IMG/VR virus record: IMGVR_UViG_3300032245_001746
Location: 255,858 to 319,857 of that record
Direction: 5' to 3' (one strand)
DNA length: 64,000 nucleotides
Part shown: in pieces, positions 1-64,000 of the stretch
How positions within the stretch are numbered: the stretch's first letter is position 1
How the letters are laid out: every line of letters begins with the position of its first letter
Translations under genes and position numbers: made by a program
The notes under the pieces: model-generated
Told to the model about the DNA's origin: nothing
The model's database searches: none
What the model saw: only the letters and a program-made list of their open reading frames with translations

Positions 1-6
1 TCAAAA

Positions 7-288
7 TTGTTAGATGAAATAGTAAATGATAATTCTAAAATTTTTACAGTTAAAAAAACATTCTCTGGAAAAAATCCAAATGTTGAAATAACATATAATG
101 GATTCGAACCATGTCACCTTTACTGGAATGTTATTTCAAAAGATAAATTCCAATTCTTCTACTTCGAACCAGATCAAACTATTATCTTTTCCTTCAAAGA
201 AATGATGCCAGATACACCTTGTATCCTTCTTAAAAAAGAATCAAAAGACTACATTCTCATCGAATTGTCAAACATCACTTTACCTTGA
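7..288 (+). CDS. Hypothetical protein (may be 5'-partial)
   Basis: ORF at window edge, no motif recognised. Confidence 0.6.
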   Translation: MLDEIVNDNSKIFTVKKTFSGKNPNVEITYNGFEPCHLYWNVISKDKFQFFYFEPDQTIIFSFKEMMPDTPCILLKKESKDYILIELSNITLP

Positions 289-298
289 TAAAAACTGA

Positions 299-307
299 TG
301 GTATAAT
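299..307 (+). promoter_or_regulatory. Canonical extended -10 promoter (TGGTATAAT)
   Basis: TGnTATAAT about 40 nt upstream of ORF 344. Confidence 0.5.
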
Positions 308-343
308 CTAAAATCAAAACAAACTATTTTAGAAAATATTAAC

Positions 344-769
344 ATGATAATAGGGTATAAAGGAACTTACAATTTCACTTGTCTTAGTCATAAATATGAA
401 ATTGGTAAATCTTATGAATTACCATACCATCCAATTCCTCGTCAATATGGATTTCATTATTGTAAAAATCCAAAACATGTTTTAGGTTATTATAATATCA
501 CACCTGATTTCAAATTAATTGAAATTGAAGATCTAAGTAAAGACACAAAAACAGAATACGATAAACGTGTAACAAATAAATTGCGTGTTATTAGAGAAGT
601 TTTAATAGAAGAATATTGTAAATTATTTAATCAACAAATTGAAATTAATGGAAATCAAGTTAAAATCACACGCCCAAATGGATCATGGAATATATGTGAA
701 TATCATAATAATATGATAATTAACTATGAAGATTCAAATAAAATAGTCCGTAAATATAAAAGAATATAA
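344..769 (+). CDS. Family B protein (GYKGTY..C..GFHYC..P..VL.YY..IEIEDL..TNKLRVIRE; DUF7666-like)
   Basis: Shares motifs with 8 minus-strand paralogs. Confidence 0.85.
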   Translation: MIIGYKGTYNFTCLSHKYEIGKSYELPYHPIPRQYGFHYCKNPKHVLGYYNITPDFKLIEIEDLSKDTKTEYDKRVTNKLRVIREVLIEEYCKLFNQQIEINGNQVKITRPNGSWNICEYHNNMIINYEDSNKIVRKYKRI

Positions 770-771
770 TT

Positions 772-1101
772 ATGCTATCAAATATGTCAACCTATATGGT
801 AATATGTATTTTTATTATCGGAATAATAAAAATTGTTTGTAAAAACAAATGCTATATGGATCTAGGTTTCTTCGAATTAGATGAAGAATTTAAAAAAGAA
901 CATGAACTTCAAGAAAATATTTACTTCTTCTCCTGTTTAACAATGTACATTCTAGCTTTAATGCAATTATTCATGGTAATTCTTACAAGTATATCTCAAT
1001 TGTTTTTAATAATAATAATCGTTACAATATTCTATGTGAGAAATCAAGAAAATTTTAAAAAGGAAACTACAAATGAACCACCCAGCAATAATAATACTTA
1101 A
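772..1101 (+). CDS. Hypothetical membrane protein
   Basis: Hydrophobic segments. Confidence 0.7.
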   Translation: MLSNMSTYMVICIFIIGIIKIVCKNKCYMDLGFFELDEEFKKEHELQENIYFFSCLTMYILALMQLFMVILTSISQLFLIIIIVTIFYVRNQENFKKETTNEPPSNNNT

Positions 1102-1333
1102 TGCATTACTAAATGGACAAGAAATCAAAACAAATAATATGACATACGTCATGAGTAATGATGATCAATTTGGAGTAAAAGTAATAGATGAATCTGGAGA
1201 AGAATGCGTAATGATCACAGATTACTCCATTAATTGGCTACTTAAATTCGCTAATTCACTAACTCCAGATGAAATCACACTCATTGCAGCAAACACAGCA
1301 TTTAATAAAGTAAAATTCAATGAGTCCAGATGA
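1073..1333 (+). CDS. Hypothetical protein
   Basis: RBS AAGGA, coupled ORF. Confidence 0.75.
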   Translation: MNHPAIIILNALLNGQEIKTNNMTYVMSNDDQFGVKVIDESGEECVMITDYSINWLLKFANSLTPDEITLIAANTAFNKVKFNESR

Positions 1334-1562
1334 TTTGTTAGCATATCTAGCCGCTAAACCTAAAAAAGAAAAACCAACTCTCGCAAAATCAGATAAATCC
1401 ATGTTAAAAGCATGGATCTATCTAAGAAATAATAAATACTTTATTAATGATGTTTTATGCAGACATGGTCTTTCAAGTTGCTATCAAATTGATGAAATCG
1501 AACATGAACACGCTATCGCAAATGCATGGAGCCATATATCAGATTATCTAGCTAATATTTGA
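1320..1562 (+). CDS. Hypothetical protein; last + strand gene, converges on glf
   Basis: Overlaps upstream stop. Confidence 0.7.
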   Translation: MSPDDLLAYLAAKPKKEKPTLAKSDKSMLKAWIYLRNNKYFINDVLCRHGLSSCYQIDEIEHEHAIANAWSHISDYLANI

Positions 1563-2641
1563 CTTAAATCTTTTAACGCCATTCCAAATACAGCATCCAT
1601 ATCTAAATACTTATAACTACCTAATCTGCCTCCAAATAATACATTGTCAGATTTACTCTTTTCATAATACTTTTTATATAATTCCTGATTTCTAACACTA
1701 TTTACAGGATAATATCTCTCTCCACCTAATTTATACTCAATAGGATATTCCTCAGTTATTATCGTATGTTTTAAATTTAAATTATTAACAAAATGCTTAT
1801 GCTCAATCACACGTGTATAAGGAATGTTTATGTCTGTATAATTAACCTGAGCTATCCCCTGATAATCACTAATTTCATGACGATACTCTTTAAAATTTAA
1901 ACTTCTATATTCTAAAAAACCATAACAATAATTATAATATTCGTCTATACTTCCACTGTATATCAAATTCTTAGCTATTGATTTCCAGTTTAAATCAAAC
2001 TCTTCACCTAATTTAACCTCAATACCATCCAACAATCTACTAAATATATTGGTATAACTTCCATTCATTGGTATTCCACTATACTTTGAATTATGATAAT
2101 GATCATTATCGTTATATCTAATTGGTAATCTTTTACCTATAGAACAAGGAATATTACTGCAACTCGTTCCCCACTGCTTCTCAGAATATCCCTTGTAAAA
2201 TTTTAAATATATCTCCTCACCTAATTCATTTAATACATGTTTCTCTAAATTATCCACTTTATCAAAATGTTTTTTTCTTAATTTTAATTCATTTAATACT
2301 TCTTCTTCATTATTACAACCCCATAATTGATTAAATGTTTTTAAATTTATAGGAAAACTGTAAATCTCGCCCTTATAATTTACTTTCACTTTGTGATTAT
2401 AATTATTTATAGGATATATTGAATTCACATATTCCCAAATTTTATCAGAATTAGTATTAAATATATGAGGTCCATATTTATGAACCTCTATTCCATCTAC
2501 ACTCTCAGTATAACAATTACCACCTATATGACACCTTCTATCAATTACCAAACAACTCTTACCAACTTTAGTTAACTCATATGCAAGTACACTTCCATAT
2601 ATTCCACTGCCCACAATCATATAATCATACATGCTTACCAC
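1544..2641 (-). CDS. glf: UDP-galactopyranose mutase
   Basis: N-terminal GxGxxG FAD motif, HIGGNCY, HKYGPHIF, YTRVIEHKHF, RYYPVN, GRLGSYKYLDMD; 365 aa. Confidence 0.95.
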   Translation of the reverse strand: MVSMYDYMIVGSGIYGSVLAYELTKVGKSCLVIDRRCHIGGNCYTESVDGIEVHKYGPHIFNTNSDKIWEYVNSIYPINNYNHKVKVNYKGEIYSFPINLKTFNQLWGCNNEEEVLNELKLRKKHFDKVDNLEKHVLNELGEEIYLKFYKGYSEKQWGTSCSNIPCSIGKRLPIRYNDNDHYHNSKYSGIPMNGSYTNIFSRLLDGIEVKLGEEFDLNWKSIAKNLIYSGSIDEYYNYCYGFLEYRSLNFKEYRHEISDYQGIAQVNYTDINIPYTRVIEHKHFVNNLNLKHTIITEEYPIEYKLGGERYYPVNSVRNQELYKKYYEKSKSDNVLFGGRLGSYKYLDMDAVFGMALKDLSQILAR

Positions 2642-3302
2642 CTAATAAATTAATTAATCTTAATTTTATATTATCAAAATTGTCCTCTTTATTTAATACA
2701 ATATACTCATCATTATAGTCTATTGATAAAAAATTAAACATTTTATTGATATTTTTCTTATTAATTAATTCATCATAATCGAGAATTATAAAATATCGCT
2801 CTCCTATGCCATATAAATAATTCTTCCATAAATTATCAAAATAACATACTTGATGATAACACTGTATCAACGAATAATCTCCATTTAATCTTTTATTAAT
2901 GTACATAGATACACTTTGATCTATAATGTTTCTTTTCATTACAATGTATTTTTCAACATCATAATTATTATAATCAAAACAACTTATCATTAACGTTATA
3001 TTGTTGTAATTATATTCACATAATTCATTACTTGTTAATCTGGATAAAAAAGGCACACCAGATATTAATTCATAATATTGAATAAAATTCAATTGTAAAT
3101 TATTGGGCGAATTTGATTTAAAATCATTTATATTCTTGTAAAGATAACACCATTTGCCAAAAGCAATATTGTTGATGTTATTATAGCCGCTTACAACTTC
3201 CTTGTTCTTATGAATAAAATTATTGTATTTATTTGTACTATTTAACAAATTACTGACTTCATTGCCACCATCATAATCATTTGATAATATCCAACAACTC
3301 AT
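2625..3302 (-). CDS. Putative sulfotransferase-like (Stf0-type) protein, divergent
   Basis: KYIVMKRNIIDQSVS and LDYDEL resemble the R..L.QAVS / YEDL motifs; the 5' PAPS loop is not clear. Confidence 0.4.
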   Translation of the reverse strand: MSCWILSNDYDGGNEVSNLLNSTNKYNNFIHKNKEVVSGYNNINNIAFGKWCYLYKNINDFKSNSPNNLQLNFIQYYELISGVPFLSRLTSNELCEYNYNNITLMISCFDYNNYDVEKYIVMKRNIIDQSVSMYINKRLNGDYSLIQCYHQVCYFDNLWKNYLYGIGERYFIILDYDELINKKNINKMFNFLSIDYNDEYIVLNKEDNFDNIKLRLINLLGGKHV

Positions 3303-3317
3303 AATAATTATATAGTA

Positions 3318-3509
3318 CTATTTGCTCCAAAAATCAGGATCTGCTCGCCTCGCAACCCTTAATCCTATTAATCTTTGACAATTATTAATTGATGAAAAAA
3401 AATCATTTATATTAGATTCTTTAGTCTCTAACAAAAGATACTTATCCCATGCATCAACCAATAAACTTAAAATTTCTTTTTCTTTATCCGTTAAACGCAC
3501 ATCACTCAT
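3318..3509 (-). CDS. Hypothetical protein
   Basis: Coupled ORF in operon. Confidence 0.7.
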   Translation of the reverse strand: MSDVRLTDKEKEILSLLVDAWDKYLLLETKESNINDFFSSINNCQRLIGLRVARRADPDFWSK

Positions 3510-4144
3510 TCAGAATATCTCCTAACTGTACTAATAAATGCTTCTAAAGCCGTTAAATCAATGTTTTCATCATTCTTGCAAATAGAACTGGATAACATAA
3601 AAATATCTGCATCATATATGTAATCAACAACATTAACAAAATCTAATCCACTAGCAATTGCTAATATATGAGAACCCAAGTATTCTCTCATTTCCCTTAT
3701 CTTCTTAATCTCAGGAGCAAAACCAGTAGATGGTCCACTTGTAGTTACTACATTCATACTTGTAATTGCCGCTTCACACGCACCCTTTAAATCTTTCTCA
3801 ATCGGCTGATACTTAAATGCTACTCCACCAAAATATAAACCATCATATTTAAAACTATCAAATAAATTAAATGCCTGATCTGTCCATAATCCATCCAAAA
3901 ATAACAAATCACCTAAATCATCAACCGCTCTCACACTCAAATCATTAATTCCTAACCAATAATCAGGAAATAATCTTCTACACTCTTTAGCAATTGTTAT
4001 TAACTCTTCTCTGGAAATTACATGATTAATTAAAAAACATCCATCTGCACCCGCAGATATACACGTATTAATGTTTCTAATCGCTTGATCCAAACTCTCA
4101 ACATGAATTACTGGCAACACAGCTTTTATATTAAATTCTTTCAT
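3506..4144 (-). CDS. BtpA/SgcQ-like TIM-barrel protein
   Basis: LPVIHV, AGADGCFLIN, VAFKYQ, VVTTSGPSTG, AIASG motifs. Confidence 0.7.
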   Translation of the reverse strand: MKEFNIKAVLPVIHVESLDQAIRNINTCISAGADGCFLINHVISREELITIAKECRRLFPDYWLGINDLSVRAVDDLGDLLFLDGLWTDQAFNLFDSFKYDGLYFGGVAFKYQPIEKDLKGACEAAITSMNVVTTSGPSTGFAPEIKKIREMREYLGSHILAIASGLDFVNVVDYIYDADIFMLSSSICKNDENIDLTALEAFISTVRRYSE

Positions 4145-4154
4145 AATATTCTTT

Positions 4155-4472
4155 CTAAAATTTGTCCCAAACTTTTAACGCAACATCATCAGAATCATAA
4201 TCTCCATAATGCATAACTATTTCATAACGCAAACCACATTTATTACAACAATGATTACTTGCTCTAATCCAATTCTTACATCTAGGACAAAATTCCCTCA
4301 CCCATAATGGTATACTTATTACAAATAATGCATATATCCCAAATAATACTAAAAATATAGTTGTAATTATATTTATCGCATTTTTAAGTGTTAATAATGC
4401 AATTATAGTTAATGGCAAATGAATTATAAAAACAACTATTAATGCAAATAAAAATGATTTTTTCCAACTCAT
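4155..4472 (-). CDS. Membrane protein with C-terminal zinc ribbon
   Basis: Two TM segments then CPRC..CCNKC. Confidence 0.7.
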   Translation of the reverse strand: MSWKKSFLFALIVVFIIHLPLTIIALLTLKNAINIITTIFLVLFGIYALFVISIPLWVREFCPRCKNWIRASNHCCNKCGLRYEIVMHYGDYDSDDVALKVWDKF

Positions 4473-4544
4473 ACTCTACCTTTTATAATTTGTTTAAAAC
4501 AATAATAACAAATACATAACATTAATATAATTGCAATTATATCC

Positions 4545-4889
4545 TTAATTATATTCATCTTCTTTGTCTTCCTCTACTTGTTTAAAAGTCATTGTATTAA
4601 AATCTAATTCAAAAAATTTAATAGGCTCCCAATTATTGCCATAATTTAACCTCTCCAACAAATTCTCCTTTATCTCACTATCACGCTGAATAGTAGAACC
4701 TAATAACTCAATACAAACATTATTCTTAGAAACTCCAAATCTAACCTTGCGATTATATAATGATTTATTTAATACACTCTTATCAGATGGTTTAAATACA
4801 AAGTTATCTAAAATAACACCAAGAATAAATCCCAAAATTAAAAATATAATGAATATTACAAATAAATTAAATTGAAAATTAGCAAACAT
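4545..4889 (-). CDS. Hypothetical membrane protein
   Basis: N-terminal TM helix. Confidence 0.7.
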   Translation of the reverse strand: MFANFQFNLFVIFIIFLILGFILGVILDNFVFKPSDKSVLNKSLYNRKVRFGVSKNNVCIELLGSTIQRDSEIKENLLERLNYGNNWEPIKFFELDFNTMTFKQVEEDKEDEYN

Positions 4890-4892
4890 AAA

Positions 4893-5171
4893 TTAATAAT
4901 ACCTCTTAATCTCTTTCAAAGTGACTAAATTATCTAAATATTCAATTTTAATTTTAATAAAACCTTGACATAACTCTTTTTTAACAAAATTAATTACATC
5001 AAACAAATTATAAAAAATTCTAGTAGTTATAATCTTATATGGATCAACCTCTTTAAGAGTTTCCCAAATTGGAAAAAACAATAAATACCAAGGATTAATC
5101 CTTTTATATATTATATAATAAGGCTCAAACTCTTCATCTCTAAATTGTATTATACTATATGTTGGAAACAC
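4893..5171 (-). CDS. Hypothetical protein
   Basis: First ORF after the TGGTATAAT promoter. Confidence 0.65.
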   Translation of the reverse strand: MFPTYSIIQFRDEEFEPYYIIYKRINPWYLLFFPIWETLKEVDPYKIITTRIFYNLFDVINFVKKELCQGFIKIKIEYLDNLVTLKEIKRYY

Positions 5172-5197
5172 AGTATTGCTCCTTTTAAAAAAACATT

Positions 5198-5206
5198 CTA
5201 TTATAC
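5198..5206 (-). promoter_or_regulatory. Canonical extended -10 promoter (TGGTATAAT) for the leftward AT-rich operon
   Basis: + strand attatacca upstream of ORF 4893-5171. Confidence 0.5.
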
Positions 5207-5551
5207 CAGCATGGAACCAAAAGTGTAATGAAATTACTGCAAATTACTTAATAAAAAATTTTGTAACAATTTTTTTGTAATACCCCCATGTTAATTTTAA
5301 CTCATTTACCTATTACAGATTATGTTATAATTAATCATTAAACAATTTTGTAACAATTAATAATTAAATTTGAGTTGAAAACCCTACAAAATAAAAAACA
5401 ATTTTTAATTGAAAATAAAATGACCGGGTGATAGCTGGTAAGAGGGGTATGCCCTACCAAACTTTTTTAAAGTTTTTTCAAATTAATTTCTTTATTTTTA
5501 ATTTTGCAACAATTTATTGTACAATCAAACTTCCTGTTAAGAAAATGTTAA

Positions 5552-5581
5552 GAAAGGACTGGCACCATTTCCAGTCCTTTC
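5552..5581 (-). terminator. Hairpin ending the cassette array
   Basis: GAAAGGACTGG/CCAGTCCTTTC 11-bp stem. Confidence 0.7.
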
Positions 5582-5602
5582 AAACTTCGTCAACCACCTA
5601 GA

Positions 5603-5878
5603 TCAACAACGTTTGGCAAGTTTGATGTCGACCTCGTTCGTTCGAACCCAATGATCGTAGATCTCATTACCAGCCAGTTCGATGATCAGGTCTCGCGTCT
5701 TGCCATACAATCCCTGAGAGCTTGCATCGTATGACACGAGCCATTCTTCTGCGGGTTCAGGAGAGTCGGCAGTGTTGCATACTGCAATCAATCCGAAAAG
5801 TTGAATGATTCTTCTTGCATAATCATTCAATTCGGTCTCACCATCACGATAAACAACGAGAACAGAAGGCTTTGACAT
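5603..5878 (-). CDS. Hypothetical protein
   Basis: AAGGA RBS, start trimmed to MSKPSV. Confidence 0.8.
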   Translation of the reverse strand: MSKPSVLVVYRDGETELNDYARRIIQLFGLIAVCNTADSPEPAEEWLVSYDASSQGLYGKTRDLIIELAGNEIYDHWVRTNEVDIKLAKRC

Positions 5879-5928
5879 TGTTATTCCTTTGACAAGAAGT
5901 GTTTGACTTACAACAGGATATTGTACAA

Positions 5929-6174
5929 TCAAACTAGGATGTCCCAGGTCTCACAAAGCGAATCAATTGCTTCGTTAATGGTCAGAACCATTGTCAACCA
6001 GTCATCGAAATCGAGAAGTCTTCCGACCAGAGTCTCAGCCTCCGAATAAAGCTGAGACTCTGCGAATTTCAACTGATCCACTAACTGAACAGCCGTATCG
6101 TATTCAGTACAGCGTTCTGCTTCGAACAGAACAGAGATCAGATGTGTTATCTCGTTTTTGATTGATGCTATCAT
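5929..6174 (-). CDS. Hypothetical protein
   Basis: AGGAG RBS; TGA stop lies inside the repeat. Confidence 0.8.
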   Translation of the reverse strand: MIASIKNEITHLISVLFEAERCTEYDTAVQLVDQLKFAESQLYSEAETLVGRLLDFDDWLTMVLTINEAIDSLCETWDILV

Positions 6175-6206
6175 TTGTTTTCTCCTGATAGCATCAGATT
6201 GTACAA

Positions 6207-6446
6207 TCAAACTGGAATGCTGTTGTACTCTTCAACGGCAAGTGAAAACGACGTGAATCGTTTTGGTTCCTCGTCATTGTGTTGCACCACATAATTGACG
6301 TGATCAAGTCGAGACTTATCGCAATAGTAGGGCTTCACAACAACAACCAGGGATTTTTTCCCAATTCCAGAAACCGCACAGGATGCGATTGTTGTTGAGA
6401 CTTCTTGATCCTTCGTGCTTTCCAGATCGATTTCGTGTTTTCTCAT
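6207..6446 (-). CDS. Hypothetical protein
   Basis: GGAG RBS; stop inside the repeat. Confidence 0.8.
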   Translation of the reverse strand: MRKHEIDLESTKDQEVSTTIASCAVSGIGKKSLVVVVKPYYCDKSRLDHVNYVVQHNDEEPKRFTSFSLAVEEYNSIPV

Positions 6447-6503
6447 TGTTTTCTCCAAGTTTGTGGCTGACAACGAGATATTGTACAATCAAACTTGATG
6501 GTT

Positions 6504-6686
6504 CTACTTGGAAAAATAGAACCCAAACAAGCACACAACCGCAATTCCAAATGAAATGATCATTGCAGATCGAATCAGGAAAATCATTCCTTCGCCGCCA
6601 AAATGATTTGGGTTGGTTTCTTTATGCATTTTGACAGCGAGAGCCATCAAAAACAAGTTAAAGATGAAAATGAAGACGTAGATCAC
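6504..6686 (-). CDS. Small two-TM membrane protein
   Basis: AGGAG RBS, GTG start. Confidence 0.75.
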   Translation of the reverse strand: MIYVFIFIFNLFLMALAVKMHKETNPNHFGGEGMIFLIRSAMIISFGIAVVCLFGFYFSK

Positions 6687-6756
6687 TTGTTTTCTCCTGT
6701 TGTTTGTTTCTCGTATCGTTGTATTGTACAATCAAACTTGTTGATTTGTGAATAAA

Positions 6757-6787
6757 AAAACGGGGATAATTTAATTATCCCCGTTTT
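6757..6787 (-). terminator. Intrinsic terminator
   Basis: AAAACGGGGATAAT/ATTATCCCCGTTTT stem with U-tract. Confidence 0.85.
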
Positions 6788-6869
6788 ACAACACGACTAC
6801 GTATGGAACATTTATGTCAGCTTAAAGCTGCGTTTTGTTTTTGGGTCCAATCGAGTCGGGTGTTGTATC
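6787..6869 (-). ncRNA. Candidate small structured RNA, copy A
   Basis: ORF-free promoter-to-terminator unit, near-identical to 10359-10441, ends base-pair. Confidence 0.65.
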
Positions 6870-6890
6870 GTTGAATTGTACAATCAAACT

Positions 6891-7148
6891 TCAATCGATT
6901 TTGAATTCTGATCCGTCTGGAAGTTCAACTTTTGTGACATTTGGAATAAGTCCTTGTTCGCGACTGTCAAACAGTGCGGAACGCAGATCTTGTTCGTTTG
7001 GATTTGGCCAATGAATTGAGTTTGCTCCCTCAGTATGAGAGATCAAAATACAAACTCCATCGTCTTCGTAATGAGCCTTCATCAATTCGTCGACGATATC
7101 GTCTTCAGAAGTGTAAAGTGTTCCGTCGATTGCAATTAATCGCACCAT
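6891..7148 (-). CDS. Acidic hypothetical protein
   Basis: AAGGA RBS. Confidence 0.8.
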   Translation of the reverse strand: MVRLIAIDGTLYTSEDDIVDELMKAHYEDDGVCILISHTEGANSIHWPNPNEQDLRSALFDSREQGLIPNVTKVELPDGSEFKID

Positions 7149-7204
7149 TGATCGTTTCCTTTGAGGTTGACGTGTTTTGTATCAATGGATTGTACAATCA
7201 AACT

Positions 7205-7402
7205 TCAGTCAACAATCCAGACAATTTTGCCAGTGCCTTTAACAAAAGCAACCTCTTTGCCATCCTGTTTCACACATACGGGGCATCCGTCCATGCTATT
7301 TTCGGCGGTTCGAAGTCCGTCCTGAACGCATTTTTCAACAGCTTTACGATCAGGCAGATTATTCGTTGGATGTGTGGTTCCGTTGTAATGCACTGAATAC
7401 AT
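7205..7402 (-). CDS. Hypothetical protein
   Basis: Start trimmed to MYSVH. Confidence 0.75.
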   Translation of the reverse strand: MYSVHYNGTTHPTNNLPDRKAVEKCVQDGLRTAENSMDGCPVCVKQDGKEVAFVKGTGKIVWIVD

Positions 7403-7459
7403 TGCGTTTTCCCCTGGATTACCTGTGATTGTTCTGAGAGGGGATTGTACAATCAAACT

Positions 7460-7783
7460 TCAATCCCAACTTACAAGGTCCCAGCGAACCTCACCTGTAT
7501 CTCGCAGGATTTCGAGCATTTGAATTGCTTGCAATGGAGTGGCTTGTTCTACTTTTCCACACATGTATCCATTAAATTCTGGATAAACGACACGTTCAGA
7601 TTGTCTTACAGGCACACCCGTGAAGTCGGCAAACAAATCAGGACTTATGAAATGTTCGTATTGCGGTTTGCAGACGGTTCGAATATGTCCAGCAATACAA
7701 CGTTCAAGACTCCACATGTCAAATGAGTCTTCATTAACATTCTTCAAAATGTCAATGGCTTTTTGCACATTTGGATAGATCAT
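7460..7783 (-). CDS. Hypothetical protein
   Basis: Start trimmed to MIYPNV. Confidence 0.8.
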   Translation of the reverse strand: MIYPNVQKAIDILKNVNEDSFDMWSLERCIAGHIRTVCKPQYEHFISPDLFADFTGVPVRQSERVVYPEFNGYMCGKVEQATPLQAIQMLEILRDTGEVRWDLVSWD

Positions 7784-7861
7784 TTGCTCATTCCGTTTTG
7801 TTTGGGGCTGATATCGATATCGGTTCATTGTACAATCAAAATTCATTGATTAAGTACAAGA

Positions 7862-7899
7862 GAAAACGGCAAAGATGGCGTACATCCCTACCGTTTTTC
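7862..7899 (-). terminator. Intrinsic terminator
   Basis: AAAACGG...CCGTTTT imperfect stem. Confidence 0.65.
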
Positions 7900-7922
7900 A
7901 GTTCTAAAGTTTGGGAGCTTGA

Positions 7923-7994
7923 TCAAACTGAAGAACGATTTCGATTTCGAATTTTTCGCAGGACGATTCCTGTCAGCAGGAACAATGAAATCAT
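7923..7994 (-). CDS. 23-aa hydrophobic/basic peptide MISLFLLTGIVLRKIRNRNRSSV
   Basis: GGAG RBS, own promoter at 8033; below ORF-track cutoff. Confidence 0.55.
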   Translation of the reverse strand: MISLFLLTGIVLRKIRNRNRSSV

Positions 7995-8065
7995 TTGTTT
8001 ACTCCGTTCGGGTGAAGGGCTGATACGGTTACATTGTACAATCAAACTTAATTAATTAAGTATAA

Positions 8066-8104
8066 GAAAAAACGAATGAGGTTCTTACTCTCATTCGTTT
8101 TTTC
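8066..8104 (-). terminator. Intrinsic terminator
   Basis: GAAAAAACGAATGAG/CTCATTCGTTTTTTC. Confidence 0.85.
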
Positions 8105-8266
8105 TTTTTTTCATAGAGGAGACTATGCGGCGTAGATTAGTCTCTCAGCACTCTTATTTCCCTGCAACATTTGGGTTGACCATCACCAAAATTAGGTCTT
8201 GTTGTTTAAGTACAACAAGCAAAACTAATTATTTTGTAGTACATCAACTCATTGTACAATCAAACT

Positions 8267-8458
8267 TCAACCGCCAATACTCCAATGAGATGGCTTTGTT
8301 GGTTTTTGAATGGTCACATATCGTCTTCCATCAACAATTCTGATGGTTTTGACACTTCCATCTGGCAATCTCACCGTTCCAGATCCATTCGAACAACGAG
8401 TTTGTGTGTCATGTCTGTCATGTGTGTCGTAATAGCCACCATATAGGTTTTTGCTCAT
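8267..8458 (-). CDS. Hypothetical protein
   Basis: AAGGA RBS. Confidence 0.75.
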   Translation of the reverse strand: MSKNLYGGYYDTHDRHDTQTRCSNGSGTVRLPDGSVKTIRIVDGRRYVTIQKPTKPSHWSIGG

Positions 8459-8517
8459 GTTTGTTTCCTTCTGACATCGTCATATTGTACAATCAAACTT
8501 CATTGATTAAGTATAAG

Positions 8518-8547
8518 AAAAAACAGGAATGTTTCATTCCTGTTTTT
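8518..8547 (-). terminator. Intrinsic terminator
   Basis: AAAAACAGGAATG/CATTCCTGTTTTT. Confidence 0.85.
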
Positions 8548-8652
8548 AGCGATTTTTGGATAAAATTAGTGTTTTACTCGTTACTTATACAGTAGTATAT
8601 ACTAACGTGGTATACCTTTGTATAAGAACATCGCCAAACGCTCTACACTAAT
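8548..8652 (-). ncRNA. Candidate pseudoknotted RNA motif, copy 1 of 3
   Basis: Conserved with 24954-25039 and 25529-25606, with covarying stems. Confidence 0.7.
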
Positions 8653-8696
8653 CCAGCTTTATCAATACCCTAAAGCTGGAAATCGGGATAAATTAG

Positions 8697-8769
8697 TGGT
8701 GCCGGTGGGAATCGAACCCACGACCATCGGATTAAAAGTCCGGTGCTCTACCAACTGAGCTACGACACC
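8697..8769 (-). tRNA. tRNA-Lys(UUU), no encoded CCA
   Basis: GGTGTCG/CGGCACC acceptor, CTTTTAA anticodon loop, GTTCGATTC T-loop. Confidence 0.95.
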
Positions 8770-8795
8770 AATACTGTCAGATTGTACAATCAAAC

Positions 8796-9035
8796 TTACC
8801 AGCCGTAATCGGATGGATCGAAACAAGACATGTCTGGATCTGTATCTAGTTCCAGATCTAAATCCTCATCCAGATATTCATCCAAATAGCTGTCATTACA
8901 GCAACCACATGGACAATACTGATCATATTCCAGATAGGAAAAATACAGATCTTCCAATTCGAGTTCTTCACGAACTTGTTCTTCTCTTTCGAGACGTTGT
9001 TCTTCGTTGAATTTTGCTACCAGGTTTTTTGACAT
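8796..9035 (-). CDS. Very acidic small protein with CPCGCC motif
   Basis: AGGAG RBS; about 25 D/E in 79 aa. Confidence 0.8.
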   Translation of the reverse strand: MSKNLVAKFNEEQRLEREEQVREELELEDLYFSYLEYDQYCPCGCCNDSYLDEYLDEDLDLELDTDPDMSCFDPSDYGW

Positions 9036-9069
9036 TGTTGTTCTCCTGAAGCAGGATTGTACAATCAAA

Positions 9070-9363
9070 CTAAATCATAGCAGCATTTCGAGCCGCACAT
9101 TTTCGTGCATAGTGCAATGATGGAGAATCACGTTTCAGTACAATTAAACCCTTTTTCTGAGTTTCATACATCCAGGTAACGCAGATTGCCTGGTTGACTT
9201 CTCCATTCTGATTTTCAATTTCCACTTCAGTTTCGCCAACAGGAATTTCTTCCTGTTCTTTCATGGTGGGAATGTCGTATCCCATGAAATCATTGGCTAA
9301 CGCATGGAAATAAATCCATGATACTGTGTTTTTTGGAAACGCATCGTAATGAAACAATCGCAT
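9070..9363 (-). CDS. Hypothetical protein
   Basis: TAG stop overlaps the repeat. Confidence 0.8.
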   Translation of the reverse strand: MRLFHYDAFPKNTVSWIYFHALANDFMGYDIPTMKEQEEIPVGETEVEIENQNGEVNQAICVTWMYETQKKGLIVLKRDSPSLHYARKCAARNAAMI

Positions 9364-9376
9364 TTGATTTGATCCT

Positions 9377-9440
9377 ATAGGTGGATATTACAGCAAGGTG
9401 TTTCACCTTTGTGTCTTATTTTGCTGTAATATCCACCTAT
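9377..9440. repeat. Perfect 20-bp inverted repeat in a 5' leader
   Basis: ATAGGTGGATATTACAGCAA / TTGCTGTAATATCCACCTAT, 24-nt loop. Confidence 0.9.
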
Positions 9441-9460
9441 CATCAGATTGTACAATCAAA

Positions 9461-9772
9461 CTAAGTGGTATCCCAATTTTCTTTCCAGAAAAGTGGCCAG
9501 GATTCTTCTGAATACCACGCTTCCCCCCACGATGGAGAGTCGTTTTCGTTGACTTCTTTCACTTTATCAGGATATTTTTCACATGCCTGATCAAATGAAA
9601 TTGATGTTTCATAAACGGCATCGTGCCATTTCATGGTTTGATGATCGATTTTGTTTCCAGGCAGAACCTTAGAACCGTTCGGAAAATAATATCCTCCCGG
9701 CTTGACTTCTGTCATTGCATCAGTCAATTCCTTTTCAGGATAACTACCTTGAGGCACAAGCAGAATTTTCAT
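9461..9772 (-). CDS. Hypothetical protein
   Basis: AAGGA RBS; stop overlaps the repeat. Confidence 0.8.
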   Translation of the reverse strand: MKILLVPQGSYPEKELTDAMTEVKPGGYYFPNGSKVLPGNKIDHQTMKWHDAVYETSISFDQACEKYPDKVKEVNENDSPSWGEAWYSEESWPLFWKENWDTT

Positions 9773-9818
9773 TGTGTATTCCTTGTGAAGTGATAAATCT
9801 CAATTGTACAATCAAACT

Positions 9819-9983
9819 TCATCGATCGGACTGATCTGGACCGTTTCCATATGGACCAACATATTTTGTTGATTCTGGTTTAGAAACGGGATCTGTCAAA
9901 GCTACACCGTTGCCGTATGGACCAACGTAATCAGATTTTTTCTTTTCGTCAACCTGAACGTCGATTTTAATTGTGATTGTCAT
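9819..9983 (-). CDS. Small protein with duplicated YVGPYGNG octapeptide
   Basis: Start trimmed to MTITIK. Confidence 0.7.
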   Translation of the reverse strand: MTITIKIDVQVDEKKKSDYVGPYGNGVALTDPVSKPESTKYVGPYGNGPDQSDR

Positions 9984-10048
9984 GATTGTTCTCTTTGAGA
10001 TTGTGATATCACTACATTGTACAATCAAACTTCATTGATTAAGTACGA

Positions 10049-10084
10049 CAAAAAATGCATGGATTTATTTCCATGCATTTTTTG
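10049..10084 (-). terminator. Intrinsic terminator
   Basis: CAAAAAATGCATGGA/TCCATGCATTTTTTG. Confidence 0.85.
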
Positions 10085-10326
10085 TTTTTCAATATAGGAG
10101 AAGAAATCAGATTTCAGGGGGAGCACGATTATTAATCATGGATGTGTCCAATATTGGATCGGGCTGCGGCGAATATTAGAGATGAAAAGAAAGAAATTTA
10201 TGTTTTAGGTCATGTCCTCATGGTAGTTTCTCCTTGACTAGTGGTTTTTGTTTTAGTTAAGTTTAACTTTTCTAACGTTCGTTGCATCGCAACATTGTAC
10301 AATCAAACTTCATTGATTAAGTACAT

Positions 10327-10359
10327 AAAAAAACAGAGATAAATTAATATCTCTGTTTT
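10327..10359 (-). terminator. Intrinsic terminator
   Basis: AAAACAGAGAT/ATCTCTGTTTT. Confidence 0.85.
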
Positions 10360-10441
10360 ACAACACGACTACGTATGGAACATTTATGTCAGCTTATTTG
10401 CTGGTATTGTTTTTGGGTCCAATCGAGTCGGGTGTTGTATC
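10359..10441 (-). ncRNA. Candidate small structured RNA, copy B
   Basis: Duplicate of 6787-6869 with its own promoter and terminator. Confidence 0.65.
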
Positions 10442-10461
10442 AATGGATTGTACAATCAAAC

Positions 10462-10638
10462 TCACTTCGTGAAGCTCAAAAGTGAAGCTACAAATCCAAC
10501 AAAACACCACAAAATCAACCAAATATGAGCCAATTTGATTGAAATTGGCAGTTTTTCTTTTTCTACCCAATGACCAATTGAGATGAAAATCACGAGAGAA
10601 GTCACCAACATTGCAAAAATAGCTTGGAATGTTGTCAT
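10462..10638 (-). CDS. Small two-TM membrane protein
   Basis: AAGGA RBS, MTTFQ start. Confidence 0.75.
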   Translation of the reverse strand: MTTFQAIFAMLVTSLVIFISIGHWVEKEKLPISIKLAHIWLILWCFVGFVASLLSFTK

Positions 10639-10713
10639 GTTTGTTTCCTTGTTTGATTTTTGATTCACTTCGATATCGGTTCATTGTACAATCAAACTTT
10701 TTATTGTTTTAAC

Positions 10714-10744
10714 AAAAAAAACAGGGATATTTCTATCCCTGTTT
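10714..10744 (-). terminator. Intrinsic terminator
   Basis: AAACAGGGATA/TATCCCTGTTT. Confidence 0.85.
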
Positions 10745-10769
10745 AATCGATTCTCTGAGATTTCTCAGA

Positions 10770-11180
10770 TTATGCAGCTTCTGCCGTTGTCGTCGGTTCC
10801 AGAACAACAGTTTCGACGGTTTCTTCTGCCGTTTCCGTTGTTTCGAGGACAACAGTTTCAGTTTCTTCGTCCGTTGGCAGTTCGACGTTCAGGTGTTCGC
10901 AGATCAGTTCGAGCATATCTGCGTTCTTGTCCGTCTTCGCGTCAACAATCGTGTCGATCAGAGAGGTAACAATTGTTCCCTTGAGGAACTGGAGAAGATA
11001 GTAACAGGCGAGTTCTGCGTCAGAACCCTGTTCCAGTGTCGCCATGAACTTGGCAAATACTTTTGCCATTGTCTTGTCGATTGTGCCGCCCTGTGAGTTC
11101 TTATTCTTAGAACCCTTCGGGCGTCCACGTCCACGCTTAGGAGCTTCGACGTTTACAGTTGTTTCGGCTGAATTTCCCAC
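10770..11180 (-). CDS. AT-hook protein with acidic C-terminal tail
   Basis: PKRGRGRPKGSKNKNS motif; E/T-rich tail. Confidence 0.8.
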   Translation of the reverse strand: MGNSAETTVNVEAPKRGRGRPKGSKNKNSQGGTIDKTMAKVFAKFMATLEQGSDAELACYYLLQFLKGTIVTSLIDTIVDAKTDKNADMLELICEHLNVELPTDEETETVVLETTETAEETVETVVLEPTTTAEAA

Positions 11181-11366
11181 GGCAGTAACCCTTTCAGAAT
11201 TGTTTTTGACTTGTCAACACCGTTGTTGACATCGTCATATTGTACAATCAAACTTCAAAGCCCTTCTCAACTTAGAGAAGGAAGTTTGACCTGACTCTTC
11301 CGAGTCATCTTTGAGTCATCCTTATGAGGAATCATTGTACAATCAAACTTAATTGATTTAAGGAAT

Positions 11367-11397
11367 AAAAAAAGCAGAGATGTATTATCTCTGCTTT
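11367..11397 (-). terminator. Intrinsic terminator after tRNA-Arg
   Basis: AAAGCAGAGAT/ATCTCTGCTTT. Confidence 0.85.
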
Positions 11398-11405
11398 ATA
11401 ATAAA

Positions 11406-11479
11406 TGTCCCCATCAGGGATCGAACCTGAAACCTACTGCTTAGAAGGCAGTTGCTCTATCCAATTGAGCTACGAGGAC
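11406..11479 (-). tRNA. tRNA-Arg(UCU), no CCA
   Basis: ACTGC-CTTCTAA-GCAGT anticodon arm; GTCCTCG/TGGGGAC acceptor. Confidence 0.92.
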
Positions 11480-11483
11480 AAAA

Positions 11484-11623
11484 GAAACAGACCGATTCAG
11501 CATTTCACTATCAATCAGGTGATACGCCCTTACTGGAACTGATATCCAATATTGAATATCAAAAGACGTTTTAAAGTGAAATTTTTTATTAATCCAGTTT
11601 ATCAGAATTGCTCAGTCTGTTTC
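11484..11623 (-). ncRNA. Candidate multi-stem RNA co-transcribed ahead of tRNA-Arg
   Basis: Nested stems plus a 7-bp pseudoknot, no ORF. Confidence 0.55.
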
Positions 11624-11646
11624 TAACTTCAAATTGTACAATCAAA

Positions 11647-11895
11647 CTATGCTGCGAGTCCAATTCGTTGATTCAATGAATTGAAGACACTTTCAACAAG
11701 TTGCTGTCCTGGAATCGGAAGATATTGCAACGTGAGAAGTCCATCGGTTTCAAGATCAAAAACAGACCCTACGTCTTCCATTTTGAATTCATAGGATTTC
11801 TGATTTGTGCATCTGACATAAAGTTCAACTCCTTTTTCAAAGGAAAGAAGTTTTGAACTTGTAGAATCATTTGTCAACAGAACGAAAAAAAACAT
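11647..11895 (-). CDS. Hypothetical protein
   Basis: AAGGA RBS; stop overlaps the repeat. Confidence 0.75.
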   Translation of the reverse strand: MFFFVLLTNDSTSSKLLSFEKGVELYVRCTNQKSYEFKMEDVGSVFDLETDGLLTLQYLPIPGQQLVESVFNSLNQRIGLAA

Positions 11896-11948
11896 GTTTG
11901 TTTCCTTGTGTTGTTTGAACCGACATCAACACATTGTACAATCAAACA

Positions 11949-12296
11949 TCACCAGCCGAATTCGATTTTTGACCGAACTTCATCAGACAATCCAGCTACA
12001 AAAACGGTCAAAGAAAAATCTTTGATCAATTTTCTGTAAACTTTGACACAATCAACAAAAGTTTTACAATCAATGTGAAAATCACGGAAATTGTCATTGT
12101 AGCCAAAAACATAGAATTCTGTTTTTGGTTTTGGTCTGGATTCGACACAGCCGCATTTTTCGCCATCAACACACAATGCGTCCAAAAATCCTTTTTTTGC
12201 ACGCCGATGTGCTTGCCACCATAGTGGACTTTTGTACTTTGGTGAAAAAACATCACCACAACTTTCACAAACAACATTGTACAGTGGAAGGTTCAT
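11949..12296 (-). CDS. Cys-rich putative zinc-binding protein
   Basis: CESC and further Cys; AAGGAG RBS. Confidence 0.75.
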   Translation of the reverse strand: MNLPLYNVVCESCGDVFSPKYKSPLWWQAHRRAKKGFLDALCVDGEKCGCVESRPKPKTEFYVFGYNDNFRDFHIDCKTFVDCVKVYRKLIKDFSLTVFVAGLSDEVRSKIEFGW

Positions 12297-12353
12297 CAGT
12301 GTTCTCCTTGATGACGAATCATTGTACAATCAAACTTTTTTGATTTAATCAAT

Positions 12354-12376
12354 AAAAAAGGAGGGTTTCCCCTCCT
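12354..12376 (-). terminator. Intrinsic terminator
   Basis: AGGAGGG/CCCTCCT with U-tract. Confidence 0.7.
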
Positions 12377-12405
12377 AGTAGTTTTAAATTGTAGAACGCT
12401 GTTTG

Positions 12406-12510
12406 CTAGAGTCCGAATTGATCCAGCAATTCTTCCAGACGACGCAATTCTCGTCGGTTCAAGCGATATCCAACAGACTTCAATCCGATAAGTCGGTCGA
12501 GTTCTTCCAT
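12406..12510 (-). CDS. 34-aa protein MEELDRLIGLKSVGYRLNRRELRRLEELLDQFGL
   Basis: Fills a promoter-terminator unit; below track cutoff. Confidence 0.6.
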   Translation of the reverse strand: MEELDRLIGLKSVGYRLNRRELRRLEELLDQFGL

Positions 12511-12564
12511 TTTTCTTTTTTCCAGAAGGGAGTGAAACAAATTGAACAACGTCACATTGTACAA

Positions 12565-12732
12565 TCAAACTTCTTCAGTTGAAACAACTGTAAATGAGTT
12601 GTCAACATATTGATTGTCTGAATTGTCTGGAATTTCAATGTCTTCAATGAGATCTTCTACAGTCTCACCGTCCTGGACAGTCAATTCGGTTTCAAATTTC
12701 ACCGAATATGTGACACGAATTTTCTTTGGCAT
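12565..12732 (-). CDS. Small acidic protein
   Basis: Start MPKKIR; ends EEV-TGA in the repeat. Confidence 0.75.
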   Translation of the reverse strand: MPKKIRVTYSVKFETELTVQDGETVEDLIEDIEIPDNSDNQYVDNSFTVVSTEEV

Positions 12733-12782
12733 TTTTGTTTTCCTGAGATTCACTAGATCAGAGATATGAGTACATTGTACAA

Positions 12783-13052
12783 TCAAAAACCAGAAAACGC
12801 ATCGTAGTATTTACTGAATGGTTGAGTTGTAGCAATTTCTTCAAGATTTTCGTTGGAAATCCAGCGAGAAAACGTTGAGTCGATATCGGTTGTGAATCTG
12901 ATTAAACTGCGATCTTCATCGCGATAAATCAAAACTCCCACATGATTTAACAAAGTTTCCTGATCTTCCACTTCTTCTTTTTTCATATTGTCATCAAAAT
13001 CAAAAACTGGTGCTTTTTTGATTTTGACATAAACAACATTATTTTTTGGCAT
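12783..13052 (-). CDS. Hypothetical protein
   Basis: Stop inside the repeat. Confidence 0.8.
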   Translation of the reverse strand: MPKNNVVYVKIKKAPVFDFDDNMKKEEVEDQETLLNHVGVLIYRDEDRSLIRFTTDIDSTFSRWISNENLEEIATTQPFSKYYDAFSGF

Positions 13053-13195
13053 GAAAGATCTCCGATAAGTAGAGATAGATATTAAGACACAAAGCCCGCA
13101 TTTTGTTTTGTTATTAGGTACATTACATGTGTCTTAACACTTATCCCTCGATATGAGTACATTGTACAATCAAACTTTATTGATTAAGTATAAAT

Positions 13196-13231
13196 AAAAA
13201 ACGTGAATCGTCTGGTAACGATTCACGTTTT
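13196..13231 (-). terminator. Intrinsic terminator
   Basis: AAAACGTGAATCGT/ACGATTCACGTTTT. Confidence 0.85.
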
Positions 13232-13338
13232 AATTTTAATTTTATTTAAAAATCTGAATACGCTCACATAATTCATTTTTGGTTGATTAGTCCAAAAATT
13301 GCTTTAGGAAGTCCAACCCTACTTAGACTCCTGCTAAA

Positions 13339-13506
13339 TTATGTGAGCCACCTGGGCAGTGATATAGAACACCAACGGTACTTGGCGAATTCCCGTTGGG
13401 TCTTGCTGTATTTTTCAACAGCTTCTTGAGATTCAAAATTAAGAAAGGGTTTTTCTTCAATGAATCCTACAACCACTGCCAGGATGATGAAAACCATCCT
13501 GAACAT
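13339..13506 (-). CDS. 55-aa membrane-anchored protein, paralog of 31157-31327
   Basis: AAGGAG RBS; EKYS..QR.FA..RW....WL motif. Confidence 0.75.
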   Translation of the reverse strand: MFRMVFIILAVVVGFIEEKPFLNFESQEAVEKYSKTQREFAKYRWCSISLPRWLT

Positions 13507-13546
13507 TTCTTTTTCTCCTTGATTGAGATATCAGAGAATTGTACAA

Positions 13547-13768
13547 TCAATCTTCGATAACGCCCGTACTGAATGTGTAAACGTTATCGGCATCTTCGTC
13601 ATTGTAGATCTCAAATTCATTTTCAAGAGATTCAATCTCTTCAGTATTCAACGGACGTTGAAATTGATTTTCAGCCAATTCTTTCAAGCGAATTTTTGCT
13701 TCATCCCAAGATGAAACCGCTGTACAAGCACCCAATGAATTGTTGTGAATTACACAAACAAACAACAT
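13547..13768 (-). CDS. Small acidic protein
   Basis: AAGGAG RBS; stop inside the repeat. Confidence 0.8.
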   Translation of the reverse strand: MLFVCVIHNNSLGACTAVSSWDEAKIRLKELAENQFQRPLNTEEIESLENEFEIYNDEDADNVYTFSTGVIED

Positions 13769-13814
13769 TTCTTTTTCTCCTTGATTGAGATATCAGAGAA
13801 TTGTACAATCAAAC

Positions 13815-14078
13815 TCAGAGTTCTTCCAATCCAAGACAATCAACAAAAGCCTTGACCAAATCACCATGAACACCACAATGAAGAACCTTGCCATCTGGAT
13901 TGGTAAGATCAAATCCGTCACCATCGAGACATGGAAGAATGGAAAGAACGTGATTTTCCTGTCGATCGTAAATCCGAACAACATTGTTCTGAGGAATAAC
14001 CTCAGTTGCGATATCAAATCGCTCATTAGAATCAGCAGCAGATTCCAGACGGTCCTGAACAGAATTGGAATTACACAT
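13815..14078 (-). CDS. Acidic hypothetical protein
   Basis: Start MCNSNS. Confidence 0.75.
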   Translation of the reverse strand: MCNSNSVQDRLESAADSNERFDIATEVIPQNNVVRIYDRQENHVLSILPCLDGDGFDLTNPDGKVLHCGVHGDLVKAFVDCLGLEEL

Positions 14079-14129
14079 TTTTTTGTTCCTTTGAGTTGTG
14101 TGTTGTTCCGATATCGGAAGATTGTACAA

Positions 14130-14399
14130 TCAAACTTCTTCAAGTGGCATTTCTCGTCCATATTGTTTAACATAATTAAACATATGAACATTAAAAATCA
14201 TAGATGGATCAAATGGTGTTTCATTCCATTTTATGATTTTGTAGTTTGATCTAACAGGACGATAAATACCAAGATCAATCCAACGTGATGTATCTCGATT
14301 TTCGATATTTGCTGAAATCCAATTTCCAACCACAACTCCATCCACCGCTACGAAAAAGCAATTTGGATTTATTGTGCTTTCAAGATATTGAATTTTCAT
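14130..14399 (-). CDS. Hypothetical protein
   Basis: Start MKIQYL; ends EEV-TGA in the repeat. Confidence 0.75.
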   Translation of the reverse strand: MKIQYLESTINPNCFFVAVDGVVVGNWISANIENRDTSRWIDLGIYRPVRSNYKIIKWNETPFDPSMIFNVHMFNYVKQYGREMPLEEV

Positions 14400-14634
14400 T
14401 TCGTCTCGGTAATAGAGTTTCTGCCACTGGCATTGAAACAGAATCAATTCCTTCGCCCAATGTTCCAATAGTAAACAATTTGATTCCAGTTGGAGACATT
14501 ACATCCCAATCACGACGATTGTCTGAGTTTTTCAGACAAATCAGCCCGCTGCGTTTTTCAAAACGCCGAATTGAATCTGGTTTTTGTATTGGTTTTTTCC
14601 CGGAAAATTTAGATAGCAAGTAAGTTCGGATCAT
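14380..14634 (-). CDS. Hypothetical protein
   Basis: GGAG RBS, MIRTY start. Confidence 0.75.
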   Translation of the reverse strand: MIRTYLLSKFSGKKPIQKPDSIRRFEKRSGLICLKNSDNRRDWDVMSPTGIKLFTIGTLGEGIDSVSMPVAETLLPRRNENSIS

Positions 14635-14684
14635 TGTCTCTCCAGTGTTGTTCCGATATCGAAGGATTGTACAATCAAACTTTA

Positions 14685-14873
14685 TCAATTGATTTTGAAG
14701 AACGCAATACGATACGTTTCAATCAAAATCAAAGATACAAATCCAGAAAGCACAACCATTGAAAGAGATTTAAAGTTGACTTCTGGATTCATTACCATGT
14801 TGTTAAAGAAAACTACAATCATGCCAATGAAAAAACTCATCAGAATTTGAAGAAATCGCAAAAATCGACTCAT
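14685..14873 (-). CDS. Small two-TM membrane protein
   Basis: Hydrophobic helices. Confidence 0.75.
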   Translation of the reverse strand: MSRFLRFLQILMSFFIGMIVVFFNNMVMNPEVNFKSLSMVVLSGFVSLILIETYRIAFFKIN

Positions 14874-14909
14874 GATTTTTTATGTTCCTGCATTGAAGGA
14901 ATTGTACAA

Positions 14910-15248
14910 TCAAACTTCCCAAGAGCACTCTGTTTCATGAAATTGATTCAGGCATTCTCTTGAACAAAAAGATGGATCATCAGCAAATTCTGATTTAATC
15001 CTACCATCAAGAATATGTTTTCCACAAATATGACAACAAAACATTTCTTTCAAATGATCAAGAATTGCTTGTTCAAGATTAGCAAAATGAGAAATCAGAT
15101 TGCAAGTTTCAATTCCGCCACCAGAAAAGCAACTGGAAGCTATTTCTTCAGCTTGTTTTTCAAGAGTATTGTGTCTTTTTACTTTTGACAAAGTCAATTG
15201 AAATTGTACAAAAGTATCAAGCAAAGCTCTAGCTTGAATATCGTTCAT
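14910..15248 (-). CDS. Protein with C-terminal CxxC...FCSxxC zinc finger
   Basis: CHIC and FCSREC; stop in the repeat. Confidence 0.8.
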   Translation of the reverse strand: MNDIQARALLDTFVQFQLTLSKVKRHNTLEKQAEEIASSCFSGGGIETCNLISHFANLEQAILDHLKEMFCCHICGKHILDGRIKSEFADDPSFCSRECLNQFHETECSWEV

Positions 15249-15287
15249 GTTGTTCTCCTAAGAGGAGATTGTACAATCAAACTTCAA

Positions 15288-15431
15288 TTAACTGAAATCC
15301 ATTTTCTCCAACCAATCAATGAAAACAACCAGAGCCAAGCTGAAAGCAAGAATGATTGGAAATCCAAGACAAATCAGATAATATGCAAATCCAACCCATA
15401 CTGTGGAATATGCCAAAAGAGCTTTTTTCAT
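15288..15431 (-). CDS. Small membrane protein
   Basis: AGGAG RBS, MKKALL. Confidence 0.7.
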   Translation of the reverse strand: MKKALLAYSTVWVGFAYYLICLGFPIILAFSLALVVFIDWLEKMDFS

Positions 15432-15459
15432 TGTTTTCTCCTGAAACAGGATTGTACAA

Positions 15460-15834
15460 TCAAACTTCATCAATTGATTTCAAATGATCATTAAATTGTT
15501 GCATGAGTGAACGAATGTTCTCTCTTCCAACTGTATTTGCTGAATGAACATAGAAATCAAAAGGTTTTGTGATATTTTTAACAATCCAATTGGCAACATC
15601 TTTGCCGGTTTTTGAGTTTTCACCAAGATCATGATCAAAAAAGATAAGATCATATACATTTGACGAAAGATATGCAATTGCTTCGTCATAATTGCGAGCA
15701 ATATGAACGTTTCGTCGATTTGCAGCAATGTATCTTCTTTGATCTTCATTGAAATTGGGAAGCATTGCCTTTTCGCGATATCGAAAAGAACAAACATAAC
15801 TAAAATCACGTTCATCATCAATGAAAAGAATCAT
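15460..15834 (-). CDS. Stand-alone receiver-like protein of the cyclic-phosphate-processing (cREC) type
   Basis: LFIDDER..ARNYDEA..DLIFFDHDLG..TGKDVA..HSANTVG. Confidence 0.8.
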   Translation of the reverse strand: MILFIDDERDFSYVCSFRYREKAMLPNFNEDQRRYIAANRRNVHIARNYDEAIAYLSSNVYDLIFFDHDLGENSKTGKDVANWIVKNITKPFDFYVHSANTVGRENIRSLMQQFNDHLKSIDEV

Positions 15835-15858
15835 TGTTAGCTTCCAAATTTAAGAAGA

Positions 15859-16044
15859 TTAAGTAGAAATTGATTCAATGAATTCTTGTTCGAATTCTTT
15901 GAATGACAATTCATGAACAAAAACAATTGTGCCTTTATCGATAGGCACAATTTCATATTTAGTTTTTATTCTTTGAATCAAATTCACATAATCTTCTTCG
16001 TGATCATAAATCGCAACAACGACAACATTGCTTCGAATTAACAT
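15859..16044 (-). CDS. Hypothetical protein
   Basis: Between tRNA-Leu and the cREC gene. Confidence 0.7.
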   Translation of the reverse strand: MLIRSNVVVVAIYDHEEDYVNLIQRIKTKYEIVPIDKGTIVFVHELSFKEFEQEFIESIST

Positions 16045-16063
16045 GGTTTTTATCCAAAAATAA

Positions 16064-16149
16064 TGTCGGAGACGGGAATCGAACCCGTACGCCCCTTCCA
16101 GGACCCAGGATTTTAAGTCCTGTGCGTCTGCCTATTTCGCCACTCCGAC
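16064..16149 (-). tRNA. tRNA-Leu(UAA), long variable arm, no CCA
   Basis: CAGGA-CTTAAAA-TCCTG anticodon arm; GTCGGAG/CTCCGAC acceptor. Confidence 0.95.
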
Positions 16150-16168
16150 GCATTTAATCATTGTACAA

Positions 16169-16357
16169 TCAAACTTCAGGGTTTGTTAATGGCCAAACAG
16201 AATATAACCATCTCAAACCCATTACATCAAATGCATCATCAAGTGATTTTCGAATTTTGTCAACATGCATAAAGGCTTCAGCCTCATTGAAAAATGGACC
16301 GTAAATTTGATGCACTCCATAGGGCTTTTCGACATAAATGATAAGAGTGTATTGCAT
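16169..16357 (-). CDS. Hypothetical protein
   Basis: Start MQYTL; stop in the repeat. Confidence 0.7.
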   Translation of the reverse strand: MQYTLIIYVEKPYGVHQIYGPFFNEAEAFMHVDKIRKSLDDAFDVMGLRWLYSVWPLTNPEV

Positions 16358-16430
16358 GATCAGTCCATTTTGTTTGTTGACTTCTGACATCGTCACATTG
16401 TACAATCAAACTTCATTGATTAAGTGTAAT

Positions 16431-16459
16431 AAAAAACAGGGATGTTTCCACCCCTGTTT
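16431..16459 (-). terminator. Intrinsic terminator
   Basis: AAACAGGG/CCCTGTTT. Confidence 0.8.
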
Positions 16460-16475
16460 CTCAGATCAATTGCCC

Positions 16476-16679
16476 TTAACCATTATGATCAAAATCGAAC
16501 TCAAATTCGTATTCGTCTTCAGACAAAAAGCAATCGAATTCTTCTTGAAGAATTTCATCAAAAAGAAGAATTTCTTCAATGTAATCATCAAGAAGAAGTT
16601 CGTCAAACAATTCGATTTCTTCTTCTCGATCTTCTTCAGTTGCTTCGAAGAAGTCGGGCAATGTGCTGGTACGAATCAT
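16476..16679 (-). CDS. Extremely acidic 67-aa protein (DNA-mimic candidate)
   Basis: 27 D/E versus 2 R; AAGGA RBS. Confidence 0.75.
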   Translation of the reverse strand: MIRTSTLPDFFEATEEDREEEIELFDELLLDDYIEEILLFDEILQEEFDCFLSEDEYEFEFDFDHNG

Positions 16680-16733
16680 TGGAAATTCCTTGAAGTTTTG
16701 ATTGAATTGAACCAACATCAGTCAATTGTACAA

Positions 16734-17015
16734 TCAAACTAATGTGGCACCTTCCGGAATTTGCCATTTTTCATTTTCTGATGGTTTTGGCTTAAACCAT
16801 GTTGATTCAATAGCATCAGAAGATGATTTTGCCATTGAACAAATGGCATTTAATTGCCACATTGCTTCTTTCAAATCATTCCGAGCAGACAAAAATAATC
16901 GAATCAATGTCTCAACATTATCTCGATTCGATACAATTTCATCAATAATGTGTTCAGGTACTTCATCACATTTCTCTGCTTCATCAAGCAGAGATAAAAT
17001 GTTTTGATTTGACAC
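16734..17015 (-). CDS. Hypothetical protein
   Basis: GGAG RBS, GTG start; stop in the repeat. Confidence 0.75.
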   Translation of the reverse strand: MSNQNILSLLDEAEKCDEVPEHIIDEIVSNRDNVETLIRLFLSARNDLKEAMWQLNAICSMAKSSSDAIESTWFKPKPSENEKWQIPEGATLV

Positions 17016-17017
17016 TT

Positions 17018-17302
17018 TTACTCTCCAGGTGGATACTTAGGATCAGGGGCGGGTAAATGTTCTGATGATTTTTCTTTTTTTGGCCAATCATTTTTGGCAT
17101 ATCCGATATGTTGAGCCTGACCGCTTTGAATATCGGTAATGTCAATGATGTTTGACCATGTTCCTGAAATGTGTTTTCTTTCAAAACCAAATTCTTCAGC
17201 GTAATGATCAAGAATCTGGTTTAATGAAAGAAACTCGATTCTATGGACAACAAGGACTGTAAATACCTGATTGTCATAAAATACTACAATGCCATTTTCC
17301 AT
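17018..17302 (-). CDS. Hypothetical protein
   Basis: First ORF after promoter 17325. Confidence 0.75.
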   Translation of the reverse strand: MENGIVVFYDNQVFTVLVVHRIEFLSLNQILDHYAEEFGFERKHISGTWSNIIDITDIQSGQAQHIGYAKNDWPKKEKSSEHLPAPDPKYPPGE

Positions 17303-17341
17303 TGAATTCTCTCATTGGAGACAGATTGTACAATCAAACTC

Positions 17342-17641
17342 TTACCACCAGAAAACGATTTTGTGTGGAATCTTTTTTGTGGGAAGAATGATTTCAAATT
17401 TATCGTATCGAACACGAAACAATTCAACCTCAAAATCCATACTTACAGGATTTACAGGCAAATTTAATGGAGATTCCGTGTTTTTAGCTTTGTATCTTAC
17501 TAATACTCCACGGGGTCCACTGGAGACAGATTCGACTTGATCAATACAATTTTGATCAAATGATCTTCTGAAAGCATCAAGTTTGTCAAAATCTTCTGAT
17601 GTTTTTGCAATAATGCTGATTTTTTCAAAACTCATGTGCAA
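17342..17641 (-). CDS. Hypothetical protein
   Basis: ORF in cassette. Confidence 0.75.
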   Translation of the reverse strand: MHMSFEKISIIAKTSEDFDKLDAFRRSFDQNCIDQVESVSSGPRGVLVRYKAKNTESPLNLPVNPVSMDFEVELFRVRYDKFEIILPTKKIPHKIVFWW

Positions 17642-17674
17642 CTCAGCCTTTTAATTGAGAATCGCCAATTACTG

Positions 17675-17971
17675 TCAATCCATTTTGATTTTTTGAGGGT
17701 TTCCATTTCGGATTGAAAAACGCCATTTTGCGCCAGCCCAAGAAACCACCCAACCTGATTCTGAAATCACTTTACGATTTTCATCGTAAATTTTACCTCC
17801 AATCAAATGTTGTTCCACATAAAGAAAACCCTCTGGATCACATTTTTCATGAAAATTTTCAAGTTGCTTTGCGATTTTTGATAATTGAGATGAAATCTCA
17901 AGTTTTAGTTCAGCAAGTTTTCTTGCTTCAACCAAAGTGGTATAATCATTTGCTTGTGGAAATTTGTTCAT
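17675..17971 (-). CDS. Hypothetical protein
   Basis: ORF in cassette. Confidence 0.75.
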   Translation of the reverse strand: MNKFPQANDYTTLVEARKLAELKLEISSQLSKIAKQLENFHEKCDPEGFLYVEQHLIGGKIYDENRKVISESGWVVSWAGAKWRFSIRNGNPQKIKMD

Positions 17972-18004
17972 TTGTTAGGCTTTCGACAACAAGAGATTGT
18001 ACAA

Positions 18005-18376
18005 TCAAACATTCTTTTCGTCTTGAGGCAAACCCCATGCTCTTTCAATATCAAATTCGTCAAATTGCCAGAGTTCTTCTGGAGAATGTTGCTTTAACAA
18101 TTGATGATTAGCAAAATGACGGTTTTTGATACTAATTGCTGCTCTCAAACCATTTTTCAAGCCTTGCAAATAGGCTTTTTGCCGTTCTTCTTCAATCAAT
18201 TCAAGAATTGTTTTGTTTTGATTGACAGATTCTTCAAATGGTGGTGAAAATCTTGCATCATTCAAATCGAAAAGTCGTGCATTTACAATACTTCCATCAT
18301 GATTTGCAACATGAAATCCATTTTGCTTTTCGAAAGTATCAACAATACGACCCGAACTAATCAGTTTTCTGAACAT
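18005..18376 (-). CDS. Hypothetical protein
   Basis: Start MFRKL; stop in the repeat. Confidence 0.75.
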   Translation of the reverse strand: MFRKLISSGRIVDTFEKQNGFHVANHDGSIVNARLFDLNDARFSPPFEESVNQNKTILELIEEERQKAYLQGLKNGLRAAISIKNRHFANHQLLKQHSPEELWQFDEFDIERAWGLPQDEKNV

Positions 18377-18428
18377 CGTTTTCCCCTTACCAGTTTGAGT
18401 TTGATCCGAACACTGATCAATTGTACAA

Positions 18429-18731
18429 TCAAACTGTAAATCCTGCAAATCTCATCAGATAGATAAATTTACGTTTGATTTTAATCCATAAATAATTCAG
18501 ATTAGATCTGAAATTATTTCTTTGGACCACAGAGAAAGGACTTAATTGAGTTAACACATTTGTTCTCAAGTTAACAGCCCAAAATCGTCCTAGATTTTGA
18601 AATGCATCTCTTGATGATGGAATGTAAAACACTTCACCAACAGAAAGTTGGTTAAGCGTGAAATCAAATCCATGCTTTTTACTGTTTTTTGTGAAAACTT
18701 CATTCAATTTTTGAAGGCTGTTTGATTTCAT
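18429..18731 (-). CDS. Hypothetical protein
   Basis: Start MKSNSL; stop in the repeat. Confidence 0.7.
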   Translation of the reverse strand: MKSNSLQKLNEVFTKNSKKHGFDFTLNQLSVGEVFYIPSSRDAFQNLGRFWAVNLRTNVLTQLSPFSVVQRNNFRSNLNYLWIKIKRKFIYLMRFAGFTV

Positions 18732-18786
18732 CTTGAAATTCCATGAATTGGAAGGTGTTTGTACACAAACATTGTACAATCAAACT

Positions 18787-19104
18787 TTATTTTCGTTCGA
18801 TTTCTACACAATAAATTATCGAACTTCCAGAAGATCCTTGTTCAGAAAACAACCAACCTGCTTTTTCCAACTTTACTTCATTAGCCACATGAAGTTTTTC
18901 TTTCAAATAGATCGTCATTCTTGCATTTTCATCTGCTTTGATATAAAAATCTTTCAAATGAAGAGCAATTTCAGCCAATTGTTCTTCTTCATTTTTCCTT
19001 GTCCGGTTCATGAACCAATTGAATTGTTCATTCGATGACGGAATATTCACCGATTTTTTCATTGTTCGTTGCTCAGAAGTTGTAGAACTTGTTTTCCTGA
19101 CCAT
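18787..19104 (-). CDS. Hypothetical protein
   Basis: AAGGA RBS, MVRKT. Confidence 0.75.
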   Translation of the reverse strand: MVRKTSSTTSEQRTMKKSVNIPSSNEQFNWFMNRTRKNEEEQLAEIALHLKDFYIKADENARMTIYLKEKLHVANEVKLEKAGWLFSEQGSSGSSIIYCVEIERK

Positions 19105-19115
19105 TTTGTTTTCCT

Positions 19116-19328
19116 TCAAACAGAAACCGCAGTTTCTGTAGCATGTGCAACATAAATTGTTGAATTTGGATCTTTTGGATCTTTTGGAAACTGGAAACTC
19201 ATGCCAACTTTAGTGGTTTTTGGATAAAAACCAAACTTGGTCTGAAACTTTTCCGGAGAAAGAGCACAAACTGGAATTCCATTTTCCAATACAACGATAG
19301 CAACTTCGCCTGACATCGTAAGAACCAT
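19116..19328 (-). CDS. Hypothetical protein
   Basis: AAGGA RBS. Confidence 0.75.
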   Translation of the reverse strand: MVLTMSGEVAIVVLENGIPVCALSPEKFQTKFGFYPKTTKVGMSFQFPKDPKDPNSTIYVAHATETAVSV

Positions 19329-19534
19329 GACGATTTTCCTTTGATTTTTTTTGGAAGCTAACCGATGTTGATCAATTGTACAATCAAACTAAAAAAGACA
19401 GATTTCCACGTTGCCCTTCGAAAGATAATTATCTTGATTAGTTACCAATCAAAATAATTATCTTTTCTTCTCACAGCTTCCGTTTCTTTTTAAAGTCGGT
19501 CGCATCTCTGCTTCTATCCAACTTCTGTCTTTTT

Positions 19535-20023
19535 TTAGATCATATTTGCACCAAATTCAGGATATTCAGTACCTCTCATTTCTGAAGGACCGCCATCATA
19601 TTTTGTGTGATGTGGATTTTTCAACAAATGAAATGCAAAATTCCACAACCAATTTCGTTGAAGTTTTGACATTCTTTCATGAAAAGAATGGAATCTTGCA
19701 TAAATGATTCTTTGTGCTTTTTCTTTCAATTCAGCACATTGAACCAACTGAATGTCAAAATGCGTTTTGCCAACAAATTTTCTTAACACACAAACAACTT
19801 GTTGGTCAACATATGTTGCTGGTGCAGCAATGGTTGAATAACCATTTGACAGTAAATCCGAATGTGTTTTTTCTGTGAATTCGACAAAAAAGTCGTAATC
19901 ATTTGGGTTTTTACTTCCAAAGTATCTTGACCCAGTCAGATAAAACAAGACGTTCATCTTATCCAATTCAGCTAATTCAGCTTTAATTGGATCGCACTCA
20001 GCAATTGAGCTTCCACGAATCAT
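19535..20023 (-). CDS. Pol-beta-superfamily nucleotidyltransferase
   Basis: YLTGSRYFG....DYDF (GS-x-DxD) motif. Confidence 0.75.
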   Translation of the reverse strand: MIRGSSIAECDPIKAELAELDKMNVLFYLTGSRYFGSKNPNDYDFFVEFTEKTHSDLLSNGYSTIAAPATYVDQQVVCVLRKFVGKTHFDIQLVQCAELKEKAQRIIYARFHSFHERMSKLQRNWLWNFAFHLLKNPHHTKYDGGPSEMRGTEYPEFGANMI

Positions 20024-20078
20024 CTGAAATTTCCTTGTTTTTTCGCTTTGAATCTCTCGACATCAACACATTGTACAA

Positions 20079-20195
20079 TCAAACTCTGTGAAACCAATCT
20101 TTGATTTTCCAATAACCCGAATGTAAACAAACAAACGGAACGAAAATCAAGAAGAAATAAAAAACCCAACCAGCATGTTTCAAACTTTTAATCAT
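20079..20195 (-). CDS. 38-aa membrane peptide
   Basis: MIKSLKHAGWVFYFFLIFVPF...HRV, TGA in the repeat; below cutoff. Confidence 0.55.
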   Translation of the reverse strand: MIKSLKHAGWVFYFFLIFVPFVCLHSGYWKIKDWFHRV

Positions 20196-20202
20196 AAACC
20201 CT

Positions 20203-20778
20203 CTATTCATAGATTGAAAAGATTGCATTATATGCCTTCATTTCATAGGCAAGTGCATCACTTTCCACCAGAGAATCATTTCCTTCGTTGTAGATCAGAA
20301 AAGAAAGTGTATATTTAATGAATTTTGTGTAATTCTGTCTGCTATGACGATATTCATGTGCTAATGTAACAGCAATGATACCATCAGATTCAGAAAAAAC
20401 AGATTTGTTAACATACAACTTTTTGCTGATAAAGTCGTATTTTGCAAAATACCCCTTATCGTCATTGGTAAATACCAATTCCTTGTTTTCAATCTTTTCC
20501 TTAATCCAAATTGCAATTTTTGGATTAACCTCTTCCAAAATTTGGATAGCATTTTGGAGAGATTCCAGTCTTACCGAATCTGGAGTATTGGTGAAAATAC
20601 TGTATTTGTTTGAAACAATGTGTGGATCAATGTTAATCAAACTTTTGAAGTCATCAATTTCTGAGTCTTTTTTGCAATCAAAAAGAATGAAAGCCAAAAG
20701 ACTCAGACAAATTGTTGCCAACACACTTTTCTTGCAAAAAAATTCAAACATGATTGTTCTCTTCATAAGAGTTTTCAC
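20203..20778 (-). CDS. Putative exported HExxH zinc metallopeptidase
   Basis: N-terminal hydrophobic segment; LAHEYRH ... ESDA. Confidence 0.65.
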   Translation of the reverse strand: MKTLMKRTIMFEFFCKKSVLATICLSLLAFILFDCKKDSEIDDFKSLINIDPHIVSNKYSIFTNTPDSVRLESLQNAIQILEEVNPKIAIWIKEKIENKELVFTNDDKGYFAKYDFISKKLYVNKSVFSESDGIIAVTLAHEYRHSRQNYTKFIKYTLSFLIYNEGNDSLVESDALAYEMKAYNAIFSIYE

Positions 20779-20812
20779 CTTGATTCATATGAAGAGATTG
20801 TACAATCAAACT

Positions 20813-21283
20813 TTAGTTTGTCAAAATTGACTGAATTTCAGGTGCAAACAAATTGGCATTAGTTTCTGGCAAAGTCTCAACAATATGTTTGACAAGCATT
20901 GTTTTTGCTTCTGTCAACATAAGAGACAAATATTCTTGTGTAGCCAGAAAAGAAAAATCGTCTGCAAATCTGTTGAGAAATGCCTGTTTCAGAATTAACG
21001 ATGGAAGCTGATCAGCAATAATGTGTGCAATATTAATCACCAAAATAGGTGAAATAAGCGTGAATTTTGATGATCTTGACCAACTCCAAGTAGCAACACG
21101 ACTGTTCATTCTTGGATTTTTAGTATCCAACATTTCAGTGAATTGATCACATTTTTCATCTCTTGAAATGACAATATATTCAGTTTTCAGAGTGTTTTCT
21201 CCATTATCATGTTGTAAACGCTGTGTTGGAAAAAAATACTTTGAAGTAATTGGTTTCAATGTAAGAAACTCTGAAAGCGTCAT
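20813..21283 (-). CDS. Hypothetical protein
   Basis: Start MTLSEF. Confidence 0.75.
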   Translation of the reverse strand: MTLSEFLTLKPITSKYFFPTQRLQHDNGENTLKTEYIVISRDEKCDQFTEMLDTKNPRMNSRVATWSWSRSSKFTLISPILVINIAHIIADQLPSLILKQAFLNRFADDFSFLATQEYLSLMLTEAKTMLVKHIVETLPETNANLFAPEIQSILTN

Positions 21284-21481
21284 GTTTTTATTCCTAAAAG
21301 AGTTAGTAAAGACACATTGTACAATCAAACTGAATCAAATTCTAAGATTTGTTTGACTCAATAATATCCTGCATTTTTTTGTTGTAAATATCAACTAATT
21401 GTTGATATTCTGTGTTGAAACAATGTTGATTAATTGCGGACGGCATGTTGACCAACACAACCGCCAAACAAATAATAACAA

Positions 21482-21760
21482 TTATTCCATAGATGTGTGT
21501 GAACATGGTTGGTGATCCAAATCAATCGCAGTCAAAATTTTATTCAAGTGAATCCCACAAGAATTGACATATGGTAACACAAAAACTGTGCCAGATTCAC
21601 AATTCAATAACTCTTCTTGCAATTGACTATACCAATTCAGAGTTCTGAATTTATGATCTTCTTTAGAAGCTGATTCCAATTCATCCAAAGCTTCCAACAA
21701 ATTCAGTTCTTTTGAAATTGAAAGATTTTCATCTATCAAAATGAAAAAACGCTTTGTCAT
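21482..21760 (-). CDS. Hypothetical protein
   Basis: ORF on coding strand. Confidence 0.7.
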   Translation of the reverse strand: MTKRFFILIDENLSISKELNLLEALDELESASKEDHKFRTLNWYSQLQEELLNCESGTVFVLPYVNSCGIHLNKILTAIDLDHQPCSHTSME

Positions 21761-21877
21761 GTGAAATCATTTCTTGAAAAAAAAGAATAAAAAACAGTGG
21801 TTCGGAATCGTTTTGTTTTTTACCTAATGTCAATATTATTTTAGACTCAGGTGATTCGTTCCACTGTTTTTAGTTTT

Positions 21878-22183
21878 TCAACGAATAGTTCTCTGAAGAA
21901 AAGTCAAATCAAGTTGATTTCTTTCATTCAATCCAACTGCACGAATCAAATCAATTGTTTGAAAACACAACTTGACCGCTTTGAACACTTCCCAAGGATT
22001 CATACAATTATTCAAAATTTCAACCAACGCATCAGTACGTGGAAGAATCATTCCCATACACACAACAGTTTCACCTGTTTCATCAATAACCATTTTGATC
22101 GCATGATTTCCTGGAAGCTTTTCAATTCCAATCATCGTTCCAAAAATGACATTGTTGTCAGAATCAATGTGAATAATCTGCAC
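21878..22183 (-). CDS. Hypothetical protein
   Basis: AAAGG RBS, GTG start. Confidence 0.7.
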   Translation of the reverse strand: MQIIHIDSDNNVIFGTMIGIEKLPGNHAIKMVIDETGETVVCMGMILPRTDALVEILNNCMNPWEVFKAVKLCFQTIDLIRAVGLNERNQLDLTFLQRTIR

Positions 22184-22243
22184 TTGAATTACCTTTTGTT
22201 GAAAGAATTGTTAGTTCGATGTGAAGGAATTGTACAAGCAAAC

Positions 22244-22477
22244 TCAAAACAAGTTTGTGTAAAAATACTTTGCCAAATTTACACCAGCATATCCCAACAC
22301 TGAACAAAGGAACACAATTACAATCGTTGCAATTACGAAAGCAATTCGATCTTGAATCCAATAATTCTTTGGTTTTTCAAGAAAGATTCTTACCTTATCA
22401 GTTAAAGTAAAAAATGAAGCTGCAATTAACATTCCAATTACAGCATAAAAGAAAATTGAAGTAATCGTGGTCAACAT
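22244..22477 (-). CDS. Two-TM membrane protein
   Basis: AGGAG RBS, MLTTIT. Confidence 0.75.
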   Translation of the reverse strand: MLTTITSIFFYAVIGMLIAASFFTLTDKVRIFLEKPKNYWIQDRIAFVIATIVIVFLCSVLGYAGVNLAKYFYTNLF

Positions 22478-22529
22478 GAAAATCTCCTGAGTTTTGTAAA
22501 CTAACATACACTCATTGTACAATCAAACT

Positions 22530-22808
22530 TCAATCCAGTCTAATTGTATTTCCTTTTAAAAATCCACTTGTTACCGCACCAGTAACAATATGTCCACTTG
22601 GTGATTTTGCCTTGAAACCAGTAGAAAATGTATCGCTTTTTGATTTCATCCAAGGACGCCAACCAGTAATTTCAATTTCAGTGTAACCCTGTTCAGATAA
22701 TACTCTTTTTGTATTATCAGGATCAATTGCACCACCATTTGCAATCAAAATAACAAAAAAGAGTATTATCCCACAAAAGATCATTTCAATCAAACTAATT
22801 CTTTTCAT
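22530..22808 (-). CDS. Membrane-anchored hypothetical protein
   Basis: TM helix then L..QGYT.I.ITGW domain. Confidence 0.75.
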   Translation of the reverse strand: MKRISLIEMIFCGIILFFVILIANGGAIDPDNTKRVLSEQGYTEIEITGWRPWMKSKSDTFSTGFKAKSPSGHIVTGAVTSGFLKGNTIRLD

Positions 22809-22841
22809 TTCACTTTTCCTTTTAAAAACAGACAATCAGAG

Positions 22842-23252
22842 TTAAATGAAAGTTTTCCGAATATTTCCCGTTGATACTTTCCAAGTATAACCCGAATCCT
22901 GACTGTTTTGAGTATCTGAAAATAACTCAAGAATTATTTCGCTCTCATCACATGATTTAATTAACTCTGTTTCAGTTAATAAATCACGAATGGAATTCGT
23001 CTTATTCATTTCATCTTCATCATCCCAACCCATATTTTGCAGGGCTTGACCAAAAATACAACCCTTACAATCTGGTCCAGCCAATTTATTACCATCTATT
23101 GCTGGTCCATTCCAGGAACAAAGAACAACATGGTCAGAAGTGTTATAACGAAAATCAGGGTTTTCGTCTGCCAAACGAACAACTTCTTTTCTCAATTTCT
23201 CAAAAAAATCAAGTTGAGTACCATTACTCAGAATCACTTCTGAAATCTTCAT
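22842..23252 (-). CDS. Family A protein (ENPDF.YN..C...GP..CKGCIFGQALQNMGW..Q..QD.G..W)
   Basis: Paralog motif. Confidence 0.9.
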   Translation of the reverse strand: MKISEVILSNGTQLDFFEKLRKEVVRLADENPDFRYNTSDHVVLCSWNGPAIDGNKLAGPDCKGCIFGQALQNMGWDDEDEMNKTNSIRDLLTETELIKSCDESEIILELFSDTQNSQDSGYTWKVSTGNIRKTFI

Positions 23253-23469
23253 GTTGTATCCTTGTTATTAAGAGTTGGAGTGGAATCAATTATTCCACAC
23301 GTTAATGCTATTTATTCTAAAGTGCGACTCAAAAATGAATGAATAACTACATTTCCACTTTTTCGTGTTTCATAGCAATTCAAACATTCAAATAATCCAA
23401 CACTACATGTTCGAATTAACGTACCAGCCCTTCCATTTCCTGCCTTGCAGGTTTCACACTGATTAAATG

Positions 23470-23916
23470 TCATGGATTTTTACTTGTTTCTTGAAGCAAT
23501 TTTGAAATTCTTTCAATTGCTTTACCCCAGGATGCTCCATTATCCTGATCAACTTGTGTATCCCTAAAAGATACAATCCATTTGTGAGTTCGAGGAGTTA
23601 AAATATCAGCATATTCTGTACACAGTATTTCTGATATATTGTGTCCACAATTCATTTCGTTTTCATCATCCCAACCCATATTTTGCAGGGCTTGACCAAA
23701 AATACAACCCTTACAATCTGGTCCAGCTTGAATTGGTGTCACAGATAAAGATGTTTTCAAAGTTGCTGGACCATTGTAATGGCAAGAAGCAAGCCTTTCA
23801 GAAGTATTATACTGAAAATCAGGATTTTCCGTTCCCAATTTAACTACTTCTACTGCCACTTGCTTTACAAACTCAAGTTCAGAATTGAACTTGGCAATAA
23901 TTTCTTTTAAATTCAT
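23470..23916 (-). CDS. Family A protein
   Basis: Paralog motif. Confidence 0.9.
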   Translation of the reverse strand: MNLKEIIAKFNSELEFVKQVAVEVVKLGTENPDFQYNTSERLASCHYNGPATLKTSLSVTPIQAGPDCKGCIFGQALQNMGWDDENEMNCGHNISEILCTEYADILTPRTHKWIVSFRDTQVDQDNGASWGKAIERISKLLQETSKNP

Positions 23917-23971
23917 GATGTTATCCTTGTGGTTGATGTCACTCTATTGTACAATCAAACTTGATTTGATT

Positions 23972-24151
23972 TTACCACCATTCAGGTATTTCTTGATTTT
24001 TTTGATCTTCTTGATTTACATCAGAAATAACAAAAACTGGTGTTAGATTACCGTTTTGTTTCAATTTGATGTACATGCCTTTTACGATATATTTAATTTC
24101 ACCTTGATACAACAAAACTGTATCACCTGTCTGAAGAATAACGTTTGACAT
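23972..24151 (-). CDS. 59-aa hypothetical protein
   Basis: MSNVILQTGDTV...PEWW; below cutoff. Confidence 0.6.
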   Translation of the reverse strand: MSNVILQTGDTVLLYQGEIKYIVKGMYIKLKQNGNLTPVFVISDVNQEDQKNQEIPEWW

Positions 24152-24242
24152 GATTTTTATCTCAAATGGACTATAACAGAATTGAACTGTTTCTAATCAC
24201 TATTATCGTGATCGTGCTCCGTACACTAATAATCCAGAGTTT

Positions 24243-24497
24243 TCAACCAACCAAATGAATTACCAGCGAAATGATACTGGAAATTGCACAAACAATTGTT
24301 GAAATCCAAAGACCAATAGTAACATAAAACTTCTCGAAACCAATCGAATGCAATTTGTGAGAATTCAACTTATTCAAATCCATCTTGGATACATTTCCAA
24401 AAATAGATCGCACAGCAAAAACATGCCATGCCACAGTTGCAACAAACAAAACCACAGCAGAAACAGCAAAAATAACAAACAAATTCATTGCCGTCAT
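24243..24497 (-). CDS. Two-TM membrane protein
   Basis: Hydrophobic helices. Confidence 0.75.
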   Translation of the reverse strand: MTAMNLFVIFAVSAVVLFVATVAWHVFAVRSIFGNVSKMDLNKLNSHKLHSIGFEKFYVTIGLWISTIVCAISSIISLVIHLVG

Positions 24498-24859
24498 TTT
24501 CTCAACTCCAAAAAGAAATTCAAAACATCAATCGTAAAATAAATGGGTTCATTTTTTTGATCAACACCCGTTGTGTGACCATGAATCCATTTTTCAAATT
24601 GATCAACAAGACCAAATCCATCCAAATAATCAAACAGAAATTTCTGTGTATATCCCAACGCAGTGTTGGGAAGAATATGAATTTGTGATTTGATCCGCTC
24701 AATTGCAGTATCAACAACCAAATATTTCAATTCTTCAAGAGAAATGTTGCCATGAACTGGATGGGTATATGGCTTGTTGTCTCGAAAACAAGCCAATGCA
24801 GCCTGAACTTCTTTCAAAGCTGAAAAGGAAATTGAAGACAATTGTTCTTTTTTGCTCAT
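24494..24859 (-). CDS. Hypothetical protein
   Basis: GGAG RBS, MSKKEQ. Confidence 0.75.
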   Translation of the reverse strand: MSKKEQLSSISFSALKEVQAALACFRDNKPYTHPVHGNISLEELKYLVVDTAIERIKSQIHILPNTALGYTQKFLFDYLDGFGLVDQFEKWIHGHTTGVDQKNEPIYFTIDVLNFFLELRK

Positions 24860-24922
24860 CTTATAACTCCAGAAAAGATTGATATTAACACATTGTACAA
24901 TCAAACTTCATTGTATTAAAAC

Positions 24923-24953
24923 AAAAAAAGAACAGGAAAATTTCCTGTTCTTT
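24923..24953 (-). terminator. Intrinsic terminator
   Basis: AAAGAACAGGAAA/TTTCCTGTTCTTT. Confidence 0.85.
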
Positions 24954-25039
24954 AGCGATTTTTTAATAATTAGTGTTTTACTCGTCATTAACTAGAAAGT
25001 TAATTCTAATTAATACACCGCCAAACGCTCCACACTAAT
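24954..25039 (-). ncRNA. Candidate pseudoknotted RNA motif, copy 2
   Basis: See 8548-8652. Confidence 0.7.
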
Positions 25040-25111
25040 GTTCTACTTTATACTATTGTGAGTATTAAATCCTAATCAATAAGTAGAAAAATGATTAGGT
25101 CAAAAATATGA

Positions 25112-25285
25112 TTAACAGAACAGTTGTTCCATTGCTTTGTCAAATTCTTTTTCTGACATAGAACTCAAAACACCAATTTCAGGTGCCTTAGAAACAAACT
25201 TATTCTGATTTGTCTGCAAATTCGTAATGGTAAATCCACCATTCTCAGATCGAATTCTGTATTTTTTACTTTGAACGTTCATCAT
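25112..25285 (-). CDS. 57-aa hypothetical protein
   Basis: MMNVQSKKYRIRSENGG...; follows promoter 25301. Confidence 0.6.
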   Translation of the reverse strand: MMNVQSKKYRIRSENGGFTITNLQTNQNKFVSKAPEIGVLSSMSEKEFDKAMEQLFC

Positions 25286-25320
25286 TTCTCACAATCCTTC
25301 ATTGTACAATCAAACTTCAT

Positions 25321-25445
25321 GAAGTTGAACAATTAACTAATTACCTAATAAAAGTGGCACAATTCTAATTAAATAAGTTGTACTAGGCAGATATTTTGTA
25401 CCTATTAGGTAATCCACCCTGATAATTAGTTAGTTGCTCAAACTC
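25321..25445 (-). ncRNA. Candidate rod-shaped small RNA
   Basis: ORF-free unit between two repeats; long irregular hairpin. Confidence 0.5.
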
Positions 25446-25491
25446 ACAATTCTCGTATTGTACAATCAAACTTCATTAGAAGTAAATAAAT

Positions 25492-25527
25492 AAAACAGGG
25501 AATAAGAATTCATCATTCCTATTCCCC
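25492..25527 (-). terminator. Probable intrinsic terminator
   Basis: GGGAATA/TATTCCC stem, short U-tract. Confidence 0.55.
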
Positions 25528-25528
25528 G

Positions 25529-25606
25529 AGCGATTTTTTAATACTTAACGTTTTACTCGTACGTTTGTAATAAATACAAACACATCGCTAAACGCTCCAC
25601 GTTAAG
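25529..25606 (-). ncRNA. Candidate pseudoknotted RNA motif, copy 3
   Basis: P1 changed to CTTAACGT/ACGTTAAG (compensatory). Confidence 0.7.
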
Positions 25607-25711
25607 ATAATTGACCCCCAACATCATGGTCAATTGGACTAATTTTATCTGTAATAATTACCTCAAAACAACAACAAAAATTAGTTAAAAACCATTGTTT
25701 TGAGTGATGTA

Positions 25712-26152
25712 TTAAGCCGCTACGGAAACCTCAACCGGCTCAGGAGTCAGCAAATCAATATATGTCTGACCCTTTGCGTCAACGTGCTCAGAAACCATTG
25801 CGAGCAATTTCGCAGTGATATCTACACCACGGGTGAGATCAGAATAAAGATCCACCAATTCCGGCTTTGTACAAGAAGCACGAAGCTTTTCCATAATAAC
25901 TCGGTGAGTCTTATCAACAACTGCCGTTGCTGAATTCTTATTCTTAGAACCCTTCGGACGACCACGACCAGGCTTTTCAGCCTTAATCGGAGTAAGATCC
26001 AAAACAATTCCGTACTCCACAATCTTATCAGCAATATAACTTGCTGACAAATTCGTAGAACGTGCAACCGCATTGATCAACTGCAATTCATCCTTGCAGT
26101 TTTCAAAAGATCGCACTGACAAAATTGCTGCTTCGAGACGTGTCTTTTCCAC
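25712..26152 (-). CDS. AT-hook protein, paralog of 10770-11180
   Basis: KPGRGRPKGSKNKNS; GTG start after GGAG (alternative upstream ATG at 26206). Confidence 0.8.
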   Translation of the reverse strand: MEKTRLEAAILSVRSFENCKDELQLINAVARSTNLSASYIADKIVEYGIVLDLTPIKAEKPGRGRPKGSKNKNSATAVVDKTHRVIMEKLRASCTKPELVDLYSDLTRGVDITAKLLAMVSEHVDAKGQTYIDLLTPEPVEVSVAA

Positions 26153-26337
26153 TGTACTAAACTCCAAAAAAAACTGTTTTTGACTTGTCAACACCGTTGT
26201 TGACATCGTCATATTGTACAACCAAACTTCAAAGCCCTTCTCAACTCTGAGAAGGAAGTCTGGTTTCGACTCTCCTGAGTCTTCTTCACATCACCTCATT
26301 GTACAATCAAACTTCCTGTTAAAGAAGTATGTTTCAA

Positions 26338-26553
26338 TTACAAATATGATTTTACCTTGTGAATTTGTCCAATGGTCTTTTGATCATTAAAATCCATAAT
26401 AATTAACTTATCAGCAGTAACATAAACAGATTTTGCTGATGAAAATGACGCCTTCATATCCTCAATATTGTGAAATACTCCATTGTCTTCTGGACCAATG
26501 AATGTTTCATTGTTTGTCTGGAAAATTACAACATATTTTGTTTGACGATTCAT
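26338..26553 (-). CDS. Hypothetical protein
   Basis: Coupled ORF. Confidence 0.7.
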   Translation of the reverse strand: MNRQTKYVVIFQTNNETFIGPEDNGVFHNIEDMKASFSSAKSVYVTADKLIIMDFNDQKTIGQIHKVKSYL

Positions 26554-26987
26554 GATATTTTTCCAATTGCATTAGAGATCATTTCTTTTACCGTTTTTCG
26601 TCCACTTTTCTCTCCAATATTGTAAAATGTATTAGCAAATATGGAAAGAAATGAAATCAATTGTCCTGATTCCACAATTTTCGTTAAAGCAACTTTGAAC
26701 AATCTCTCTTCCAAAACATTAGTCAATAATGTCTCTTCTGTTTCTGTTTTGTTGATAACTCCAATTACAGTTGGATCTGTAATTTCAATTCGAAGTTTCA
26801 ATCCCAAATTGGAAAAAACAATTGCACTATCCTTCGATTGATCAGAATCTCGAAAGAAAATTTCACTTTCATTAAAATCAACTGGTTTCCAAACAACAGA
26901 ACGAGTCAAAATCAAATCTGAATAATCTTCACCAATACAAATTGTGATTGAATCATTGTTGTCTTTTGTGATGTTAACTCGTGTCAT
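26550..26987 (-). CDS. Hypothetical protein
   Basis: Start MTRVN. Confidence 0.75.
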   Translation of the reverse strand: MTRVNITKDNNDSITICIGEDYSDLILTRSVVWKPVDFNESEIFFRDSDQSKDSAIVFSNLGLKLRIEITDPTVIGVINKTETEETLLTNVLEERLFKVALTKIVESGQLISFLSIFANTFYNIGEKSGRKTVKEMISNAIGKIS

Positions 26988-27031
26988 TTTAACCATCCAA
27001 AAAAATCTTTTACTTCAACACCATTGTACAA

Positions 27032-27439
27032 TCAAACTTCAAGAAGTGGTTTAATTGCTTCACCCCAAGAAGCACCAAAATCTTGTTTGCTTTGAATTTC
27101 CTGCAAAATATTAAGTTTTTGACGATCAATACCTCTGTTTTTCAGAACATAAATAATTGGACCAGCCATTTCCTCTTCAGAATTCCAACCCATATTCTGA
27201 AATGCCTGTCCAAAAATACAACCCTTGCATTCCGGTCCAATCTGGACTTTTTCAAATCCTAACTTGTCAGACCATGTTTCATTATATGATGGTCCAGAAT
27301 ATGAACAATAACGACCACCATTTTTAAGATTGTAAATAAAATCAGGATTTTCTGTTCCTAATTTAATTACTTCCGTCTTCAATACAGAAAGAAATTCATC
27401 TTCTGATGAATACTTTGCAATTAATTCACTCAGTTTCAT
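27032..27439 (-). CDS. Family A protein
   Basis: Paralog motif; ends LEV-TGA in the repeat. Confidence 0.9.
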   Translation of the reverse strand: MKLSELIAKYSSEDEFLSVLKTEVIKLGTENPDFIYNLKNGGRYCSYSGPSYNETWSDKLGFEKVQIGPECKGCIFGQAFQNMGWNSEEEMAGPIIYVLKNRGIDRQKLNILQEIQSKQDFGASWGEAIKPLLEV

Positions 27440-27482
27440 TTTATTATCCTTCAAAATTACTTGATATCATCGTATTGTACAA

Positions 27483-27893
27483 TCAAACTACTTTTCTAAA
27501 AAGTGGTTTAATTGCTTCACCCCAACTAAGCCCTTTATCTTGATCGTTTTGAATTTCCTGAAAAACATCAAGCTTTGTATAATGAAATTCATGATTTCTC
27601 AAAACTGTGGAAATTGAACCAATTAATTCCTCTTCAGGATTCCAACCCATATTTTGTAGGGCTTGACCGAAAATACAACCCTTACATTCCGGTCCAACTG
27701 TTTTCTTTATAGGATTTAACCAATCAGTATTGTTAGTACGATATGCTGGTCCATTGTAAGAACAAAGACCAAGATTTCCAGGATTGTAAATAAAATCAGG
27801 ATTTTCTGTTCCTAATTTAATTACTTCTGATTTCAATGCAGAAAGAAATTCATCTTGAGATGAATACTTTGCAATTATTTCACTCAGTTTCAT
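27483..27893 (-). CDS. Family A protein (tandem duplicate of 27032)
   Basis: Paralog motif; stop in the repeat. Confidence 0.9.
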   Translation of the reverse strand: MKLSEIIAKYSSQDEFLSALKSEVIKLGTENPDFIYNPGNLGLCSYNGPAYRTNNTDWLNPIKKTVGPECKGCIFGQALQNMGWNPEEELIGSISTVLRNHEFHYTKLDVFQEIQNDQDKGLSWGEAIKPLFRKVV

Positions 27894-28029
27894 TTTACTA
27901 TCCTTCAAAAGTGTTTTACGAACGCTTCGGATTTCCACCGAATTAACATGGAACTAATTTGTCACAGTAGTTAATCGGCAGGTCTTTAAGGTGACATTCC
28001 TCTACCCACCTAGTTTCATTCCATGATAC

Positions 28030-28344
28030 TCATTCGTTCTCATTAAATAACTTATTTTTGATCATTTCACGCAATTGTGCAAATTCAACATTTTCCAAAT
28101 TTACTGTAACCATCTTCAATATCTCGCCAGTAATTGTAAATAAATCAGCGAGTTCCTTTGTTGCTTTCAAAGATCCTTGATATGGAATTATAGCAATGCA
28201 AAGATCGTTATACTTATCTGCATTTGGTTTTTGTACAACCCAATTTCCATCAATACGACATTTGCTCTGTACATCTTGAAAAAATGTAGCAATTCGATTC
28301 ATTTCTTCTTCAAGCTTTGTTTCTGCCATTTGAATTGTCCTCAT
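28030..28344 (-). CDS. Hypothetical protein
   Basis: Coupled ORF. Confidence 0.7.
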   Translation of the reverse strand: MRTIQMAETKLEEEMNRIATFFQDVQSKCRIDGNWVVQKPNADKYNDLCIAIIPYQGSLKATKELADLFTITGEILKMVTVNLENVEFAQLREMIKNKLFNENE

Positions 28345-28598
28345 TCGTTCTCATTAAATAATTTAATTGTGGCTGGCTTATCAGTCTCAGGCTGAGAAAA
28401 AATAGGCTGAGAAAGAAATGAAAAGAAATGAAGAGATAACAATTCCCCCTCATTAATTTTAAGAACCAACCCATTATCCTCATTGGTAAAACCAACGTCA
28501 ATTCCAACCGTTTTTACATATAGGTTGTAGCCAGTAACAAAATCAAGAACTCTTGACTTTGTCAAATTGTCCGTTACATGTGTCCAAAATGCAAACAT
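28341..28598 (-). CDS. Hypothetical protein
   Basis: Coupled ORF; ends LFNENE like the next gene. Confidence 0.7.
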   Translation of the reverse strand: MFAFWTHVTDNLTKSRVLDFVTGYNLYVKTVGIDVGFTNEDNGLVLKINEGELLSLHFFSFLSQPIFSQPETDKPATIKLFNENE

Positions 28599-28807
28599 TA
28601 TTCCGTTTCCTTAACAGCATTTAATAACGCATCTTCAAGTTTGTTCAATGCTTCCATGATTTTCGCATGCTTTTCATCATACCAATTTTCATCAATTGGT
28701 TCTCTTTTAAAGAGAACTGTATTGTCCACAATACAAGAAACCCAAGCAGCATTGACATTAATTTTCAATTTACGATTTTTATCGTGAATTTCAATGTTTG
28801 CAAGCAT
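28598..28807 (-). CDS. Hypothetical protein
   Basis: Coupled ORF. Confidence 0.7.
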   Translation of the reverse strand: MLANIEIHDKNRKLKINVNAAWVSCIVDNTVLFKREPIDENWYDEKHAKIMEALNKLEDALLNAVKETE

Positions 28808-29078
28808 TATTCTGCTTTCTGAGAAAGAATTGCTTCAACTTTTCTGGATTGTTTGGAATGAAATAATAAACCTTGTAATCTATCTTTCCGTCAAATTCAA
28901 ACTCAAAATCCAATCTTCCAGAAATTAAAACCCTTTTCTTGCCAAGTTTCAAACTCAAAGTCAACTTGACAGTATTCGGAATTCTCTTATTAGAAAATCC
29001 CCAGGAACTAATATTATAACCATTTGAACTAAATGTCAAATGATCACATAAGTATTTTGAATCAAACTTTAAAATCAT
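28791..29078 (-). CDS. Hypothetical protein
   Basis: AAGGA RBS, MILKF. Confidence 0.75.
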   Translation of the reverse strand: MILKFDSKYLCDHLTFSSNGYNISSWGFSNKRIPNTVKLTLSLKLGKKRVLISGRLDFEFEFDGKIDYKVYYFIPNNPEKLKQFFLRKQNNACKH

Positions 29079-29127
29079 TGTTGTTTCCTTGATTGTATAG
29101 CCATTGTTGTTTCCTTGATTGTATAGC
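29076..29127. repeat. Exact 26-bp tandem duplication of an RBS+ATG segment
   Basis: (cattgttgtttccttgattgtatagc)x2. Confidence 0.95.
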
Positions 29128-29148
29128 CATTGTACAATCAAACTTCAA

Positions 29149-29544
29149 TTACCATTCTTGATGGTATAAAGCATCTTCAATTTTAAGCTCTTCATTTAGC
29201 ATTAACCACAAAATGATTGTAGTTAAACTAATTTCAACATATTTAAACTCACCTTGGTGAATTCTTTCTGTTGTAAACAATTTGAGCGAATCAACATATA
29301 TGCTCATGTTCTTGTAACGTCCAAAACTCAAATACTCTTCTGGATTTTTAAGAAGATAAGCATATTTGGATTCACCTGACAATACATGACCATCTGCATT
29401 TGTTGGATATGTCACGTCAAAAACAGGTTTGGTAAATTTAACATTGTAAATCCCATCTTTTGTGGATTCCCAACCTGTTAATTCACAAAATACACTTATC
29501 ACCTCATTAATGTCAATGTATTTCAATGTTTCAGCAATAATCAT
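29149..29544 (-). CDS. Hypothetical protein
   Basis: AAGGA RBS, MIIAE. Confidence 0.75.
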   Translation of the reverse strand: MIIAETLKYIDINEVISVFCELTGWESTKDGIYNVKFTKPVFDVTYPTNADGHVLSGESKYAYLLKNPEEYLSFGRYKNMSIYVDSLKLFTTERIHQGEFKYVEISLTTIILWLMLNEELKIEDALYHQEW

Positions 29545-29573
29545 TGTTGTTTCCTTGATTATACATTGTACAA

Positions 29574-29888
29574 TCAAATTTCAAGACCACTAAATAATCC
29601 CTCTTCAATTGAACCTTCATCACGAATTACTCGTGCTTTAGTAAGTTCAATGAATTTAGGTCTGTTCTTTAACCTGTTCCTAATAGGATTTGTAGCAACA
29701 ATTAATCCTAACATCATTTCAATGCAAATTGTATCAATTTCAAACAAAGTTAATAACTGATCAATTTCATCAAACTTTCTTTCACACATCATGTTATTAA
29801 TCAAGATATACATCTTGTCAATTCCACGATCCCTGCTCTCCAAACAAATATTGTTTGATGAAATTATTTCATCATAATATTGATTCAT
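29574..29888 (-). CDS. Hypothetical protein
   Basis: Ends LEI-TGA in the repeat. Confidence 0.75.
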   Translation of the reverse strand: MNQYYDEIISSNNICLESRDRGIDKMYILINNMMCERKFDEIDQLLTLFEIDTICIEMMLGLIVATNPIRNRLKNRPKFIELTKARVIRDEGSIEEGLFSGLEI

Positions 29889-30091
29889 TTTGATTGCTCA
29901 GAATACTCTTGTGTTACTTGCTTCTCAACAGGCATTGAATCAAATGCCCACATAAACAAAATAAGGGCAGCAAAAAACAAATCCTGAAATCGAATTCGAA
30001 AAGTGTAGTAATCTCGCTCGAAAACAAAAATCAAAAATCCAACCACAATCAATGAAATCGATGCCGTCTGAAAAAGATAACTCATTTTCAA
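29885..30091 (-). CDS. Small membrane protein
   Basis: Two TM helices. Confidence 0.7.
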   Translation of the reverse strand: MKMSYLFQTASISLIVVGFLIFVFERDYYTFRIRFQDLFFAALILFMWAFDSMPVEKQVTQEYSEQSK

Positions 30092-30094
30092 ATC

Positions 30095-30331
30095 CTAATC
30101 TTTTTTAAAGATTCCCTTAATAAACCCCTTCGCAAAATTCTTACTCTGCTTTCCAGTAAATTCACCCACATCCTCAGTTGTAGGTAAATTAATTCTTTTT
30201 GGTTCCTTATATGGCTTTTCAGAACTGGTGAGAATTAAACTGGTAAGCCACCAAGTTACAACTCCAAAAAGAATTAAACAAATTCCACTAAGAATGATTT
30301 TACAAATCTCTACAACTTCATTCTTTTTCAT
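30095..30331 (-). CDS. Membrane protein
   Basis: Start trimmed to MKKNEVV, coupled to the upstream stop. Confidence 0.7.
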   Translation of the reverse strand: MKKNEVVEICKIILSGICLILFGVVTWWLTSLILTSSEKPYKEPKRINLPTTEDVGEFTGKQSKNFAKGFIKGIFKKD

Positions 30332-30983
30332 AAACCAATTCCCCATTACACATATTAATTGTTTTTGTTTCCAATTCAGCCAAACAAATAAATTCACATG
30401 ATCGATATACAAATGATCTGGAAACGTGATGATGACCAAATACCCATAAATCCGGAACATGATCTCCTAACATCCACTGAAGCATATTTCTTGTAGATGT
30501 ATTGTCATATACCATTTCTCGCTTCAAAAAACGAAGAATTTCTGTAGGACAATCATGAGATATAACTACTTTCGGTTTCGTTTTTTGATATAAATCAAAT
30601 GCAGCAAATTGCTGTAATGTACTTAATTCCTCTTCCTGAAACCAATCTATTCGATCAATTAATCCAGGCTTATTAATCGAATATGCTCCACGTACATAAT
30701 AAATACCATCCTCTGTTACTCCATAATCACCTAGAGAATATGGAGAATTTGGGTAGATATTATAATCATCATGATTGCCACCAAGAATTTTGTGATTATT
30801 GGAATCAACATTTGATTCATCTAATCTTAACCAAGCATTGGTTTCAGTTTTAAATGAATAATGTCCAAAATCACCTAATTGAATTGTTTTCGCAGCTTTT
30901 GTTGGTGAAGAGGATTCGTAATTAACAATTGATCGCCAAGCATCAAAATTGTTATGAGAATCACCAATTAATGTGATATACAT
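30318..30983 (-). CDS. Calcineurin-like metallophosphoesterase
   Basis: GDSH, GDFG, GNHD, SHDCP, FGHHH motifs. Confidence 0.9.
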   Translation of the reverse strand: MYITLIGDSHNNFDAWRSIVNYESSSPTKAAKTIQLGDFGHYSFKTETNAWLRLDESNVDSNNHKILGGNHDDYNIYPNSPYSLGDYGVTEDGIYYVRGAYSINKPGLIDRIDWFQEEELSTLQQFAAFDLYQKTKPKVVISHDCPTEILRFLKREMVYDNTSTRNMLQWMLGDHVPDLWVFGHHHVSRSFVYRSCEFICLAELETKTINMCNGELVYEKE

Positions 30984-31042
30984 GTTTTTTCCTTTGGTAA
31001 CATCATCACATTGTACAATCAAACTTATATAAGTGTTTATGT

Positions 31043-31080
31043 AAAAAAAAGAGCGTGATTGTTATTATCACGCTCTTTTT
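31043..31080 (-). terminator. Intrinsic terminator
   Basis: AAAAAGAGCGTGAT/ATCACGCTCTTTTT. Confidence 0.85.
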
Positions 31081-31156
31081 ATTTATTTATTTAGAAATTC
31101 ATAAGTAGCTACTGGTTCACACATTTAATTAGTCAGGGCTTTAGCTAACTAATCTT

Positions 31157-31327
31157 TTAAAAATGTGCGAGCCAACTAGATCGTGAACTCTTAGACCAAC
31201 GAAAAATTGCGAATTTTCGTTGTACTAGACTATATTTTTCAATAGCCGTCCAGATTTTATTAAAAACAAAAGAGGGTTTTTCAACAAAACAGAGAATTAC
31301 AATCAACATAATGAATATATTGAACAT
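31157..31327 (-). CDS. 56-aa membrane-anchored protein, paralog of 13339-13506
   Basis: AAGGAG RBS; shared motif. Confidence 0.75.
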   Translation of the reverse strand: MFNIFIMLIVILCFVEKPSFVFNKIWTAIEKYSLVQRKFAIFRWSKSSRSSWLAHF

Positions 31328-31492
31328 GATTTTCTCCTTACATAAGAAATTTCTTATTCTTATGTGTAAAAATTATGTAAGACTAAATCGGGATGGATCA
31401 GGACATGTCCTTCTTATTTTTTATTAATCAAATAATTATTAATTATTAATTAAAAAATTAATAATTAATAATTTGGCGCACATGGATTTGAT

Positions 31493-31597
31493 TTAAAATC
31501 CTGATGAAATGAGATCAGAGTTTGGTTTATTTGGTTTAAGTACAATATCTGAGTCGATATCGTTAATAACTGTTGAATTTTTTGGATTTAGTTTCAT
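31493..31597 (-). CDS. 34-aa hypothetical peptide
   Basis: ATGA overlap with the upstream stop. Confidence 0.4.
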   Translation of the reverse strand: MKLNPKNSTVINDIDSDIVLKPNKPNSDLISSGF

Positions 31598-32208
31598 TTT
31601 TCACATTTTTCTTTATTCAGTTGATTTTTTACTGTGAAGATTTGTTGTACAACAAGAATCATTGCTTCGTGAGCATCTTCTTGAAAATCAAAAACTATTG
31701 AAGAGAACGAGACATTTTTGAATTTCAGAGTGAATCTGAATTTAGATGAATCTTTATACAGATATGATTGATTAAGTTCAATCATATCTGTAACTTGCAT
31801 AATATGATTTGTGTATGGAATTCTGACCATACTTTCCATTGGATTTTTTTCATCATGAAGAAACTTCAGTGTTTCAACACTTTTTGGTTTTTCAGCAATT
31901 GAAATAACATCATCATGAAGAGAATAGGTTCCATTTTCAAGAGATTTGAGTGTATTTTGAGAAATATTGTTTAAATTCATTAGAAGTTGAATTAGGCTAA
32001 GAGCCTGATCCAGTTCAATTGGTTCTGAGTAGAAATCAGCCAGATTATTTCCTGTATAAACATGTACATTATATTTTCCGGGTTCAACAAGACTTGATGA
32101 GTAGTCAATTTTGGTAATTTCTTGTAATTTAGAAATTACGATTGAGGTATTAACCTTTGGAAAGGTTAGAAAGTTTCCAGTTTTGGCAAAAGTGGCGATA
32201 GTTGTCAT
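31594..32208 (-). CDS. Hypothetical protein
   Basis: Start MTTIA. Confidence 0.75.
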   Translation of the reverse strand: MTTIATFAKTGNFLTFPKVNTSIVISKLQEITKIDYSSSLVEPGKYNVHVYTGNNLADFYSEPIELDQALSLIQLLMNLNNISQNTLKSLENGTYSLHDDVISIAEKPKSVETLKFLHDEKNPMESMVRIPYTNHIMQVTDMIELNQSYLYKDSSKFRFTLKFKNVSFSSIVFDFQEDAHEAMILVVQQIFTVKNQLNKEKCEK

Positions 32209-32271
32209 TGTTAATAATTTCTTGAAATTGAAAGGAGTTGATATCGTTGTATTGTACAATCAAACTTGGTT

Positions 32272-32433
32272 TTACTTTTTCATTTGATTGAGATCATCAA
32301 TAAAGCTTTGTATCATAGCGTATACAACCCAGATTGGACCGAGAAGTGTAGGAATGATATCTTTTCCAAGAAAAGCGAGAGCCATTGAAAATGCGAGCCA
32401 GAACAATCCGATGAAATACAGTATATCGATCAT
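32272..32433 (-). CDS. 53-aa membrane protein
   Basis: MIDILYFIGLFWLAF...; coupled, below cutoff. Confidence 0.6.
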   Translation of the reverse strand: MIDILYFIGLFWLAFSMALAFLGKDIIPTLLGPIWVVYAMIQSFIDDLNQMKK

Positions 32434-32849
32434 GAAATGATACCTCCGTTATTAATTCCCAGTTCATTTTGAATTTTTCTCAATTTACTTTTTTCACCTT
32501 CTTGAAAGGAAAGAAGGTGTCTCATTTCTTGAAAATCGGATAAGAAATTTCGAATTTGTTGTCCATTCATATTTTTGAATGTAGATTCTAAAATAAGATC
32601 TGGTGTATTTCTTTTTTCTGACAATCCAAGAATTTCAATTACGAGATTTTGGTTTGTTACCATAAAAACGCAATTTGTTGCTCTTTCGTTCATGGAAAAG
32701 AGTTTAATTTTTTGGTTATCAACATGAGTTTGTCCAAAAAAGATGGATGTTGTATCTGATTCGAAATATGGATTTCCGGACCAATTTTTGACTTTTGGAC
32801 CGAGCCACACAGTAATGGAGGTTGCATTATTTTGAATTGTTATTTCCAC
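32430..32849 (-). CDS. Hypothetical protein
   Basis: GGAG RBS, GTG start. Confidence 0.75.
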   Translation of the reverse strand: MEITIQNNATSITVWLGPKVKNWSGNPYFESDTTSIFFGQTHVDNQKIKLFSMNERATNCVFMVTNQNLVIEILGLSEKRNTPDLILESTFKNMNGQQIRNFLSDFQEMRHLLSFQEGEKSKLRKIQNELGINNGGIIS

Positions 32850-32901
32850 AGTAAAACTCCAGAATTTAGTTTATTTGGATTAACATGTTTACATTGTACA
32901 A

Positions 32902-33462
32902 TCAAACTTTGTGATCATTTTGAATAATTTCGTCATATTGTATTAAGCAACCATTTGAATCTTCAATAAAGATCAGGTTATTATTTTGATCATATTTGCG
33001 TTTTTCCCACCAACCATTTGAATCTTCAATAAAGATCAGATTATTATTTTGATCATAATCATATTTTACTGAATAATCATTTGAATTTTTATAAAGAATT
33101 AGATTATTATTTTGATCATATTTGTGTTTCATGTGAAACGAGTATGATCGTTTAATCGTCAGTTCGTTATTAACAATTCCAAATAGTTGATAATATTCTT
33201 CTTTTGGAATTTCTCTGATGACACGTAGTTTATTTGTTACAGATTTATCACAAGAATGGATACATTCGCCTAAATCTTCAATTTCGAGTAATTTGAAATT
33301 ATGTTGAATTGAATAATGGTTCAATACGTTAATTGGATTTTTACAATAGTGGAATCCATATTTGCACATAACTGGAGTTCTTGGTAATTCGTAGGTTTTT
33401 CCGATTTCGAATTTATGATTTAGACAAATGAAATCATAGGTTGCTTTGAATCCGGTTTTCAT
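32902..33462 (-). CDS. Family B protein with YD-like C-terminal repeats
   Basis: Motifs plus YDQNNNLI..EDSNG repeats; stop in the repeat. Confidence 0.9.
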   Translation of the reverse strand: MKTGFKATYDFICLNHKFEIGKTYELPRTPVMCKYGFHYCKNPINVLNHYSIQHNFKLLEIEDLGECIHSCDKSVTNKLRVIREIPKEEYYQLFGIVNNELTIKRSYSFHMKHKYDQNNNLILYKNSNDYSVKYDYDQNNNLIFIEDSNGWWEKRKYDQNNNLIFIEDSNGCLIQYDEIIQNDHKV

Positions 33463-33489
33463 TTGTTACTTTCCTTTATTTGTTAATAA

Positions 33490-34005
33490 CTATTTTTGAC
33501 CAAATTTGGCATCGATTAACTTATTATTTTGATCATATTCATATTTTGACCACAAGCCATTTGCGGATTCACAATAAGTTTCATTATTATTTTCATTAAA
33601 TTCGTATTTGGTCCAATCACCAAATGAATCTTCATAACGAATACGATTATTATTTTCATCAAATGTTTGTTTTGTCCAATAACCAGCTTCATAATTAGTT
33701 GTCAATTGATTGTTAATAATTCCAAATAGTTGATAATATTCTTCTTTTGGAATTTCTCTGATGACACGTAGTTTATTTGTTACAGATTTATCGTATTTGG
33801 TGATTGATATGCCAAGATCTTCAATTTCGAGCAAACGAAAAGTGTGTTTAATTGGATAATAACCAAGAACATCGATTGGATTTTTACAATAATGAAATCC
33901 ATATTTACAAGGAATTGGAGTTCCTGATAATTCGTAGGTTTTTCCGATTTCGAATTTATGATTTCTGCAAGAGAAATCGTAGGTTGCTTTGAGTCCAGTT
34001 TTCAT
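33490..34005 (-). CDS. Family B protein
   Basis: Paralog motifs and repeats. Confidence 0.9.
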   Translation of the reverse strand: MKTGLKATYDFSCRNHKFEIGKTYELSGTPIPCKYGFHYCKNPIDVLGYYPIKHTFRLLEIEDLGISITKYDKSVTNKLRVIREIPKEEYYQLFGIINNQLTTNYEAGYWTKQTFDENNNRIRYEDSFGDWTKYEFNENNNETYCESANGLWSKYEYDQNNKLIDAKFGQK

Positions 34006-34008
34006 TTG

Positions 34009-34539
34009 TTACTTTCTATCTTTTTGTTTGTGATAAGAGAAATAACTAGTTACATTGTTATTTTGATCATATGTACGAATTGAATGATAACCAGATGAAT
34101 CTTCAATATATGTTAGATTATTTCTTTCATCATATTCATATTTTAGCCAAGCACCATATGAGTTTTCAAGATAAATCAGATTATTATTTTGATCATATTT
34201 GTGTTTTACCCAAATACCATTTAGTCCATTAATAGTCAGTTCATTATTAATCATACCAAATAATTCATAATATTCTTCTTTTGGAATTTCTCTTACAACA
34301 CGTAATTTATTTGTTGCAATTTTATCTTCATGATAGATTGATATGCCAATATCTTCAATTTCCAATAGATGGAAATCATTTTGAATTGGATAATATCCAA
34401 GAACATCAATTGGTTTGACGCAATAATGAAAACCATATTCGCAAGGAATTGGAGTTCCTGGTAATTCATAGGTTTTTCCGATTTCGAATTTGTGATCTCT
34501 GCAATAGAAATCGCGTGTAGCTTTGAATCCGATTTTCAT
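34009..34539 (-). CDS. Family B protein
   Basis: Paralog motifs and repeats. Confidence 0.9.
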   Translation of the reverse strand: MKIGFKATRDFYCRDHKFEIGKTYELPGTPIPCEYGFHYCVKPIDVLGYYPIQNDFHLLEIEDIGISIYHEDKIATNKLRVVREIPKEEYYELFGMINNELTINGLNGIWVKHKYDQNNNLIYLENSYGAWLKYEYDERNNLTYIEDSSGYHSIRTYDQNNNVTSYFSYHKQKDRK

Positions 34540-34928
34540 GATTTTTTCTTTACTGCATTTAGACAATGGTGGAAATTATTTGCATCACAGCGTTTATTTG
34601 GATTCGGATAATATTTTTCGAACCAATTTTCAATCATTTTATGATCAATGAGTTCTGATGTTGGATTCCAAAAACAAACGACACAACCGTCTAAAATGCA
34701 CCAATTAAGGGAGATACAAACTGATCTATCGTCATATTTTCCTACAGTTATTAGGAATCCATTAATTTGGTCCCAATTTTCAATTTCTGGATATTGGCAA
34801 TAACTGCTTTTTTTGCAAAATTTTGACCATAATTCATGGTAAGCAAAATCATCTGCTTCAACAAGAAATTGTGTAACAGCAATACGACTTTCTGGGTTAT
34901 TATATTTTTCAAAAAATTCGCGATTCAT
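34536..34928 (-). CDS. Hypothetical protein
   Basis: Coupled ORF. Confidence 0.75.
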   Translation of the reverse strand: MNREFFEKYNNPESRIAVTQFLVEADDFAYHELWSKFCKKSSYCQYPEIENWDQINGFLITVGKYDDRSVCISLNWCILDGCVVCFWNPTSELIDHKMIENWFEKYYPNPNKRCDANNFHHCLNAVKKKS

Positions 34929-34949
34929 AATTTTCCCTTTAAATCGAAT

Positions 34950-35189
34950 TTAGTTGCAAGATTGAATTTCGAAATATGAAGAGCAGCAATCGCAACCTGG
35001 TTCAATTCTTACAACTTGTACTTTTCTGAGTTTAGATCTTTTTGATCCATGAGGTTTATAGGATTGGACGAATTTTTTTCTTCCGAATTTTTCCAGAGCA
35101 TCCCAGGGATGATCAATTTTAGAAATTGGAAGATTTTTTGGATTTACAGCACCTGGAATTCCGTAGTCGATAAGTTTTACCAATTTCAA
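34950..35189 (-). CDS. Basic hypothetical protein with CDCC
   Basis: TTG start. Confidence 0.65.
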   Translation of the reverse strand: MKLVKLIDYGIPGAVNPKNLPISKIDHPWDALEKFGRKKFVQSYKPHGSKRSKLRKVQVVRIEPGCDCCSSYFEIQSCN

Positions 35190-35258
35190 ACTTATAACCT
35201 CGGCACACGAAATTATAAGTGGCTTTAAATCCTGTTTTCATTTGAAATGCTTTCATGT

Positions 35259-35657
35259 TTAGGCAGCTTTTTGCTCATAAGAGCAAGTTAGACAATATTT
35301 ATTGTCATTAATAGATATTGTCCAGTCAACACCAACTTTGTTATTTCTTGGAGAAAAGAAACAAACTGAATCTGTCAAATGGTTGTCATTAATTCCAGCG
35401 TGAATTAATAATCCTTTTAGAGTTCTTGGACCTTGACCAAAATAACCCCAACAAACGCCATCGAAAATGCAAAATCCATTTTCTCCAACGAATTTAACTC
35501 TTTCATGAAAGTTAGAATAAGTTACACCATTAGATGTTCTTTTGCTATACCATCGGTATCCAATAATTTCATGAATTTTTCCGAGACGATCAATATGTTT
35601 TGGAGCATTTTCTTCAACTTTTGAAGAAGATCCATATTCGTAGCGATATTTAACCAT
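35259..35657 (-). CDS. Hypothetical protein
   Basis: GGAG RBS, MVKYR. Confidence 0.75.
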   Translation of the reverse strand: MVKYRYEYGSSSKVEENAPKHIDRLGKIHEIIGYRWYSKRTSNGVTYSNFHERVKFVGENGFCIFDGVCWGYFGQGPRTLKGLLIHAGINDNHLTDSVCFFSPRNNKVGVDWTISINDNKYCLTCSYEQKAA

Positions 35658-35710
35658 TATTAAATACTCCAAAAACACAATAAAAGTGAAGACGTATTTA
35701 TATTGTACAA

Positions 35711-35734
35711 TCAAACTTTGAATCCAGTTTTCAT
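35711..35734 (-). pseudogene. 7-codon remnant MKTGFKV* of a family B gene truncated at the repeat
   Basis: ATGAAAACTGGATTCAAA fused to GTTTGA of the repeat; intact paralogs start MKTGFKA. Confidence 0.7.
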
Positions 35735-35759
35735 GATGTATTTTCTTTGTTTGATTATA

Positions 35760-36332
35760 CTATAGATCAGTAAAAACTATTCCATCAGGATTAATTTTCA
35801 AGTTTGCCAGATTTGATGATGGATGTTTGAAATAAAACATTTCCCACAAATTATTGTTAAACACTAATTTCATGATTAGTTCTTTATTTTCATTATAGAA
35901 ATATTCTTGGCATGGTTTTCCTTCGTAAAAAACTTTACGATTTAAGATATTTCCGTTTTCAAAATAAATTGAGATTTCCATTATCTCAATTTCATTTCGA
36001 ATAATAAGTGTTCGATTTGATGAATCATAAGAAAAATTTCTTCCCAATAGATTCATGATTTCATCAGGATTAGTTATTTCTCTTACAATTCGAATGTGAT
36101 TAGAAAAAGAATAAGATTGATAATGTTCAGTAACTTTGGATAAGTCTTCGATTTGTAACAATTTAAATGTTGGACAAATCGAGACATAATTAAACATATC
36201 TTTTGGATTACGAAAATAAAGTAATCCATTTTTAAATCGTTCAATTTTACCTGATACTTGATATTCTTTTCCAATTGACCATTTTGATTCAAAACATTCT
36301 TCATTTACTGTTGCTAAATAACCTTTTGACAT
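35760..36332 (-). CDS. Divergent family B protein
   Basis: GY...W.IGKEY..GLLYF.NP.D..LLQIEDL..IRIVREI. Confidence 0.75.
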   Translation of the reverse strand: MSKGYLATVNEECFESKWSIGKEYQVSGKIERFKNGLLYFRNPKDMFNYVSICPTFKLLQIEDLSKVTEHYQSYSFSNHIRIVREITNPDEIMNLLGRNFSYDSSNRTLIIRNEIEIMEISIYFENGNILNRKVFYEGKPCQEYFYNENKELIMKLVFNNNLWEMFYFKHPSSNLANLKINPDGIVFTDL

Positions 36333-36361
36333 AATTTTCTCAGTTTGAAAAATTTTGTTGA

Positions 36362-36895
36362 TTACATTTTCCTATTAATGCCATTTAAAGCATCTTGCCA
36401 ATAAGAAAGTGAGGTGGTTAATCTTTTGTTTTCTGTAGAACAGATTAATTTGTTTAGAAAATCAAACAATTTTTGAGCAAGTTTTTCTTGACCAAGAATT
36501 GTAGCAGAAGCTAAAAATCTTGTAATTCTTAGTGAATTGTGATTAAATTCTGCCCATGTGTATAATTGTTTATCCAAATTTGGAAGAATTTGAATGTTGT
36601 CATTTTCAAATGAAAGACCAAGAAATTTCAAAAATCTTTTTGATGCTTTTTCGAAATTTCGAATTAATTCAAGATCTGTTCGAAATAGTTCGATAGTTTC
36701 TCGATCTAACAATGGAGCATCTTTATTAAAAGCGCTTGCTTTTTCTAAAGGAAAAATAACTTGAATGAAGTTATGGCATTCTTCGAACCAATCATCATTT
36801 TGATTCAAAACTTGATCAAAAGTTAAGTTGTAAACTTGTTCATTTTTATAAAATGAAATCAATCTTTTATTCAAGCTATTCTCCTTTTTCTTCAA
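36362..36895 (-). CDS. Opioid-growth-factor-receptor (OGFr_N)-like protein
   Basis: E.CHNFIQVIFPL...N..AP.L ... NHNSLRITR ... SLSYW. Confidence 0.8.
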   Translation of the reverse strand: MKKKENSLNKRLISFYKNEQVYNLTFDQVLNQNDDWFEECHNFIQVIFPLEKASAFNKDAPLLDRETIELFRTDLELIRNFEKASKRFLKFLGLSFENDNIQILPNLDKQLYTWAEFNHNSLRITRFLASATILGQEKLAQKLFDFLNKLICSTENKRLTTSLSYWQDALNGINRKM

Positions 36896-37131
36896 TACAT
36901 GAGTTCTTCATTTTTTTCTTCTTCTGCAAATTTAGATAAGCATCTAGGGCAATCTGCATGTGCTTTAATATGCAAAGAATCAATAATTGAACAAATTTGT
37001 TCAATTATTGATTCTTCAACGCCTTCTTTTTCCAATATTGCCCAAGCTTTTTCTGCATCGGGACTCATTACATTATCTTCTGGTGGACCAGAGCAACCGG
37101 GAGGATATGACCAGCCAAACATTCCTGACAT
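36892..37131 (-). CDS. Hypothetical protein (FGWSYPPGCSGPP)
   Basis: Coupled ORF. Confidence 0.75.
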   Translation of the reverse strand: MSGMFGWSYPPGCSGPPEDNVMSPDAEKAWAILEKEGVEESIIEQICSIIDSLHIKAHADCPRCLSKFAEEEKNEELMY

Positions 37132-37149
37132 TTTTAATATTCCTGTTTT

Positions 37150-37356
37150 TTAGTAAAGTTTTTCAATTTCTCTGTATACTCCAGTAATAATGTTATTGTT
37201 TTTCAATTTCAAACTGTCATGAACTAGATCAGCAAGTTCTTTTGTTTCAAACTTCAAAACAATTGAATGAATTGCATTGCCAGATTTATGAGTCGTTGTT
37301 ACGAAAATTTGATACATTGTTTGACTTTCTGAAAAGAGAGAATACTTGTATATCAT
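37150..37356 (-). CDS. Hypothetical protein
   Basis: ORF on coding strand. Confidence 0.65.
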   Translation of the reverse strand: MIYKYSLFSESQTMYQIFVTTTHKSGNAIHSIVLKFETKELADLVHDSLKLKNNNIITGVYREIEKLY

Positions 37357-37484
37357 TGGTAATTACTGTTGTAATGACCAACCATTCACTATAACAGCAT
37401 AGTTACTTTACAAGTGTTGATTTTCGTGTCGTTTAATTTAGACACTGCTTTCTCAACACTAATAAGTGTGTTGAGTTTTGCCTG

Positions 37485-37679
37485 TTAGTTCACATTGTTA
37501 GTAGCATGTGGCTTTGATCGCCATGAAGGAATTTTCTTCATAGCAATTCCTTCATTCATTGCTTGGCGATCAAATTCATCCAGTACAATTGTTGCATTTG
37601 CTGGAATCGTTCCATATCCGCCACCAGAAGTTCTTGCAATTGGTTTACGTCTTACTGTATTACGATTGCGAGGCATCAT
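37485..37679 (-). CDS. Basic hypothetical protein
   Basis: GGAG RBS. Confidence 0.7.
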   Translation of the reverse strand: MMPRNRNTVRRKPIARTSGGGYGTIPANATIVLDEFDRQAMNEGIAMKKIPSWRSKPHATNNVN

Positions 37680-37728
37680 TAATCTCCAAAGAATTATTGT
37701 TTAGAACCAACACTCACAGATTGTACAA

Positions 37729-38016
37729 TCAAACTTCTGGACGGATTGTTGAAAACGATACTGGTATAATTTCCTGAAAACAAAGTATCCAATTTTCACT
37801 TATAGCTTGTTCAAGCACATCATAATGAACAAGTGCTTGTTCAGCTTCCGAAACCGTATTAAAAATAAAATCAAACGCAAATTCGTAAACTTCAGGATCG
37901 GAGTTTGGAACAATCAGTCTTTTATTTTTGCTTTCATCTTCAACAAGAATTCGCCACACATAATTCTTTTCTGAACTTAATTCCATTATGTGGAATTCAT
38001 TAATTTTTTTAAGCAT
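37729..38016 (-). CDS. Hypothetical protein
   Basis: Stop in the repeat. Confidence 0.75.
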   Translation of the reverse strand: MLKKINEFHIMELSSEKNYVWRILVEDESKNKRLIVPNSDPEVYEFAFDFIFNTVSEAEQALVHYDVLEQAISENWILCFQEIIPVSFSTIRPEV

Positions 38017-38081
38017 GTTGTTTTTCTTAAAAAGTTGGAAGAAAAAAAAGACATAACACTTATGTCATCAATGATCAATTG

Positions 38082-38402
38082 TTAAGGAATGTTTTTCATA
38101 AGCTTCCAGACTTGTAATTCTACAAATCCAGATGCAATTCGTTTTTGTGTATCACGAAAAACATCAGGAAGCAAATTCAGCAATTGGAGAACCCATTCAT
38201 TTTCTGAATGAACTTTTACAATAATTTCATTCTCTTCGAGAGGAATTTCTGGCACATTAACTGTAACCTTTCCCCAAGATTCAATTAATTGATTATCTTC
38301 AACAACATAAGCGATAATACACAATCGTTTAGATTGATGATAAAGATCGGTCTTCAACTCAATTTCAACATTTTCATTAAATGCTTTAATTGTTGTTCTC
38401 AT
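38082..38402 (-). CDS. DUF4313-like phage protein
   Basis: Y...RLCI..E.WG.VTVN.P...L...N..SEN...TG..SGF pattern. Confidence 0.55.
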   Translation of the reverse strand: MRTTIKAFNENVEIELKTDLYHQSKRLCIIAYVVEDNQLIESWGKVTVNVPEIPLEENEIIVKVHSENEWVLQLLNLLPDVFRDTQKRIASGFVELQVWKLMKNIP

Positions 38403-38458
38403 TTTATGATCCAAAAAAGAAAGTTTTGTTTCAACATCAACACATTGTACAATCAAAC

Positions 38459-39103
38459 TTAAAAAGCTTGAATGTTTTCAGAGTTATTATTTCTCCAATG
38501 AGCCAAGCAAAAATGTTGTTTTAATTCTGCATTATAACCAATTACGGCACAAGGAGAATTTTCTTGAATATTGTTGGGATACAAAATCGCAACATATTCA
38601 AATGGATTATCTGTAGTGTGGAAATTAACAATTTCTCGTACAGTTTTTGGTAAAAGAACAAATGTTGTTGGAATATATTTTTCATCTTCTTCAATATGAA
38701 AGATAACTCCAGATCTGAAGTTTGAATACGTATTTTTGTAACATGGAATTTTATAAACTCCAAATTCATTAATTGAGTGTTCTGTTAGAACAAAGTGTGG
38801 ATTTACCAATGACCATTTTGGTAAACCATCATTATTCTTCATTGAGAGCAACAATTGCAAATTAATTAATTTGCCATTAAATTTTAGAACGCCACCACTA
38901 CTTGCTTTTAACAAAGCAGCATATTGCATTTCAGCAATAGTTCCAGATTCAAGTTGATCAATTAATTTTTGATTAATTGATGCTTTGGTTTCTTCTGAAA
39001 CCAAAGCATCAACAATTGGATTTTCTGAATTTTGCAGTGGATGTACAGATTTAGTATGACGCTTAAAGAGATTAAACATAAATTGCTTTACTTTCTTTAT
39101 CAA
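38459..39103 (-). CDS. Hypothetical protein
   Basis: 214-aa ORF. Confidence 0.8.
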   Translation of the reverse strand: MIKKVKQFMFNLFKRHTKSVHPLQNSENPIVDALVSEETKASINQKLIDQLESGTIAEMQYAALLKASSGGVLKFNGKLINLQLLLSMKNNDGLPKWSLVNPHFVLTEHSINEFGVYKIPCYKNTYSNFRSGVIFHIEEDEKYIPTTFVLLPKTVREIVNFHTTDNPFEYVAILYPNNIQENSPCAVIGYNAELKQHFCLAHWRNNNSENIQAF

Positions 39104-39117
39104 AATTTATTTTAAGG

Positions 39118-39429
39118 TCAGTGAGACATTTGTACAAATTTTACAACATTTTGTTGTGCAATATACAGAGAATACAAAAGTGTGAAATTGTGATCTCCAT
39201 AACGGCAACGTGCAATAATTCTGTTTTCAGGAACTGTCAAAACGGCTTCATTTAGTGCTTGTGGATGACGATATTTAACTTGTTCTACAACAGAAAGAAC
39301 AAGTTCAACTTCACCAAATCCAACTACTTCTTTTTCATTTGATGAAATGTGAAATCCAAGAATATTTCCATATCCAACAGGATTTTCCATTGAATTAACA
39401 AAGGCACATGGAATGAAATTTTCAGTCAT
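39118..39429 (-). CDS. Hypothetical protein
   Basis: Leader shared with 38082 gene. Confidence 0.75.
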   Translation of the reverse strand: MTENFIPCAFVNSMENPVGYGNILGFHISSNEKEVVGFGEVELVLSVVEQVKYRHPQALNEAVLTVPENRIIARCRYGDHNFTLLYSLYIAQQNVVKFVQMSH

Positions 39430-39486
39430 TTTGTGATCCAAAAAAGAAAGTTTTGTTTTACATCATTACATCAACACATTGTACAA

Positions 39487-39999
39487 TCAAACTTTACTTA
39501 CATATTTGCGGTCAATTTCATTATTGTTTTCATCAAATTTTTGCCAATAGCCATTCGAGTTTTCAAAATAAATTTCATTATTATTTTCATCATATTCGTA
39601 TTTCATCCAATAATTATCTGAATCTTCATAACGAATACGATTATTTCTTTCATCAAATGTTCGTTTTGCCCAATAACCAAATTCATCAGTAGTTGTTAAT
39701 TGATTATTAACAATTCCAAACAAAGAATAATATTCTTCTTTTGGTACTTCTCTTACAATTCGGATTTTATTTGTTACTGTTTTATTTCCTTCGGTGATTG
39801 ATTCACCCAAATCTTCAATTTCCAATAATCGAAAATTATGTTTAATTGGGTAATAACCAATAACATCAATTGGTTTGATGCAATAATGAAAACCATAATT
39901 GCAAGGAATTGGAGTTCCTGGTAATTCGTAAGTTTGACCAATTTCAAACTTATGATCTATACACATAAAATCGTAGGTAGCTTTAAATCCGGTTTTCAT
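39487..39999 (-). CDS. Family B protein
   Basis: Paralog motifs; stop in the repeat. Confidence 0.9.
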   Translation of the reverse strand: MKTGFKATYDFMCIDHKFEIGQTYELPGTPIPCNYGFHYCIKPIDVIGYYPIKHNFRLLEIEDLGESITEGNKTVTNKIRIVREVPKEEYYSLFGIVNNQLTTTDEFGYWAKRTFDERNNRIRYEDSDNYWMKYEYDENNNEIYFENSNGYWQKFDENNNEIDRKYVSKV

Positions 40000-40250
40000 T
40001 CTCTTTTAAGAGTTAAGTTCACAAGATAAAATCCATCTAGATTTTCATCAAAATTAGACGTATCCATTGGAATTGCATAAAATGTTGGAATATCGTTAAT
40101 AACTTCGCCAATGCAAGCGAATGCAACTTTTCCATTAAAAATGGAAGGAATTGTTGCAGAAAAACCATTTCCACCATCTTTATCAGATCTTACATACAAA
40201 TGATTTTTGTATGAAATCAATTTATTACATGGAACGTCTTTGCACAACAT
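39996..40250 (-). CDS. Hypothetical protein
   Basis: Coupled ORF. Confidence 0.7.
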   Translation of the reverse strand: MLCKDVPCNKLISYKNHLYVRSDKDGGNGFSATIPSIFNGKVAFACIGEVINDIPTFYAIPMDTSNFDENLDGFYLVNLTLKRE

Positions 40251-40453
40251 TATTGTAATTTACCTTTAAAGAATCTTGAAAAGATAATTTTGGTTACTTT
40301 TTTAGAACCAGAATTATAAGAATCACCAAAAATGGATTTTCCCCAAAATTTGTTTTCTTTAATGCTACTTGGACAGACAGTGAGCATTTCTCCATTATGC
40401 TCAACTGTATCTCCAATTACAATTTCATTAATGTTAACTTGTTTTTTAATCAT
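40250..40453 (-). CDS. Hypothetical protein
   Basis: Coupled ORF. Confidence 0.7.
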   Translation of the reverse strand: MIKKQVNINEIVIGDTVEHNGEMLTVCPSSIKENKFWGKSIFGDSYNSGSKKVTKIIFSRFFKGKLQ

Positions 40454-40474
40454 TTTTGATCTTATCAGTAATTT

Positions 40475-41071
40475 TCAATTAACCCAAATTTGGTTATTTA
40501 CTACATGAACAACACAAGGAACTTTGCCTTTTACGCCTGTTTCTGTTTCTGTAACAAATGATCTTTCGCCCACAGAAAATTTTACTTCAAAGCTTGACCA
40601 AACTCCAGGATATTTTCCGTCTGGAATAGGATTTGGATTGGTTTCTACAAATTCTCTTGTGTTTACGCATTTTTTCATTTGTTTATTTCCTTTATGGAGA
40701 TTGACAATCAAACTAAAACTTGGATAAATTTTAAGTAATCTTTCTTTCCGCCAATCAGGTTTTTCATTATACCAAATACAAATGTATTCTTTTGTAGCGT
40801 TATCAATTTCAATATTTCTGTGATACGGACGTTCAATTCCTGTATCGCCATTGCAATAATTAATAAGCTTGTACCCGCATTTTTTCAATTGATTAGCAAT
40901 TGAATCCCAGTAAATTCCATTAATTACTCGAACGGATCTGTAATCTGAATAACGGCATAATTCAAGTTCCATAATGAAATTAGGCAGTTCGGCAATTTGC
41001 CATTTTTCTTCTCGACCCCAATAAACATTACAACTTTCTAGTAGAAACGAATCACTATCAATTTTGAACAT
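40475..41071 (-). CDS. Probable fusion of two cassettes across a 1-nt-deleted repeat
   Basis: Degenerate repeat at 40700-40714; internal AAAGGA RBS + ATG at 40678. Confidence 0.6.
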   Translation of the reverse strand: MFKIDSDSFLLESCNVYWGREEKWQIAELPNFIMELELCRYSDYRSVRVINGIYWDSIANQLKKCGYKLINYCNGDTGIERPYHRNIEIDNATKEYICIWYNEKPDWRKERLLKIYPSFSLIVNLHKGNKQMKKCVNTREFVETNPNPIPDGKYPGVWSSFEVKFSVGERSFVTETETGVKGKVPCVVHVVNNQIWVN

Positions 41072-41090
41072 TTTTAATATTCCTAAAAAG

Positions 41091-41163
41091 TGGTGCGGGT
41101 GGGAATTGAACCCACGACCAATAGATTAAAAGTCTAGTGCTCTACCAACTGAGCTACCACACC
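41091..41163 (-). tRNA. tRNA-Lys(UUU), second copy, no CCA
   Basis: GGTGTGG/CCGCACC acceptor, CTTTTAA loop. Confidence 0.95.
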
Positions 41164-41169
41164 ATTTAT

Positions 41170-41421
41170 TTACTTAATATTAGCAATTGCTTTCAATTCT
41201 TTTTTCAATCGTTTAGCTGAATCACCACGAAATGATGATGCGTTACTCAAAAAATACAAAATAATAGATTTTGCACTATCCATTAGATAGTTATCATTAA
41301 TTGAATTCAGTGAAAACATTGCCGAAAGATATGGTGCGGCAGCGAAATTGACATTTTTCCATTCTTTTTGAATTTCGCGTGCAACTTCACAAATTGGACG
41401 TGTTGAAATTACTTCAGCCAT
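41170..41421 (-). CDS. Hypothetical phage protein (AREI..EW..V.FAA.PYL.AM..L)
   Basis: AAGGA RBS, MAEVI. Confidence 0.75.
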   Translation of the reverse strand: MAEVISTRPICEVAREIQKEWKNVNFAAAPYLSAMFSLNSINDNYLMDSAKSIILYFLSNASSFRGDSAKRLKKELKAIANIK

Positions 41422-41491
41422 TGCGGAAATCCTTTTTAATTTTTTTAAGTTATCACTAACTAACATTGTACAATCAAACTTAAACAAGTAA

Positions 41492-42001
41492 TTATTTATT
41501 GTTTAATACTGTTTGAATATATCTTTTTGCATCGTCATAAGACCAAGCATGAATAAGATGTTTTTCTTTTGTAACATCTTCATTTGGGAATATCTGTCTG
41601 GCATCTGGTGGATTAGATATATTTTCCCATTCAATTGAAATAACTCTTTTTCTCCATCCAATAACAAAATATCCTCTTGGTGTTTTTACTTTAATCCAAG
41701 GCGAACTTAGATAAACTGGATGGTTTGAATATTGGTTTGGCATTTCTTGAAAAGAAATGTATTCAGAAAAACATTCCAGTAAGTTTTGAATTACTTGTTT
41801 TTTCTGAATTTCTACATTTGGATCTTTTGCTTTTTCTGATCTCAATAATTCTTCTACAATTTGAGAACAATGTTGTGAAATACGATTTTGTTGTTCGTCA
41901 TTAAATTCTTCAATCCCTGCCACATCAATTTTAACAGAGATATTCATTCCCATAGTACATACTGAATGAATAGCAACATTTTTAAAATTTTTATTAAACA
42001 T
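41492..42001 (-). CDS. Hypothetical protein (GWRKRVISIEW)
   Basis: 169-aa ORF. Confidence 0.8.
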   Translation of the reverse strand: MFNKNFKNVAIHSVCTMGMNISVKIDVAGIEEFNDEQQNRISQHCSQIVEELLRSEKAKDPNVEIQKKQVIQNLLECFSEYISFQEMPNQYSNHPVYLSSPWIKVKTPRGYFVIGWRKRVISIEWENISNPPDARQIFPNEDVTKEKHLIHAWSYDDAKRYIQTVLNNK

Positions 42002-42031
42002 TTAATTTTCTTTGTTAAATTTTAGAATTGT

Positions 42032-42832
42032 TTATTGAGCTTTTGGAATTGGACCTTTTCCTTCGATCCATTGTTCTAATTCTTCGACAGTAAACCATCC
42101 GTAATTATTTTTATTTTGATTAATTGGATTTAGCCAGAATACAACATCATATTTTGATGTTTGATTTTTCTTCCATGCTGGTGATAGAGCATAGTATGGT
42201 TTAAAAAAATCAGTTTTGATATTTTCACAAATTTTCTTTTCAATACCTGTTTCTTCGGCAGTTTTAACAAGTTTAAGACAATCTTCGTCTGCTTCTTTCA
42301 TTTCTGTTGCACTTTTTTCTGGAAAAGTATCAAGAAGTGCAACGATTAATCCTGAATTGCGATAGGATCTTTTTCCTTCGGTTGAGCAATTACCTAGAAA
42401 TACAGCGACATTATTTGACTTAATTGCTTCATGAATCATGCTCAATTTATTGATGTTTTCTTGACCTTTAACAAGGATACCGAAATCTTTTTCGGACCAA
42501 GCAGATGTGATAAAATCATTATCATTATTTTTTTTAGAATAATATTTCAGTTCGCTCGGAATAGAGTCAAACAATCCTTTATCACTATAATAAATTCGGT
42601 ATCCTATCGTTAGGATAGCCATATTGTCTTTTTGTTCATAACGAAGAGAAGTTGGAACATTTCTTGCTGTTCTTGCTTCAATTCCAACAAGATTTTCGTG
42701 TTGAATTCCAAATGAATTTGTTAGAGTTTTAATGCCCCATTCATGTTCTGCACAAAAATCAGCAGCCATGAAAATTCCATAGAAAACATTATTATCATCA
42801 ACAACAAATTGTGTTTCACTACTACGTCGCAT
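42032..42832 (-). CDS. Hypothetical protein (ADFCAEHEWG)
   Basis: 266-aa ORF, AAGGA RBS. Confidence 0.85.
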   Translation of the reverse strand: MRRSSETQFVVDDNNVFYGIFMAADFCAEHEWGIKTLTNSFGIQHENLVGIEARTARNVPTSLRYEQKDNMAILTIGYRIYYSDKGLFDSIPSELKYYSKKNNDNDFITSAWSEKDFGILVKGQENINKLSMIHEAIKSNNVAVFLGNCSTEGKRSYRNSGLIVALLDTFPEKSATEMKEADEDCLKLVKTAEETGIEKKICENIKTDFFKPYYALSPAWKKNQTSKYDVVFWLNPINQNKNNYGWFTVEELEQWIEGKGPIPKAQ

Positions 42833-42884
42833 TGTATTTTTCCTTTGTTTGAACCTTATTGTACAATCAAACTACTTTTTTTCA

Positions 42885-43274
42885 TTATTCATTATCAAAA
42901 ATATTTCTTAGTGTTTCAATATCGAAAGGAACTACGCGATTTTCAACGTGAATTCCATATTCTGGACCCCAGCCCATATCTCTTTCTTCATTTGAGCACA
43001 TGATATTTGCTACTTTGATTGCATCATCTTTATTATCTGCAACAATTGGATCAAATGCACACATACTGGAATCTTCCAGAAATGTTTCCATTGAGATTGG
43101 ACTATAATTACGAATAAAGTATCTGTAAATTGCATTTAAGTTGTAATAACATTCAGATCCATTTACTGGAACAACATTTGGCTCAAATGTTAGATTTTCT
43201 GCCGCTTGAACGTTTTTAACATAGAATTTTCCATTTACACATGGAATTACAATGACCGTATTATCTTTTGACAT
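42885..43274 (-). CDS. Hypothetical protein
   Basis: AAGGA RBS. Confidence 0.75.
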   Translation of the reverse strand: MSKDNTVIVIPCVNGKFYVKNVQAAENLTFEPNVVPVNGSECYYNLNAIYRYFIRNYSPISMETFLEDSSMCAFDPIVADNKDDAIKVANIMCSNEERDMGWGPEYGIHVENRVVPFDIETLRNIFDNE

Positions 43275-43277
43275 ATT

Positions 43278-43460
43278 TTATCCTTTAGTAATCATAGAAA
43301 TGAATAATACCAACCAAAACACAAATGTTGAAATAGCAACAGCTAATGTTTCAAATATTTGTCGATTTTTGCTAATTCGAACACTTGGTATATCACAAGT
43401 GATGCAAATTGCACAAAATGAAAAGATATACATCATGATAAATATAGCGATTTCTTCCAT
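43278..43460 (-). CDS. Small two-TM protein
   Basis: Hydrophobic. Confidence 0.7.
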   Translation of the reverse strand: MEEIAIFIMMYIFSFCAICITCDIPSVRISKNRQIFETLAVAISTFVFWLVLFISMITKG

Positions 43461-43473
43461 GATTTGTTATCTT

Positions 43474-43683
43474 TTAGAATAATTCTGATTGTTTGGATGC
43501 GTGAATATGGGTTTTGATTTTTGGATTTTTTGCTGAGTTCAATATAGTTTCAGCAATATTTTTAGCATGTTCGTGATTTGTAATTCCTTGAATATCTTCA
43601 TTTAGAATGAATGTTGGAATTTGTCGAGTGATAGATCCATCTTCTGTTTCTTCGGTAACAGAAGCAGTAATTACATAAAACAT
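43474..43683 (-). CDS. Hypothetical protein
   Basis: After promoter 43733. Confidence 0.7.
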   Translation of the reverse strand: MFYVITASVTEETEDGSITRQIPTFILNEDIQGITNHEHAKNIAETILNSAKNPKIKTHIHASKQSELF

Positions 43684-43756
43684 TTTTTTTGTTTTCCGTT
43701 AAATTTTAGTTTAATTGATTCAGTTTAATACTATTGTACAATCAAACTTTGTAATA

Positions 43757-43939
43757 TTATTGGTGTGCAAGAAACCAAATAATAATTCCGAAAAAGACAA
43801 ACATTGCGATAAAATAAACAGCACAACCAGCAGCTTGCTGTGCATTAATTGGTTCTTTTTCGCATTTTTCGCACAAAATGCCTAATGGACCATAATCGTT
43901 TGTTGCGAATTTACCACATCTTGTGCATGAATTTTTCAT
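43757..43939 (-). CDS. Zinc-finger plus TM small protein
   Basis: CTRC..CEKC then TM helix. Confidence 0.75.
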   Translation of the reverse strand: MKNSCTRCGKFATNDYGPLGILCEKCEKEPINAQQAAGCAVYFIAMFVFFGIIIWFLAHQ

Positions 43940-44052
43940 AAATTATTTATTCCTTTTCATTAAAGAGGTGTCAGTCATGATCCCTGTAAATTTATCTCCA
44001 AAAGCATTACATTTTCGACAAACAAATGTAATTTGCAAACTAATTCCAACTT

Positions 44053-44484
44053 TCACCAATTTGGATTATACTCATTTTCGCCTTCTCTTTCAACTATTTT
44101 AAGGTATCCAGCTTCTTTCAATCTTTGTGCCGATTTTCTTTCTGAGATATTTAAACTTGAAATACTTATGAAACATAAATTGTATGCTAGTTGTCTAAGT
44201 AACACTTTCATATTATGAATAATATCATTTGAAGAAGCAGCAGCAAATCCTTGCCACGCTGAAACAAATGATTTCCAATCCCACGTTGCATCATCGCCTT
44301 GACGAATAATCTCCAATACTTGGTCTCTATTGACTTTTTCTACTTCATCAGTCAATAAATTTTTAAGAATCATTCCATCGGCAATTTTCAATTCATATTT
44401 TTGGTGCGTAAAATTCGTTTCAAAAACGATTGAACCAGTCATGAGACATGAAGTGGCACTATGAATTTTAATGTTACCAGTCAT
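44053..44484 (-). CDS. Hypothetical protein
   Basis: AAGGA RBS. Confidence 0.75.
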   Translation of the reverse strand: MTGNIKIHSATSCLMTGSIVFETNFTHQKYELKIADGMILKNLLTDEVEKVNRDQVLEIIRQGDDATWDWKSFVSAWQGFAAASSNDIIHNMKVLLRQLAYNLCFISISSLNISERKSAQRLKEAGYLKIVEREGENEYNPNW

Positions 44485-44596
44485 ATTTGAATCCTTTTTG
44501 GATCATTGTACAATCAAACACTGACTATTATCTTGAGAACTTTGAACTTCTCTTAATAAGAAAAAATATTCATTGTCTTTATTGGAATCTTTATTT

Positions 44597-44926
44597 TTAA
44601 GAAACTTGTTGATTCCAAATATTTTTATTTTGTTTTTCTTTTTTAATTGAATTAAATTTTCGATAGTAATTTACCACTTCATCTCCGATACATACTGGAA
44701 TTATGTAGAAAATTAAAGTGAGTAAAAAAAATATAATAGCACAAACCAAAACAACAAGTACACAAGAAGTAACTAGGTAAAATCCAATAATGGGATATTC
44801 AATTAAATCTGGAATTGAATCAAACTCTGGCATAATTGCCGAGTAATAATTCATTAACATTCCTAGCAAACCAAGAAAAACAATGAACACTGTCAGAATA
44901 ATTGCTCCAATAGACCATGATTTCAT
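44597..44926 (-). CDS. Membrane protein
   Basis: TM helices. Confidence 0.75.
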   Translation of the reverse strand: MKSWSIGAIILTVFIVFLGLLGMLMNYYSAIMPEFDSIPDLIEYPIIGFYLVTSCVLVVLVCAIIFFLLTLIFYIIPVCIGDEVVNYYRKFNSIKKEKQNKNIWNQQVS

Positions 44927-45309
44927 TTTAATTTTCCTGACAAAAGTGTTTTAATTGCTTCACCCCAAGAATGACCTTCATCTTGTAGTTGCTGAACAAC
45001 CAAAAAATGACTATCATATGTAATGATGTTATCAGATATGAGGTTTGTAAATAATCGAACCAAATTCATTTCAATGAATAATTCGTATTTATCATCCCAA
45101 CCCATATTTTGGAGTGCTTGACCAAAGATACATCCTTTGCATCCTGGTCCTGTATCTGATCCGCGATTATAATAACACCGCCCAACACCACTGGTGTTAT
45201 ACACAAAATCAGGATTTTCCGTTCCTAATTTAATTACTTCTTGCTTTAGTGCATCAAAAAACGCATCAGCATTTTCGTTGTATTTTTTATAAACATCAAT
45301 TAATTTCAT
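44923..45309 (-). CDS. Family A protein
   Basis: Paralog motif. Confidence 0.9.
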   Translation of the reverse strand: MKLIDVYKKYNENADAFFDALKQEVIKLGTENPDFVYNTSGVGRCYYNRGSDTGPGCKGCIFGQALQNMGWDDKYELFIEMNLVRLFTNLISDNIITYDSHFLVVQQLQDEGHSWGEAIKTLLSGKLK

Positions 45310-45311
45310 GA

Positions 45312-45713
45312 TTAATTGCTCCATCTATTTAGTGGTTCAATTGCTTCTTGCCATGATTTTCCATGATCTTGATTAGTTTGAACTTCGCTCAAAATATTTA
45401 AGTATATACTGTTTTCTGTTTTTGAAACACAACCTTTTACGTTAGCATCTACGTCAAGAATGTAAGCGATAGAATCGCGACTTTCTAATTCATCTGAATC
45501 ATTCCAACCCATATTTTGGAGTGCTTGACCAAAAATGCATCCTTTACTTTCTTTGCCACCTTCTGGACCTCGATTATAATAGCACTGACCAATGCTATTT
45601 GAATTGTAAATAAAATCGGGATTTTCAACAGCAAGTGTTTGAACTTTTTCTTTAATCTTTGTAAGAAAAGAAAGATCAGATTCAAATTGACTACGAATTT
45701 CAGCAAGTTTCAT
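45312..45713 (-). CDS. Family A protein (first Cys of CKGC replaced, SKGC)
   Basis: Paralog motif. Confidence 0.9.
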   Translation of the reverse strand: MKLAEIRSQFESDLSFLTKIKEKVQTLAVENPDFIYNSNSIGQCYYNRGPEGGKESKGCIFGQALQNMGWNDSDELESRDSIAYILDVDANVKGCVSKTENSIYLNILSEVQTNQDHGKSWQEAIEPLNRWSN

Positions 45714-45765
45714 ATTTGTTTTTCCTTTATTGTATCATTGTGCAATCAAACTTAGATTTCTTACT

Positions 45766-45981
45766 TCAAGTTAAGGCATTTTCGAAAAATGGAGTATTAA
45801 TCCATTTTAAATATTCAGCACAGCCGAAAAGTTCTTGAGATACCATGCCAATTCCAGATTGCCAAACTTGAAATTTTACAACAGATTTACTGTCTTCAAA
45901 AAAGCTTGACCAAAAATCAATATCAGAAACAACTACTTCTTGAACTTTTTGTCTATCACACAGCAATCGAATTGTGTACAT
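45766..45981 (-). CDS. Hypothetical protein
   Basis: ORF on coding strand. Confidence 0.7.
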   Translation of the reverse strand: MYTIRLLCDRQKVQEVVVSDIDFWSSFFEDSKSVVKFQVWQSGIGMVSQELFGCAEYLKWINTPFFENALT

Positions 45982-46046
45982 TTTTATACCTAATAAAAAA
46001 AATTGTCACACCTGATAGCTCCATGCTACCTATGCTTTTTACACCA

Positions 46047-46084
46047 AACTTAAATTAAAGTCCCACTCAACTTTAATTTAAGTT
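46047..46084. terminator. Perfect 15-bp inverted repeat, terminator-like
   Basis: AACTTAAATTAAAGT/ACTTTAATTTAAGTT directly after a family A stop. Confidence 0.55.
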
Positions 46085-46088
46085 GTGA

Positions 46089-46463
46089 CTAAGTGGTTTC
46101 GAATAATGGCTGAATTGCTTTTCCCCAAGTAAATCCACTATCTTGATAAGCTTGAACAGTAATAAACGCACTATCTTCAGACATAAAGTCTGATCTAATC
46201 AGACTATTAAACAAATCATCAACAGTTGATTTATTTGCCAATTCATCTGGATCATTCCACCCCATATTTTGGAGGGCTTGACCAATAATACATCCTTTAC
46301 ATTCTGGACCATTTTCTACACCAGAATTGTAATGACACATTTGTTGATTAGGATTGTAAACAAAATCGGGATTTTCCGCTCCCAATTTAACTAGTTGATA
46401 TCTGAATGAATCAAAAAATTCAACTTCATTTTTGTATTTTTTTACAACATCATTTAATTTCAT
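46089..46463 (-). CDS. Family A protein
   Basis: Paralog motif (CKGCIIGQAL). Confidence 0.9.
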   Translation of the reverse strand: MKLNDVVKKYKNEVEFFDSFRYQLVKLGAENPDFVYNPNQQMCHYNSGVENGPECKGCIIGQALQNMGWNDPDELANKSTVDDLFNSLIRSDFMSEDSAFITVQAYQDSGFTWGKAIQPLFETT

Positions 46464-46505
46464 GTTTAAATCCCATTTAGAGGTTGATGACTCATCATTG
46501 TACAA

Positions 46506-46664
46506 TCAAACTTGATTTAGGTGTTTAATTGCATTTCCCCAAGAATGACCTGAATCTTGACTATTTTGAACTCTTGACAAAGACTGAATTATTTCGCTAT
46601 AAATGCCATAATTGTGAAACATAGTTGTTACTCCAATTTGTTTTTTAAGTTCAATTAAATTCAT
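46506..46664 (-). pseudogene. Internally deleted family A copy (52 aa)
   Basis: MNLIELKKQ N-terminus and QNSQDSGHSWGNAI C-terminus, core missing; stop in the repeat. Confidence 0.65.
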
Positions 46665-46679
46665 GATTTAATCCTTTGA

Positions 46680-47225
46680 TTAGACTGGCAATTCAATACC
46701 CAGAAATTTAATTATTTCTGATAATTCAATAACGGCAGATGATTTGAAATTATGTTTCAAAATCTGATTAATTCCCATATCATTTTTAAAATGAGCTAAT
46801 TGTAATGCAAATAATCCTTGTGTTTCAGATAAAAAGTGTGGTGAATCAACAGAATCAGAAATAATATTTCTGATTTCTTGTTCGGAACTTTCGATTCTAT
46901 ATGAGTGAATATTTCTGGAATTTCCATCCGTTAAAGATACTAGATGTTCAAATCTATGTTTTTGACAATGAAAATTAATTTCTTCAATTAATTCTCTTTG
47001 CAATGCATCAACGAGATTTTCGCCAGGATCAACATTTCCTCCTGGAAATCCCAAACAACCATCCCATCTTGTTAACATTAAAACCAGAGGAATATTAATT
47101 CCTCTTTGTTCTTTTTCAACATGAGTATAACTAACATATGGTTTTGCGTTTGGTGTGTAAATTACACCAAAAACCATTTGTCTCATATTTGGTTGAATTT
47201 CACATGGTTCTATTTTAGAGTACAT
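46680..47225 (-). CDS. Nudix hydrolase, NUDT16-like
   Basis: MLTRWDGCLGFPGGNVDPGE..ALQRELIEE Nudix box. Confidence 0.85.
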   Translation of the reverse strand: MYSKIEPCEIQPNMRQMVFGVIYTPNAKPYVSYTHVEKEQRGINIPLVLMLTRWDGCLGFPGGNVDPGENLVDALQRELIEEINFHCQKHRFEHLVSLTDGNSRNIHSYRIESSEQEIRNIISDSVDSPHFLSETQGLFALQLAHFKNDMGINQILKHNFKSSAVIELSEIIKFLGIELPV

Positions 47226-47234
47226 AAAAAACTT

Positions 47235-47885
47235 TCAATTATTTTTGACAAAAGATTCAGCAAATTCTTTTACTTTTTGATGTGTTGTTTGTAAAATTGG
47301 GTTAATTATTTGATATAAAGCTTCCAATTTTGGTGGACGTGTCCAAAGTTTATCTTCATGAAACATGATAATATAATCATTCTCATAAAATGCAATTTCA
47401 AATATTGCGTTTTCTTTTTCATATGGAAATCGATTGATTGGCAATTCTACATTGCCATAAACAATTTTACCATCAATTAATTTAGCAATTACACAATACG
47501 CAATTCCGCTTTCTATGTTGGATATTCTTCCTGGATTCCATTGAGTTATTTTGGAGTTATTCCATTGTTTTGGAAAAGATAAATGTGGACCATTCCACCA
47601 ATTTCTGTATGGTACAATTAATGGAAAAATTCCATAGAAATTATTTGCTTCCATTACTGCTTGATAAAAATCATTTAGACACAGATAAGTTTCATCATTT
47701 TTATTATCGCACATATTCATTAGTTGTTCTGCTTTTTCAAGCATTACAAAATGAATATGATAGCATATTAATGGATAATGAATTTCTGGATCAAATTTGA
47801 TTTGAATCAATTTATGAAAAAGTTCATTTATATCTTTTCCAGATTGATTTTTGCAGTAAATATTAATTATTTCTTCGATTTTCAT
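47235..47885 (-). CDS. Hypothetical protein
   Basis: Long ORF. Confidence 0.75.
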   Translation of the reverse strand: MKIEEIINIYCKNQSGKDINELFHKLIQIKFDPEIHYPLICYHIHFVMLEKAEQLMNMCDNKNDETYLCLNDFYQAVMEANNFYGIFPLIVPYRNWWNGPHLSFPKQWNNSKITQWNPGRISNIESGIAYCVIAKLIDGKIVYGNVELPINRFPYEKENAIFEIAFYENDYIIMFHEDKLWTRPPKLEALYQIINPILQTTHQKVKEFAESFVKNN

Positions 47886-48475
47886 CACAAATACCATGAA
47901 GCATTGAATGGTTGAGTAAGTTTCTCAGATTTAAACTTTTCAATTCTTCTCAAGGTTTCAATATCTTTTAAAACAGATTCTACGTGGTTGTGAATTTGCA
48001 GATAGGCTTTTGTACTTAATGTGATATGACCATCTACAAATAAAGAACTATTTCCATTCAAAGAATGGTATAGAATTCTTTCTCCACCGTATTTTTGATT
48101 ATCATTTTTGTAAAGATTAGAAGTTTGAACATCAAAATATTCTGAATGTGTTTTATCGTTTACTACGATTGTTTCATAATAAATAAATATTGCAGAACCT
48201 GCATCCATTCTGGAATGAGTCGACCATTCTTCGTATTCATGAAGATTTTCTCTATCAATTGGAATGCAACATAGAAATTTATGTTTAGTTCCTGGTTTTT
48301 TATCAAATGTTTCATAAGGTTCAAATTTGTAGTATGTTTGCACATAGAATTTGTTTAAAACAAACTCATCTTTAAACGCTTCAGACAAATAAAACATTAC
48401 TTCTGCACACGTTCGAGTAAAATTACTTAATCGAACATCAATAATTGGTTCAAGTTTTGCCTCTGTGATATTCAT
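47885..48475 (-). CDS. Hypothetical protein
   Basis: GGAG RBS. Confidence 0.75.
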   Translation of the reverse strand: MNITEAKLEPIIDVRLSNFTRTCAEVMFYLSEAFKDEFVLNKFYVQTYYKFEPYETFDKKPGTKHKFLCCIPIDRENLHEYEEWSTHSRMDAGSAIFIYYETIVVNDKTHSEYFDVQTSNLYKNDNQKYGGERILYHSLNGNSSLFVDGHITLSTKAYLQIHNHVESVLKDIETLRRIEKFKSEKLTQPFNASWYL

Positions 48476-48526
48476 TTTTATCTCCAGTTGTTTTTAACAA
48501 CATTGTACAATCAAACTTAATATTGT

Positions 48527-48706
48527 TTATTCTTGTTTTTCTACAACAAAGAATTTATGATGTCCATTTGGATTTTCCTCAAGATATTGTTGTTCACAAA
48601 AATCTTTCCAATCATCACATTGTTGTTTTTCCTTTATTCCTCTGGACATTACTTTCCACAATTGTTGTTTATCTGTATGACTGTGCGTTCGAATTACATA
48701 AAACAT
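48527..48706 (-). CDS. 59-aa hypothetical protein
   Basis: MFYVIRTHSH...; below cutoff. Confidence 0.55.
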   Translation of the reverse strand: MFYVIRTHSHTDKQQLWKVMSRGIKEKQQCDDWKDFCEQQYLEENPNGHHKFFVVEKQE

Positions 48707-48721
48707 TTTTACACCTGATTA

Positions 48722-49189
48722 TTAACAAGCATATTTAACAACACCATAAATAATTTGAATATCAAACCATTGTTTCATGTATTCAATTTCATCTTTGAAT
48801 AAAGTTTCAAATTGATCTAAAGATTTTTGAATCTTTTCTGGAGTAATTTCAAATTTAAGATAATCATCACAAGAATCTATGAATGAAATTTCATTTTGAA
48901 ATTTGTTTGGAAAGTAGAATTGTAATGATTTTTCTTTTGAAGCATATTCAATGTGATGATTAGGTAACAAAAAATCATCTAAATGACCTTTTGGATAATC
49001 TTCTTCCCAAAAATCTGGAGTGTCAGATACGGTTTGTTTCACATATCTTTGACTTTTACTTCTTCCACATTTTGGGCAAAAATTCGCATCTTTTGGAAAA
49101 TTATGCTTTTCACACAAATCAGTTTCAACTTCTTTGATATTTACTGTTGCGATAATATATGGACCAATATAAGTATATTTATCACTCAT
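48722..49189 (-). CDS. Zinc-ribbon protein
   Basis: C..H and FCPKCG. Confidence 0.75.
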   Translation of the reverse strand: MSDKYTYIGPYIIATVNIKEVETDLCEKHNFPKDANFCPKCGRSKSQRYVKQTVSDTPDFWEEDYPKGHLDDFLLPNHHIEYASKEKSLQFYFPNKFQNEISFIDSCDDYLKFEITPEKIQKSLDQFETLFKDEIEYMKQWFDIQIIYGVVKYAC

Positions 49190-49191
49190 TT

Positions 49192-49650
49192 TCAAACACT
49201 TTCTAATAGATTTTCTACGCAATTACTCCAGGAGTTTCCAGAATCTTGTAAATTTTGTGTTTCTCGAAAAGAAGATAATAAAACATCAATTTGGTCATCA
49301 ACAAATTCTAGTTGAAAAACTCCAGCAAAATTTCTTAAAATAGTCTTAATATTGTAAGTCACATTCATTTGTTGTGAATCAGTCCAGCCCATATTTTGGA
49401 GTGCTTGACCAAAAATGCAGCCTTTACAATCTGGACCTACAACTTCTTGAATTTTATTTTCTTTATCAACTGAAACAACTGGACCATTATATTTACATTT
49501 TGTTCTTATTTTTAACGCTTTATTTTGTTCATAGTTTGGATTATAAACAAAATTTGGATTTTCACTTGCTAGTTTCAAAACTTGTTTTTTAAGTTCAATT
49601 AAAAAATCTTGATGTGATTCGAATTTATTAACAATTTGTTTTAAGTTCAT
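49192..49650 (-). CDS. Family A protein
   Basis: Paralog motif. Confidence 0.9.
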   Translation of the reverse strand: MNLKQIVNKFESHQDFLIELKKQVLKLASENPNFVYNPNYEQNKALKIRTKCKYNGPVVSVDKENKIQEVVGPDCKGCIFGQALQNMGWTDSQQMNVTYNIKTILRNFAGVFQLEFVDDQIDVLLSSFRETQNLQDSGNSWSNCVENLLESV

Positions 49651-50042
49651 GAATGTTCCTCTAATTTTCCAATACAAAATCTTACAAATGACTGTTCTGT
49701 TTCATAGTCTAGAACCAATCCAGTAGTTTTATCAAATATCTTACGATATTCTGGCGTTCCGTAGAAATCATCATAATATAGATTGTGAGAAGTTATTAGG
49801 TTCAGTTCAATTAGTGGCAATAAATGTTTTTCAAAAGAATATTCTTCTCCAACAAATTTTTCGAATTTTTCTTTTTCAATGTGAAATGGACGAACATATT
49901 CCACGAAACATTTTAGAGAAATTTTGTCTTCACCACTGATAAAATCATTTGCGGCTTTTTCAATTTCTCCATCAGTAGTTTCTGATTCATAATAGAAACA
50001 GTTTCTTACCATCCAATTAAATAATTCATCTGGATTAACCAT
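49647..50042 (-). CDS. Acidic hypothetical protein
   Basis: Coupled ORF. Confidence 0.75.
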   Translation of the reverse strand: MVNPDELFNWMVRNCFYYESETTDGEIEKAANDFISGEDKISLKCFVEYVRPFHIEKEKFEKFVGEEYSFEKHLLPLIELNLITSHNLYYDDFYGTPEYRKIFDKTTGLVLDYETEQSFVRFCIGKLEEHS

Positions 50043-50445
50043 TGTTTACTCTCAAAAGTTTAATGCAATCACCCCAAGATGGTCCAACATCTTGTGTTCT
50101 TTGAACTAAAAGAAGTTGTTCAGGCACTTTTAATTCTTCGCTAACACAAGAATATAACAAATCTTCTATATCTACTCTTAACTTCATTTCTTTTTCATCA
50201 TCCCACCCCATATTTTGTAGGGCTTGACCAAAAATACAACCCTTACATTCTGGACCTGTGATTTCATATTCTTGAGTTGAATTATTATAAACCTTTGCAG
50301 GACCGTTATAAAAGCATACTGATGCTGCTGAATTTGTATATTTAAAATCAGGTTTTTCTTTTCCAAGTTTAATGACTTCTTGAATTAAAGCTTTTACAAA
50401 ATCATCACAAGATGGAAATTGACTGGCTATTTGTTGCAAATTCAT
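50035..50445 (-). CDS. Family A protein
   Basis: Paralog motif. Confidence 0.9.
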   Translation of the reverse strand: MNLQQIASQFPSCDDFVKALIQEVIKLGKEKPDFKYTNSAASVCFYNGPAKVYNNSTQEYEITGPECKGCIFGQALQNMGWDDEKEMKLRVDIEDLLYSCVSEELKVPEQLLLVQRTQDVGPSWGDCIKLLRVNNG

Positions 50446-50475
50446 TTTTTAATTCTTTATAAGTTTTTTAGTAAA

Positions 50476-50549
50476 TGGGACTTCTCGGACTTGAACCGAG
50501 AACCAACGAATTATGAGTTCGCTGCTCTAACCTATTGAGCTAAAGTCCC
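50476..50549 (-). tRNA. tRNA with CAU anticodon, probably Ile2 (lysidine) type, no CCA
   Basis: GGTTAGAGCAG..CTCATAA pattern like bacterial tRNA-Ile2; GGGACTT/AAGTCCC acceptor. Confidence 0.85.
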
Positions 50550-50559
50550 TTAAAATTAT

Positions 50560-51117
50560 TCATCTTACAGACATTACTGTTCCGTCGCTGTTTAAATATT
50601 CTGTTGTTTTGCTTGTAAGACAACCACTCGAACAATATTCCATTGTGGTGCGAAATCCAGAAGAACATTCTTCATAAGTCATGTCGTTATTTTCATTAAA
50701 CTTGCGTTTAACCCATCTTCCTGTTGAAGATTCAAAGTAAATTCTATTTCTTTGTTTATCAAATTGATGTTTTTCCCAGTGACCATCTGGGTCTGTAATT
50801 TTAACTTCATTTTCAAAAATTTCAATTTGTTTATTAAATATTTTTTCGCATTCTTCTATTGGAACTTCTCGAATAACTCTCAATTTGTTTGTTACTGACT
50901 TATTCCATCTTGAATAAGATTCACCTAGATCTTCAATTTCCAATAACTTGAAGTCAGGCATAATTGGATAATAAGTTAAAACATTAATTGCATTAGTGCA
51001 ATAATGAAATCCATAATGGCACATAATTGGTATGCCTGGTAATTCATAAGTTTCTCCAATTTCGAATTTATGATTAATACAAGTAAAATTGTAAGTGCCT
51101 TTATATCCAATAATCAT
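50560..51117 (-). CDS. Family B protein
   Basis: Paralog motifs and repeats. Confidence 0.9.
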   Translation of the reverse strand: MIIGYKGTYNFTCINHKFEIGETYELPGIPIMCHYGFHYCTNAINVLTYYPIMPDFKLLEIEDLGESYSRWNKSVTNKLRVIREVPIEECEKIFNKQIEIFENEVKITDPDGHWEKHQFDKQRNRIYFESSTGRWVKRKFNENNDMTYEECSSGFRTTMEYCSSGCLTSKTTEYLNSDGTVMSVR

Positions 51118-51132
51118 TTTTATTCCTTAAAA

Positions 51133-51504
51133 TTACATCATTGTACATTGTTTTTGTGTTCCTTTAAAGAACACAAGTGATTTTAAGTTGTTGAAAGGAA
51201 ACTTATCATCTGCTTTCATTTTTATTTCATTTATTTCAACATGACCGTCATTCAATGTTCTTCTTCTTTCTGAATTAGAAGAAAACATTCCTTTTACACA
51301 AAGATTTTCGATCATCCACTCTAACACTGAATCTTCTTTAATGGAAAGATCATCTTTCAAAAATACTGGCTTTTCTCCAGTATTTTTGAAATGTTCAATT
51401 TGTTCTTGACTCCATGTTTTGGAGTTTTTCAAAATTTCTCCAACTTTTTTGCCAGAGAAACCGTGTTTCATTACATCTTGTGCTGAAAGCATTTTACACC
51501 ACAT
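51133..51504 (-). CDS. Hypothetical protein with possible CCA-enzyme-tail-like and S4-like segments
   Basis: LSAQDVMKHGFSGKKVGEIL and SNSERRRTLNDGHVEIN. Confidence 0.5.
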   Translation of the reverse strand: MWCKMLSAQDVMKHGFSGKKVGEILKNSKTWSQEQIEHFKNTGEKPVFLKDDLSIKEDSVLEWMIENLCVKGMFSSNSERRRTLNDGHVEINEIKMKADDKFPFNNLKSLVFFKGTQKQCTMM

Positions 51505-51539
51505 TGTTGAAATAAGTTTGTTTTCAACAAATTGTACAA

Positions 51540-51758
51540 TCAAACTTGTTGAAGTTTTGTGCAAATATCTTTCATAGATGATCTTTCCATCAAAGAATCA
51601 TTTAGTTCATATGAATGAACTTCAAGTTTTGAATCATAAGTACACATATAACTGTGTAATATGATTTTTTTTCCAAAAATTTCAACCAAACTCCACGATT
51701 CATAAATCCAGCAATCATTTCCTTCTCTGGATTCATCAATTTGATTAATAATTTTCAT
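51540..51758 (-). CDS. Hypothetical protein
   Basis: Stop in the repeat. Confidence 0.7.
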   Translation of the reverse strand: MKIINQIDESREGNDCWIYESWSLVEIFGKKIILHSYMCTYDSKLEVHSYELNDSLMERSSMKDICTKLQQV

Positions 51759-52005
51759 TTGATTCCTTAATCATTCCGTAAAAAGTTCGAACAATTTCAG
51801 TAATTGTCAAATTACTAATTGGTAACTCGCCAAGATAAATTTTAAACTTATTAAGAACTTCATTTTCTCTCAAAGAATCATCTGCGATAACAATAAATTT
51901 TGGAATTCCATTTTCAGAAATAACAAATCGATTTTGTCGAGAATAATCAATATCCTTAAAGCAGATGCCAATAACAATACCATCAATATTCATTACGAAT
52001 TCCAC
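51745..52005 (-). CDS. Hypothetical protein
   Basis: AGGAG RBS, GTG start. Confidence 0.7.
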   Translation of the reverse strand: MEFVMNIDGIVIGICFKDIDYSRQNRFVISENGIPKFIVIADDSLRENEVLNKFKIYLGELPISNLTITEIVRTFYGMIKESNENY

Positions 52006-52014
52006 TTGTTTCTC

Positions 52015-52518
52015 CTAAATTACTTCTCGGTAAATAATAAAGTGATCAACAAGTTGCAATAATTCCTCATCGTTTGATGTTGTATTGCTGGAAATAAGCA
52101 GATCAGTTAATTGTTGACGATTTACATTGCACAATTTAATAAATTTTTTAATTGTTACAATGTTAGTTTGTTCATCTGACCAATCAATTTTAACCATGCT
52201 TGATTTGGGAAACTTAATTTGCCAAGCATTTTCAAAAATATGAAGAGTAACATCAATTTCAAATTCAGACAAATCGCCATCGTTTTCTTTGTTAAACGAA
52301 GTGTATACAGCATTTGGAAGTTTTGCAACCAATCGAAGATTGACTTTTTTTGATCTTGTATATTTTCCGGTTGAAAGAATATCTTCTTCTGAAATTACAT
52401 GATTTTTTCCAGAAACAAAATAAAGTTCTTTTGTTACTATTTTTGTGATAGTATGTTCAACAAGCATCAGGTTATCGTCAATTGTGAATACTTTTTGACC
52501 AACTTTGAATTTTGACAT
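52015..52518 (-). CDS. Hypothetical protein
   Basis: AAGGA RBS, MSKFKVG. Confidence 0.75.
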   Translation of the reverse strand: MSKFKVGQKVFTIDDNLMLVEHTITKIVTKELYFVSGKNHVISEEDILSTGKYTRSKKVNLRLVAKLPNAVYTSFNKENDGDLSEFEIDVTLHIFENAWQIKFPKSSMVKIDWSDEQTNIVTIKKFIKLCNVNRQQLTDLLISSNTTSNDEELLQLVDHFIIYREVI

Positions 52519-52591
52519 TTCAAAAATCCTTTTTGAGTTTAAAAAACCAGATACAATCACACTGTACAATCAAACTTGGTTGTAATGTCTT

Positions 52592-53086
52592 TTAAACCAA
52601 AAATTCTTTAATATCTTTTAATTCAGGAAAAAATTCTATGATTTTATCTAAATTATTAGATTCTAATGCGGAAATTCGAGCCAACTTTGTTTCTTCCACT
52701 GAATAATCTGCTCTTGGAATATAAATTGCAATTGATCCAACATTATCAGATTTTAATGTTGGATCAAATTTATAACTAAATAAACCATAGCATTTTACTC
52801 CAATTGCATAAGCGGTACGTTGTTCTATAAGATCATTAAAATCATGAAGGATTCTAGATTTTGTTTGAATAGAATTCAAAGTACAAGAATGAACCAAGCC
52901 TTGACCTACAATTTGTCCATAATAGAACGATCTTTTTTTAAGATTTTTTGCAACAATAAGACCGTTTGATTTTATATCTGCATAATAATATGGAGTAAGC
53001 AATCTGCCACTAACATATTTAAGATATTTTTTTACTTTAAGAGTAATGTTGTTTTCAGTTGGTACATGAGTTACAAACATACACAT
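52592..53086 (-). CDS. Hypothetical protein
   Basis: 164-aa ORF. Confidence 0.75.
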   Translation of the reverse strand: MCMFVTHVPTENNITLKVKKYLKYVSGRLLTPYYYADIKSNGLIVAKNLKKRSFYYGQIVGQGLVHSCTLNSIQTKSRILHDFNDLIEQRTAYAIGVKCYGLFSYKFDPTLKSDNVGSIAIYIPRADYSVEETKLARISALESNNLDKIIEFFPELKDIKEFLV

Positions 53087-53246
53087 AACATAAGCCTTTC
53101 AATTTTCTCGCACATATGGCATTTTATAAGTGCGATAAGGAAGCAAATCTTGAATTTTCAATATCAAACAAAGTGAAAAAATAAAAATTCCAAAACAAAA
53201 AACCAATATTATAATTGCAATTTCAAATAAATTTTCGAAAATCTTT

Positions 53247-53624
53247 TCAAGATAATACAACATTTCTATCTCCTGTTGGAATTTGAATTTCTGTTGAATC
53301 TACTTCGAATTTTTTATTTTCTTGGATACATTTAAGTCCAGCACTAATCATCATTTCTTCGATTTGTAATTTATACATTGGAATAAATGAGCGATTCATA
53401 CTAATTGCATTTTTTATTCTTGGAATATGCTCCTCAACAACCACCTTTATTCTTTCCTTCATCGTTGGAGATTTCCATTCCCAACGTTTGAATAAGAATA
53501 ATATATAATCAATTCTCCACGAACAACACATCATTCCACTTTTATCAGAATAATGTTTTTCTATTTTAGGAATTATTTCATAAGCTTGCATGTTTGTTTT
53601 CTTTATTTTACAAAAATGACGCAT
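53247..53624 (-). CDS. Hypothetical protein
   Basis: Coupled ORF. Confidence 0.7.
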   Translation of the reverse strand: MRHFCKIKKTNMQAYEIIPKIEKHYSDKSGMMCCSWRIDYILFLFKRWEWKSPTMKERIKVVVEEHIPRIKNAISMNRSFIPMYKLQIEEMMISAGLKCIQENKKFEVDSTEIQIPTGDRNVVLS

Positions 53625-53986
53625 TAAACTTTAATTAATTTTGAATAATTTTCAAGTGCTATGCTCGCTTCATAGCTTGATTTATATTTTTCTTTTTCGT
53701 TAATAATCAAAACTTTTGATTTTTTGTTAACATCATAATTAAGAATTATAAAACTATCCTCGGTTTTAATTATTTTTGATGTATTCCTAATAGACATTGA
53801 TCTACCAATAAGTTTGTCATTCCTTCCAAATGCGAAATATTGGTATTCTACATAATGGTTGTTACCATCTGTCCATTTATCTGGACCTCTTTGATTTATT
53901 GGCGTCCAAATATTGATTCCAGATATTGATGTGTATCCATCAATATAGCCGTTAATCATTTTGTCATAAAAATCATCTGAGTTCAT
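53624..53986 (-). CDS. Hypothetical protein
   Basis: Coupled ORF. Confidence 0.7.
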   Translation of the reverse strand: MNSDDFYDKMINGYIDGYTSISGINIWTPINQRGPDKWTDGNNHYVEYQYFAFGRNDKLIGRSMSIRNTSKIIKTEDSFIILNYDVNKKSKVLIINEKEKYKSSYEASIALENYSKLIKV

Positions 53987-54000
53987 ATGATCGCTTTATA

Positions 54001-54438
54001 TCAGAGACCGGAAATGTGTTTTGCCATTAATTCAAGGTCGGAATAATTATTTCTTCTTTTGATGAAATCAGGAAGTGTTCCAAATTCTGTTATTGGATCA
54101 ATTGAGACAATCTCTCGCCACCATGTTTCTTTTTCAACTAAAGAAATAGATTCTGTTTCTTTTCTTGTAACTGGTTCTAGATTTCGTCTTATTAGTTTAA
54201 AGTAAAGTGAATTATATTCACCTCCAAATATTCTTGTGTTAAATCCGTTTCCACCATGTCCAGCAAAAAAGGCAATAACTGTCGAATTAACAGGAGGACC
54301 ATTTTCTCCAAATTGTTCGAAAGAAGCTTTTGCTAATTGATAATAAGCTAACCAAGAAGTAGCTTTCATCAATTTAATTGTGAATTTATCTTGATTTTCT
54401 TGAATCAAGAATTGTTCTAAAGATGGAAATTTTTTCAT
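54001..54438 (-). CDS. Hypothetical protein
   Basis: 145-aa ORF. Confidence 0.75.
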   Translation of the reverse strand: MKKFPSLEQFLIQENQDKFTIKLMKATSWLAYYQLAKASFEQFGENGPPVNSTVIAFFAGHGGNGFNTRIFGGEYNSLYFKLIRRNLEPVTRKETESISLVEKETWWREIVSIDPITEFGTLPDFIKRRNNYSDLELMAKHISGL

Positions 54439-54440
54439 TA

Positions 54441-54623
54441 TTAGTTCTTTTTAAATAAGTCAATTAATACAGCGCCATATTTTTTTGCTGCTTCTTGTGC
54501 TTTTAATTTTTCTCTTTCTGTGAAATATAATGGAGTGTGACTAACCCATGCTGGTAAATGTTCTGGTTTTGGCGTATTTACCACATATCTCATATATACC
54601 GAATTACTTTTTGTCATGACCAC
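54441..54623 (-). CDS. Hypothetical protein
   Basis: GGAG RBS. Confidence 0.65.
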   Translation of the reverse strand: MVMTKSNSVYMRYVVNTPKPEHLPAWVSHTPLYFTEREKLKAQEAAKKYGAVLIDLFKKN

Positions 54624-54760
54624 TCCAGTTTAAAAAAATCGTTTCCGTGCTTTTTACGTTCCCACCAAACGATAAAAGTAAACGTCTGGCACCGAATTAA
54701 TTGCAGGGTTAATTCCTGTGGCAGATAACTTTTACATTGTACAATCAAACTAAAAGTATT

Positions 54761-55543
54761 TTAAATGAGAAGTCCATGATCATTATAATCTGTATCATCT
54801 TTTGATGATGATTTAATCAAACGATTGTTTTCGTCATATATGTTCTTTTGCCAATAACCGTCTGAACTCTTATAATAGGTCACATTTCCAAACATGTTAT
54901 ATTCAACATAAAATCCAATAAGATTCAACAATTCATTTTGATCAGTAATTTCTCTTACAATACGAATTTTATTTGTTACTGTTTTATCATATTCTGTTTC
55001 TGAATCGCCCAAATCTTCAATTTCAAGCAATTTAAAGTTATATTGATGAGGGTAATATTTCAACACATCTTTAGCATTTTTGCAATAATGAAAGCCATAA
55101 AAACATGGAAGTGGCTTTCCTGATAATTCATAAGTTTCCCCGATTTTAAACTCATGTCCACGACAAACATAGTTATATGTACCTTTATATCCTTTTTTTT
55201 CTTCTTTATAATTTGTCACTTGATTATCTAGCAATTTTTGCATTTTATTTGTTGTTTCGATTGCATCTTGTTTTGCTAAATTCATAGCTTTTTCATCGGT
55301 TCCATAAAACACTTCTGTATTTGACATAGAACCAGATGAAAGTTTAAATCTCACACAACCCATAAAACCTTTGCCGTGAAATGCACGAACATGTGCAATA
55401 AAAGCATAATAATATTCTGTTTCGTAAAAAACAGAACCTTTGTGATGATAAACCACTGTGTTAATTGTTGGATGTTCATTCATTTTTTCAGGATGAAGAG
55501 TGTTTTGCCACAAATTTTCATTATCATAGAAGTTGTCAGACAT
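54761..55543 (-). CDS. Family B domain fused to an unrelated N-terminal domain
   Basis: KGYKGTYNYVC motif starts at about residue 117. Confidence 0.85.
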   Translation of the reverse strand: MSDNFYDNENLWQNTLHPEKMNEHPTINTVVYHHKGSVFYETEYYYAFIAHVRAFHGKGFMGCVRFKLSSGSMSNTEVFYGTDEKAMNLAKQDAIETTNKMQKLLDNQVTNYKEEKKGYKGTYNYVCRGHEFKIGETYELSGKPLPCFYGFHYCKNAKDVLKYYPHQYNFKLLEIEDLGDSETEYDKTVTNKIRIVREITDQNELLNLIGFYVEYNMFGNVTYYKSSDGYWQKNIYDENNRLIKSSSKDDTDYNDHGLLI

Positions 55544-55591
55544 TTTATTTTACCTTCATGTTAAACAGCCAGTTTCTACTTGCTTATTTTT

Positions 55592-55789
55592 TCAACTCAA
55601 CAAATAATTAATATTGTAAAGAATACATGAAACTATAATAAGACTAGTAATTAAAAATGACCAAGCGGTTATTTTACCGATGTTTTTACTTGTTCCAGTA
55701 AACATAATAATTAATACATTAAAAGCAAGATATGCAAAAACAAATGAGAAATAATTTGAAACCGAGTTCCAGAATAGATTCCAATTCAT
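55592..55789 (-). CDS. Two-TM membrane protein
   Basis: Hydrophobic. Confidence 0.75.
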   Translation of the reverse strand: MNWNLFWNSVSNYFSFVFAYLAFNVLIIMFTGTSKNIGKITAWSFLITSLIIVSCILYNINYLLS

Positions 55790-55836
55790 GATTGTGCTTT
55801 CTACAAAAATTTTAGAAAATTGTATTTTGTCTGTTT

Positions 55837-56082
55837 TCAGATAATAGAAATTGCCAACACTTCATTTGCTTGTGGAGAATAATCATCTGCTTTATCTCCA
55901 ACGATTGTGCCACACATATCAATGTAAACCACATTTAACATATTTACTTCATCAATAAACTGAACATCTTTTGAATCATTATCATTTTGATGAAGACCAA
56001 TATATGTGTTTTCGCCATATTTTTCAATTAACAAATTGACTGCATCTCTTAGAGTTCTAAGAGTGTTGAAATTATAGTGCAT
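55837..56082 (-). CDS. Hypothetical protein
   Basis: ORF on coding strand. Confidence 0.7.
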   Translation of the reverse strand: MHYNFNTLRTLRDAVNLLIEKYGENTYIGLHQNDNDSKDVQFIDEVNMLNVVYIDMCGTIVGDKADDYSPQANEVLAISII

Positions 56083-56223
56083 GTTTTTGATCTTTCAATT
56101 TTTGAAGAATAGTCAATTCGCTATATGTGAATAAAAAATATAAATGATGACCGTTTTCGGTAAACAAAATGGCATCAGCAGGAGAAACATGTTTATCTAA
56201 TGTTTGAATTAAATCTCTAATTT

Positions 56224-56772
56224 TCATGATGCAATTTTTTCTAATTCTTGAATTCTTAAATTAAAATCATCTAACAATTTTTGAAAATTAAAAGTTTTAG
56301 ATAATCTTTCAACATGTTTGGCAAGATAATATAAAGCTTTTTTATCTGAATGATTATTAAATGAATATTTGTAATAACAAAATGCTGGAAGCCACACGGC
56401 AGATTTAACTAATTCCTGAGCAGAATCGTTCAAATTAAAATGTTTTTCAGCAGATAGTTGAAATGCCCAAACTCTAGCTTCTCGTTTTACCTGATCTGAT
56501 GTTTGTGGTTCATATCCCCAACTTGTTCCAACTTGCCAGAATTTACCATAATAAAATCCCCAATTTCTTGATGGGAATTTTTTCAATCGTCTGATATCTA
56601 ATTCAGCAAAATGGCATATTTCGTGAAATAAATTAGATAAATTTAAACTTGGACCAGCAGCCGCACCAACAAAATAAGACTTTTCTTCACAAATTTGTCC
56701 TTCCATTTTACTTCTTAGTTGAAAAATGGGGCTTTGAAAGAATGTCTTTTTTATTTCATGTGCAATCGACAT
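56224..56772 (-). CDS. HExxH protein (loose resemblance to EF-P hydroxylase EpmC family)
   Basis: LFHEICHF...RR...GY.P...Q...E...WAFQ. Confidence 0.45.
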   Translation of the reverse strand: MSIAHEIKKTFFQSPIFQLRSKMEGQICEEKSYFVGAAAGPSLNLSNLFHEICHFAELDIRRLKKFPSRNWGFYYGKFWQVGTSWGYEPQTSDQVKREARVWAFQLSAEKHFNLNDSAQELVKSAVWLPAFCYYKYSFNNHSDKKALYYLAKHVERLSKTFNFQKLLDDFNLRIQELEKIAS

Positions 56773-56912
56773 TGTTTTCTTTCAATTTCTAAGTTAACAT
56801 AAAATTCTTTTCCATTAATCATGGAAATACATGTTTTAGTTATGTAAATGCCATCATGGGGATCAAGAGTTTAGTTATTGAAGAAATGTGATAGATATTA
56901 ATAACACCAGAT

Positions 56913-57362
56913 TCAACATGAATGAACAGAGGTTTTTGATTTGTCATAATCATTTTGGTTTTTTCTTTCCTTTAAAGGAAAAATTGCTTCACCCCAAGAT
57001 TGACCTGCATCTTGATTCATTTGAACTGGATTTAAATAGTAAAAATTAAAAGAAGTTTCTCCAAAATCAGCAAGCAATGCCGAAATTGTTTTATCGCTTT
57101 TCATTTCATAATCATCATCCCAACCCATATTTTGTAAAGCCTGACCAAAAATGCATCCTTTGCATTCTGGACCAAGAATTATATTTACATTTGATTTGGA
57201 TTTTGCTGATCCATTATAATAACATTGAGCATCTAGTTTTCGATAGGCTGTATTGTAAATAAAATCGGGATTTTCTGTTCCCAACTTAATTACTTCTGCA
57301 TTTAATGAATCAGCAAATTCATTAACAGATGAATGTTTCCCAATAACTTCTTTTAAATTCAT
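56913..57362 (-). CDS. Family A protein
   Basis: Paralog motif. Confidence 0.9.
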   Translation of the reverse strand: MNLKEVIGKHSSVNEFADSLNAEVIKLGTENPDFIYNTAYRKLDAQCYYNGSAKSKSNVNIILGPECKGCIFGQALQNMGWDDDYEMKSDKTISALLADFGETSFNFYYLNPVQMNQDAGQSWGEAIFPLKERKNQNDYDKSKTSVHSC

Positions 57363-57388
57363 TTTTTTCTCCAATTAATATTATGTAA

Positions 57389-57730
57389 TTACCAATTATA
57401 TTTTTGAAATGAATCAACTTTGTATGCATCTGCATCGAATTCAATTATAACGGCAGATACTGAATTTGCGTATTCAATAATTGGTTTAAACCAATCAGGA
57501 GTGTCTTCTGTCATATCTGTTACCCAAACGATCCAGCCATATTCAGATTCAACAACGCGATATGATCCAAATTTTGGTGCCGGTCCTGGAACGTGGACTG
57601 TTGATAATTGCAACATATTATTCACAATACGTTCTTGGTGTCCACAATTGTTGCAATATCCGTTAGCATCACAACTCATTAAATGAGTTCCAAACATCGT
57701 ACATTGTTCAATATTTGAATGGTTAGGCAT
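57389..57730 (-). CDS. Hypothetical protein with N-terminal Cys/His cluster
   Basis: HLMSCD..GYCNNCGH. Confidence 0.7.
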   Translation of the reverse strand: MPNHSNIEQCTMFGTHLMSCDANGYCNNCGHQERIVNNMLQLSTVHVPGPAPKFGSYRVVESEYGWIVWVTDMTEDTPDWFKPIIEYANSVSAVIIEFDADAYKVDSFQKYNW

Positions 57731-57796
57731 TTGAGTTCCTTAAATTAAACAAATAAATTTTAATTTTTTTGATTCTTATGTAAGTTCATTGTACAA

Positions 57797-58405
57797 TCAA
57801 ACTTTTGAATATGTTTCACGTTTTGTTATTTCATATCCATTTTCATCATATGTTGATTCAGAAAAATATCCACTTGAATTTTTGTGTGTCAACCGACATC
57901 CATTGTGATCATATGTTGATTCAGAAAAATATCCATTTGAATCCTTATAGTTAAGAAGAGAACCATTTTCATTGTGTGTTTGTTCATACGAAAATCCTCT
58001 GGAATGTTTGTATGTCGACACATTGCCATTTTTGTCATATGTATATTCATACCAATATCCATAAGAATCTTTACATCTAAACAATTTACCATTTTCATTA
58101 TAAATTCTATGACATCCAATTAATTGAATTAATTCATCTGGATCATTAATTTCTCGAATAATTCTTATCTTGTCTGTACAAGATTTATCATTTTCTTCAA
58201 TTGTGAATAAACCTAAATCTTCAATTTCCAATAATTTGAATCGCCTTGTATATGAATAATGTTTCAATGTATTTCTAGCATTTTTGCAATAATGAAATCC
58301 ACGTGAACACATAATTGGCTTTTCTGACAATTCATAAGTTTGACCAATTTCAAATTTAAAATCGCGACAAACAAAATCGTAGGTAGCTTTATATCCAATT
58401 TTCAT
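57797..58405 (-). CDS. Family B protein with 24-aa tandem repeats
   Basis: Paralog motifs; SSGYFSESTYD repeats 72 bp apart; stop in the repeat. Confidence 0.9.
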   Translation of the reverse strand: MKIGYKATYDFVCRDFKFEIGQTYELSEKPIMCSRGFHYCKNARNTLKHYSYTRRFKLLEIEDLGLFTIEENDKSCTDKIRIIREINDPDELIQLIGCHRIYNENGKLFRCKDSYGYWYEYTYDKNGNVSTYKHSRGFSYEQTHNENGSLLNYKDSNGYFSESTYDHNGCRLTHKNSSGYFSESTYDENGYEITKRETYSKV

Positions 58406-58444
58406 TTTATTATTTTCTATTTTAAATGTAAAAAGTTATTTAAC

Positions 58445-58633
58445 TTATGATGCTAAAAAATAGCAAATTGCAAAATAAACAGCCCAGATGAAACCAATGG
58501 GTATAAGCCAAAAAAACCTATAAATTGATCCAAAATCATAATGACTTGTTCTATGATAAGGTCTAAACAACATAATTAAACAGAACAATGTTGCAGCGAT
58601 TGGAATAAAGATTGCATTAATTGTAATTGACAT
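58445..58633 (-). CDS. Two-TM membrane protein
   Basis: Hydrophobic. Confidence 0.75.
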   Translation of the reverse strand: MSITINAIFIPIAATLFCLIMLFRPYHRTSHYDFGSIYRFFWLIPIGFIWAVYFAICYFLAS

Positions 58634-58643
58634 AAATTTTTTT

Positions 58644-59042
58644 CTAAGAAATTAGTTCACTAATAGATTTTTTCCAAGATCCACCTAAATCCTGGCAAGC
58701 CTGAGTTCGTCTGAACTTTTCAAGCAAATCCTGATATTTTATTTCATAATTAAGAATTAAAGTATTTAAATACGTGTCAATTCTAAGTGACATTCCTAAT
58801 TCATCATAATTATTGCATCCCATATTTTGTAGGGCTTGACCGAAAATACAACCATTACATTTTGGACCTACAATAGATCCTATTTTGTTTTTTGCTGGAC
58901 CGTAGTATGTACAAAATCCTTCTCTATTAGGATTATAAACAAAATCAGGATTGCTTGTTCCTAATTTAATTACTTCTTGCTTTAAAGCTTCAAGAAATTC
59001 AAGTTTTGAATTAAACTTATTGCAAATATCAATTAACTTCAT
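58644..59042 (-). CDS. Family A protein
   Basis: Paralog motif (CNGCIFGQAL); start trimmed to MKLID. Confidence 0.9.
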   Translation of the reverse strand: MKLIDICNKFNSKLEFLEALKQEVIKLGTSNPDFVYNPNREGFCTYYGPAKNKIGSIVGPKCNGCIFGQALQNMGCNNYDELGMSLRIDTYLNTLILNYEIKYQDLLEKFRRTQACQDLGGSWKKSISELIS

Positions 59043-59076
59043 CGTTATTAATCTTTTCTTGAATAGGACATTATAA

Positions 59077-59376
59077 CTAGAAATTTGTAACACACAAATT
59101 GTGTCGTTCAATCTTTTTTGATAAAAGCAAACAGATTTTGTCCAATAAGACAAAATCTGTTTTTTCTTTTGAATTTAAAGAGGCACATTCAATATTAAAT
59201 GCACAGTTTGAATTCATAACACAATTAATACGAAATAATTGTTTTCCATATCTGAATTGATAATAAAAATTCTTAGAACGCAAATTTAATATTCCAAAAA
59301 TTTTAGGATTGGAATATCCACTTATCAATAAAGTATCTTTTTCTCGTATCCAATTGTACAATGTTATTAAATTCAT
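59077..59376 (-). CDS. Hypothetical protein
   Basis: Coupled to the 576-aa gene. Confidence 0.65.
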   Translation of the reverse strand: MNLITLYNWIREKDTLLISGYSNPKIFGILNLRSKNFYYQFRYGKQLFRINCVMNSNCAFNIECASLNSKEKTDFVLLDKICLLLSKKIERHNLCVTNF

Positions 59377-61106
59377 TATTGCTCCTTGAATAAATTAACA
59401 AATGTATCCTTGTTTACTTTATTCACAGATAAATCAATATCTGCTTCGGCTACATCAGAAACAATTTCTGCTCCAGCATCTGATAAAATTGTTTTCAAAC
59501 CGACTTGAAACAATGAGTTTTCAACTAATGCAGTTAATCCATTAGCCTTAGATGAAACTCTAGCATTTCCACTTCCGCCATTTACTACTACAAAATAATT
59601 AGATCCCAATATTCCCAGCGTTGTTTGTTTCTGAGAAGAAACTACATATTCATCAATAATAACATTATTTGGGTCCATTAAATATTGTTTTGAAATATCT
59701 TCTCCATCTCCAACAATTAACTTAAATTTAGTGTTTTCTTGACCATAGAATATATTTGCTGTAACTAAACTAAATTGATCACCACGATTATTATCGCAAT
59801 GAATGTATTCTACAGCACCATTAACTGCATTCGTAATATCTCCACTGTATGTTAATCCATTTCTCGTCCATGATGAATTCCATCCCACCTTAGAATTATT
59901 AATATCCATTGATGACAAATCAATATCATGAGCACCCCAACTATTTTCCCAATAAATCCCAACTACAAGTCGTTTGCCATAAATTTTAGTGCCCACAGGT
60001 ATATTGCCAACAAACATTTTTTCCGAAGTTGGCAACGCATAATCTACATTAGATGGAATATAGATTCGCTTACCAGAAAGATTAAATCTCTTGCGTAGAT
60101 ATTGTGTTAAAAATGAATAATTATTCAGACACACATCTGTATTTGGATTGGTATTGTTTTCAACAAATGTTTTTCCATTTCTTACTCTATAACTAAAGCT
60201 TTTTTGACCATTAACACGTGTAGCAACAGCGTTAATAGCTTTAAATAAAGAAAAAATTGTTGCATTATCAAGCCAATGAATATCATTTTCAGTAAGTTTA
60301 GTTGTTGTTACACAATTTAAAGCATTTACTGGAATAGGTTTGTGATACTTCTTAGATAGTTTTGACAACTTGTTGATTAATGCTGGACAAAAAGATTTCA
60401 TTGCCAAAAACAATGGTTTATATCGATTGAAAATCGATGATACTTTGTCCAATCCAAATCGTTCAAACAATTCGGTTGGATCATAATATGATTTCTTCAT
60501 TAATTCAATTGATGATTGATTAACAATAAGAAGTGTAGAACCAGTTTTCTTAAAAAACACATAACGAAATAAATCCATCACATTACTTGGAACAATTCCG
60601 TATCGGTCCATAATACGAATTGTTGCTTCTTTATTTTTGACGGAAAAACCATCATTAAACTTAACATTTAACTCTTGCAATAAATCAAGAATTAAATTAA
60701 TTGTTTCTTCTTTGAGTGCCAATCCAGAATTGAGCATGTTCATACATTTATTTTTCAATTCTTCAGAGGTACACGCTTTAATCACACGTACTTTTAATTT
60801 TTGATCAGGAATATTATGAACTTCTTCTGGAATATACATTTCTCCCTCGAACATATTTCCATATGTCGAAATGTAATGCAAAACTTGATCCATCAATCGC
60901 TTTAGTGTATCACCAGAACTTGCAAATGATTTGTAAAATCCTGCATTCAATTGCTTTGGTGTCAAATTTTTAGAATTGAAATATGTTTCAACTGCTCTTT
61001 GTGCATAAAGAGTATTTGGCATAAATACATAGCCATCGTTATTTACGATAATATCTTTGTTTGATTCTTTTGCCAAAACAACACCAAATAATTCAAGGCT
61101 TTTCAT
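59376..61106 (-). CDS. 576-aa protein with helical N-terminal region and TerD-like C-terminal domain
   Basis: GIYW...DIDLS...VGWN...YSGDIT.A..GA.EYI resembles TerD-type beta-sandwich motifs. Confidence 0.6.
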   Translation of the reverse strand: MKSLELFGVVLAKESNKDIIVNNDGYVFMPNTLYAQRAVETYFNSKNLTPKQLNAGFYKSFASSGDTLKRLMDQVLHYISTYGNMFEGEMYIPEEVHNIPDQKLKVRVIKACTSEELKNKCMNMLNSGLALKEETINLILDLLQELNVKFNDGFSVKNKEATIRIMDRYGIVPSNVMDLFRYVFFKKTGSTLLIVNQSSIELMKKSYYDPTELFERFGLDKVSSIFNRYKPLFLAMKSFCPALINKLSKLSKKYHKPIPVNALNCVTTTKLTENDIHWLDNATIFSLFKAINAVATRVNGQKSFSYRVRNGKTFVENNTNPNTDVCLNNYSFLTQYLRKRFNLSGKRIYIPSNVDYALPTSEKMFVGNIPVGTKIYGKRLVVGIYWENSWGAHDIDLSSMDINNSKVGWNSSWTRNGLTYSGDITNAVNGAVEYIHCDNNRGDQFSLVTANIFYGQENTKFKLIVGDGEDISKQYLMDPNNVIIDEYVVSSQKQTTLGILGSNYFVVVNGGSGNARVSSKANGLTALVENSLFQVGLKTILSDAGAEIVSDVAEADIDLSVNKVNKDTFVNLFKEQ

Positions 61107-61131
61107 GATTTTTCTTTTCTTTTTAAAAAAT

Positions 61132-61297
61132 GGGCGAGAAGTAATTGAATTTAGAAAATTTTTTTATAGGAACTTCTTTTGCCCTAAAACTAAAAGAGAC
61201 GAAGAGTAAATTGCATAGTCGTTTAATAGGAACTCTTTTTGTCTCAAATTAAGATGAAGAGTAATTTACCAAAAAAATAGGAACTCTTTTTATCTTA
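61132..61297 (-). ncRNA. Three tandem covarying hairpins in the 5' leader of the 576-aa gene
   Basis: Units 61132-61184, 61196-61245, 61250-61297. Confidence 0.75.
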
Positions 61298-61352
61298 ATC
61301 ATCTATCCATTGTACAACCAAACTTGATAAATGGTAACACTTTTTTTAGAAC

Positions 61353-61682
61353 TTACATGTTATCATTATTTTTTTTAATGAAATTTGATTCATCTAACAC
61401 GTGAATCATAATTACTACTAAATCATCAATTTTAAATTCATTTAATGGTGACGTACATAAACCACCACTCCAACTATCTGTTGATGCCCAATTTTCTCCA
61501 ATTATATCACACTTTTCATCACAAGATGAAAGTTTGACAGGTTTAATTTTTGCAAGTTTTAATAATTCTCCACTTTTATTATCATCGACATAACCAGAAC
61601 GATAAAGATGAGGAATCACACATTTGTTTATGTGTGCAATTATTTTCTTGCGTGCTTTTCTAATTGAAGAAATTTCGCTCAT
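61353..61682 (-). CDS. Hypothetical protein
   Basis: After tRNA-Lys. Confidence 0.75.
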   Translation of the reverse strand: MSEISSIRKARKKIIAHINKCVIPHLYRSGYVDDNKSGELLKLAKIKPVKLSSCDEKCDIIGENWASTDSWSGGLCTSPLNEFKIDDLVVIMIHVLDESNFIKKNNDNM

Positions 61683-61710
61683 AATTACTTTCTAAATCAA
61701 GTTAATGAAG

Positions 61711-61783
61711 TGGTGCCGGTGGGAATCGAACCCACGACCATTGGATTAAAAGTCCAGTGCTCTACCAACTGAGCTACAACACC
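61711..61783 (-). tRNA. tRNA-Lys(UUU), third copy, no CCA
   Basis: GGTGTTG/CGGCACC acceptor, CTTTTAA loop. Confidence 0.95.
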
Positions 61784-61802
61784 ATATTTAAACATTGTAC
61801 AA

Positions 61803-62162
61803 TCAAACTTCAAATTTACATAAATGTCTATATAATTCAATATTTATTAAAATTTGATGTACGTGAATATCATTTGCTACAATTTCTAATTTTTTAATTT
61901 CTTTAAGATAATAATTACATCTATATTCTGCCCATTTTTTGGGAGATAAATCAAAATTTTCTGGTTTGCGTTCCCACAGTTCTTTTGCTTTTTCTAAAGT
62001 AATTATTTCTCCAAATAGCCATCCAGTTTTTTTACCAACATTATTTTCAATAAATTTCTCAAATTCTTTTTGAATTTCTTTAGGTGTTGATTCATAATAT
62101 TTTTCAATACACGAAAGAATTCTTTGCTTTGTTACTTGTACATAACCTATTGGATTATTCAT
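61803..62162 (-). CDS. Hypothetical protein
   Basis: Ends FEV-TGA in the repeat. Confidence 0.75.
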   Translation of the reverse strand: MNNPIGYVQVTKQRILSCIEKYYESTPKEIQKEFEKFIENNVGKKTGWLFGEIITLEKAKELWERKPENFDLSPKKWAEYRCNYYLKEIKKLEIVANDIHVHQILINIELYRHLCKFEV

Positions 62163-62703
62163 TTTCTTCTTTCAATTGTTTTCTAACATTTATTAAGGAA
62201 AAACCTAAAAGATTTTTTCCTTTCCAATTTTTGGGATTTTTTACCAAATTGTTTTCTTCTTTTAATCCAATTCCCCAAATTTTATCGTATGGACTTGCTT
62301 CAACAAGGATTAAATCATTTGTTGAAATTAAAAATTCTTTTAAAGAAGAGTTTTGTTTGAATTTTTCCAAATTACCTTTAGTTACAATTTTTACGCATTC
62401 TTGCTCCCAAATTGTTTCATTAAAATTTTCAACTTTTCTTCCAAATGATTTTGCTTCTTTTGGATCGGTTGAGTTAATAATTTTTTCAAATGATTTTTGA
62501 TCATTAAACAATTTAGCCTTTGATGCCATCATCCAATGTTCTGCTGTTGCATATGAAACATTATCTACTACAAATTTTGAAGGATACCATTGACTTAAAC
62601 ATGCTTTTGTAATAGACAAGCCTGATTCAAAATGCATCCAGAAATATAAATAATCAAATTTAGTTCCACTTTCACATTCATTAATAAGTGTGTGTAAATC
62701 CAT
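62155..62703 (-). CDS. NADAR family (YbiA-like) protein
   Basis: LSQWY..F......TAEH.MMA.KA.LF.D; EASPYD.IWGIG; G.NLLG..L..VR. Confidence 0.92.
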   Translation of the reverse strand: MDLHTLINECESGTKFDYLYFWMHFESGLSITKACLSQWYPSKFVVDNVSYATAEHWMMASKAKLFNDQKSFEKIINSTDPKEAKSFGRKVENFNETIWEQECVKIVTKGNLEKFKQNSSLKEFLISTNDLILVEASPYDKIWGIGLKEENNLVKNPKNWKGKNLLGFSLINVRKQLKEENE

Positions 62704-63203
62704 TAAATTGACCACCAATCTTTATGAAGAAAATCAACATTGTTTTTTGAATACAACATTTCCCATTCTGGACTTGTTTCTGCATCATCATACAAATATT
62801 TGATTTTTGCTTTCAATCCACGATGTTTATTTGCGTGCGACCTGAAATATTGATCTTTATCTTTCATTTCCAGTAGTAATTTAACATATGGATTATTCAT
62901 CCCATAATTCTTGGAAATTTCATCAAGTGCTTTTTTAGCTGCAATTTTAATTGCAATATGAGTATTTGACACTCTTTCTTCAGGAGTTATTCGCACCAAT
63001 ACTGGATTAATTTGATATTCATAATATTTGTTTTCCAATGGCATCAAGCTTTCGAAATATACAGCGAATAAATCATTGCAAAAATGTTCTTGTTGTGGTT
63101 TATGATTCACTTTAATTTCAGATGGTTGATGTTTTTTGTTGTAAAAGTGATTAATTAATGCAACAGAAATTAATAGTGCAAAAACAGAAAGTGCTACCAA
63201 CAT
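62703..63203 (-). CDS. Membrane-anchored hypothetical protein
   Basis: N-terminal TM. Confidence 0.75.
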   Translation of the reverse strand: MLVALSVFALLISVALINHFYNKKHQPSEIKVNHKPQQEHFCNDLFAVYFESLMPLENKYYEYQINPVLVRITPEERVSNTHIAIKIAAKKALDEISKNYGMNNPYVKLLLEMKDKDQYFRSHANKHRGLKAKIKYLYDDAETSPEWEMLYSKNNVDFLHKDWWSI

Positions 63204-63238
63204 AAAATTTCCTTTAATAAATTTGTTTCAAAATAATA

Positions 63239-63424
63239 TTATCTTTTTAAAAATTCCCTTGCAGATGTGACTGCATATTCAAATCTTCTGAGATTTTCAA
63301 GTTCTTTTAAGTAATACAAAAGCATGTGAATGTCATTAACATCTGGAGCTACTCTGGCTTGGAGAGATTTAATTGTTTCATTTAAACTCAGATTTTTGTA
63401 TGGCATTTTCTTTGAAAAATCCAT
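63239..63424 (-). CDS. Hypothetical protein
   Basis: AAGGA RBS. Confidence 0.7.
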   Translation of the reverse strand: MDFSKKMPYKNLSLNETIKSLQARVAPDVNDIHMLLYYLKELENLRRFEYAVTSAREFLKR

Positions 63425-63554
63425 TATTATTTCCTTTTTAATAAACCCTAGATATTTACAGGCTTTTGTACGTTTACCAAACGATTCTGAACCATCTGCT
63501 CTAGTCTTTTAGTTTTCAGACACTACTATCTTCAAGCAGTTTTTTATGCAAATA

Positions 63555-63830
63555 TCACTGACCAGCAGAAAATACCAACTTTTTATTCAAAGTGTATTTT
63601 CCATCTGTGCAGTTTAGGTTAATTTGACCTGTTCCAATATAACCGTTTGTGTATGGATCATACTCAAATAAAATTTGTTTTTTGAGTTTTTCAGATTTTT
63701 CAATATCTGAATTTTTAAATTTTGGATGATCTGCTATCAATTCTTCATTGTTATTATAAACATAAAGTGTATAACCGCCATCCCCATTATCTTGAAGACG
63801 TGTAACAACTGGAATTGTAATTTCACTCAT
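63555..63830 (-). CDS. Hypothetical protein
   Basis: ORF on coding strand. Confidence 0.75.
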   Translation of the reverse strand: MSEITIPVVTRLQDNGDGGYTLYVYNNNEELIADHPKFKNSDIEKSEKLKKQILFEYDPYTNGYIGTGQINLNCTDGKYTLNKKLVFSAGQ

Positions 63831-63860
63831 GTTTTATTTCTTTTTGAATTGTTTTTTCTC

Positions 63861-63897
63861 AAAAAACAAAATTAGCTAGTTTTCTAGCTAATTTTGT
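63861..63897 (-). terminator. Intrinsic terminator
   Basis: ACAAAATTAGCTAG/CTAGCTAATTTTGT with U-tract. Confidence 0.75.
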
Positions 63898-63900
63898 AAT

Positions 63901-64000
<100 letters not shown>

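What the first reader, a model, noticed from the sequence alone, without database searches (positions are those of the whole stretch)
5516..61809. Phage gene/RNA cassette array built on about 78 copies of one 16-bp palindrome-containing element
Seen: AGTTTGATTGTACAAT recurs about 78 times, always in the same orientation, separating single genes, tRNAs and ORF-free RNA units. It contains the perfect palindrome ATTGTACAAT. No shared -35 is evident, because the upstream side is often arbitrary coding sequence. The TACAAT hexamer ends 11-12 nt before three tRNA 5' ends (8769, 16149, 61783) and 6 nt before the duplicated sRNA, as expected for a sigma70-like -10. Known: T4-type phages shuffle early genes through repeated promoter/stem-loop (PeSL) cassettes, and integrons store cassettes between recombination sites. 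Inference: this is an unusually dense, self-promoting cassette library in which one element acts as both promoter and recombination junction, either by short-homology recombination or via a site-specific enzyme or regulator that reads the palindrome.
Basis: partly seen in the sequence, partly recalled or inferred. Interest (0 to 1): 0.92.

Follow-up and report, generated by a model that had tools for sequence, protein, structure and literature searches.

The report
Invariant promoter repeat in a megaphage
A 16-base sequence repeated about 130 times on one strand of a roughly 530-kb phage genome is most likely the phage's own early-gene promoter, and close relatives have gained, lost and moved single genes exactly at these repeats, much as T4-type phages do at their promoter/terminator cassettes.

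Summary
AGTTTGATTGTACAAT occurs 66 times exactly and 78 times with up to 2 mismatches, always on the minus strand, between 5516 and 61809; shuffles give none.

The window is the end of a 320-kb contig of a ~530-kb phage. The array continues beyond it: at least 131 copies (111 exact) on one strand, dense over ~160 kb, and no exact copy in the other ~260 kb of that contig.

Each copy sits 20-50 nt before a Shine-Dalgarno sequence and start codon, 10-11 nt before three tRNAs, or at the head of ORF-free RNA units. About a fifth follow an intrinsic terminator, and 24 abut or overlap the upstream gene's stop codon. It has a -10-like TACAAT but no -35.

I read it as a phage-specific promoter. No polymerase or sigma gene was found in the roughly half of the genome I could read.

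Three related metagenomic contigs (80-96% identical) differ by cassette gains, losses and transpositions. Of 37 homology-block ends, 22 lie within 10 nt of a copy (12.6% expected). This fits recombination between the repeats, as at T4-type PeSLs. Nothing supports an integron-like site-specific system.

Verdict: a new variant of a known kind, of moderate interest.

The parts
5516..61809 (-). Array of 78 copies of AGTTTGATTGTACAAT (66 exact, 12 with 1-2 mismatches). Plus-strand start coordinates: 5516, 5920, 6198, 6480, 6723, 6875, 7189, 7444, 7827, 8033, 8251, 8484, 8781, 9056, 9447, 9803, 10016, 10294, 10447, 10683, 11239, 11334, 11633, 11933, 12321, 12556, 12774, 13161, 13538, 13800, 14121, 14666, 14901, 15268, 15451, 16160, 16397, 16725, 17325, 17996, 18420, 18771, 19375, 20070, 20797, 21316, 22229, 22514, 23946, 24892, 25301, 25457, 26213, 26298, 27023, 27474, 29129, 29565, 31010, 32251, 32893, 35702, 37720, 38444, 39478, 41465, 42858, 43733, 44505, 45737, 46497, 48502, 51531, 52561, 54736, 57788, 61309, 61794
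   Evidence: logo
5516..20085 (-). Dense zone of mostly one gene, tRNA or ORF-free RNA per promoter copy. Units are 85-710 bp, GC is 0.34-0.41, and the proteins are ORFans.
20086..61809 (-). Sparser zone with units of 0.4-3.5 kb holding one to several genes per promoter copy.
8696..8769 (-). tRNA-Lys(UUU) whose 5' end lies 12 nt after the last T of a motif copy.
16064..16149 (-). tRNA-Leu(UAA) whose 5' end lies 11 nt after a motif copy.
61710..61783 (-). tRNA-Lys(UUU) whose 5' end lies 11 nt after a motif copy.
10310..10446 (-). ORF-free unit behind a motif copy. It has a structured body of about 80 nt plus its own terminator (candidate sRNA, copy 1).
6739..6874 (-). Second copy of the same ORF-free unit. 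The duplication runs exactly from one motif copy to the next.
6757..6787 (-). Example of an intrinsic terminator (14-bp stem plus T-run) about 20 nt upstream of a motif copy. Others of the same kind are at 8519-8547, 10330-10359, 10719-10744, 11371-11397, 12359-12376, 13198-13231 and 24927-24953.
6891..7204 (-). Single-gene cassette present here and in JACCEA011394453 but absent from ERZ724522 NODE-341. The deletion endpoints lie in the two flanking motif copies.
   Evidence: example A
41089..41480 (-). Unit (83-aa gene plus tRNA-Lys) that in ERZ724522 NODE-341 sits next to the 8.2-8.8 kb region. Its left junction is at the motif and its right junction lies inside the tRNA-Lys repeat.
   Evidence: example D
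14901..15283 (-). Cassette whose position relative to its neighbours differs in the relative (order 14681, 15283, 14136). Both junctions are at motif copies.
   Evidence: examples C1, C2

Best explanation
The 16-mer (extended consensus A-AGTTTGATTGTACAAT-G) is the promoter of the early or non-structural gene block of a ~530-kb tailed phage.

Inferred steps:
- TACAAT acts as a -10-type element.
- The invariant AGTTTGATTG just upstream replaces a -35 as the specificity determinant.
- Transcription starts 6-9 nt downstream, at a conserved T-purine.

What reads it is unresolved. My estimate is about 0.55 for a host-type multisubunit polymerase with a sigma-70-family factor, possibly phage-encoded or phage-modified. 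I give about 0.3 to a phage-encoded polymerase.

Because about 130 near-identical copies lie in direct orientation, often with a shared terminator and spacer, they also serve as substrates for homology-driven recombination. That recombination deletes, duplicates, inserts and transposes promoter-gene units. This second role is shown comparatively. The enzyme responsible is inferred to be the general recombination machinery, not a dedicated site-specific one.
For: Position and orientation:
- 78 of 78 copies in the window, and 131 of 131 in the genome, are on the coding strand.
- The median distance from motif end to an SD-preceded start codon is 37 nt (per-unit table).
- Three tRNAs start 10-11 nt after the motif.
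- 22 of 78 copies follow a hairpin plus T-run within 80 nt, against 7.8% of random positions. Terminator-like sites number 42 against 10.7 +/- 3.8 in shuffles. After such terminators the motif is the only conserved element before the next gene.

Start-site geometry:
- T at offset 23 in 86 of 131 copies (pyrimidine in 107) and a purine at offset 24 in 117 of 131. This also holds in the three tRNA units.
- In the duplicated ORF-free RNA, the 5 nt after the motif vary among five copies. Everything from offset 21 onward is invariant.
- SD sequences begin at offset 22 or later in all but three copies.

Distribution:
- All 66 exact copies in the 320-kb contig lie in its last 58.5 kb.
- Structural genes (tape measure protein, gp2-like end protector) lie outside the array on the other side of a strand switch.

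Selection on the motif:
- 46 of 50 copies in relatives are exact, although the flanks are only 80-96% identical. Neutral retention of a 16-mer would be 13-19%.

Recombination:
- 22 of 37 homology-block ends lie within 10 nt of a copy, against 12.6% for random positions (binomial 2e-11).
- At individual junctions the 50 nt upstream match one window unit (49/50) and the 50 nt downstream match another (47/50).
- The only young intragenomic duplicate runs exactly from motif to motif.

Precedent:
- PeSL-mediated shuffling in T4-type phages (PMC2839356, PMC4122927).
- Conserved early-promoter motifs in jumbo phages (PMC7598289).
Against: - No transcription start has been mapped, so the promoter role is inferred from position.
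- There is no -35 and no canonical extended -10; the TG abuts the hexamer. A host primary sigma alone is therefore not an obvious reader.
- No RNA polymerase, sigma, MotA/AsiA-like or other dedicated reader was found. I checked the Pfam tables of about 165 kb of array and ran my own scans of about 110 proteins. About half of the genome could not be read.
- A perfect 10-bp palindrome is unusual for a simple promoter and may mean a dimeric protein also binds it.
- Block ends come in pairs at junctions and alignments run through identical repeats, so the binomial p overstates independence.
- Selection for intact promoter-gene units could by itself enrich for breakpoints near promoters.
- Most intragenomic paralogues are old, and their homology ends at gene borders rather than at the motif.
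Confidence: 0.75

Rival explanations
1. Integron-like cassette system. The palindrome would be the core of a recombination site cut and rejoined by a dedicated site-specific recombinase, and cassettes would move as excised circles.
For: Cassette-level indels and transpositions have endpoints at the element. The element contains a perfect 10-bp palindrome. One duplicate runs exactly from motif to motif.
Against: - No integrase or recombinase family appears in the Pfam tables of any walked locus or in the window proteins scanned. The only mobile-element gene is one TnpB.
- The element is an invariant 16-mer, not a 57-141-bp imperfect inverted repeat.
- Every cassette has its own promoter.
- One junction lies in a repeated tRNA-Lys rather than at the motif (example D). 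Another crossover lies in shared sequence 5-12 nt beyond the motif (example A). Both are as expected for homology-driven exchange.
Confidence: 0.05
2. The element acts at the RNA level, as a processing site, stabiliser or translation signal within long read-through transcripts. It would not be a start signal.
For: About a third of copies abut or overlap the upstream stop codon with no terminator between genes, so read-through RNA must contain the motif. Phages such as T7 and T4 do process early polycistronic RNA.
Against: - Copies sit about 20 nt after strong intrinsic terminators, where little RNA would arrive.
- As RNA the palindrome can form only a 3-4-bp AU-rich stem.
- No fixed-register covariation or structure follows the motif. 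A hairpin pile-up seen in the window did not replicate in 34 other copies.
- The -10-like hexamer and the T-purine 8-9 nt downstream fit DNA-level initiation.
Confidence: 0.07
3. The palindromic half is also, or mainly, an operator. A dimeric phage or host DNA-binding protein would sit on ATTGTACAAT at every promoter and switch the whole block on or off together. This is compatible with the promoter role.
For: The chance of a 10-bp perfect palindrome at a given site is about 1 in 1000, and here it overlaps the -10. It is invariant in 131 copies. Unrelated metagenomic contigs carry the same palindrome inside longer symmetric sites, as operators would be. TGTACA-core palindromes are known operators of YefM-type antitoxins (PMC1802561, listed). 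One early-region protein matches a PHROG 'DNA binding protein' family.
Against: No candidate binding protein was tied to the site. The asymmetric upstream AGTTTG is equally invariant, so recognition is not purely symmetric.
Confidence: 0.25
4. Strand-specific genome-architecture signal unrelated to transcription, such as a Chi-like, KOPS-like, packaging or replication signal.
For: Strict single-strand polarity over more than 160 kb.
Against: Such signals are not positioned relative to genes. Here the copies are almost always 20-50 nt before a start codon, tRNA or RNA unit, and often exactly at the upstream stop codon. They are absent from the structural half of the genome.
Confidence: 0.03

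Closest known systems
PeSL (promoter-early stem-loop) cassettes of T4-type phages (Arbiol et al. 2010, PMC2839356; Comeau et al. 2014, PMC4122927)
   Same: - A repeated early promoter, often joined to a stem-loop terminator, lies immediately upstream of ORFan genes in a plastic region.
- The stop codon of the upstream gene and the SD/start of the downstream gene are part of the unit.
- Indels, replacements and transpositions between close relatives have their endpoints in the repeats.
- The phage also has T4-like early genes (rIIA, RNA ligases, PNK, gp2-like protein).
   Different: - PeSLs carry a full sigma-70 consensus (-35, -10, upstream AT tract) and are degenerate; about 50 occur per 170-kb genome. 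Here there is no -35.
- Here a 16-18-bp block is essentially invariant (111 of 131 exact) and contains a 10-bp palindrome.
- The stem-loop accompanies only about a fifth of copies.
- The element also drives long operons, tRNAs and RNA units across at least 160 kb of a ~530-kb genome.
- Mini-circles were not tested.
Early promoters of RNAP-encoding jumbo phages (phiKZ, AR9), read by the virion RNA polymerase (Sokolova et al. 2020, PMC7598289)
   Same: A phage-specific, AT-rich, highly conserved motif without a -35 lies just upstream of the start site of many early operons and can be found by bioinformatics alone.
   Different: Those motifs are about 10 nt long and centred near -10. Those phages carry recognisable split beta/beta' genes. 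No such gene was found in the half of this genome that could be read, and the gene content leans T4-like rather than phiKZ-like.
T4 middle promoters (sigma-70 -10 element plus MotA box, with AsiA/MotA sigma appropriation)
   Same: A host-type -10 hexamer combined with a phage-specific upstream box that replaces the -35. It drives non-structural genes and tRNAs.
   Different: The MotA box is centred at -30, about 12 bp from the -10. Here the box abuts the -10. No MotA or AsiA homologue was detected.
T7-group class II/III promoters (single-subunit RNA polymerase)
   Same: A near-invariant 17-23-bp promoter is repeated before individual genes. G is the commonest base right after the conserved block (74 of 131).
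   Different: No single-subunit polymerase gene was seen. The conservation pattern downstream (T-purine at offsets 23-24, RNA conservation starting at offset 21) places the start 6-9 nt after the block, not at its edge.
Integron attC cassette arrays
   Same: Tandem single-gene cassettes are separated by a repeated, partly palindromic element in one orientation.
   Different: There is no integrase, no attI/Pc, and no attC architecture. The cassettes carry their own promoters. The junctions fit homologous rather than site-specific exchange.

Membership tests
PeSL (T4-type promoter-early stem-loop) | Sigma-70 consensus early promoter with -35, -10 and an upstream AT-rich tract | tested here: not met
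   Only a -10-like TACAAT is present. Offsets -40 to -5 carry almost no information. A consensus scan finds no more sites than shuffles do.
PeSL (T4-type promoter-early stem-loop) | Stem-loop terminator or attenuator as part of the repeated unit | tested here: inconclusive
   Present upstream of 22 of 78 copies. About 14 of these are strong, with the T-run starting 19-24 nt before the motif and a shared spacer. It is absent from the majority, where the motif abuts the upstream stop codon.
PeSL (T4-type promoter-early stem-loop) | Concentrated in plastic regions, immediately upstream of ORFans | tested here: met
   The dense zone at 5.5-20 kb has one small gene per copy. Ten of ten cassette proteins tested have no significant PHROG match (one borderline hit, E=0.0044). 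The ORFs are kept in relatives, with 79 synonymous against 92 non-synonymous codon differences.
PeSL (T4-type promoter-early stem-loop) | Indel or replacement endpoints between close relatives lie in the repeats | tested here: met
   22 of 37 block ends lie within 10 nt of a copy, against 12.6% expected.
PeSL (T4-type promoter-early stem-loop) | Formation of excised mini-circles between neighbouring repeats | not testable with these tools
   Needs reads or PCR across circular junctions.
PeSL (T4-type promoter-early stem-loop) | Host genome is a T4-type myovirus | tested here: inconclusive
   T4-like genes are present: an rIIA homologue (E=3e-115), a gp2-like end protector (E=8e-5), RNA ligases, PNK and a Dda/RecD-like helicase. 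Capsid, polymerase and gp55/gp33 genes were not reached.
Integron | IntI tyrosine recombinase with attI and Pc next to the array | tested here: not met
   No integrase family appears in any gene table of the walked loci or in the window scans. About half of the genome is unread.
Integron | attC sites: 57-141-bp imperfect inverted repeats with paired R/L boxes | tested here: not met
   The element is an invariant 16-mer with a 10-bp perfect palindrome, and its flanks are not conserved.
Integron | Promoterless cassettes expressed from a common Pc | tested here: not met
   Every cassette is preceded by the promoter-like element, and many are closed by their own terminator.
Jumbo-phage vRNAP early promoter | Phage encodes split multisubunit beta/beta'-like RNA polymerases | tested here: inconclusive
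   None was seen in roughly 260 kb read (Pfam tables). The rest of the genome is unread.
Jumbo-phage vRNAP early promoter | Conserved AT-rich motif centred near -10 upstream of early operons, without a -35 | tested here: inconclusive
   The motif is AT-rich (12 of 16 bases) and lacks a -35. With the inferred start at offsets 21-24 its centre lies at about -13 to -16. The start is inferred, not mapped.
Bacterial sigma-70 promoter | -10 hexamer close to TATAAT, with a start 6-9 nt downstream | tested here: met
   TACAAT matches 5 of 6 and is invariant. T-purine is conserved at offsets 23-24. RNA conservation starts at offset 21. The start itself is inferred.
Bacterial sigma-70 promoter | -35 hexamer at 16-18 bp, or TGn extended -10 | tested here: not met
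   Nothing is conserved at the -35 position. The TG directly abuts the hexamer instead of lying one base away.
T7-type promoter | Single-subunit RNA polymerase gene, and a start at the 3' edge of the conserved block | tested here: inconclusive
   No such gene was found in the sequence read. G follows the block in 74 of 131 copies, but the other signals place the start further downstream.
N4-type hairpin promoter | 5-7-bp stem with a 3-nt loop extruded at the promoter | tested here: not met
   The palindrome allows at most a 3-4-bp A/T-rich stem with a 2-4-nt loop (read directly from the sequence).

The most novel reading that the evidence does not exclude
The invariant 18-bp element would be read by a so far unrecognised phage factor: a sigma-like or appropriator protein, or a novel polymerase. 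Its specificity would include the 10-bp palindrome. One protein would then switch about 130 transcription units, a third or more of a 530-kb genome, on or off together. The same repeats would also make the early region a self-shuffling gene library.
Probability: 0.2. Interest if true: 0.75.

Novelty: new variant of a known kind. Interest (0 to 1): 0.5.

Why it matters
Huge phages are known almost only from metagenomes, and how they are transcribed is essentially unstudied. This is a clean sequence-level handle on one of them.

- A single invariant element marks about 130 transcription units and divides the genome into a block that carries it and a structural block that does not.
- Its lack of a -35 implies a recognition mechanism that is not the plain host sigma. 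That can be tested with a synthetic promoter.
- The comparative data extend promoter-repeat-mediated gene shuffling (PeSL) from classical T4-type phages to a ~530-kb phage. They show it acting at single-gene resolution among natural strains, which helps explain how such genomes collect hundreds of small ORFans.
- Practically, the motif is a precise marker for annotating early genes, small RNAs and operon starts in this lineage.

Tried and rejected
1. Megablast of 20 kb of the window against GenBank phages gave no match.
2. A literature search for the motif core found only unrelated operators. Searches for the sample accessions found nothing.
3. I first took IMG/VR contig 001763 for a diverged relative sharing the motif. 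Identical flanks in the ENA scaffold showed it is another piece of the same genome, so I withdrew the claim of conservation across diverged phages.
4. Fixed-register covariation for a hairpin after the motif: none. Hairpins starting at the motif's last base were enriched in the window (15 against 4.0 +/- 1.9) but not in 34 further copies. I dropped this as evidence for the start site.
5. Pfam and PHROG scans of about 110 proteins, plus the precomputed tables of ten 20-kb loci, showed no RNA polymerase, sigma, MotA/AsiA or integrase. A paralogue-based fetch returned only the window itself.
6. Distant relatives found through rIIA were nine IMG/VR contigs and the 595-kb record LR756511. None has a comparable invariant repeat near rIIA, and some show ordinary TTGACA-N17-TACAAT promoters.
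7. Intragenomic repeats are mostly old coding paralogues whose ends are unrelated to the motif.
8. GTAC is not avoided outside the motif (ratio 0.81), so a link to restriction or modification was not pursued.
9. Host inference from the glf gene points only weakly to gut Bacillota (about 50% identity).

Full report
OBSERVATION. The 16-mer AGTTTGATTGTACAAT occurs 66 times exactly in the window, always on the minus strand; none is expected in shuffled sequence. Allowing up to two mismatches gives 78 minus-strand copies and no plus-strand copy, from 5516-5531 to 61794-61809. The embedded palindrome ATTGTACAAT occurs 74 times against 0.27 expected, and never outside a copy.

WHERE THE WINDOW COMES FROM. 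A scan of IMG/VR shows that the window is the last 64 kb of a 319,857-bp viral contig. All 66 exact copies on that contig lie in its last 58.5 kb. The same phage is assembled as a 530,789-bp scaffold in an ENA metagenome, with 0.3% differences over 11 kb. I walked that scaffold in 10-kb steps. The copies continue upstream, in the sense of transcription, on the same strand. There are 40 more up to scaffold position 484,204 and at least 13 more on a 102-kb contig. I had first mistaken that contig for a different phage; it is a further piece of the same genome. In all, 131 distinct copies were collected and 111 of them are exact (and the tallies above). They are dense over about 160 kb and sparse beyond. 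At the downstream end the array stops at a strand switch. Past it lie converging genes: a RecD/Dda-like helicase with an intein, a CCA-adding enzyme, and then a tape measure protein of at least 1,548 aa with a gp2-like end protector. This is the structural module, and it carries no copies.

ANATOMY. Over 131 copies the 16 positions are 95-100% conserved. The consensus extends to A at -1 (107 of 131) and G at +16 (74 of 131). Nothing is conserved where a -35 would lie. A weaker block follows, with T at offset 23 (86 of 131, G in only 2) and a purine at offset 24 (117 of 131). An SD-preceded start codon follows at a median of 37 nt, and SD sequences begin at offset 22 or later in all but three copies. 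In 24 units the called gene's stop codon abuts or overlaps the next copy: TGA just before the motif, TAA or TAG using its first bases, or the TGA inside AGTT-TGA. This explains the weak 'TGA' signal upstream of the motif. In 22 of 78 cases a hairpin plus T-run lies within 80 nt upstream, against 7.8% of random positions. The strong ones have the T-run 19-24 nt before the motif and share a spacer. The tool scan finds 42 terminator-like sites in 20 kb against 10.7 +/- 3.8 in shuffles, but no excess of sigma-70-type promoters (79 against 66.9 +/- 9.8). From about 5.5 to 20 kb nearly every gene, tRNA or ORF-free RNA has its own copy, in units of 85-710 bp. Further on, units are operons of 0.4-3.5 kb.

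WHAT IT IS. The placement leaves a promoter as the only economical reading. The copies share the orientation of every gene, sit immediately before SD/ATG, tRNA 5' ends and RNA units, and follow strong terminators. They carry a -10-like hexamer and are confined to the non-structural block.

The start site is inferred from three independent hints. First, T-purine is conserved 8-9 nt after TACAAT, including in the three tRNA-leading units. Second, in the duplicated ORF-free RNA the five bases after the motif differ among five copies from three strains, while everything from offset 21 onward is identical. Third, there is a lower bound on where SD sequences begin. An apparent pile-up of hairpins starting at the last base of the motif did not replicate in 34 other copies, so I do not use it.

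The motif is under constraint. In the relatives 46 of 50 copies are exact, although the flanks are 80-96% identical; 13-19% would be expected neutrally. Gene conversion among copies could contribute to this.

WHO READS IT. This is unresolved. There is no -35, and the TG abuts the hexamer instead of forming TGn. A primary host sigma acting alone is therefore not an obvious reader.

The gene content seen leans T4-like. It includes an rIIA homologue (E=3e-115) directly behind a copy, RNA ligases, a PNK, ADP-ribosylation enzymes and a gp2-like protein. In the classification of Iyer et al. such phages lack their own polymerase but encode sigma factors (PMC7824862). On the other hand, jumbo phages that do carry polymerases are known for bioinformatically obvious, AT-rich, -35-less early motifs (PMC7598289).

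I found no polymerase, sigma, MotA/AsiA-like protein or integrase in about 260 kb read. I put about 0.55 on a host-type enzyme with a sigma-70-family factor, possibly phage-encoded or remodelled. I put about 0.3 on a phage polymerase. The 10-bp palindrome has a chance of about 1 in 1000 at a given site. It suggests that a dimeric protein may additionally bind there, which would be a natural way to switch all units together. This is untested.

RECOMBINATION JUNCTION. A metagenome scan for two cores 206-236 bp apart returned three true relatives among many unrelated hits. They are ERZ724522 NODE-341 (31 kb, 37 copies in the parts held) and two short JACCEA contigs. They match window 2,278-16,562 at 76-96% identity, but not colinearly.

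The differences are these:
- the cassette at 6891-7204 is missing from NODE-341 but present in a JACCEA contig;
- NODE-341 has an extra cassette, a 79% paralogue of the 11254 unit, inserted at the 6495 copy;
- NODE-341 and a JACCEA contig share an extra cassette at the 9071 copy;
- the 41480 unit sits next to the 8.2-8.8 kb region, with one junction at the motif and the other inside the repeated tRNA-Lys;
- cassettes 14681, 15283 and 14136 are in a different order.

Of 37 internal ends of homology blocks, 7 fall inside a copy, 22 within 10 nt and 27 within 30 nt. Random positions give 5.7%, 12.6% and 26% (binomial 2e-11 for the 10-nt class). The p value is overstated, because block ends pair up at junctions. 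At single junctions the upstream 50 nt match one window unit (49/50) and the downstream 50 nt another (47/50), with the switch inside the motif or the 12 nt after it. Within the genome, the only young duplicate (88% identical) runs exactly from copy to copy. The older paralogues do not.

The cassette ORFs are real genes. They stay open in the relative in 10 of 11 ungapped comparisons, and 79 of 171 differing codons are synonymous. They have no known families.

This is the behaviour described for PeSLs in T4-type phages (PMC2839356, PMC4122927). Shared sequence at the junctions, a junction in a tRNA repeat, and the absence of any recombinase all favour homology-driven exchange over a site-specific system.

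COMPARISON AND NOVELTY. The element works like a PeSL and like a phage-class promoter. It fails the PeSL definition on the sigma-70 -35/-10 consensus and only partly meets the stem-loop criterion. It fails every integron criterion. It cannot yet be placed among vRNAP, T7-type or sigma-appropriation promoters.

More distant relatives found through rIIA were nine IMG/VR contigs at 31-39% identity and the 595-kb record LR756511 at 34%. None shows a comparable invariant repeat around rIIA, and some have ordinary TTGACA-N17-TACAAT promoters. The element is therefore specific to this lineage. I rate it a new variant of a known kind. It is notable for its copy number, its invariance, the missing -35, the palindrome, and the size of the genome it organises.

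LIMITS. No transcription start, binding protein or excised circle has been observed. The host is unknown; a glf gene most resembles those of gut Lachnospiraceae at about 50% identity, and the strong SD usage argues against Bacteroidota. Only about half of the genome was read.

Noticed in passing
window 10310-10446 (-) and 6739-6874 (-): An ORF-free unit with its own promoter copy and terminator occurs twice. Its body of about 80 nt has a long stem and is identical in five copies from three strains, while the terminator stems and flanks vary. It is a candidate small RNA; Rfam has no match at gathering score.
   Followed up: partly
window 26229-26313 (-) and 11255-11349 (-): Two short (85-95 nt) ORF-free units sit between two promoter copies. 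Each carries small hairpins and precedes one of a pair of paralogous genes (146 and 136 aa).
   Followed up: no
window 32902-34566, 39487-39999, 50560-51117, 54761-55543, 57797-58405 (-), 344-769 (+); also L158, L300-L305: Large expansion of a DUF7666 paralogue family, often in tandem triplets: at least 8 copies in the window and more than 25 in the sequence walked. A second family (phrog_572) has 11 members among 40 window proteins.
   Followed up: no
whole window: GGCC and GCGC occur at 0.12 and 0.18 of their Markov expectation outside the motif. This suggests avoidance of HaeIII- and HhaI-type restriction sites. GTAC is not avoided.
   Followed up: no
window about 6000-20000: The dense single-gene cassette zone has GC 0.34-0.41, against 0.27-0.31 in the rest of the window.
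   Followed up: no
L302:7278-8366; L303:509-1297; L060:5231-7402: Selfish elements lie inside or beside the array: a TnpB (IS605 OrfB/Cas12f-like) gene, an HNH/NUMOD homing endonuclease, and a LAGLIDADG intein inside the RecD/Dda-like helicase.
   Followed up: no
L094, L099, L102, L123, L128 and similar loci (unrelated metagenome contigs): Low-GC contigs from other samples carry the same 10-bp palindrome inside a longer symmetric site (TTnnGG-ATTGTACAAT-CCnnAA), 4-7 times per ~10 kb. These may be operators of an unrelated element.
   Followed up: no
IMG/VR contigs 3300032245_001746 and _001763; JGI contig Ga0335278_1575701: Three JGI contigs (320, 102 and 82 kb) are pieces of one ~530-kb genome. 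IMG/VR lists two of them as separate viral genomes. At least one assembly break falls inside the promoter array.
   Followed up: yes
window 29078-29144 (-): A tandem duplication of a 22-nt 5'-UTR segment that includes the SD lies just after the promoter copy at 29129.
   Followed up: no
window 62155-62703 (-) and other window proteins of alignment A2: The early block encodes a NADAR domain protein, a Nudt16-like NUDIX (decapping-type) enzyme and a cREC_REC cyclic-phosphate-processing domain. PARP-like and ADP-ribosylglycohydrolase genes lie further upstream. Together these suggest RNA and ADP-ribose based host takeover or counter-defence.
   Followed up: no
one of 41 proteins of L301-L305 (alignment A3): One early-region protein matches PHROG 624 'DNA binding protein' (E=2e-31). 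I did not work out which member it is. It is a possible candidate for a palindrome reader.
   Followed up: no

What the first reader, a model, noticed from the sequence alone, without database searches (positions are those of the whole stretch)
5929..61803. Upstream genes end inside the element: at least 24 ORFs use the TGA of GTT-TGA as their stop
Seen: ORFs with ends at 5929, 6207, 12565, 12783, 13547, 14130, 14910, 15460, 16169, 16734, 18005, 18429, 20079, 27032, 27483, 29574, 32902, 35711, 37729, 39487, 46506, 51540, 57797 and 61803 all stop exactly at element position +9. This gives unrelated proteins a shared ...EV*/...KV* C-terminus. Several more use TAG/TAA/TGA overlapping the element edge (9070, 9461, 11647, 8796, 10462). 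Inference: unrelated genes would not independently evolve this, so it looks like a junction scar from insertion or deletion at a fixed position. It parallels integron cassettes, whose stop codons often lie in the attC core.
Basis: partly seen in the sequence, partly recalled or inferred. Interest (0 to 1): 0.78.

Follow-up and report, generated by a model that had tools for sequence, protein, structure and literature searches.

The report
Phage promoter with built-in stop codon
A 17-base promoter-like signal is repeated over 100 times in the small-gene region of a roughly 530-kb phage, and because it contains a TGA and starts where the previous gene ends, about 30% of upstream genes stop inside it; related phages gain, lose and swap gene cassettes at the same signal.

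Summary
The element is AAGTTTGATTGTACAAT on the minus strand. It has 78 copies in the window, none on the other strand and none in the other 256 kb of the record. At least 29 more copies lie upstream on a 530,789-bp scaffold.

It precedes protein genes (Shine-Dalgarno site and start codon 30-75 nt downstream), tRNA genes and small non-coding units that end in terminators. About 14 copies sit a fixed 23-26 nt behind an intrinsic terminator. I read it as a phage promoter with a -10-like TACAAT and no -35. No transcript 5' ends were available to confirm this.

Of 55 genes that end near an element, 40 stop within the 17-mer or overlapping its 5' edge: 23 at the internal TGA, 9 at -4, 5 at -3 and 3 at -2. 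The frame bias is significant (p = 1e-4). The shared EV/KV ending is the translation of RAA-GTT-TGA and lies in variable protein tails.

Close relatives differ by whole-cassette insertions, deletions and replacements bounded by the element. "Junction" is therefore supported. An integron-like mechanism is not: no integrase, no attC-like structure, and every cassette has its own promoter. The closest known system is the PeSL promoter-terminator cassettes of T4-type phages.

The parts
5516..61810 (-). Array of 78 copies of the 17-nt element AAGTTTGATTGTACAAT, all in one orientation. Each copy spans G0-14 to G0+2 in + coordinates. The array continues beyond the window end.
   Evidence: list of G0 positions; for the continuation on the 530,789-bp scaffold.
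15451..15467 (-). Element whose TGA (15460-15462) ends the cREC_REC-domain gene 15460-15834 (124 aa, tail ...SIDEV).
   Evidence: The domain is complete. Homologues have tails of 5-25 aa, and only the 94% orthologue ends in EV.
27023..27039 (-). Element ending gene 27032-27454 (140 aa, ...WGEAIKPLLEV). Paralogues 27483-27938 and 46506-46664 end the same way at elements 27488 and 46511.
57788..57804 (-). Element ending DUF7666-family gene 57797-58405 (...TYSKV). Paralogues 32902-33462 and 39487-39999 also end in elements, while paralogue 54761-55543 stops at -13.
5920..6214 (-). Two consecutive elements (G0 5934 and 6212), each ending a 93-aa ORF at its internal TGA (ORFs 5929-6210 and 6207-6488).
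   Evidence: The orthologous cassettes in L123 are 96-99% identical.
7189..7460 (-). Examples of the -4 class: genes 7205-7456 and 7460-7846 stop at a TGA that overlaps the 5' edge of elements 7203 and 7458. The 314-bp cassette that starts at 7203 is absent from relatives.
   Evidence: joint 6862->7177, seen in three runs.
9056..9072 (-). Example of the -2 class: gene 9070-9363 stops at TAG overlapping the element. The relative L123 carries an extra 271-bp cassette inserted exactly here.
8696..8797 (-). Element 8795 followed 11 nt later by tRNA-Lys(UUU). The same arrangement occurs at 61808 (tRNA-Lys) and 16174 (tRNA-Leu).
10294..10463 (-). Non-coding cassette: element 10461, about 80 nt of structured RNA, an intrinsic terminator, then the next element 10308. 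A paralogous copy lies at 6723-6891.
8030..8106 (-). Composite terminator-promoter junction: hairpin, T-run, spacer TTATACTTAATTAATT, then element 8047. About 14 elements have the T-run starting at -23..-26.
35702..35718 (-). Element 35716.

Best explanation
The element is the promoter of the small-gene (probably early) region of a megaphage of about 531 kb.

Anatomy:
- It is a single 17-bp block, AAGTTTGATTGTACAAT, whose 3' end (TACAAT) resembles a -10 hexamer. It has no -35.
- A semi-conserved GAT(A/G)TC box lies about where transcription would start.
- Almost every transcription unit in more than 100 kb has its own copy.

How genes come to end in it:
- Units are packed so tightly that the next promoter begins at, or a few bases inside, the end of the previous gene.
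- The block contains TGA in one frame, so genes in that frame run into it and end ...(E/K/Q)-V-stop, the translation of RAA-GTT-TGA.
- Genes in the other two frames stop right at the 5' edge: TGA or TAA at -4, TAG at -2.

Role as a junction (inferred mechanism):
- The promoter copies are also the places where related phages gain, lose, duplicate and exchange element-to-element cassettes.
- This most likely happens by homologous recombination between the identical repeats, as described for PeSLs.
- The invariant TGA then works as a backstop. A gene whose own stop is lost, frameshifted or left behind by a rearrangement is still terminated cleanly in that frame. In the other frames it would read on into the next unit.
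- This would explain the excess of the TGA frame.

Shown: the anatomy, the stop statistics, and the cassette indels at elements. Inferred: promoter activity, the recombination mechanism, and the backstop ratchet.
For: One strand only and confined to one region: 78 copies in the window, 0 in the other 256 kb of the record, and 29 more further upstream.

Position relative to transcription units:
- 62 of 78 copies are followed by a Shine-Dalgarno site and start codon at +30..+75.
- Three are followed by a tRNA 8-11 nt after the block.
- Some head non-coding units that end in a terminator.
- Terminators are enriched, 42 against 11 expected. About 14 have the T-run at a fixed -23..-26.

Conservation: the 17-mer is identical in G001 and in the ERZ724522 contigs, whose shared paralogous gene-family sequences are only 68-80% identical to the window's. 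The TGA is invariant at the roughly 55 elements where no ORF ends.

Stops: 23 at +3; 40 of 55 lie within the block or overlap its 5' edge; frame bias p = 1.2e-4. The pattern holds in relatives: 33 of 79 families end at +3, frames 47/23/16. In the public gene calls on the scaffold, 9 of the 29 new elements end a gene at +3.

The tails are variable and the protein domains are intact.

Backstop seen directly: orthologues stop at -3 against +3, and at -19 against +3 after a frameshift.

Cassette events between L123 and the window are bounded by elements. Identity per cassette ranges from 82% to 99% (chi-square p = 5e-20).

The phage encodes a RecA-like recombinase.

PeSL precedent: PMC2839356 and PMC4122927.
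Against: - No transcript 5' ends were available. The RNA runs are kept only as contigs and gave no start sites.
- The block lacks a -35 and a canonical extended -10, and the two-hexamer sigma-70 scan is not enriched (78 against 65 +/- 8). The polymerase or factor that reads it is unknown.
- No RNA polymerase gene was detected in the 320 kb held. There is only one weak sigma-like ORF.
- Seventeen identical bases are short for RecA-type recombination.
- The junctions cannot be resolved inside the repeat, so a site-specific enzyme is not excluded.
- Heterogeneous identity between cassettes could partly reflect different selective constraint.
- One relative has an ORF that reads through an element, so read-through is not forbidden.
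Confidence: 0.72

Rival explanations
1. Pure compaction. The element is a promoter, and genes end in it only because intergenic space is minimised. It plays no part in recombination, and the frame excess is sampling noise or paralogy.
For: In all three frames, stops pile up at the last possible position (+3, -4, -2). The intergenic space is just promoter plus leader. Seven of the +3 genes belong to two paralogous families, three and four members.
Against: The frame bias survives collapsing paralogues (p = 1.4e-3) and adding relatives (47/23/16). Whole-cassette insertions, deletions and replacements between relatives are bounded by elements.
Confidence: 0.15
2. Integron-like system. The element is a site-specific recombination site at which a dedicated recombinase inserts and excises cassettes, and the GTT-TGA is the crossover scar.
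For: Cassette-sized indels occur exactly at the element. The core ATTGTACAAT is a perfect 10-bp palindrome of the kind a dimeric protein could bind. About 40% of the genome was not searchable.
Against: No tyrosine recombinase in 320 kb. The only serine recombinase lies about 170 kb away, directly upstream of a 400-aa ORF. There is no attC-like imperfect repeat or conserved cassette 3' end beyond the 17-mer. Every cassette has its own promoter and many have terminators. Recombination also occurred inside a repeated tRNA-Lys gene, which points to general homologous exchange.
Confidence: 0.07
3. Not a promoter. The block could be an RNA-level processing or cleavage signal, or an operator for a regulator, placed between cistrons of long transcripts.
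For: There is no direct transcription-start evidence. The palindrome suits a dimeric binding protein. RNA-run contigs span several cassettes.
Against: Terminator-then-element units, and element-RNA-terminator units, make sense only if transcription starts at the element. The block has a -10-like TACAAT at the right distance from tRNA 5' ends and from start codons. As RNA, the palindrome is too short to fold.
Confidence: 0.06

Closest known systems
PeSLs (promoter-early stem-loops) of T4-type phages (Arbiol et al. 2010, PMC2839356; Comeau et al. 2014, PMC4122927)
   Same: Both are repeated promoter(-terminator) motifs concentrated in a plastic region of small ORFan genes. In both, the upstream gene's stop codon lies in the motif's 5' part. 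In both, indels and replacements between close relatives are bounded by the motifs. In PeSLs this is attributed to homologous recombination between motif copies.
   Different: PeSLs are ordinary sigma-70 promoters (-35, -10, AT-rich upstream region) of loose sequence, about 50 per genome. Here the signal is a single, almost invariant 17-bp block without a -35, present more than 100 times. Its stop codon lies inside the invariant part, only about one copy in five has the terminator, and the phage is not visibly T4-like. Mini-circles were not testable.
Integron gene cassettes (attC sites)
   Same: Both are arrays of small, mostly unrelated genes, each bounded by a repeated site. Cassette ORFs may end in the site.
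   Different: No IntI integrase was found, there is no attC secondary-structure site, and the cassettes are not promoterless: each carries its own promoter.
Highly conserved promoters of phage-specific transcription (T7-type 23-bp promoters, T4 late TATAAATA, SPO1 gp28 promoters)
   Same: Both are a near-invariant contiguous block, repeated and specific to one temporal or regional class of phage genes, with no host-type -35.
   Different: The sequence is unrelated to these. No phage polymerase was identified, and only a weak sigma-like ORF. The copy number is far higher.

Membership tests
PeSL-type regulatory cassette | Repeated early-promoter motif upstream of ORFan genes in a hyperplastic region | tested here: met
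   78 copies in the window, nearly all in front of small genes without known families.
PeSL-type regulatory cassette | Sigma-70-like promoter with -35, -10 and an AT-rich upstream region | tested here: not met
   There is no information upstream of -5 in the position profile. The two-hexamer scan is not enriched.
PeSL-type regulatory cassette | Stem-loop or terminator as part of the motif | tested here: inconclusive
   A terminator sits at fixed spacing in about 14 of 78 copies. A weak excess of leader hairpins was seen. The rest have no hairpin.
PeSL-type regulatory cassette | Indels and replacements between close relatives bounded by the motif | tested here: met
   Six events between L123 and the window, and the joint 6862->7177 in three runs.
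PeSL-type regulatory cassette | Excised mini-circles | not testable with these tools
   This needs PCR or raw long reads.
Integron | IntI tyrosine recombinase next to the array | tested here: not met
   PF00589 is absent from the 320 kb held. The rest of the genome was not searched.
Integron | attC: imperfect inverted repeats of 57-141 bp at each cassette's 3' end | tested here: not met
   Conservation is limited to about -4..+25 around a 10-bp perfect palindrome.
Integron | Promoterless cassettes read from a common Pc promoter | tested here: not met
   Each cassette starts with the promoter-like block, and many end with terminators.
Bacterial sigma-70-type promoter | -10 hexamer TAnnnT at about 7 nt from the transcription start | tested here: inconclusive
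   TACAAT is invariant, and the distances to tRNA 5' ends fit. No start sites were mapped.

The most novel reading that the evidence does not exclude
The 17-mer is a dedicated three-in-one cassette junction: promoter, built-in stop codon and recombination site. It would organise more than 100 self-contained expression cassettes in a megaphage, a phage-borne cassette array as large as a super-integron. The array could be serviced by a protein that recognises the ATTGTACAAT palindrome, with the TGA kept partly because it terminates whatever gene lands upstream.
Probability: 0.15. Interest if true: 0.8.

Novelty: new variant of a known kind. Interest (0 to 1): 0.5.

Why it matters
It shows how a very large phage keeps more than 100 kb of fast-evolving accessory genes expressible while shuffling them. 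One short invariant signal starts each unit, ends the previous gene, and provides the homology for exchange.

It gives a simple sequence handle for delimiting cassettes and transcription units in an uncultured megaphage lineage found in wastewater and rivers.

It is also a warning for annotation. Many mechanical TTG-start ORFs begin inside the element, and the shared C-terminal EV/KV is not a protein motif.

Identifying what reads a promoter with no -35 and 17 invariant bases could reveal a new transcription factor or polymerase specificity.

Tried and rejected
- Megablast of 20 kb against the phage records found nothing.
- Literature search for the core sequence found nothing relevant.
- Pfam RNA polymerase families and a D-x-D-G-D scan found no polymerase in the 320 kb.
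- A 'stop barrier in all three frames' was rejected. Only 19 of 78 elements close all frames by +27, and frames B and C are closed in 56% against about 45% at random positions.
- A hidden -35 inside or downstream of the block was rejected from the position profile.
- Bacteroidota-type -33/-7 motifs are absent, and the genes have clear Shine-Dalgarno sites.
- Read laying on three metatranscriptomes gave contigs only and no transcript starts. Most of its 'joints' have a short side of about 20-26 nt, which is just the repeated element, so I did not count them as adjacencies.
- IMG/VR records G002 and G004, and the large metagenome contigs L047, L122, L087 and L124, were chance single matches unrelated to this phage.
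- Rfam found only tRNAs.
- No other highly repeated motif exists in the rest of the genome.
- No suppressor tRNA was found, so TGA is a true stop.
Full report
WHAT IS THERE

The window is the last 64 kb of a 319,857-bp IMG/VR virus record. The record has 28% G+C and CheckV rates it 63% complete. A 99.99% identical stretch lies on a 530,789-bp metagenome scaffold, so the phage genome is about 0.53 Mb.

The record encodes gyrase A and B, a DnaE-type polymerase, a UvrD-like helicase and a RecA-like protein. GyrB and DnaE carry inteins. It also encodes a tmRNA and a tRNA cluster.

All the genes concerned lie on the minus strand. The 'element' is AAGTTTGATTGTACAAT read on that strand. I number positions from the G of GTTTGA as 0, so the 17-mer runs from -2 to +14 and its TGA is at +3..+5.

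With 2 mismatches or fewer to the 15-mer there are 78 copies, all on the minus strand. G0 positions in window coordinates are: 61808, 61323, 57802, 54750, 52575, 51545, 48516, 46511, 45751, 44519, 43747, 42872, 41479, 39492, 38458, 37734, 35716, 32907, 32265, 31024, 29579, 29143, 27488, 27037, 26312, 26227, 25471, 25315, 24906, 23960, 22528, 22243, 21330, 20811, 20084, 19389, 18785, 18434, 18010, 17339, 16739, 16411, 16174, 15465, 15282, 14915, 14680, 14135, 13814, 13552, 13175, 12788, 12570, 12335, 11947, 11647, 11348, 11253, 10697, 10461, 10308, 10030, 9817, 9461, 9070, 8795, 8498, 8265, 8047, 7841, 7458, 7203, 6889, 6737, 6494, 6212, 5934, 5530.

There is no copy in the other 256 kb of the record and none on the other strand.

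Positions -1 to +14 are essentially invariant. Positions -4..-2 lean to T-G-A, and a GAT(A/G)TC box sits at +20..+25. Nothing is conserved further upstream.

Walking upstream on the large scaffold found 29 more copies in the next roughly 47 kb, all in the same orientation. The array therefore holds at least 107 copies over at least 105 kb, and its start was not reached.

THE OBSERVATION

At 35711 only a 7-codon ORF ends, and the real gene stops 46 nt earlier. The five 'edge' cases are correct.

The element's TGA closes an ORF of 45 aa or more in 23 of 78 cases. Other stop triplets on that strand do so in 4.8% of cases (p = 1e-12).

For the 55 elements with a gene ending within -25..+5, the stops are at +3 (23), -4 (9), -3 (5), -2 (3) and elsewhere (15). 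So 40 of 55 lie within the 17-mer or overlap its 5' edge.

The frame that contains the TGA is over-represented: 33/13/9 (p = 1.2e-4), or 29/13/9 after collapsing paralogues (p = 1.4e-3). Adding related contigs gives 79 families, 33 of them at +3, with frames 47/23/16.

Independent public gene calls on the large scaffold end at +3 at 9 of the 29 additional elements.

The 'EV/KV' ending is the translation of RAA-GTT-TGA. It applies to 11 of the 23. Twenty end in V, and the three exceptions are variant elements.

TGA is a genuine stop here. No suppressor tRNA is present, and homologous domains end before it.

WHAT THE ELEMENT IS

The evidence points to a promoter:
- It has strict strand and region specificity.
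- 62 of 78 copies are followed by a Shine-Dalgarno site and a start codon 30-75 nt from G0, median 53.
- Three copies are followed 8-11 nt later by a tRNA gene.
- Several head non-coding units of about 100 nt that fold and end in an intrinsic terminator.
- Terminators are four-fold enriched. About 14 elements have a terminator T-run at a fixed -23..-26, with a shared spacer.
- The 3' end, TACAAT, has the three key -10 positions. A start about 7 nt downstream falls in the GAT(A/G)TC box.

There is no -35 and no canonical TGn.

The 17-mer is identical in relatives whose shared paralogous gene-family sequences are only 68-80% identical to the window's. It is therefore under strong selection as a signal. 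The TGA is equally invariant where no gene ends.

Who reads the signal is open. I found no RNA polymerase gene, no D-x-D-G-D motif and only one weak sigma-like ORF in the 320 kb held. About 40% of the genome was not searchable.

No transcript 5' ends could be obtained. The RNA runs are stored as contigs, which span several cassettes at DNA-like depth.

IS IT A JUNCTION?

Yes, in the sense of a cassette boundary. I cut the window and the close relative L123 (ERZ724522 NODE-341, 24 elements) at each G0 and compared the pieces. Eighteen cassettes are colinear and align end to end.

The differences are whole cassettes:
- Two novel cassettes in L123, of 271 and 325 bp.
- One window cassette, of 314 bp, missing from L123.
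- One extra paralogous cassette in L123.
- One cassette whose interior is replaced while both ends are kept.
- One chimera, joined inside a repeated tRNA-Lys gene.

At each event the homology switches inside or right beside the 17-mer.

The 314-bp deletion is also seen in contigs of three other runs. Identity per cassette ranges from 82% to 99% (heterogeneity p = 5e-20), which is a mosaic pattern.

Within the window, several duplications start at -1/-2 of one element and end at +14/+17 of the next.

The phage has a RecA-like recombinase and no tyrosine recombinase. The one serine recombinase lies about 170 kb away.

ARE C-TERMINI REPLACED OR TRUNCATED?

In the cREC_REC family the domain is complete. 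Homologues have tails of 5-25 unrelated residues, and only the 94% orthologue ends in EV.

In the WGEAIK family the tails after the last conserved helix range from 1 to about 20 residues. Members next to an element have among the shortest tails, ending L-L-E-V or similar.

In the multi-copy DUF7666 family the ends fall in a variable repeat region.

So the element sits just behind the conserved core, and its first bases supply the last two residues.

Direct cases of the backstop exist. One orthologue pair stops at -3 against +3. In another, a frameshift moves the stop from -19 to the element's TGA. Conversely, in L123 an ORF in a frame without a stop reads about 33 codons into the next unit.

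HOW IT MOST LIKELY WORKS

Shown: the block, its positions, the stop statistics, and the cassette indels at elements.

Inferred:
- Transcription starts just downstream of the block.
- Compaction has brought each promoter against the preceding gene.
- Recombination between the identical copies shuffles cassettes.
- The invariant TGA rescues genes in its frame after stop loss, frameshift or rearrangement, while events in the other frames give long read-through and are lost. That would produce the frame excess.

COMPARISON AND NOVELTY

The closest known system is the PeSL of T4-type phages. PeSLs are repeated early promoter-terminator motifs in hyperplastic regions, with upstream stop codons in the motif and modular shuffling between copies (PMC2839356, PMC4122927).

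This case differs in several ways:
- The promoter is a single invariant block without a -35.
- The copy number is more than 100.
- The stop codon lies inside the invariant part.
- The host phage is a megaphage that is not visibly T4-like.

It fails the defining features of integrons. I rate it a new variant of a known kind, with moderate interest.

Noticed in passing
window 10322-10440 (-) and 6749-6868 (-); L123 1305-1421 and 5485-5601: Promoter-to-terminator units with no ORF. They form a conserved structured RNA of about 80 nt with a long-range stem, followed by an intrinsic terminator, in two copies per genome. There is no Rfam match. This is a candidate phage small RNA.
   Followed up: partly
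window, upstream of elements 25471, 24906 and 8498: A second repeated non-coding unit (ACGAGTAAAACACTAATT...AAAAATCGCT plus a terminator) occurs three times.
   Followed up: no
window, about 14 elements, e.g. 8047, 8498, 10030, 10308, 13175, 16411: There is a composite terminator-spacer-promoter with fixed spacing. The spacer ACTTAATCAATG forms an inverted repeat (AATCAA N6 TTGATT) with the start of the element. The core ATTGTACAAT is itself a perfect palindrome.
   Followed up: partly
G000:29678-30043 (-), i.e. L028 9678-10043: The phage encodes a tmRNA with tag peptide GETVRLAA. A cluster of 13 tRNA genes lies at G000 82.6-84.9 kb. The window holds 7 tRNAs, including three tRNA-Lys(UUU).
   Followed up: no
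G000:24232-27498, 33042-35528, 60772-63108: GyrB and the DnaE-type polymerase carry inteins with LAGLIDADG domains. The RecA-like ORF, at 779 aa, is long enough to hold one too.
   Followed up: no
window 63800-64000 (contig end): The record ends in an (ATCA)n microsatellite, which probably broke the assembly. The 530,789-bp scaffold continues through it.
   Followed up: partly
window 344-769 (+), 32902-34566, 39487-39999, 50560-51117, 54761-55543, 57797-58405 (-): A DUF7666 family has at least 8 paralogues in the window, with a conserved N-terminal domain and variable YD-like repeats at the C-terminus. Many more copies occur in relatives.
   Followed up: partly
window about 29080-29140 (behind element 29143): A 26-nt leader segment (GGCTATACAATCAAGGAAACAACAAT) is tandemly duplicated directly after the element.
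   Followed up: no
L123 2709-3045: In the relative, the ORF of a novel cassette reads through the next element (CAG instead of TAG at -2) for about 33 codons, and the next gene's ATG is ATT. This may be a recent and imperfect insertion.
   Followed up: partly
G000:90359-91970 (+): A serine-recombinase (resolvase) ORF is followed directly by a 400-aa ORF. This could be an IS607-like insertion element. The second ORF was not analysed.
   Followed up: no
window, whole array: Many TTG-start ORFs in mechanical ORF lists begin inside the element, because GTTTGATTG holds two TTGs. These are artefacts, and the true starts are the downstream ATGs preceded by a Shine-Dalgarno site.
   Followed up: yes

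What the first reader, a model, noticed from the sequence alone, without database searches (positions are those of the whole stretch)
6787..10441. Duplicated 83-nt ORF-free transcription unit: candidate phage sRNA
Seen: 6787-6869 and 10359-10441 are nearly identical, yet flanked by different terminators and each starts 6 nt after its own TACAAT. The ends pair (UACAACAC..CGACU with AGUCG.GUGUUGUA). The only divergent patch changes the loop and flank of an internal CAGC/GCUG hairpin while keeping the stem. Inference: a functional small RNA moved as a cassette, possibly a decoy for a host RNA-binding or defence protein.
Basis: partly seen in the sequence, partly recalled or inferred. Interest (0 to 1): 0.7.

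Follow-up and report, generated by a model that had tools for sequence, protein, structure and literature searches.

The report
Paired candidate small RNAs, jumbo phage
A large freshwater/wastewater phage carries two near-identical, protein-free mini-genes (promoter, about 85 nt of hairpin-forming RNA, terminator) that are kept as a pair in related phages, so they probably make small RNAs, but expression is unproven and the function is unknown.

Summary
Window 6787-6869 and 10359-10441 are the only two copies of an 83-nt sequence in a 320-kb jumbo-phage record. They are identical at 73/73 positions outside one 10-nt patch.

The element must be read on the minus strand. Each copy follows a full copy of the phage's 17-nt promoter motif (AAGTTTGATTGTACAAT, 73 copies, one orientation). 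Each ends at a strong intrinsic terminator with 7 U. The primary transcript would be about 120 nt.

The core folds into a rod (8+6+4 bp) with a CA-rich internal loop and a small apical hairpin (z -4.0/-4.5). No plausible ORF, tRNA or Rfam family fits.

Related phage contigs from several metagenomes keep the same A and B variants in the same order, while neighbouring gene cassettes come and go. All variation lies in predicted unpaired positions or the apical loop.

The evidence has limits:
- No stem position varies, so there is no covariation test.
- No discrete transcript could be shown.
- Promoters here occur about every 260 nt, so having one is not special.
- Conservation against relatives is not exceptional.
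- No target or partner was found.

Verdict: a credible new candidate phage small-RNA pair. The "decoy" idea is untested.

The parts
6875..6891 (-). Promoter motif of copy A (minus strand AAGTTTGATTGTACAAT; -10-like TACAAT at 6880-6875)
   Evidence: One of 73 same-orientation copies of the motif. The stop codon of the upstream 85-aa ORF (6891-7148) abuts it.
6787..6869 (-). Copy A core: rod-shaped RNA with an 8-bp closing stem, CC bulge, 6-bp stem with a U bulge, 2x2 loop, 4-bp stem, CA-rich internal loop, and apical hairpin CAGC-UUUAA-GCUG
   Evidence: Repeat. Fold z -4.0. Covariance-model score 118.3 bits.
6750..6786 (-). Intrinsic terminator of copy A (14-pair stem, then 7 U)
   Evidence: Terminator scan. 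Fold of core plus terminator z -7.0.
6825..6834 (-). Divergent patch in copy A (apical loop and 5' flank of the hairpin on the RNA strand)
   Evidence: Alignments. Exactly these positions switch to the B form in a river metagenome.
10447..10463 (-). Promoter motif of copy B
   Evidence: The stop codon of the upstream 58-aa membrane-protein ORF (10462-10638) overlaps it.
10359..10441 (-). Copy B core: same rod, apical hairpin CAGC-AAAUAA-GCUG
   Evidence: z -4.5; 109 bits.
10322..10358 (-). Intrinsic terminator of copy B (12-pair stem, then 7 U). Homologous to A's, with two compensated stem changes.
10397..10406 (-). Divergent patch in copy B

Best explanation
The two copies are paralogous genes for a small non-coding RNA of a jumbo phage, transcribed from the minus strand.

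Proposed mechanism:
1. Each gene is a self-contained unit. The phage's standard 17-nt promoter fires about 6 nt upstream of the core.
2. The nascent RNA folds into a stable rod. Its 5' and 3' ends pair for about 12 bp.
3. A strong intrinsic terminator releases a transcript of about 120 nt.
4. There is no terminator between the upstream gene and the element's promoter, so the same sequence also forms the 3' end of read-through mRNAs.

The rod exposes an invariant CA-rich internal loop (CCCAAAAACAA...) and an apical hairpin. The hairpin loop is the only part allowed to differ between the two paralogs.

My best guess (inferred, not shown) is that the RNA acts in trans during infection by binding a partner through these exposed parts. 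The partner would be a host or phage RNA or an RNA-binding protein, and the A and B loops would give two specificities.

Shown: the anatomy, the duplication, the predicted stability, and retention of the A/B pair in relatives. Inferred: expression, strand of action, and trans action.
For: - Architecture: a full promoter motif lies only on the minus strand. Minus-strand terminators with 7 U are called by the tool.
- Strand: in relatives the terminator stem carries a G.U pair that is valid only in the minus-strand RNA.
- Stability: z -4.0/-4.5 for the core, -7.0/-6.4 with the terminator. The CA-rich loop is predicted unpaired in both variants.
- Non-coding: no ORF with a ribosome-binding site, and no gene was called there in 11 related contigs. 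It is not a tRNA or tmRNA.
- Paralog conservation: 73/73 identical outside the patch, although the terminators and leaders diverged.
- Age of the pair: the same A and B variants occur in the same order in a phage whose aligned flanks are 93% identical on average, in a binned MAG contig and in a river metagenome. The duplication therefore predates that divergence, yet the cores stayed identical. Meanwhile neighbouring cassettes were gained or lost.
- Position of changes: every change seen falls in a predicted unpaired position. These are the apical loop (L059), a bulged U (the B copy in L038/L071-74) and the A/B patch, which re-forms a 4-bp stem.
- Precedent: the same promoter also drives stand-alone tRNA genes here, so it does drive stable-RNA genes.
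Against: - No transcript evidence. The RNA libraries were available only as strandless contigs, with depth similar to the neighbours and possibly reflecting DNA.
- No covariation. All 18 rod pairs are invariant.
- Promoters occur about every 260 nt in this stretch and 14 of 73 follow a terminator, so being flanked by both is less special than it looks.
- Conservation against the relative is not exceptional: 22% of 83-nt windows are at least 82/83 identical.
- The promoter-proximal leaders are swapped between A and B in the relative. Recombination is active here and could homogenise the copies.
- On the plus strand, copy B's hairpin extends to 8 bp through G.U pairs and is followed by a T-rich run.
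- The element is confined to a narrow clade.
- No target or partner was found.
Confidence: 0.55

Rival explanations
1. Empty cassette or relic. The 83 nt is what remains of a gene cassette whose ORF was lost, trapped between a generic promoter module and a generic terminator module. It was duplicated by recombination between the many promoter repeats. It is transcribed or not, without function.
For: - The region is a mosaic of cassettes that are inserted and deleted at promoter/leader repeats.
- The first ~20 nt of the core resemble the leader of the neighbouring 85-aa gene (family D6).
- Other ORF-poor promoter units exist (8084-8250, 10062-10290, 25330-25460).
- Conservation against relatives is not exceptional.
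- The distribution is narrow.
Against: - Both paralogs are retained, in order, in a diverged relative while neighbours are lost.
- 73/73 identity between old paralogs outside one patch is unexpected for a neutral relic. At 7% or more divergence the chance is about 0.005 (my estimate), unless gene conversion spared only the patch.
- The fold is far more stable than shuffles.
- All changes avoid the stems.
Confidence: 0.2
2. Cis-acting RNA element rather than a trans-acting sRNA. The rod sits at the 3' end of read-through early transcripts, just before a terminator. It would serve as a 3' stabiliser or processing site (for example RNase III-type), or as a put-like element in the nascent RNA that changes how RNA polymerase treats the terminator behind it.
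For: - There is no terminator between the upstream ORF and the element, and the stop codons overlap the element's promoter, so upstream mRNAs must run through it.
- Both copies lie immediately upstream of a terminator.
- The rod has about 18 bp of interrupted helix.
Against: - About a dozen other terminator-bearing junctions in this region (14 of 73 promoters follow a T-run; other terminators in 6400-10800) do without such a rod.
- A dedicated full promoter sits 6 nt upstream of each copy.
- There is no alternative pairing between rod and terminator that is shared by A and B (inspection).
Confidence: 0.12
3. DNA-level or plus-strand element. It would be either a MITE-like unit bounded by its 12-bp inverted ends, or a safeguard terminator for antisense (plus-strand) transcription arising from the palindromic promoter core.
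For: - The ends are inverted repeats.
- The promoter core ATTGTACAAT is a palindrome.
- The internal hairpin plus T-run is flagged terminator-like on the plus strand, and B's hairpin is stronger on plus (-6.6 vs -5.2 kcal/mol).
Against: - Only two copies exist, both in the same promoter/terminator context.
- There are no target-site duplications (inspection).
- The long part of the promoter motif is never found on the plus strand (0 of 73).
- The plus-strand hairpins are weak (4-8 bp, with interrupted T-runs).
Confidence: 0.05
4. It encodes a tiny protein: on the plus strand 23 aa (A) / 36 aa (B) starting MEHLCQL, or on the minus strand a 12-codon UUG-initiated frame.
For: The patch preserves total length, so both frames stay open in A and B.
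Against: - No ribosome-binding site precedes either frame, although this phage's genes use clear AGGAG-type sites.
- The plus-strand frame runs antisense to every gene in the region, and its C-terminus reads into the promoter and differs between copies and relatives.
- The patch changes four consecutive residues in either frame.
- No gene caller predicted it.
Confidence: 0.03

Closest known systems
Candidate small RNAs of virulent and jumbo phages found by transcriptomics (e.g. the 75-nt sRNA predicted for phiKZ, PMC8244752; ONT-cappable-seq surveys of Pseudomonas phages, PMC10914365, PMC11512511)
   Same: A short ORF-free unit with its own phage promoter and intrinsic terminator, inside a region of small early-type genes. 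Function unknown.
   Different: There is no sequence or Rfam relationship. Here there is no transcript evidence at all. The unit exists as two conserved paralogs that differ only in an apical loop.
RNA anti-CRISPRs (Racrs; solitary repeat units), PMC10651486
   Same: A small, promoter-driven, non-coding, hairpin-containing RNA in a phage genome.
   Different: Racrs are defined by mimicry of a host CRISPR repeat. No host or repeat is known here, so this could not be compared. The element is about 85 nt and rod-shaped, not a unit of repeat length.
Bacterial and phage Y RNAs (Ro/Rsr-binding; own knowledge)
   Same: About 100 nt, with the 5' and 3' ends paired into a long bulged stem and a large internal loop. 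Often found near tRNA genes.
   Different: No Rfam Y-RNA-type match appears even at E up to 10. No TROVE (Ro) or RtcB gene is present in the 320-kb record, although the record is only about 63% complete.
Hfq-type sRNAs and 3'-UTR sRNAs with an internal promoter (DapZ/MicL type; own knowledge)
   Same: An intrinsic terminator with a long U-tail, an unpaired A-rich (AAN)n stretch, and a location at the 3' end of an upstream mRNA with its own promoter.
   Different: The host and its chaperones are unknown. No target was detected within the phage.
Phage HK022 put RNA (own knowledge)
   Same: A structured RNA of about 70 nt, encoded directly downstream of a promoter and upstream of a terminator.
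   Different: put consists of two adjacent stem-loops and acts in cis on RNA polymerase. Here there is a single rod, and nothing indicates read-through.

Membership tests
Any curated Rfam family (4227 models) | Covariance-model score at or above the family's gathering threshold | tested here: not met
   No match over the element at gathering thresholds, nor at E up to 10 with permissive filters. The best overlapping hit was L20_leader at 23.5 bits against a cut-off of 58.7.
tRNA / tmRNA | Cloverleaf detected by ARAGORN or Rfam RF00005 | tested here: not met
   Not detected at default or 80% thresholds. Only inconsistent calls appear at a 60% threshold, with different 'anticodons' in A and B. 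No significant similarity to the phage's 20 tRNAs or its tmRNA.
Autonomous bacterial-type sRNA gene | Own promoter directly upstream | tested here: met
   A full 17-nt phage promoter motif ends 6 nt before each core. The motif's promoter activity is inferred from its position before genes and tRNAs, not measured.
Autonomous bacterial-type sRNA gene | Intrinsic terminator at the 3' end | tested here: met
   (14- and 12-pair stems followed by 7 U).
Autonomous bacterial-type sRNA gene | Discrete transcript of the predicted size | not testable with these tools
   Only strandless assembled contigs of metatranscriptomes were available.
Structured functional RNA | Base pairs supported by compensatory changes in homologs | tested here: inconclusive
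   18 of 18 rod pairs never vary. The hairpin re-forms in a shifted register in B, but that is a single event.
RNA anti-CRISPR (Racr) | Sequence and structure mimicry of a host CRISPR repeat | not testable with these tools
   The host is unknown. The only bacterial-genome hit is a phage contig binned in a MAG.
Y RNA / Ro system | Ro (TROVE) protein encoded nearby or in the genome, and a Y-RNA-like model match | tested here: not met
   No TROVE or RtcB and no Rfam match. The record is incomplete and a host Ro cannot be excluded.
MITE-like mobile element | Terminal inverted repeats plus target-site duplications and dispersed copies | tested here: not met
   Inverted ends are present. No flanking direct repeats were found, and there are only two copies, both in the same context.
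Small protein gene | ORF with a ribosome-binding site, conserved as protein | tested here: not met

The most novel reading that the evidence does not exclude
The two rods are an RNA-based counter-defence pair. Early in infection the phage would flood the cell with two stable decoy RNAs that share one protein-binding scaffold but present alternative apical loops. Each would titrate a different variant of a host RNA-binding or RNA-guided immune or regulatory factor (for example a CRISPR-repeat-binding, anticodon-nuclease or chaperone protein). This would be a new class of RNA anti-defence element in jumbo phages.
Probability: 0.1. Interest if true: 0.75.

Novelty: new member of a known kind. Interest (0 to 1): 0.4.

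Why it matters
Small RNAs of virulent phages are poorly catalogued, and almost none has a known function. This is a cleanly delimited, duplicated candidate with two natural loop variants kept side by side in several environmental phage lineages. That gives a ready-made experiment: delete A, B or both, or swap the loops. If it proves to be a sponge or decoy, it would add to the very short list of RNA-based phage counter-measures. If it is inert, it documents how promoter/terminator cassettes in jumbo-phage early regions generate sRNA-like units by recombination. That would be a useful caution for sequence-only sRNA prediction.

Tried and rejected
- Rfam at gathering and permissive thresholds: nothing.
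- ARAGORN at relaxed thresholds: no credible tRNA-like fold.
- Exact 20-mers of the element in IMG/VR: none. BLAST 'distant' against 50,697 phage records: none.
- Covariance model R1 on the own genome and seven related or candidate viral records (G001-G007), including two distant relatives (DnaE 37-43% identity): only the two known copies. The weak hits (G001:44747, G006:43005, window 63154-63232) were inspected or scored as AT-rich noise.
- Scan of the promoter-sharing 102-kb relative for short ORF-free promoter-terminator units: none. Its promoters are sparse and drive tRNAs and ordinary genes.
- Targets within the phage: the longest complement is 14 nt, inside the phage smpB coding region. 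This occurs in 23% of dinucleotide shuffles. A duplex scan against 343 translation-initiation regions was no better than shuffles.
- Partner genes: no TROVE or RtcB. Ten neighbouring proteins gave no informative Pfam or PHROG match: only sub-threshold Pfam hits for the 58-aa protein and a weak unknown-function PHROG for the 136-aa protein.
- Host inference from the MAG holding a related contig: all 49 promoter motifs lie on that one contig, so the bin gives no host clue.
- Conservation as a signal: checked and found unexceptional against the relative.
- More B-type copies through the upstream gene: four further contigs, all identical to the known one.
- A resemblance I recalled between the CA-rich loop and the 3' end of a type II CRISPR repeat was not pursued. 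It rests on memory and on about 12 nt.
- B's loop region is 14/15 complementary to the anticodon arm of the phage tRNA-Ser(GCU) (E 0.026 in a database of about 2 kb). I regard this as chance.


Full report
**Context.** The window is the last 64 kb of a 319,857-bp IMG/VR virus record, estimated 63% complete. GC is 28% for the genome and 31.5% for the window. The genome encodes a DnaE-type polymerase, a gyrase B carrying an intein, and a P2-I-type tail protein. It also has 20 tRNAs, a tmRNA and an SmpB. It is therefore a low-GC jumbo myovirus-like phage, and its host is unknown. Near-identical pieces occur in wastewater, activated-sludge, river and freshwater metagenomes.

**The region.** Nearly all genes in the window lie on the minus strand and are small; only two ORFs exceed 300 aa. 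A 17-nt motif, read on the minus strand as AAGTTTGATTGTACAAT, occurs 73 times between window 5516 and 61806. It is always in that orientation and occurs nowhere else in the genome. It has no -35-like partner, and in 26 of 73 cases GAT follows 6-8 nt after TACAAT. It precedes protein genes with AGGAG-type ribosome-binding sites, and it precedes stand-alone tRNA genes. I take it to be this phage's promoter for this gene block; that is an inference from position. The same motif occurs in a more distant 102-kb relative, again before tRNAs and genes. Between about 5.5 and 17 kb there is one promoter roughly every 260 nt, and 14 of the 73 sit just after a T-run or terminator.

**The observation.**
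- The two 83-nt stretches are real and are the only copies in the genome. They agree at 73 of 73 positions outside a 10-column patch.
- On the minus strand each is preceded by the promoter motif (6875-6891, 10447-10463) and followed by an intrinsic terminator with seven U.
- The two terminators are homologous but differ by two compensated G:C to A:U changes, a loop change and an indel.
- The core folds into a rod: an 8-bp closing helix, a CC bulge, 6 bp with a bulged U, a 2x2 loop, 4 bp, then a 15/10-nt internal loop rich in C and A, capped by a 4-5-bp hairpin. The z-scores are -4.0 and -4.5. The CA-rich strand is predicted unpaired in both variants.
- The patch changes the apical loop (UUUAA to AAAUAA) and the 5' flank. 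The CAGC/GCUG stem re-forms one position over.
- I estimate that a random replacement would keep a 4-bp stem only about 2-8% of the time. This is suggestive, but it is a single event.

**Strand.**
- For minus: the long half of the promoter motif is never on the plus strand. The U-tract is 7 on minus against 4 on plus. In relatives the terminator stem reads CAGGGAUA/UAUCUCUG, whose G.U pair would be an A.C mismatch on the plus strand.
- For plus: copy B's hairpin extends to 8 bp through G.U pairs and is followed by a T-rich run.
- On balance the minus strand is much better supported.

**Coding potential.** No frame has a ribosome-binding site. The plus-strand frame (23/36 aa) is antisense to everything nearby and reads into the promoter, with a variable C-terminus. 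A 12-codon UUG frame on minus changes four consecutive residues between A and B. Gene callers on 11 related contigs from ENA, NCBI and JGI left the gap empty.

**Relatives.**
- A pattern that left the hairpin free found two metagenome contigs and one MAG contig. Look-ups through the neighbouring small proteins found nine more loci.
- The 31.5-kb contig (L038/L055) and the MAG contig each carry one A-type and one B-type copy, in the same order as the window and 4,180 bp apart. A river run holds both variants.
- That relative is on average 93% identical over 9 kb of aligned sequence, with cassettes gained and lost. For example, the 85-aa gene 6891-7148 is absent there, which puts copy A directly behind the 65-aa gene. 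The same joint is seen in two RNA libraries.
- All A cores are identical except one loop change (UUUAA to UUAAA in L059). All B cores from the other lineage carry one U to C change at the predicted bulge.
- The A/B split is therefore older than these lineages, yet the paralogs stayed identical outside the patch. I take this as moderate evidence for selection on the sequence.
- Three caveats apply. First, 22% of 83-nt windows are at least 82/83 identical between the two phages, so cross-genome conservation is not exceptional. Second, the short leaders between promoter and core are swapped between A and B in the relative, so recombination is active right at the element. Third, no stem position varies, so the pair-count test is silent.
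- More distant relatives lack the element.

**Expression.** Four wastewater metatranscriptomes contain the element, but only as assembled contigs without strand. Their depth is similar to that of neighbouring genes, and DNA carry-over cannot be excluded. No statement about a discrete transcript is possible.

**Function.**
- No Rfam family matches, and the element is neither tRNA-like nor tmRNA-like.
- No Ro or RtcB is encoded, and the neighbouring proteins are uninformative.
- No complementarity to phage transcripts exceeds chance.
- The upstream ORF's stop codon overlaps the element's promoter in both copies, so read-through mRNAs also end in this rod plus terminator.

I commit to a pair of trans-acting small RNA genes as the most likely reading (0.55 that it is a real expressed non-coding RNA gene). 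The exposed CA-rich loop and the variable apical loop would be the working surfaces, and the partner is unknown. The rivals are a functionless relic cassette (0.2), a cis-acting 3'-end or termination-modifying element (0.12), a DNA-level or plus-strand element (0.05) and a micro-protein (0.03).

**Novelty and score.** Phage-encoded small RNAs with their own promoter and terminator are a known kind, so this is a new, unclassified member. The conserved two-variant pairing is its most interesting trait. Interest is 0.4.

Noticed in passing
window 5516-61806 (minus strand): There are 73 copies of a 17-nt promoter-like motif, AAGTTTGATTGTACAAT, all in one orientation and none elsewhere in the 320-kb genome. 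It has no -35 element and its core ATTGTACAAT is palindromic. The same motif occurs 11 times in a distant 102-kb relative and 49 times on one MAG contig. This degree of invariance suggests a phage-specific transcription factor or polymerase rather than plain host sigma-70.
   Followed up: partly
window 8696-8769, 41090-41163, 61710-61783: Three separate tRNA-Lys(UUU) genes, each behind its own promoter motif, plus tRNA-Leu(UAA) x2, Arg(UCU) and Met in the same block. Multiple Lys(UUU) copies recall phage tRNAs that counter anticodon nucleases.
   Followed up: no
genome G000:C1:29678-30043 and about 96430-96860 (outside the window): The phage encodes its own tmRNA (tag GETVRLAA) and an SmpB-like protein.
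   Followed up: partly
window 9377-9440: A perfect 20-bp inverted repeat (24-nt loop) in the 5' leader between promoter 9447 and the 97-aa gene 9070-9363. It scores as miRNA-precursor-like in Rfam at sub-threshold level.
   Followed up: no
window 8084-8250; 10062-10290; 25330-25460: Other promoter-driven units without a convincing ORF. The first is about 165 nt with two hairpins and a terminator. The second has a ribosome-binding site, ATG and only three codons before a stop, and relatives show indels there (a possibly broken small gene). These may be further non-coding RNAs or decayed cassettes.
   Followed up: partly
window 6863-7176 versus L038 and runs X5/X13: The 85-aa gene cassette (6891-7148) with its promoter is present in the window and in L037 but absent in L038 and in two wastewater RNA libraries. 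The breakpoints lie in the repeated promoter/leader sequence. This is a direct example of cassette gain or loss by recombination at promoter repeats.
   Followed up: yes
window 10770-11180: A 136-aa protein with an AT-hook-like RGRGRPKGSKN motif and an internal 45-nt tandem duplication (10778-10859) near its acidic, Thr/Glu-rich C-terminus. It lies two promoter units upstream of copy B, separated from it by the 58-aa membrane-protein gene (10462-10638).
   Followed up: no
genome G000:C1:24232-27498 (outside the window): Gyrase B gene interrupted by an intein with a LAGLIDADG domain.
   Followed up: no
window 10390-10406 versus phage tRNA-Ser(GCU) at G000:C1:82881-82971: Copy B's hairpin region is 14/15 complementary to positions 23-37 (anticodon arm) of the phage tRNA-Ser(GCU). 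E is 0.026 in a very small database, so this is probably chance.
   Followed up: partly
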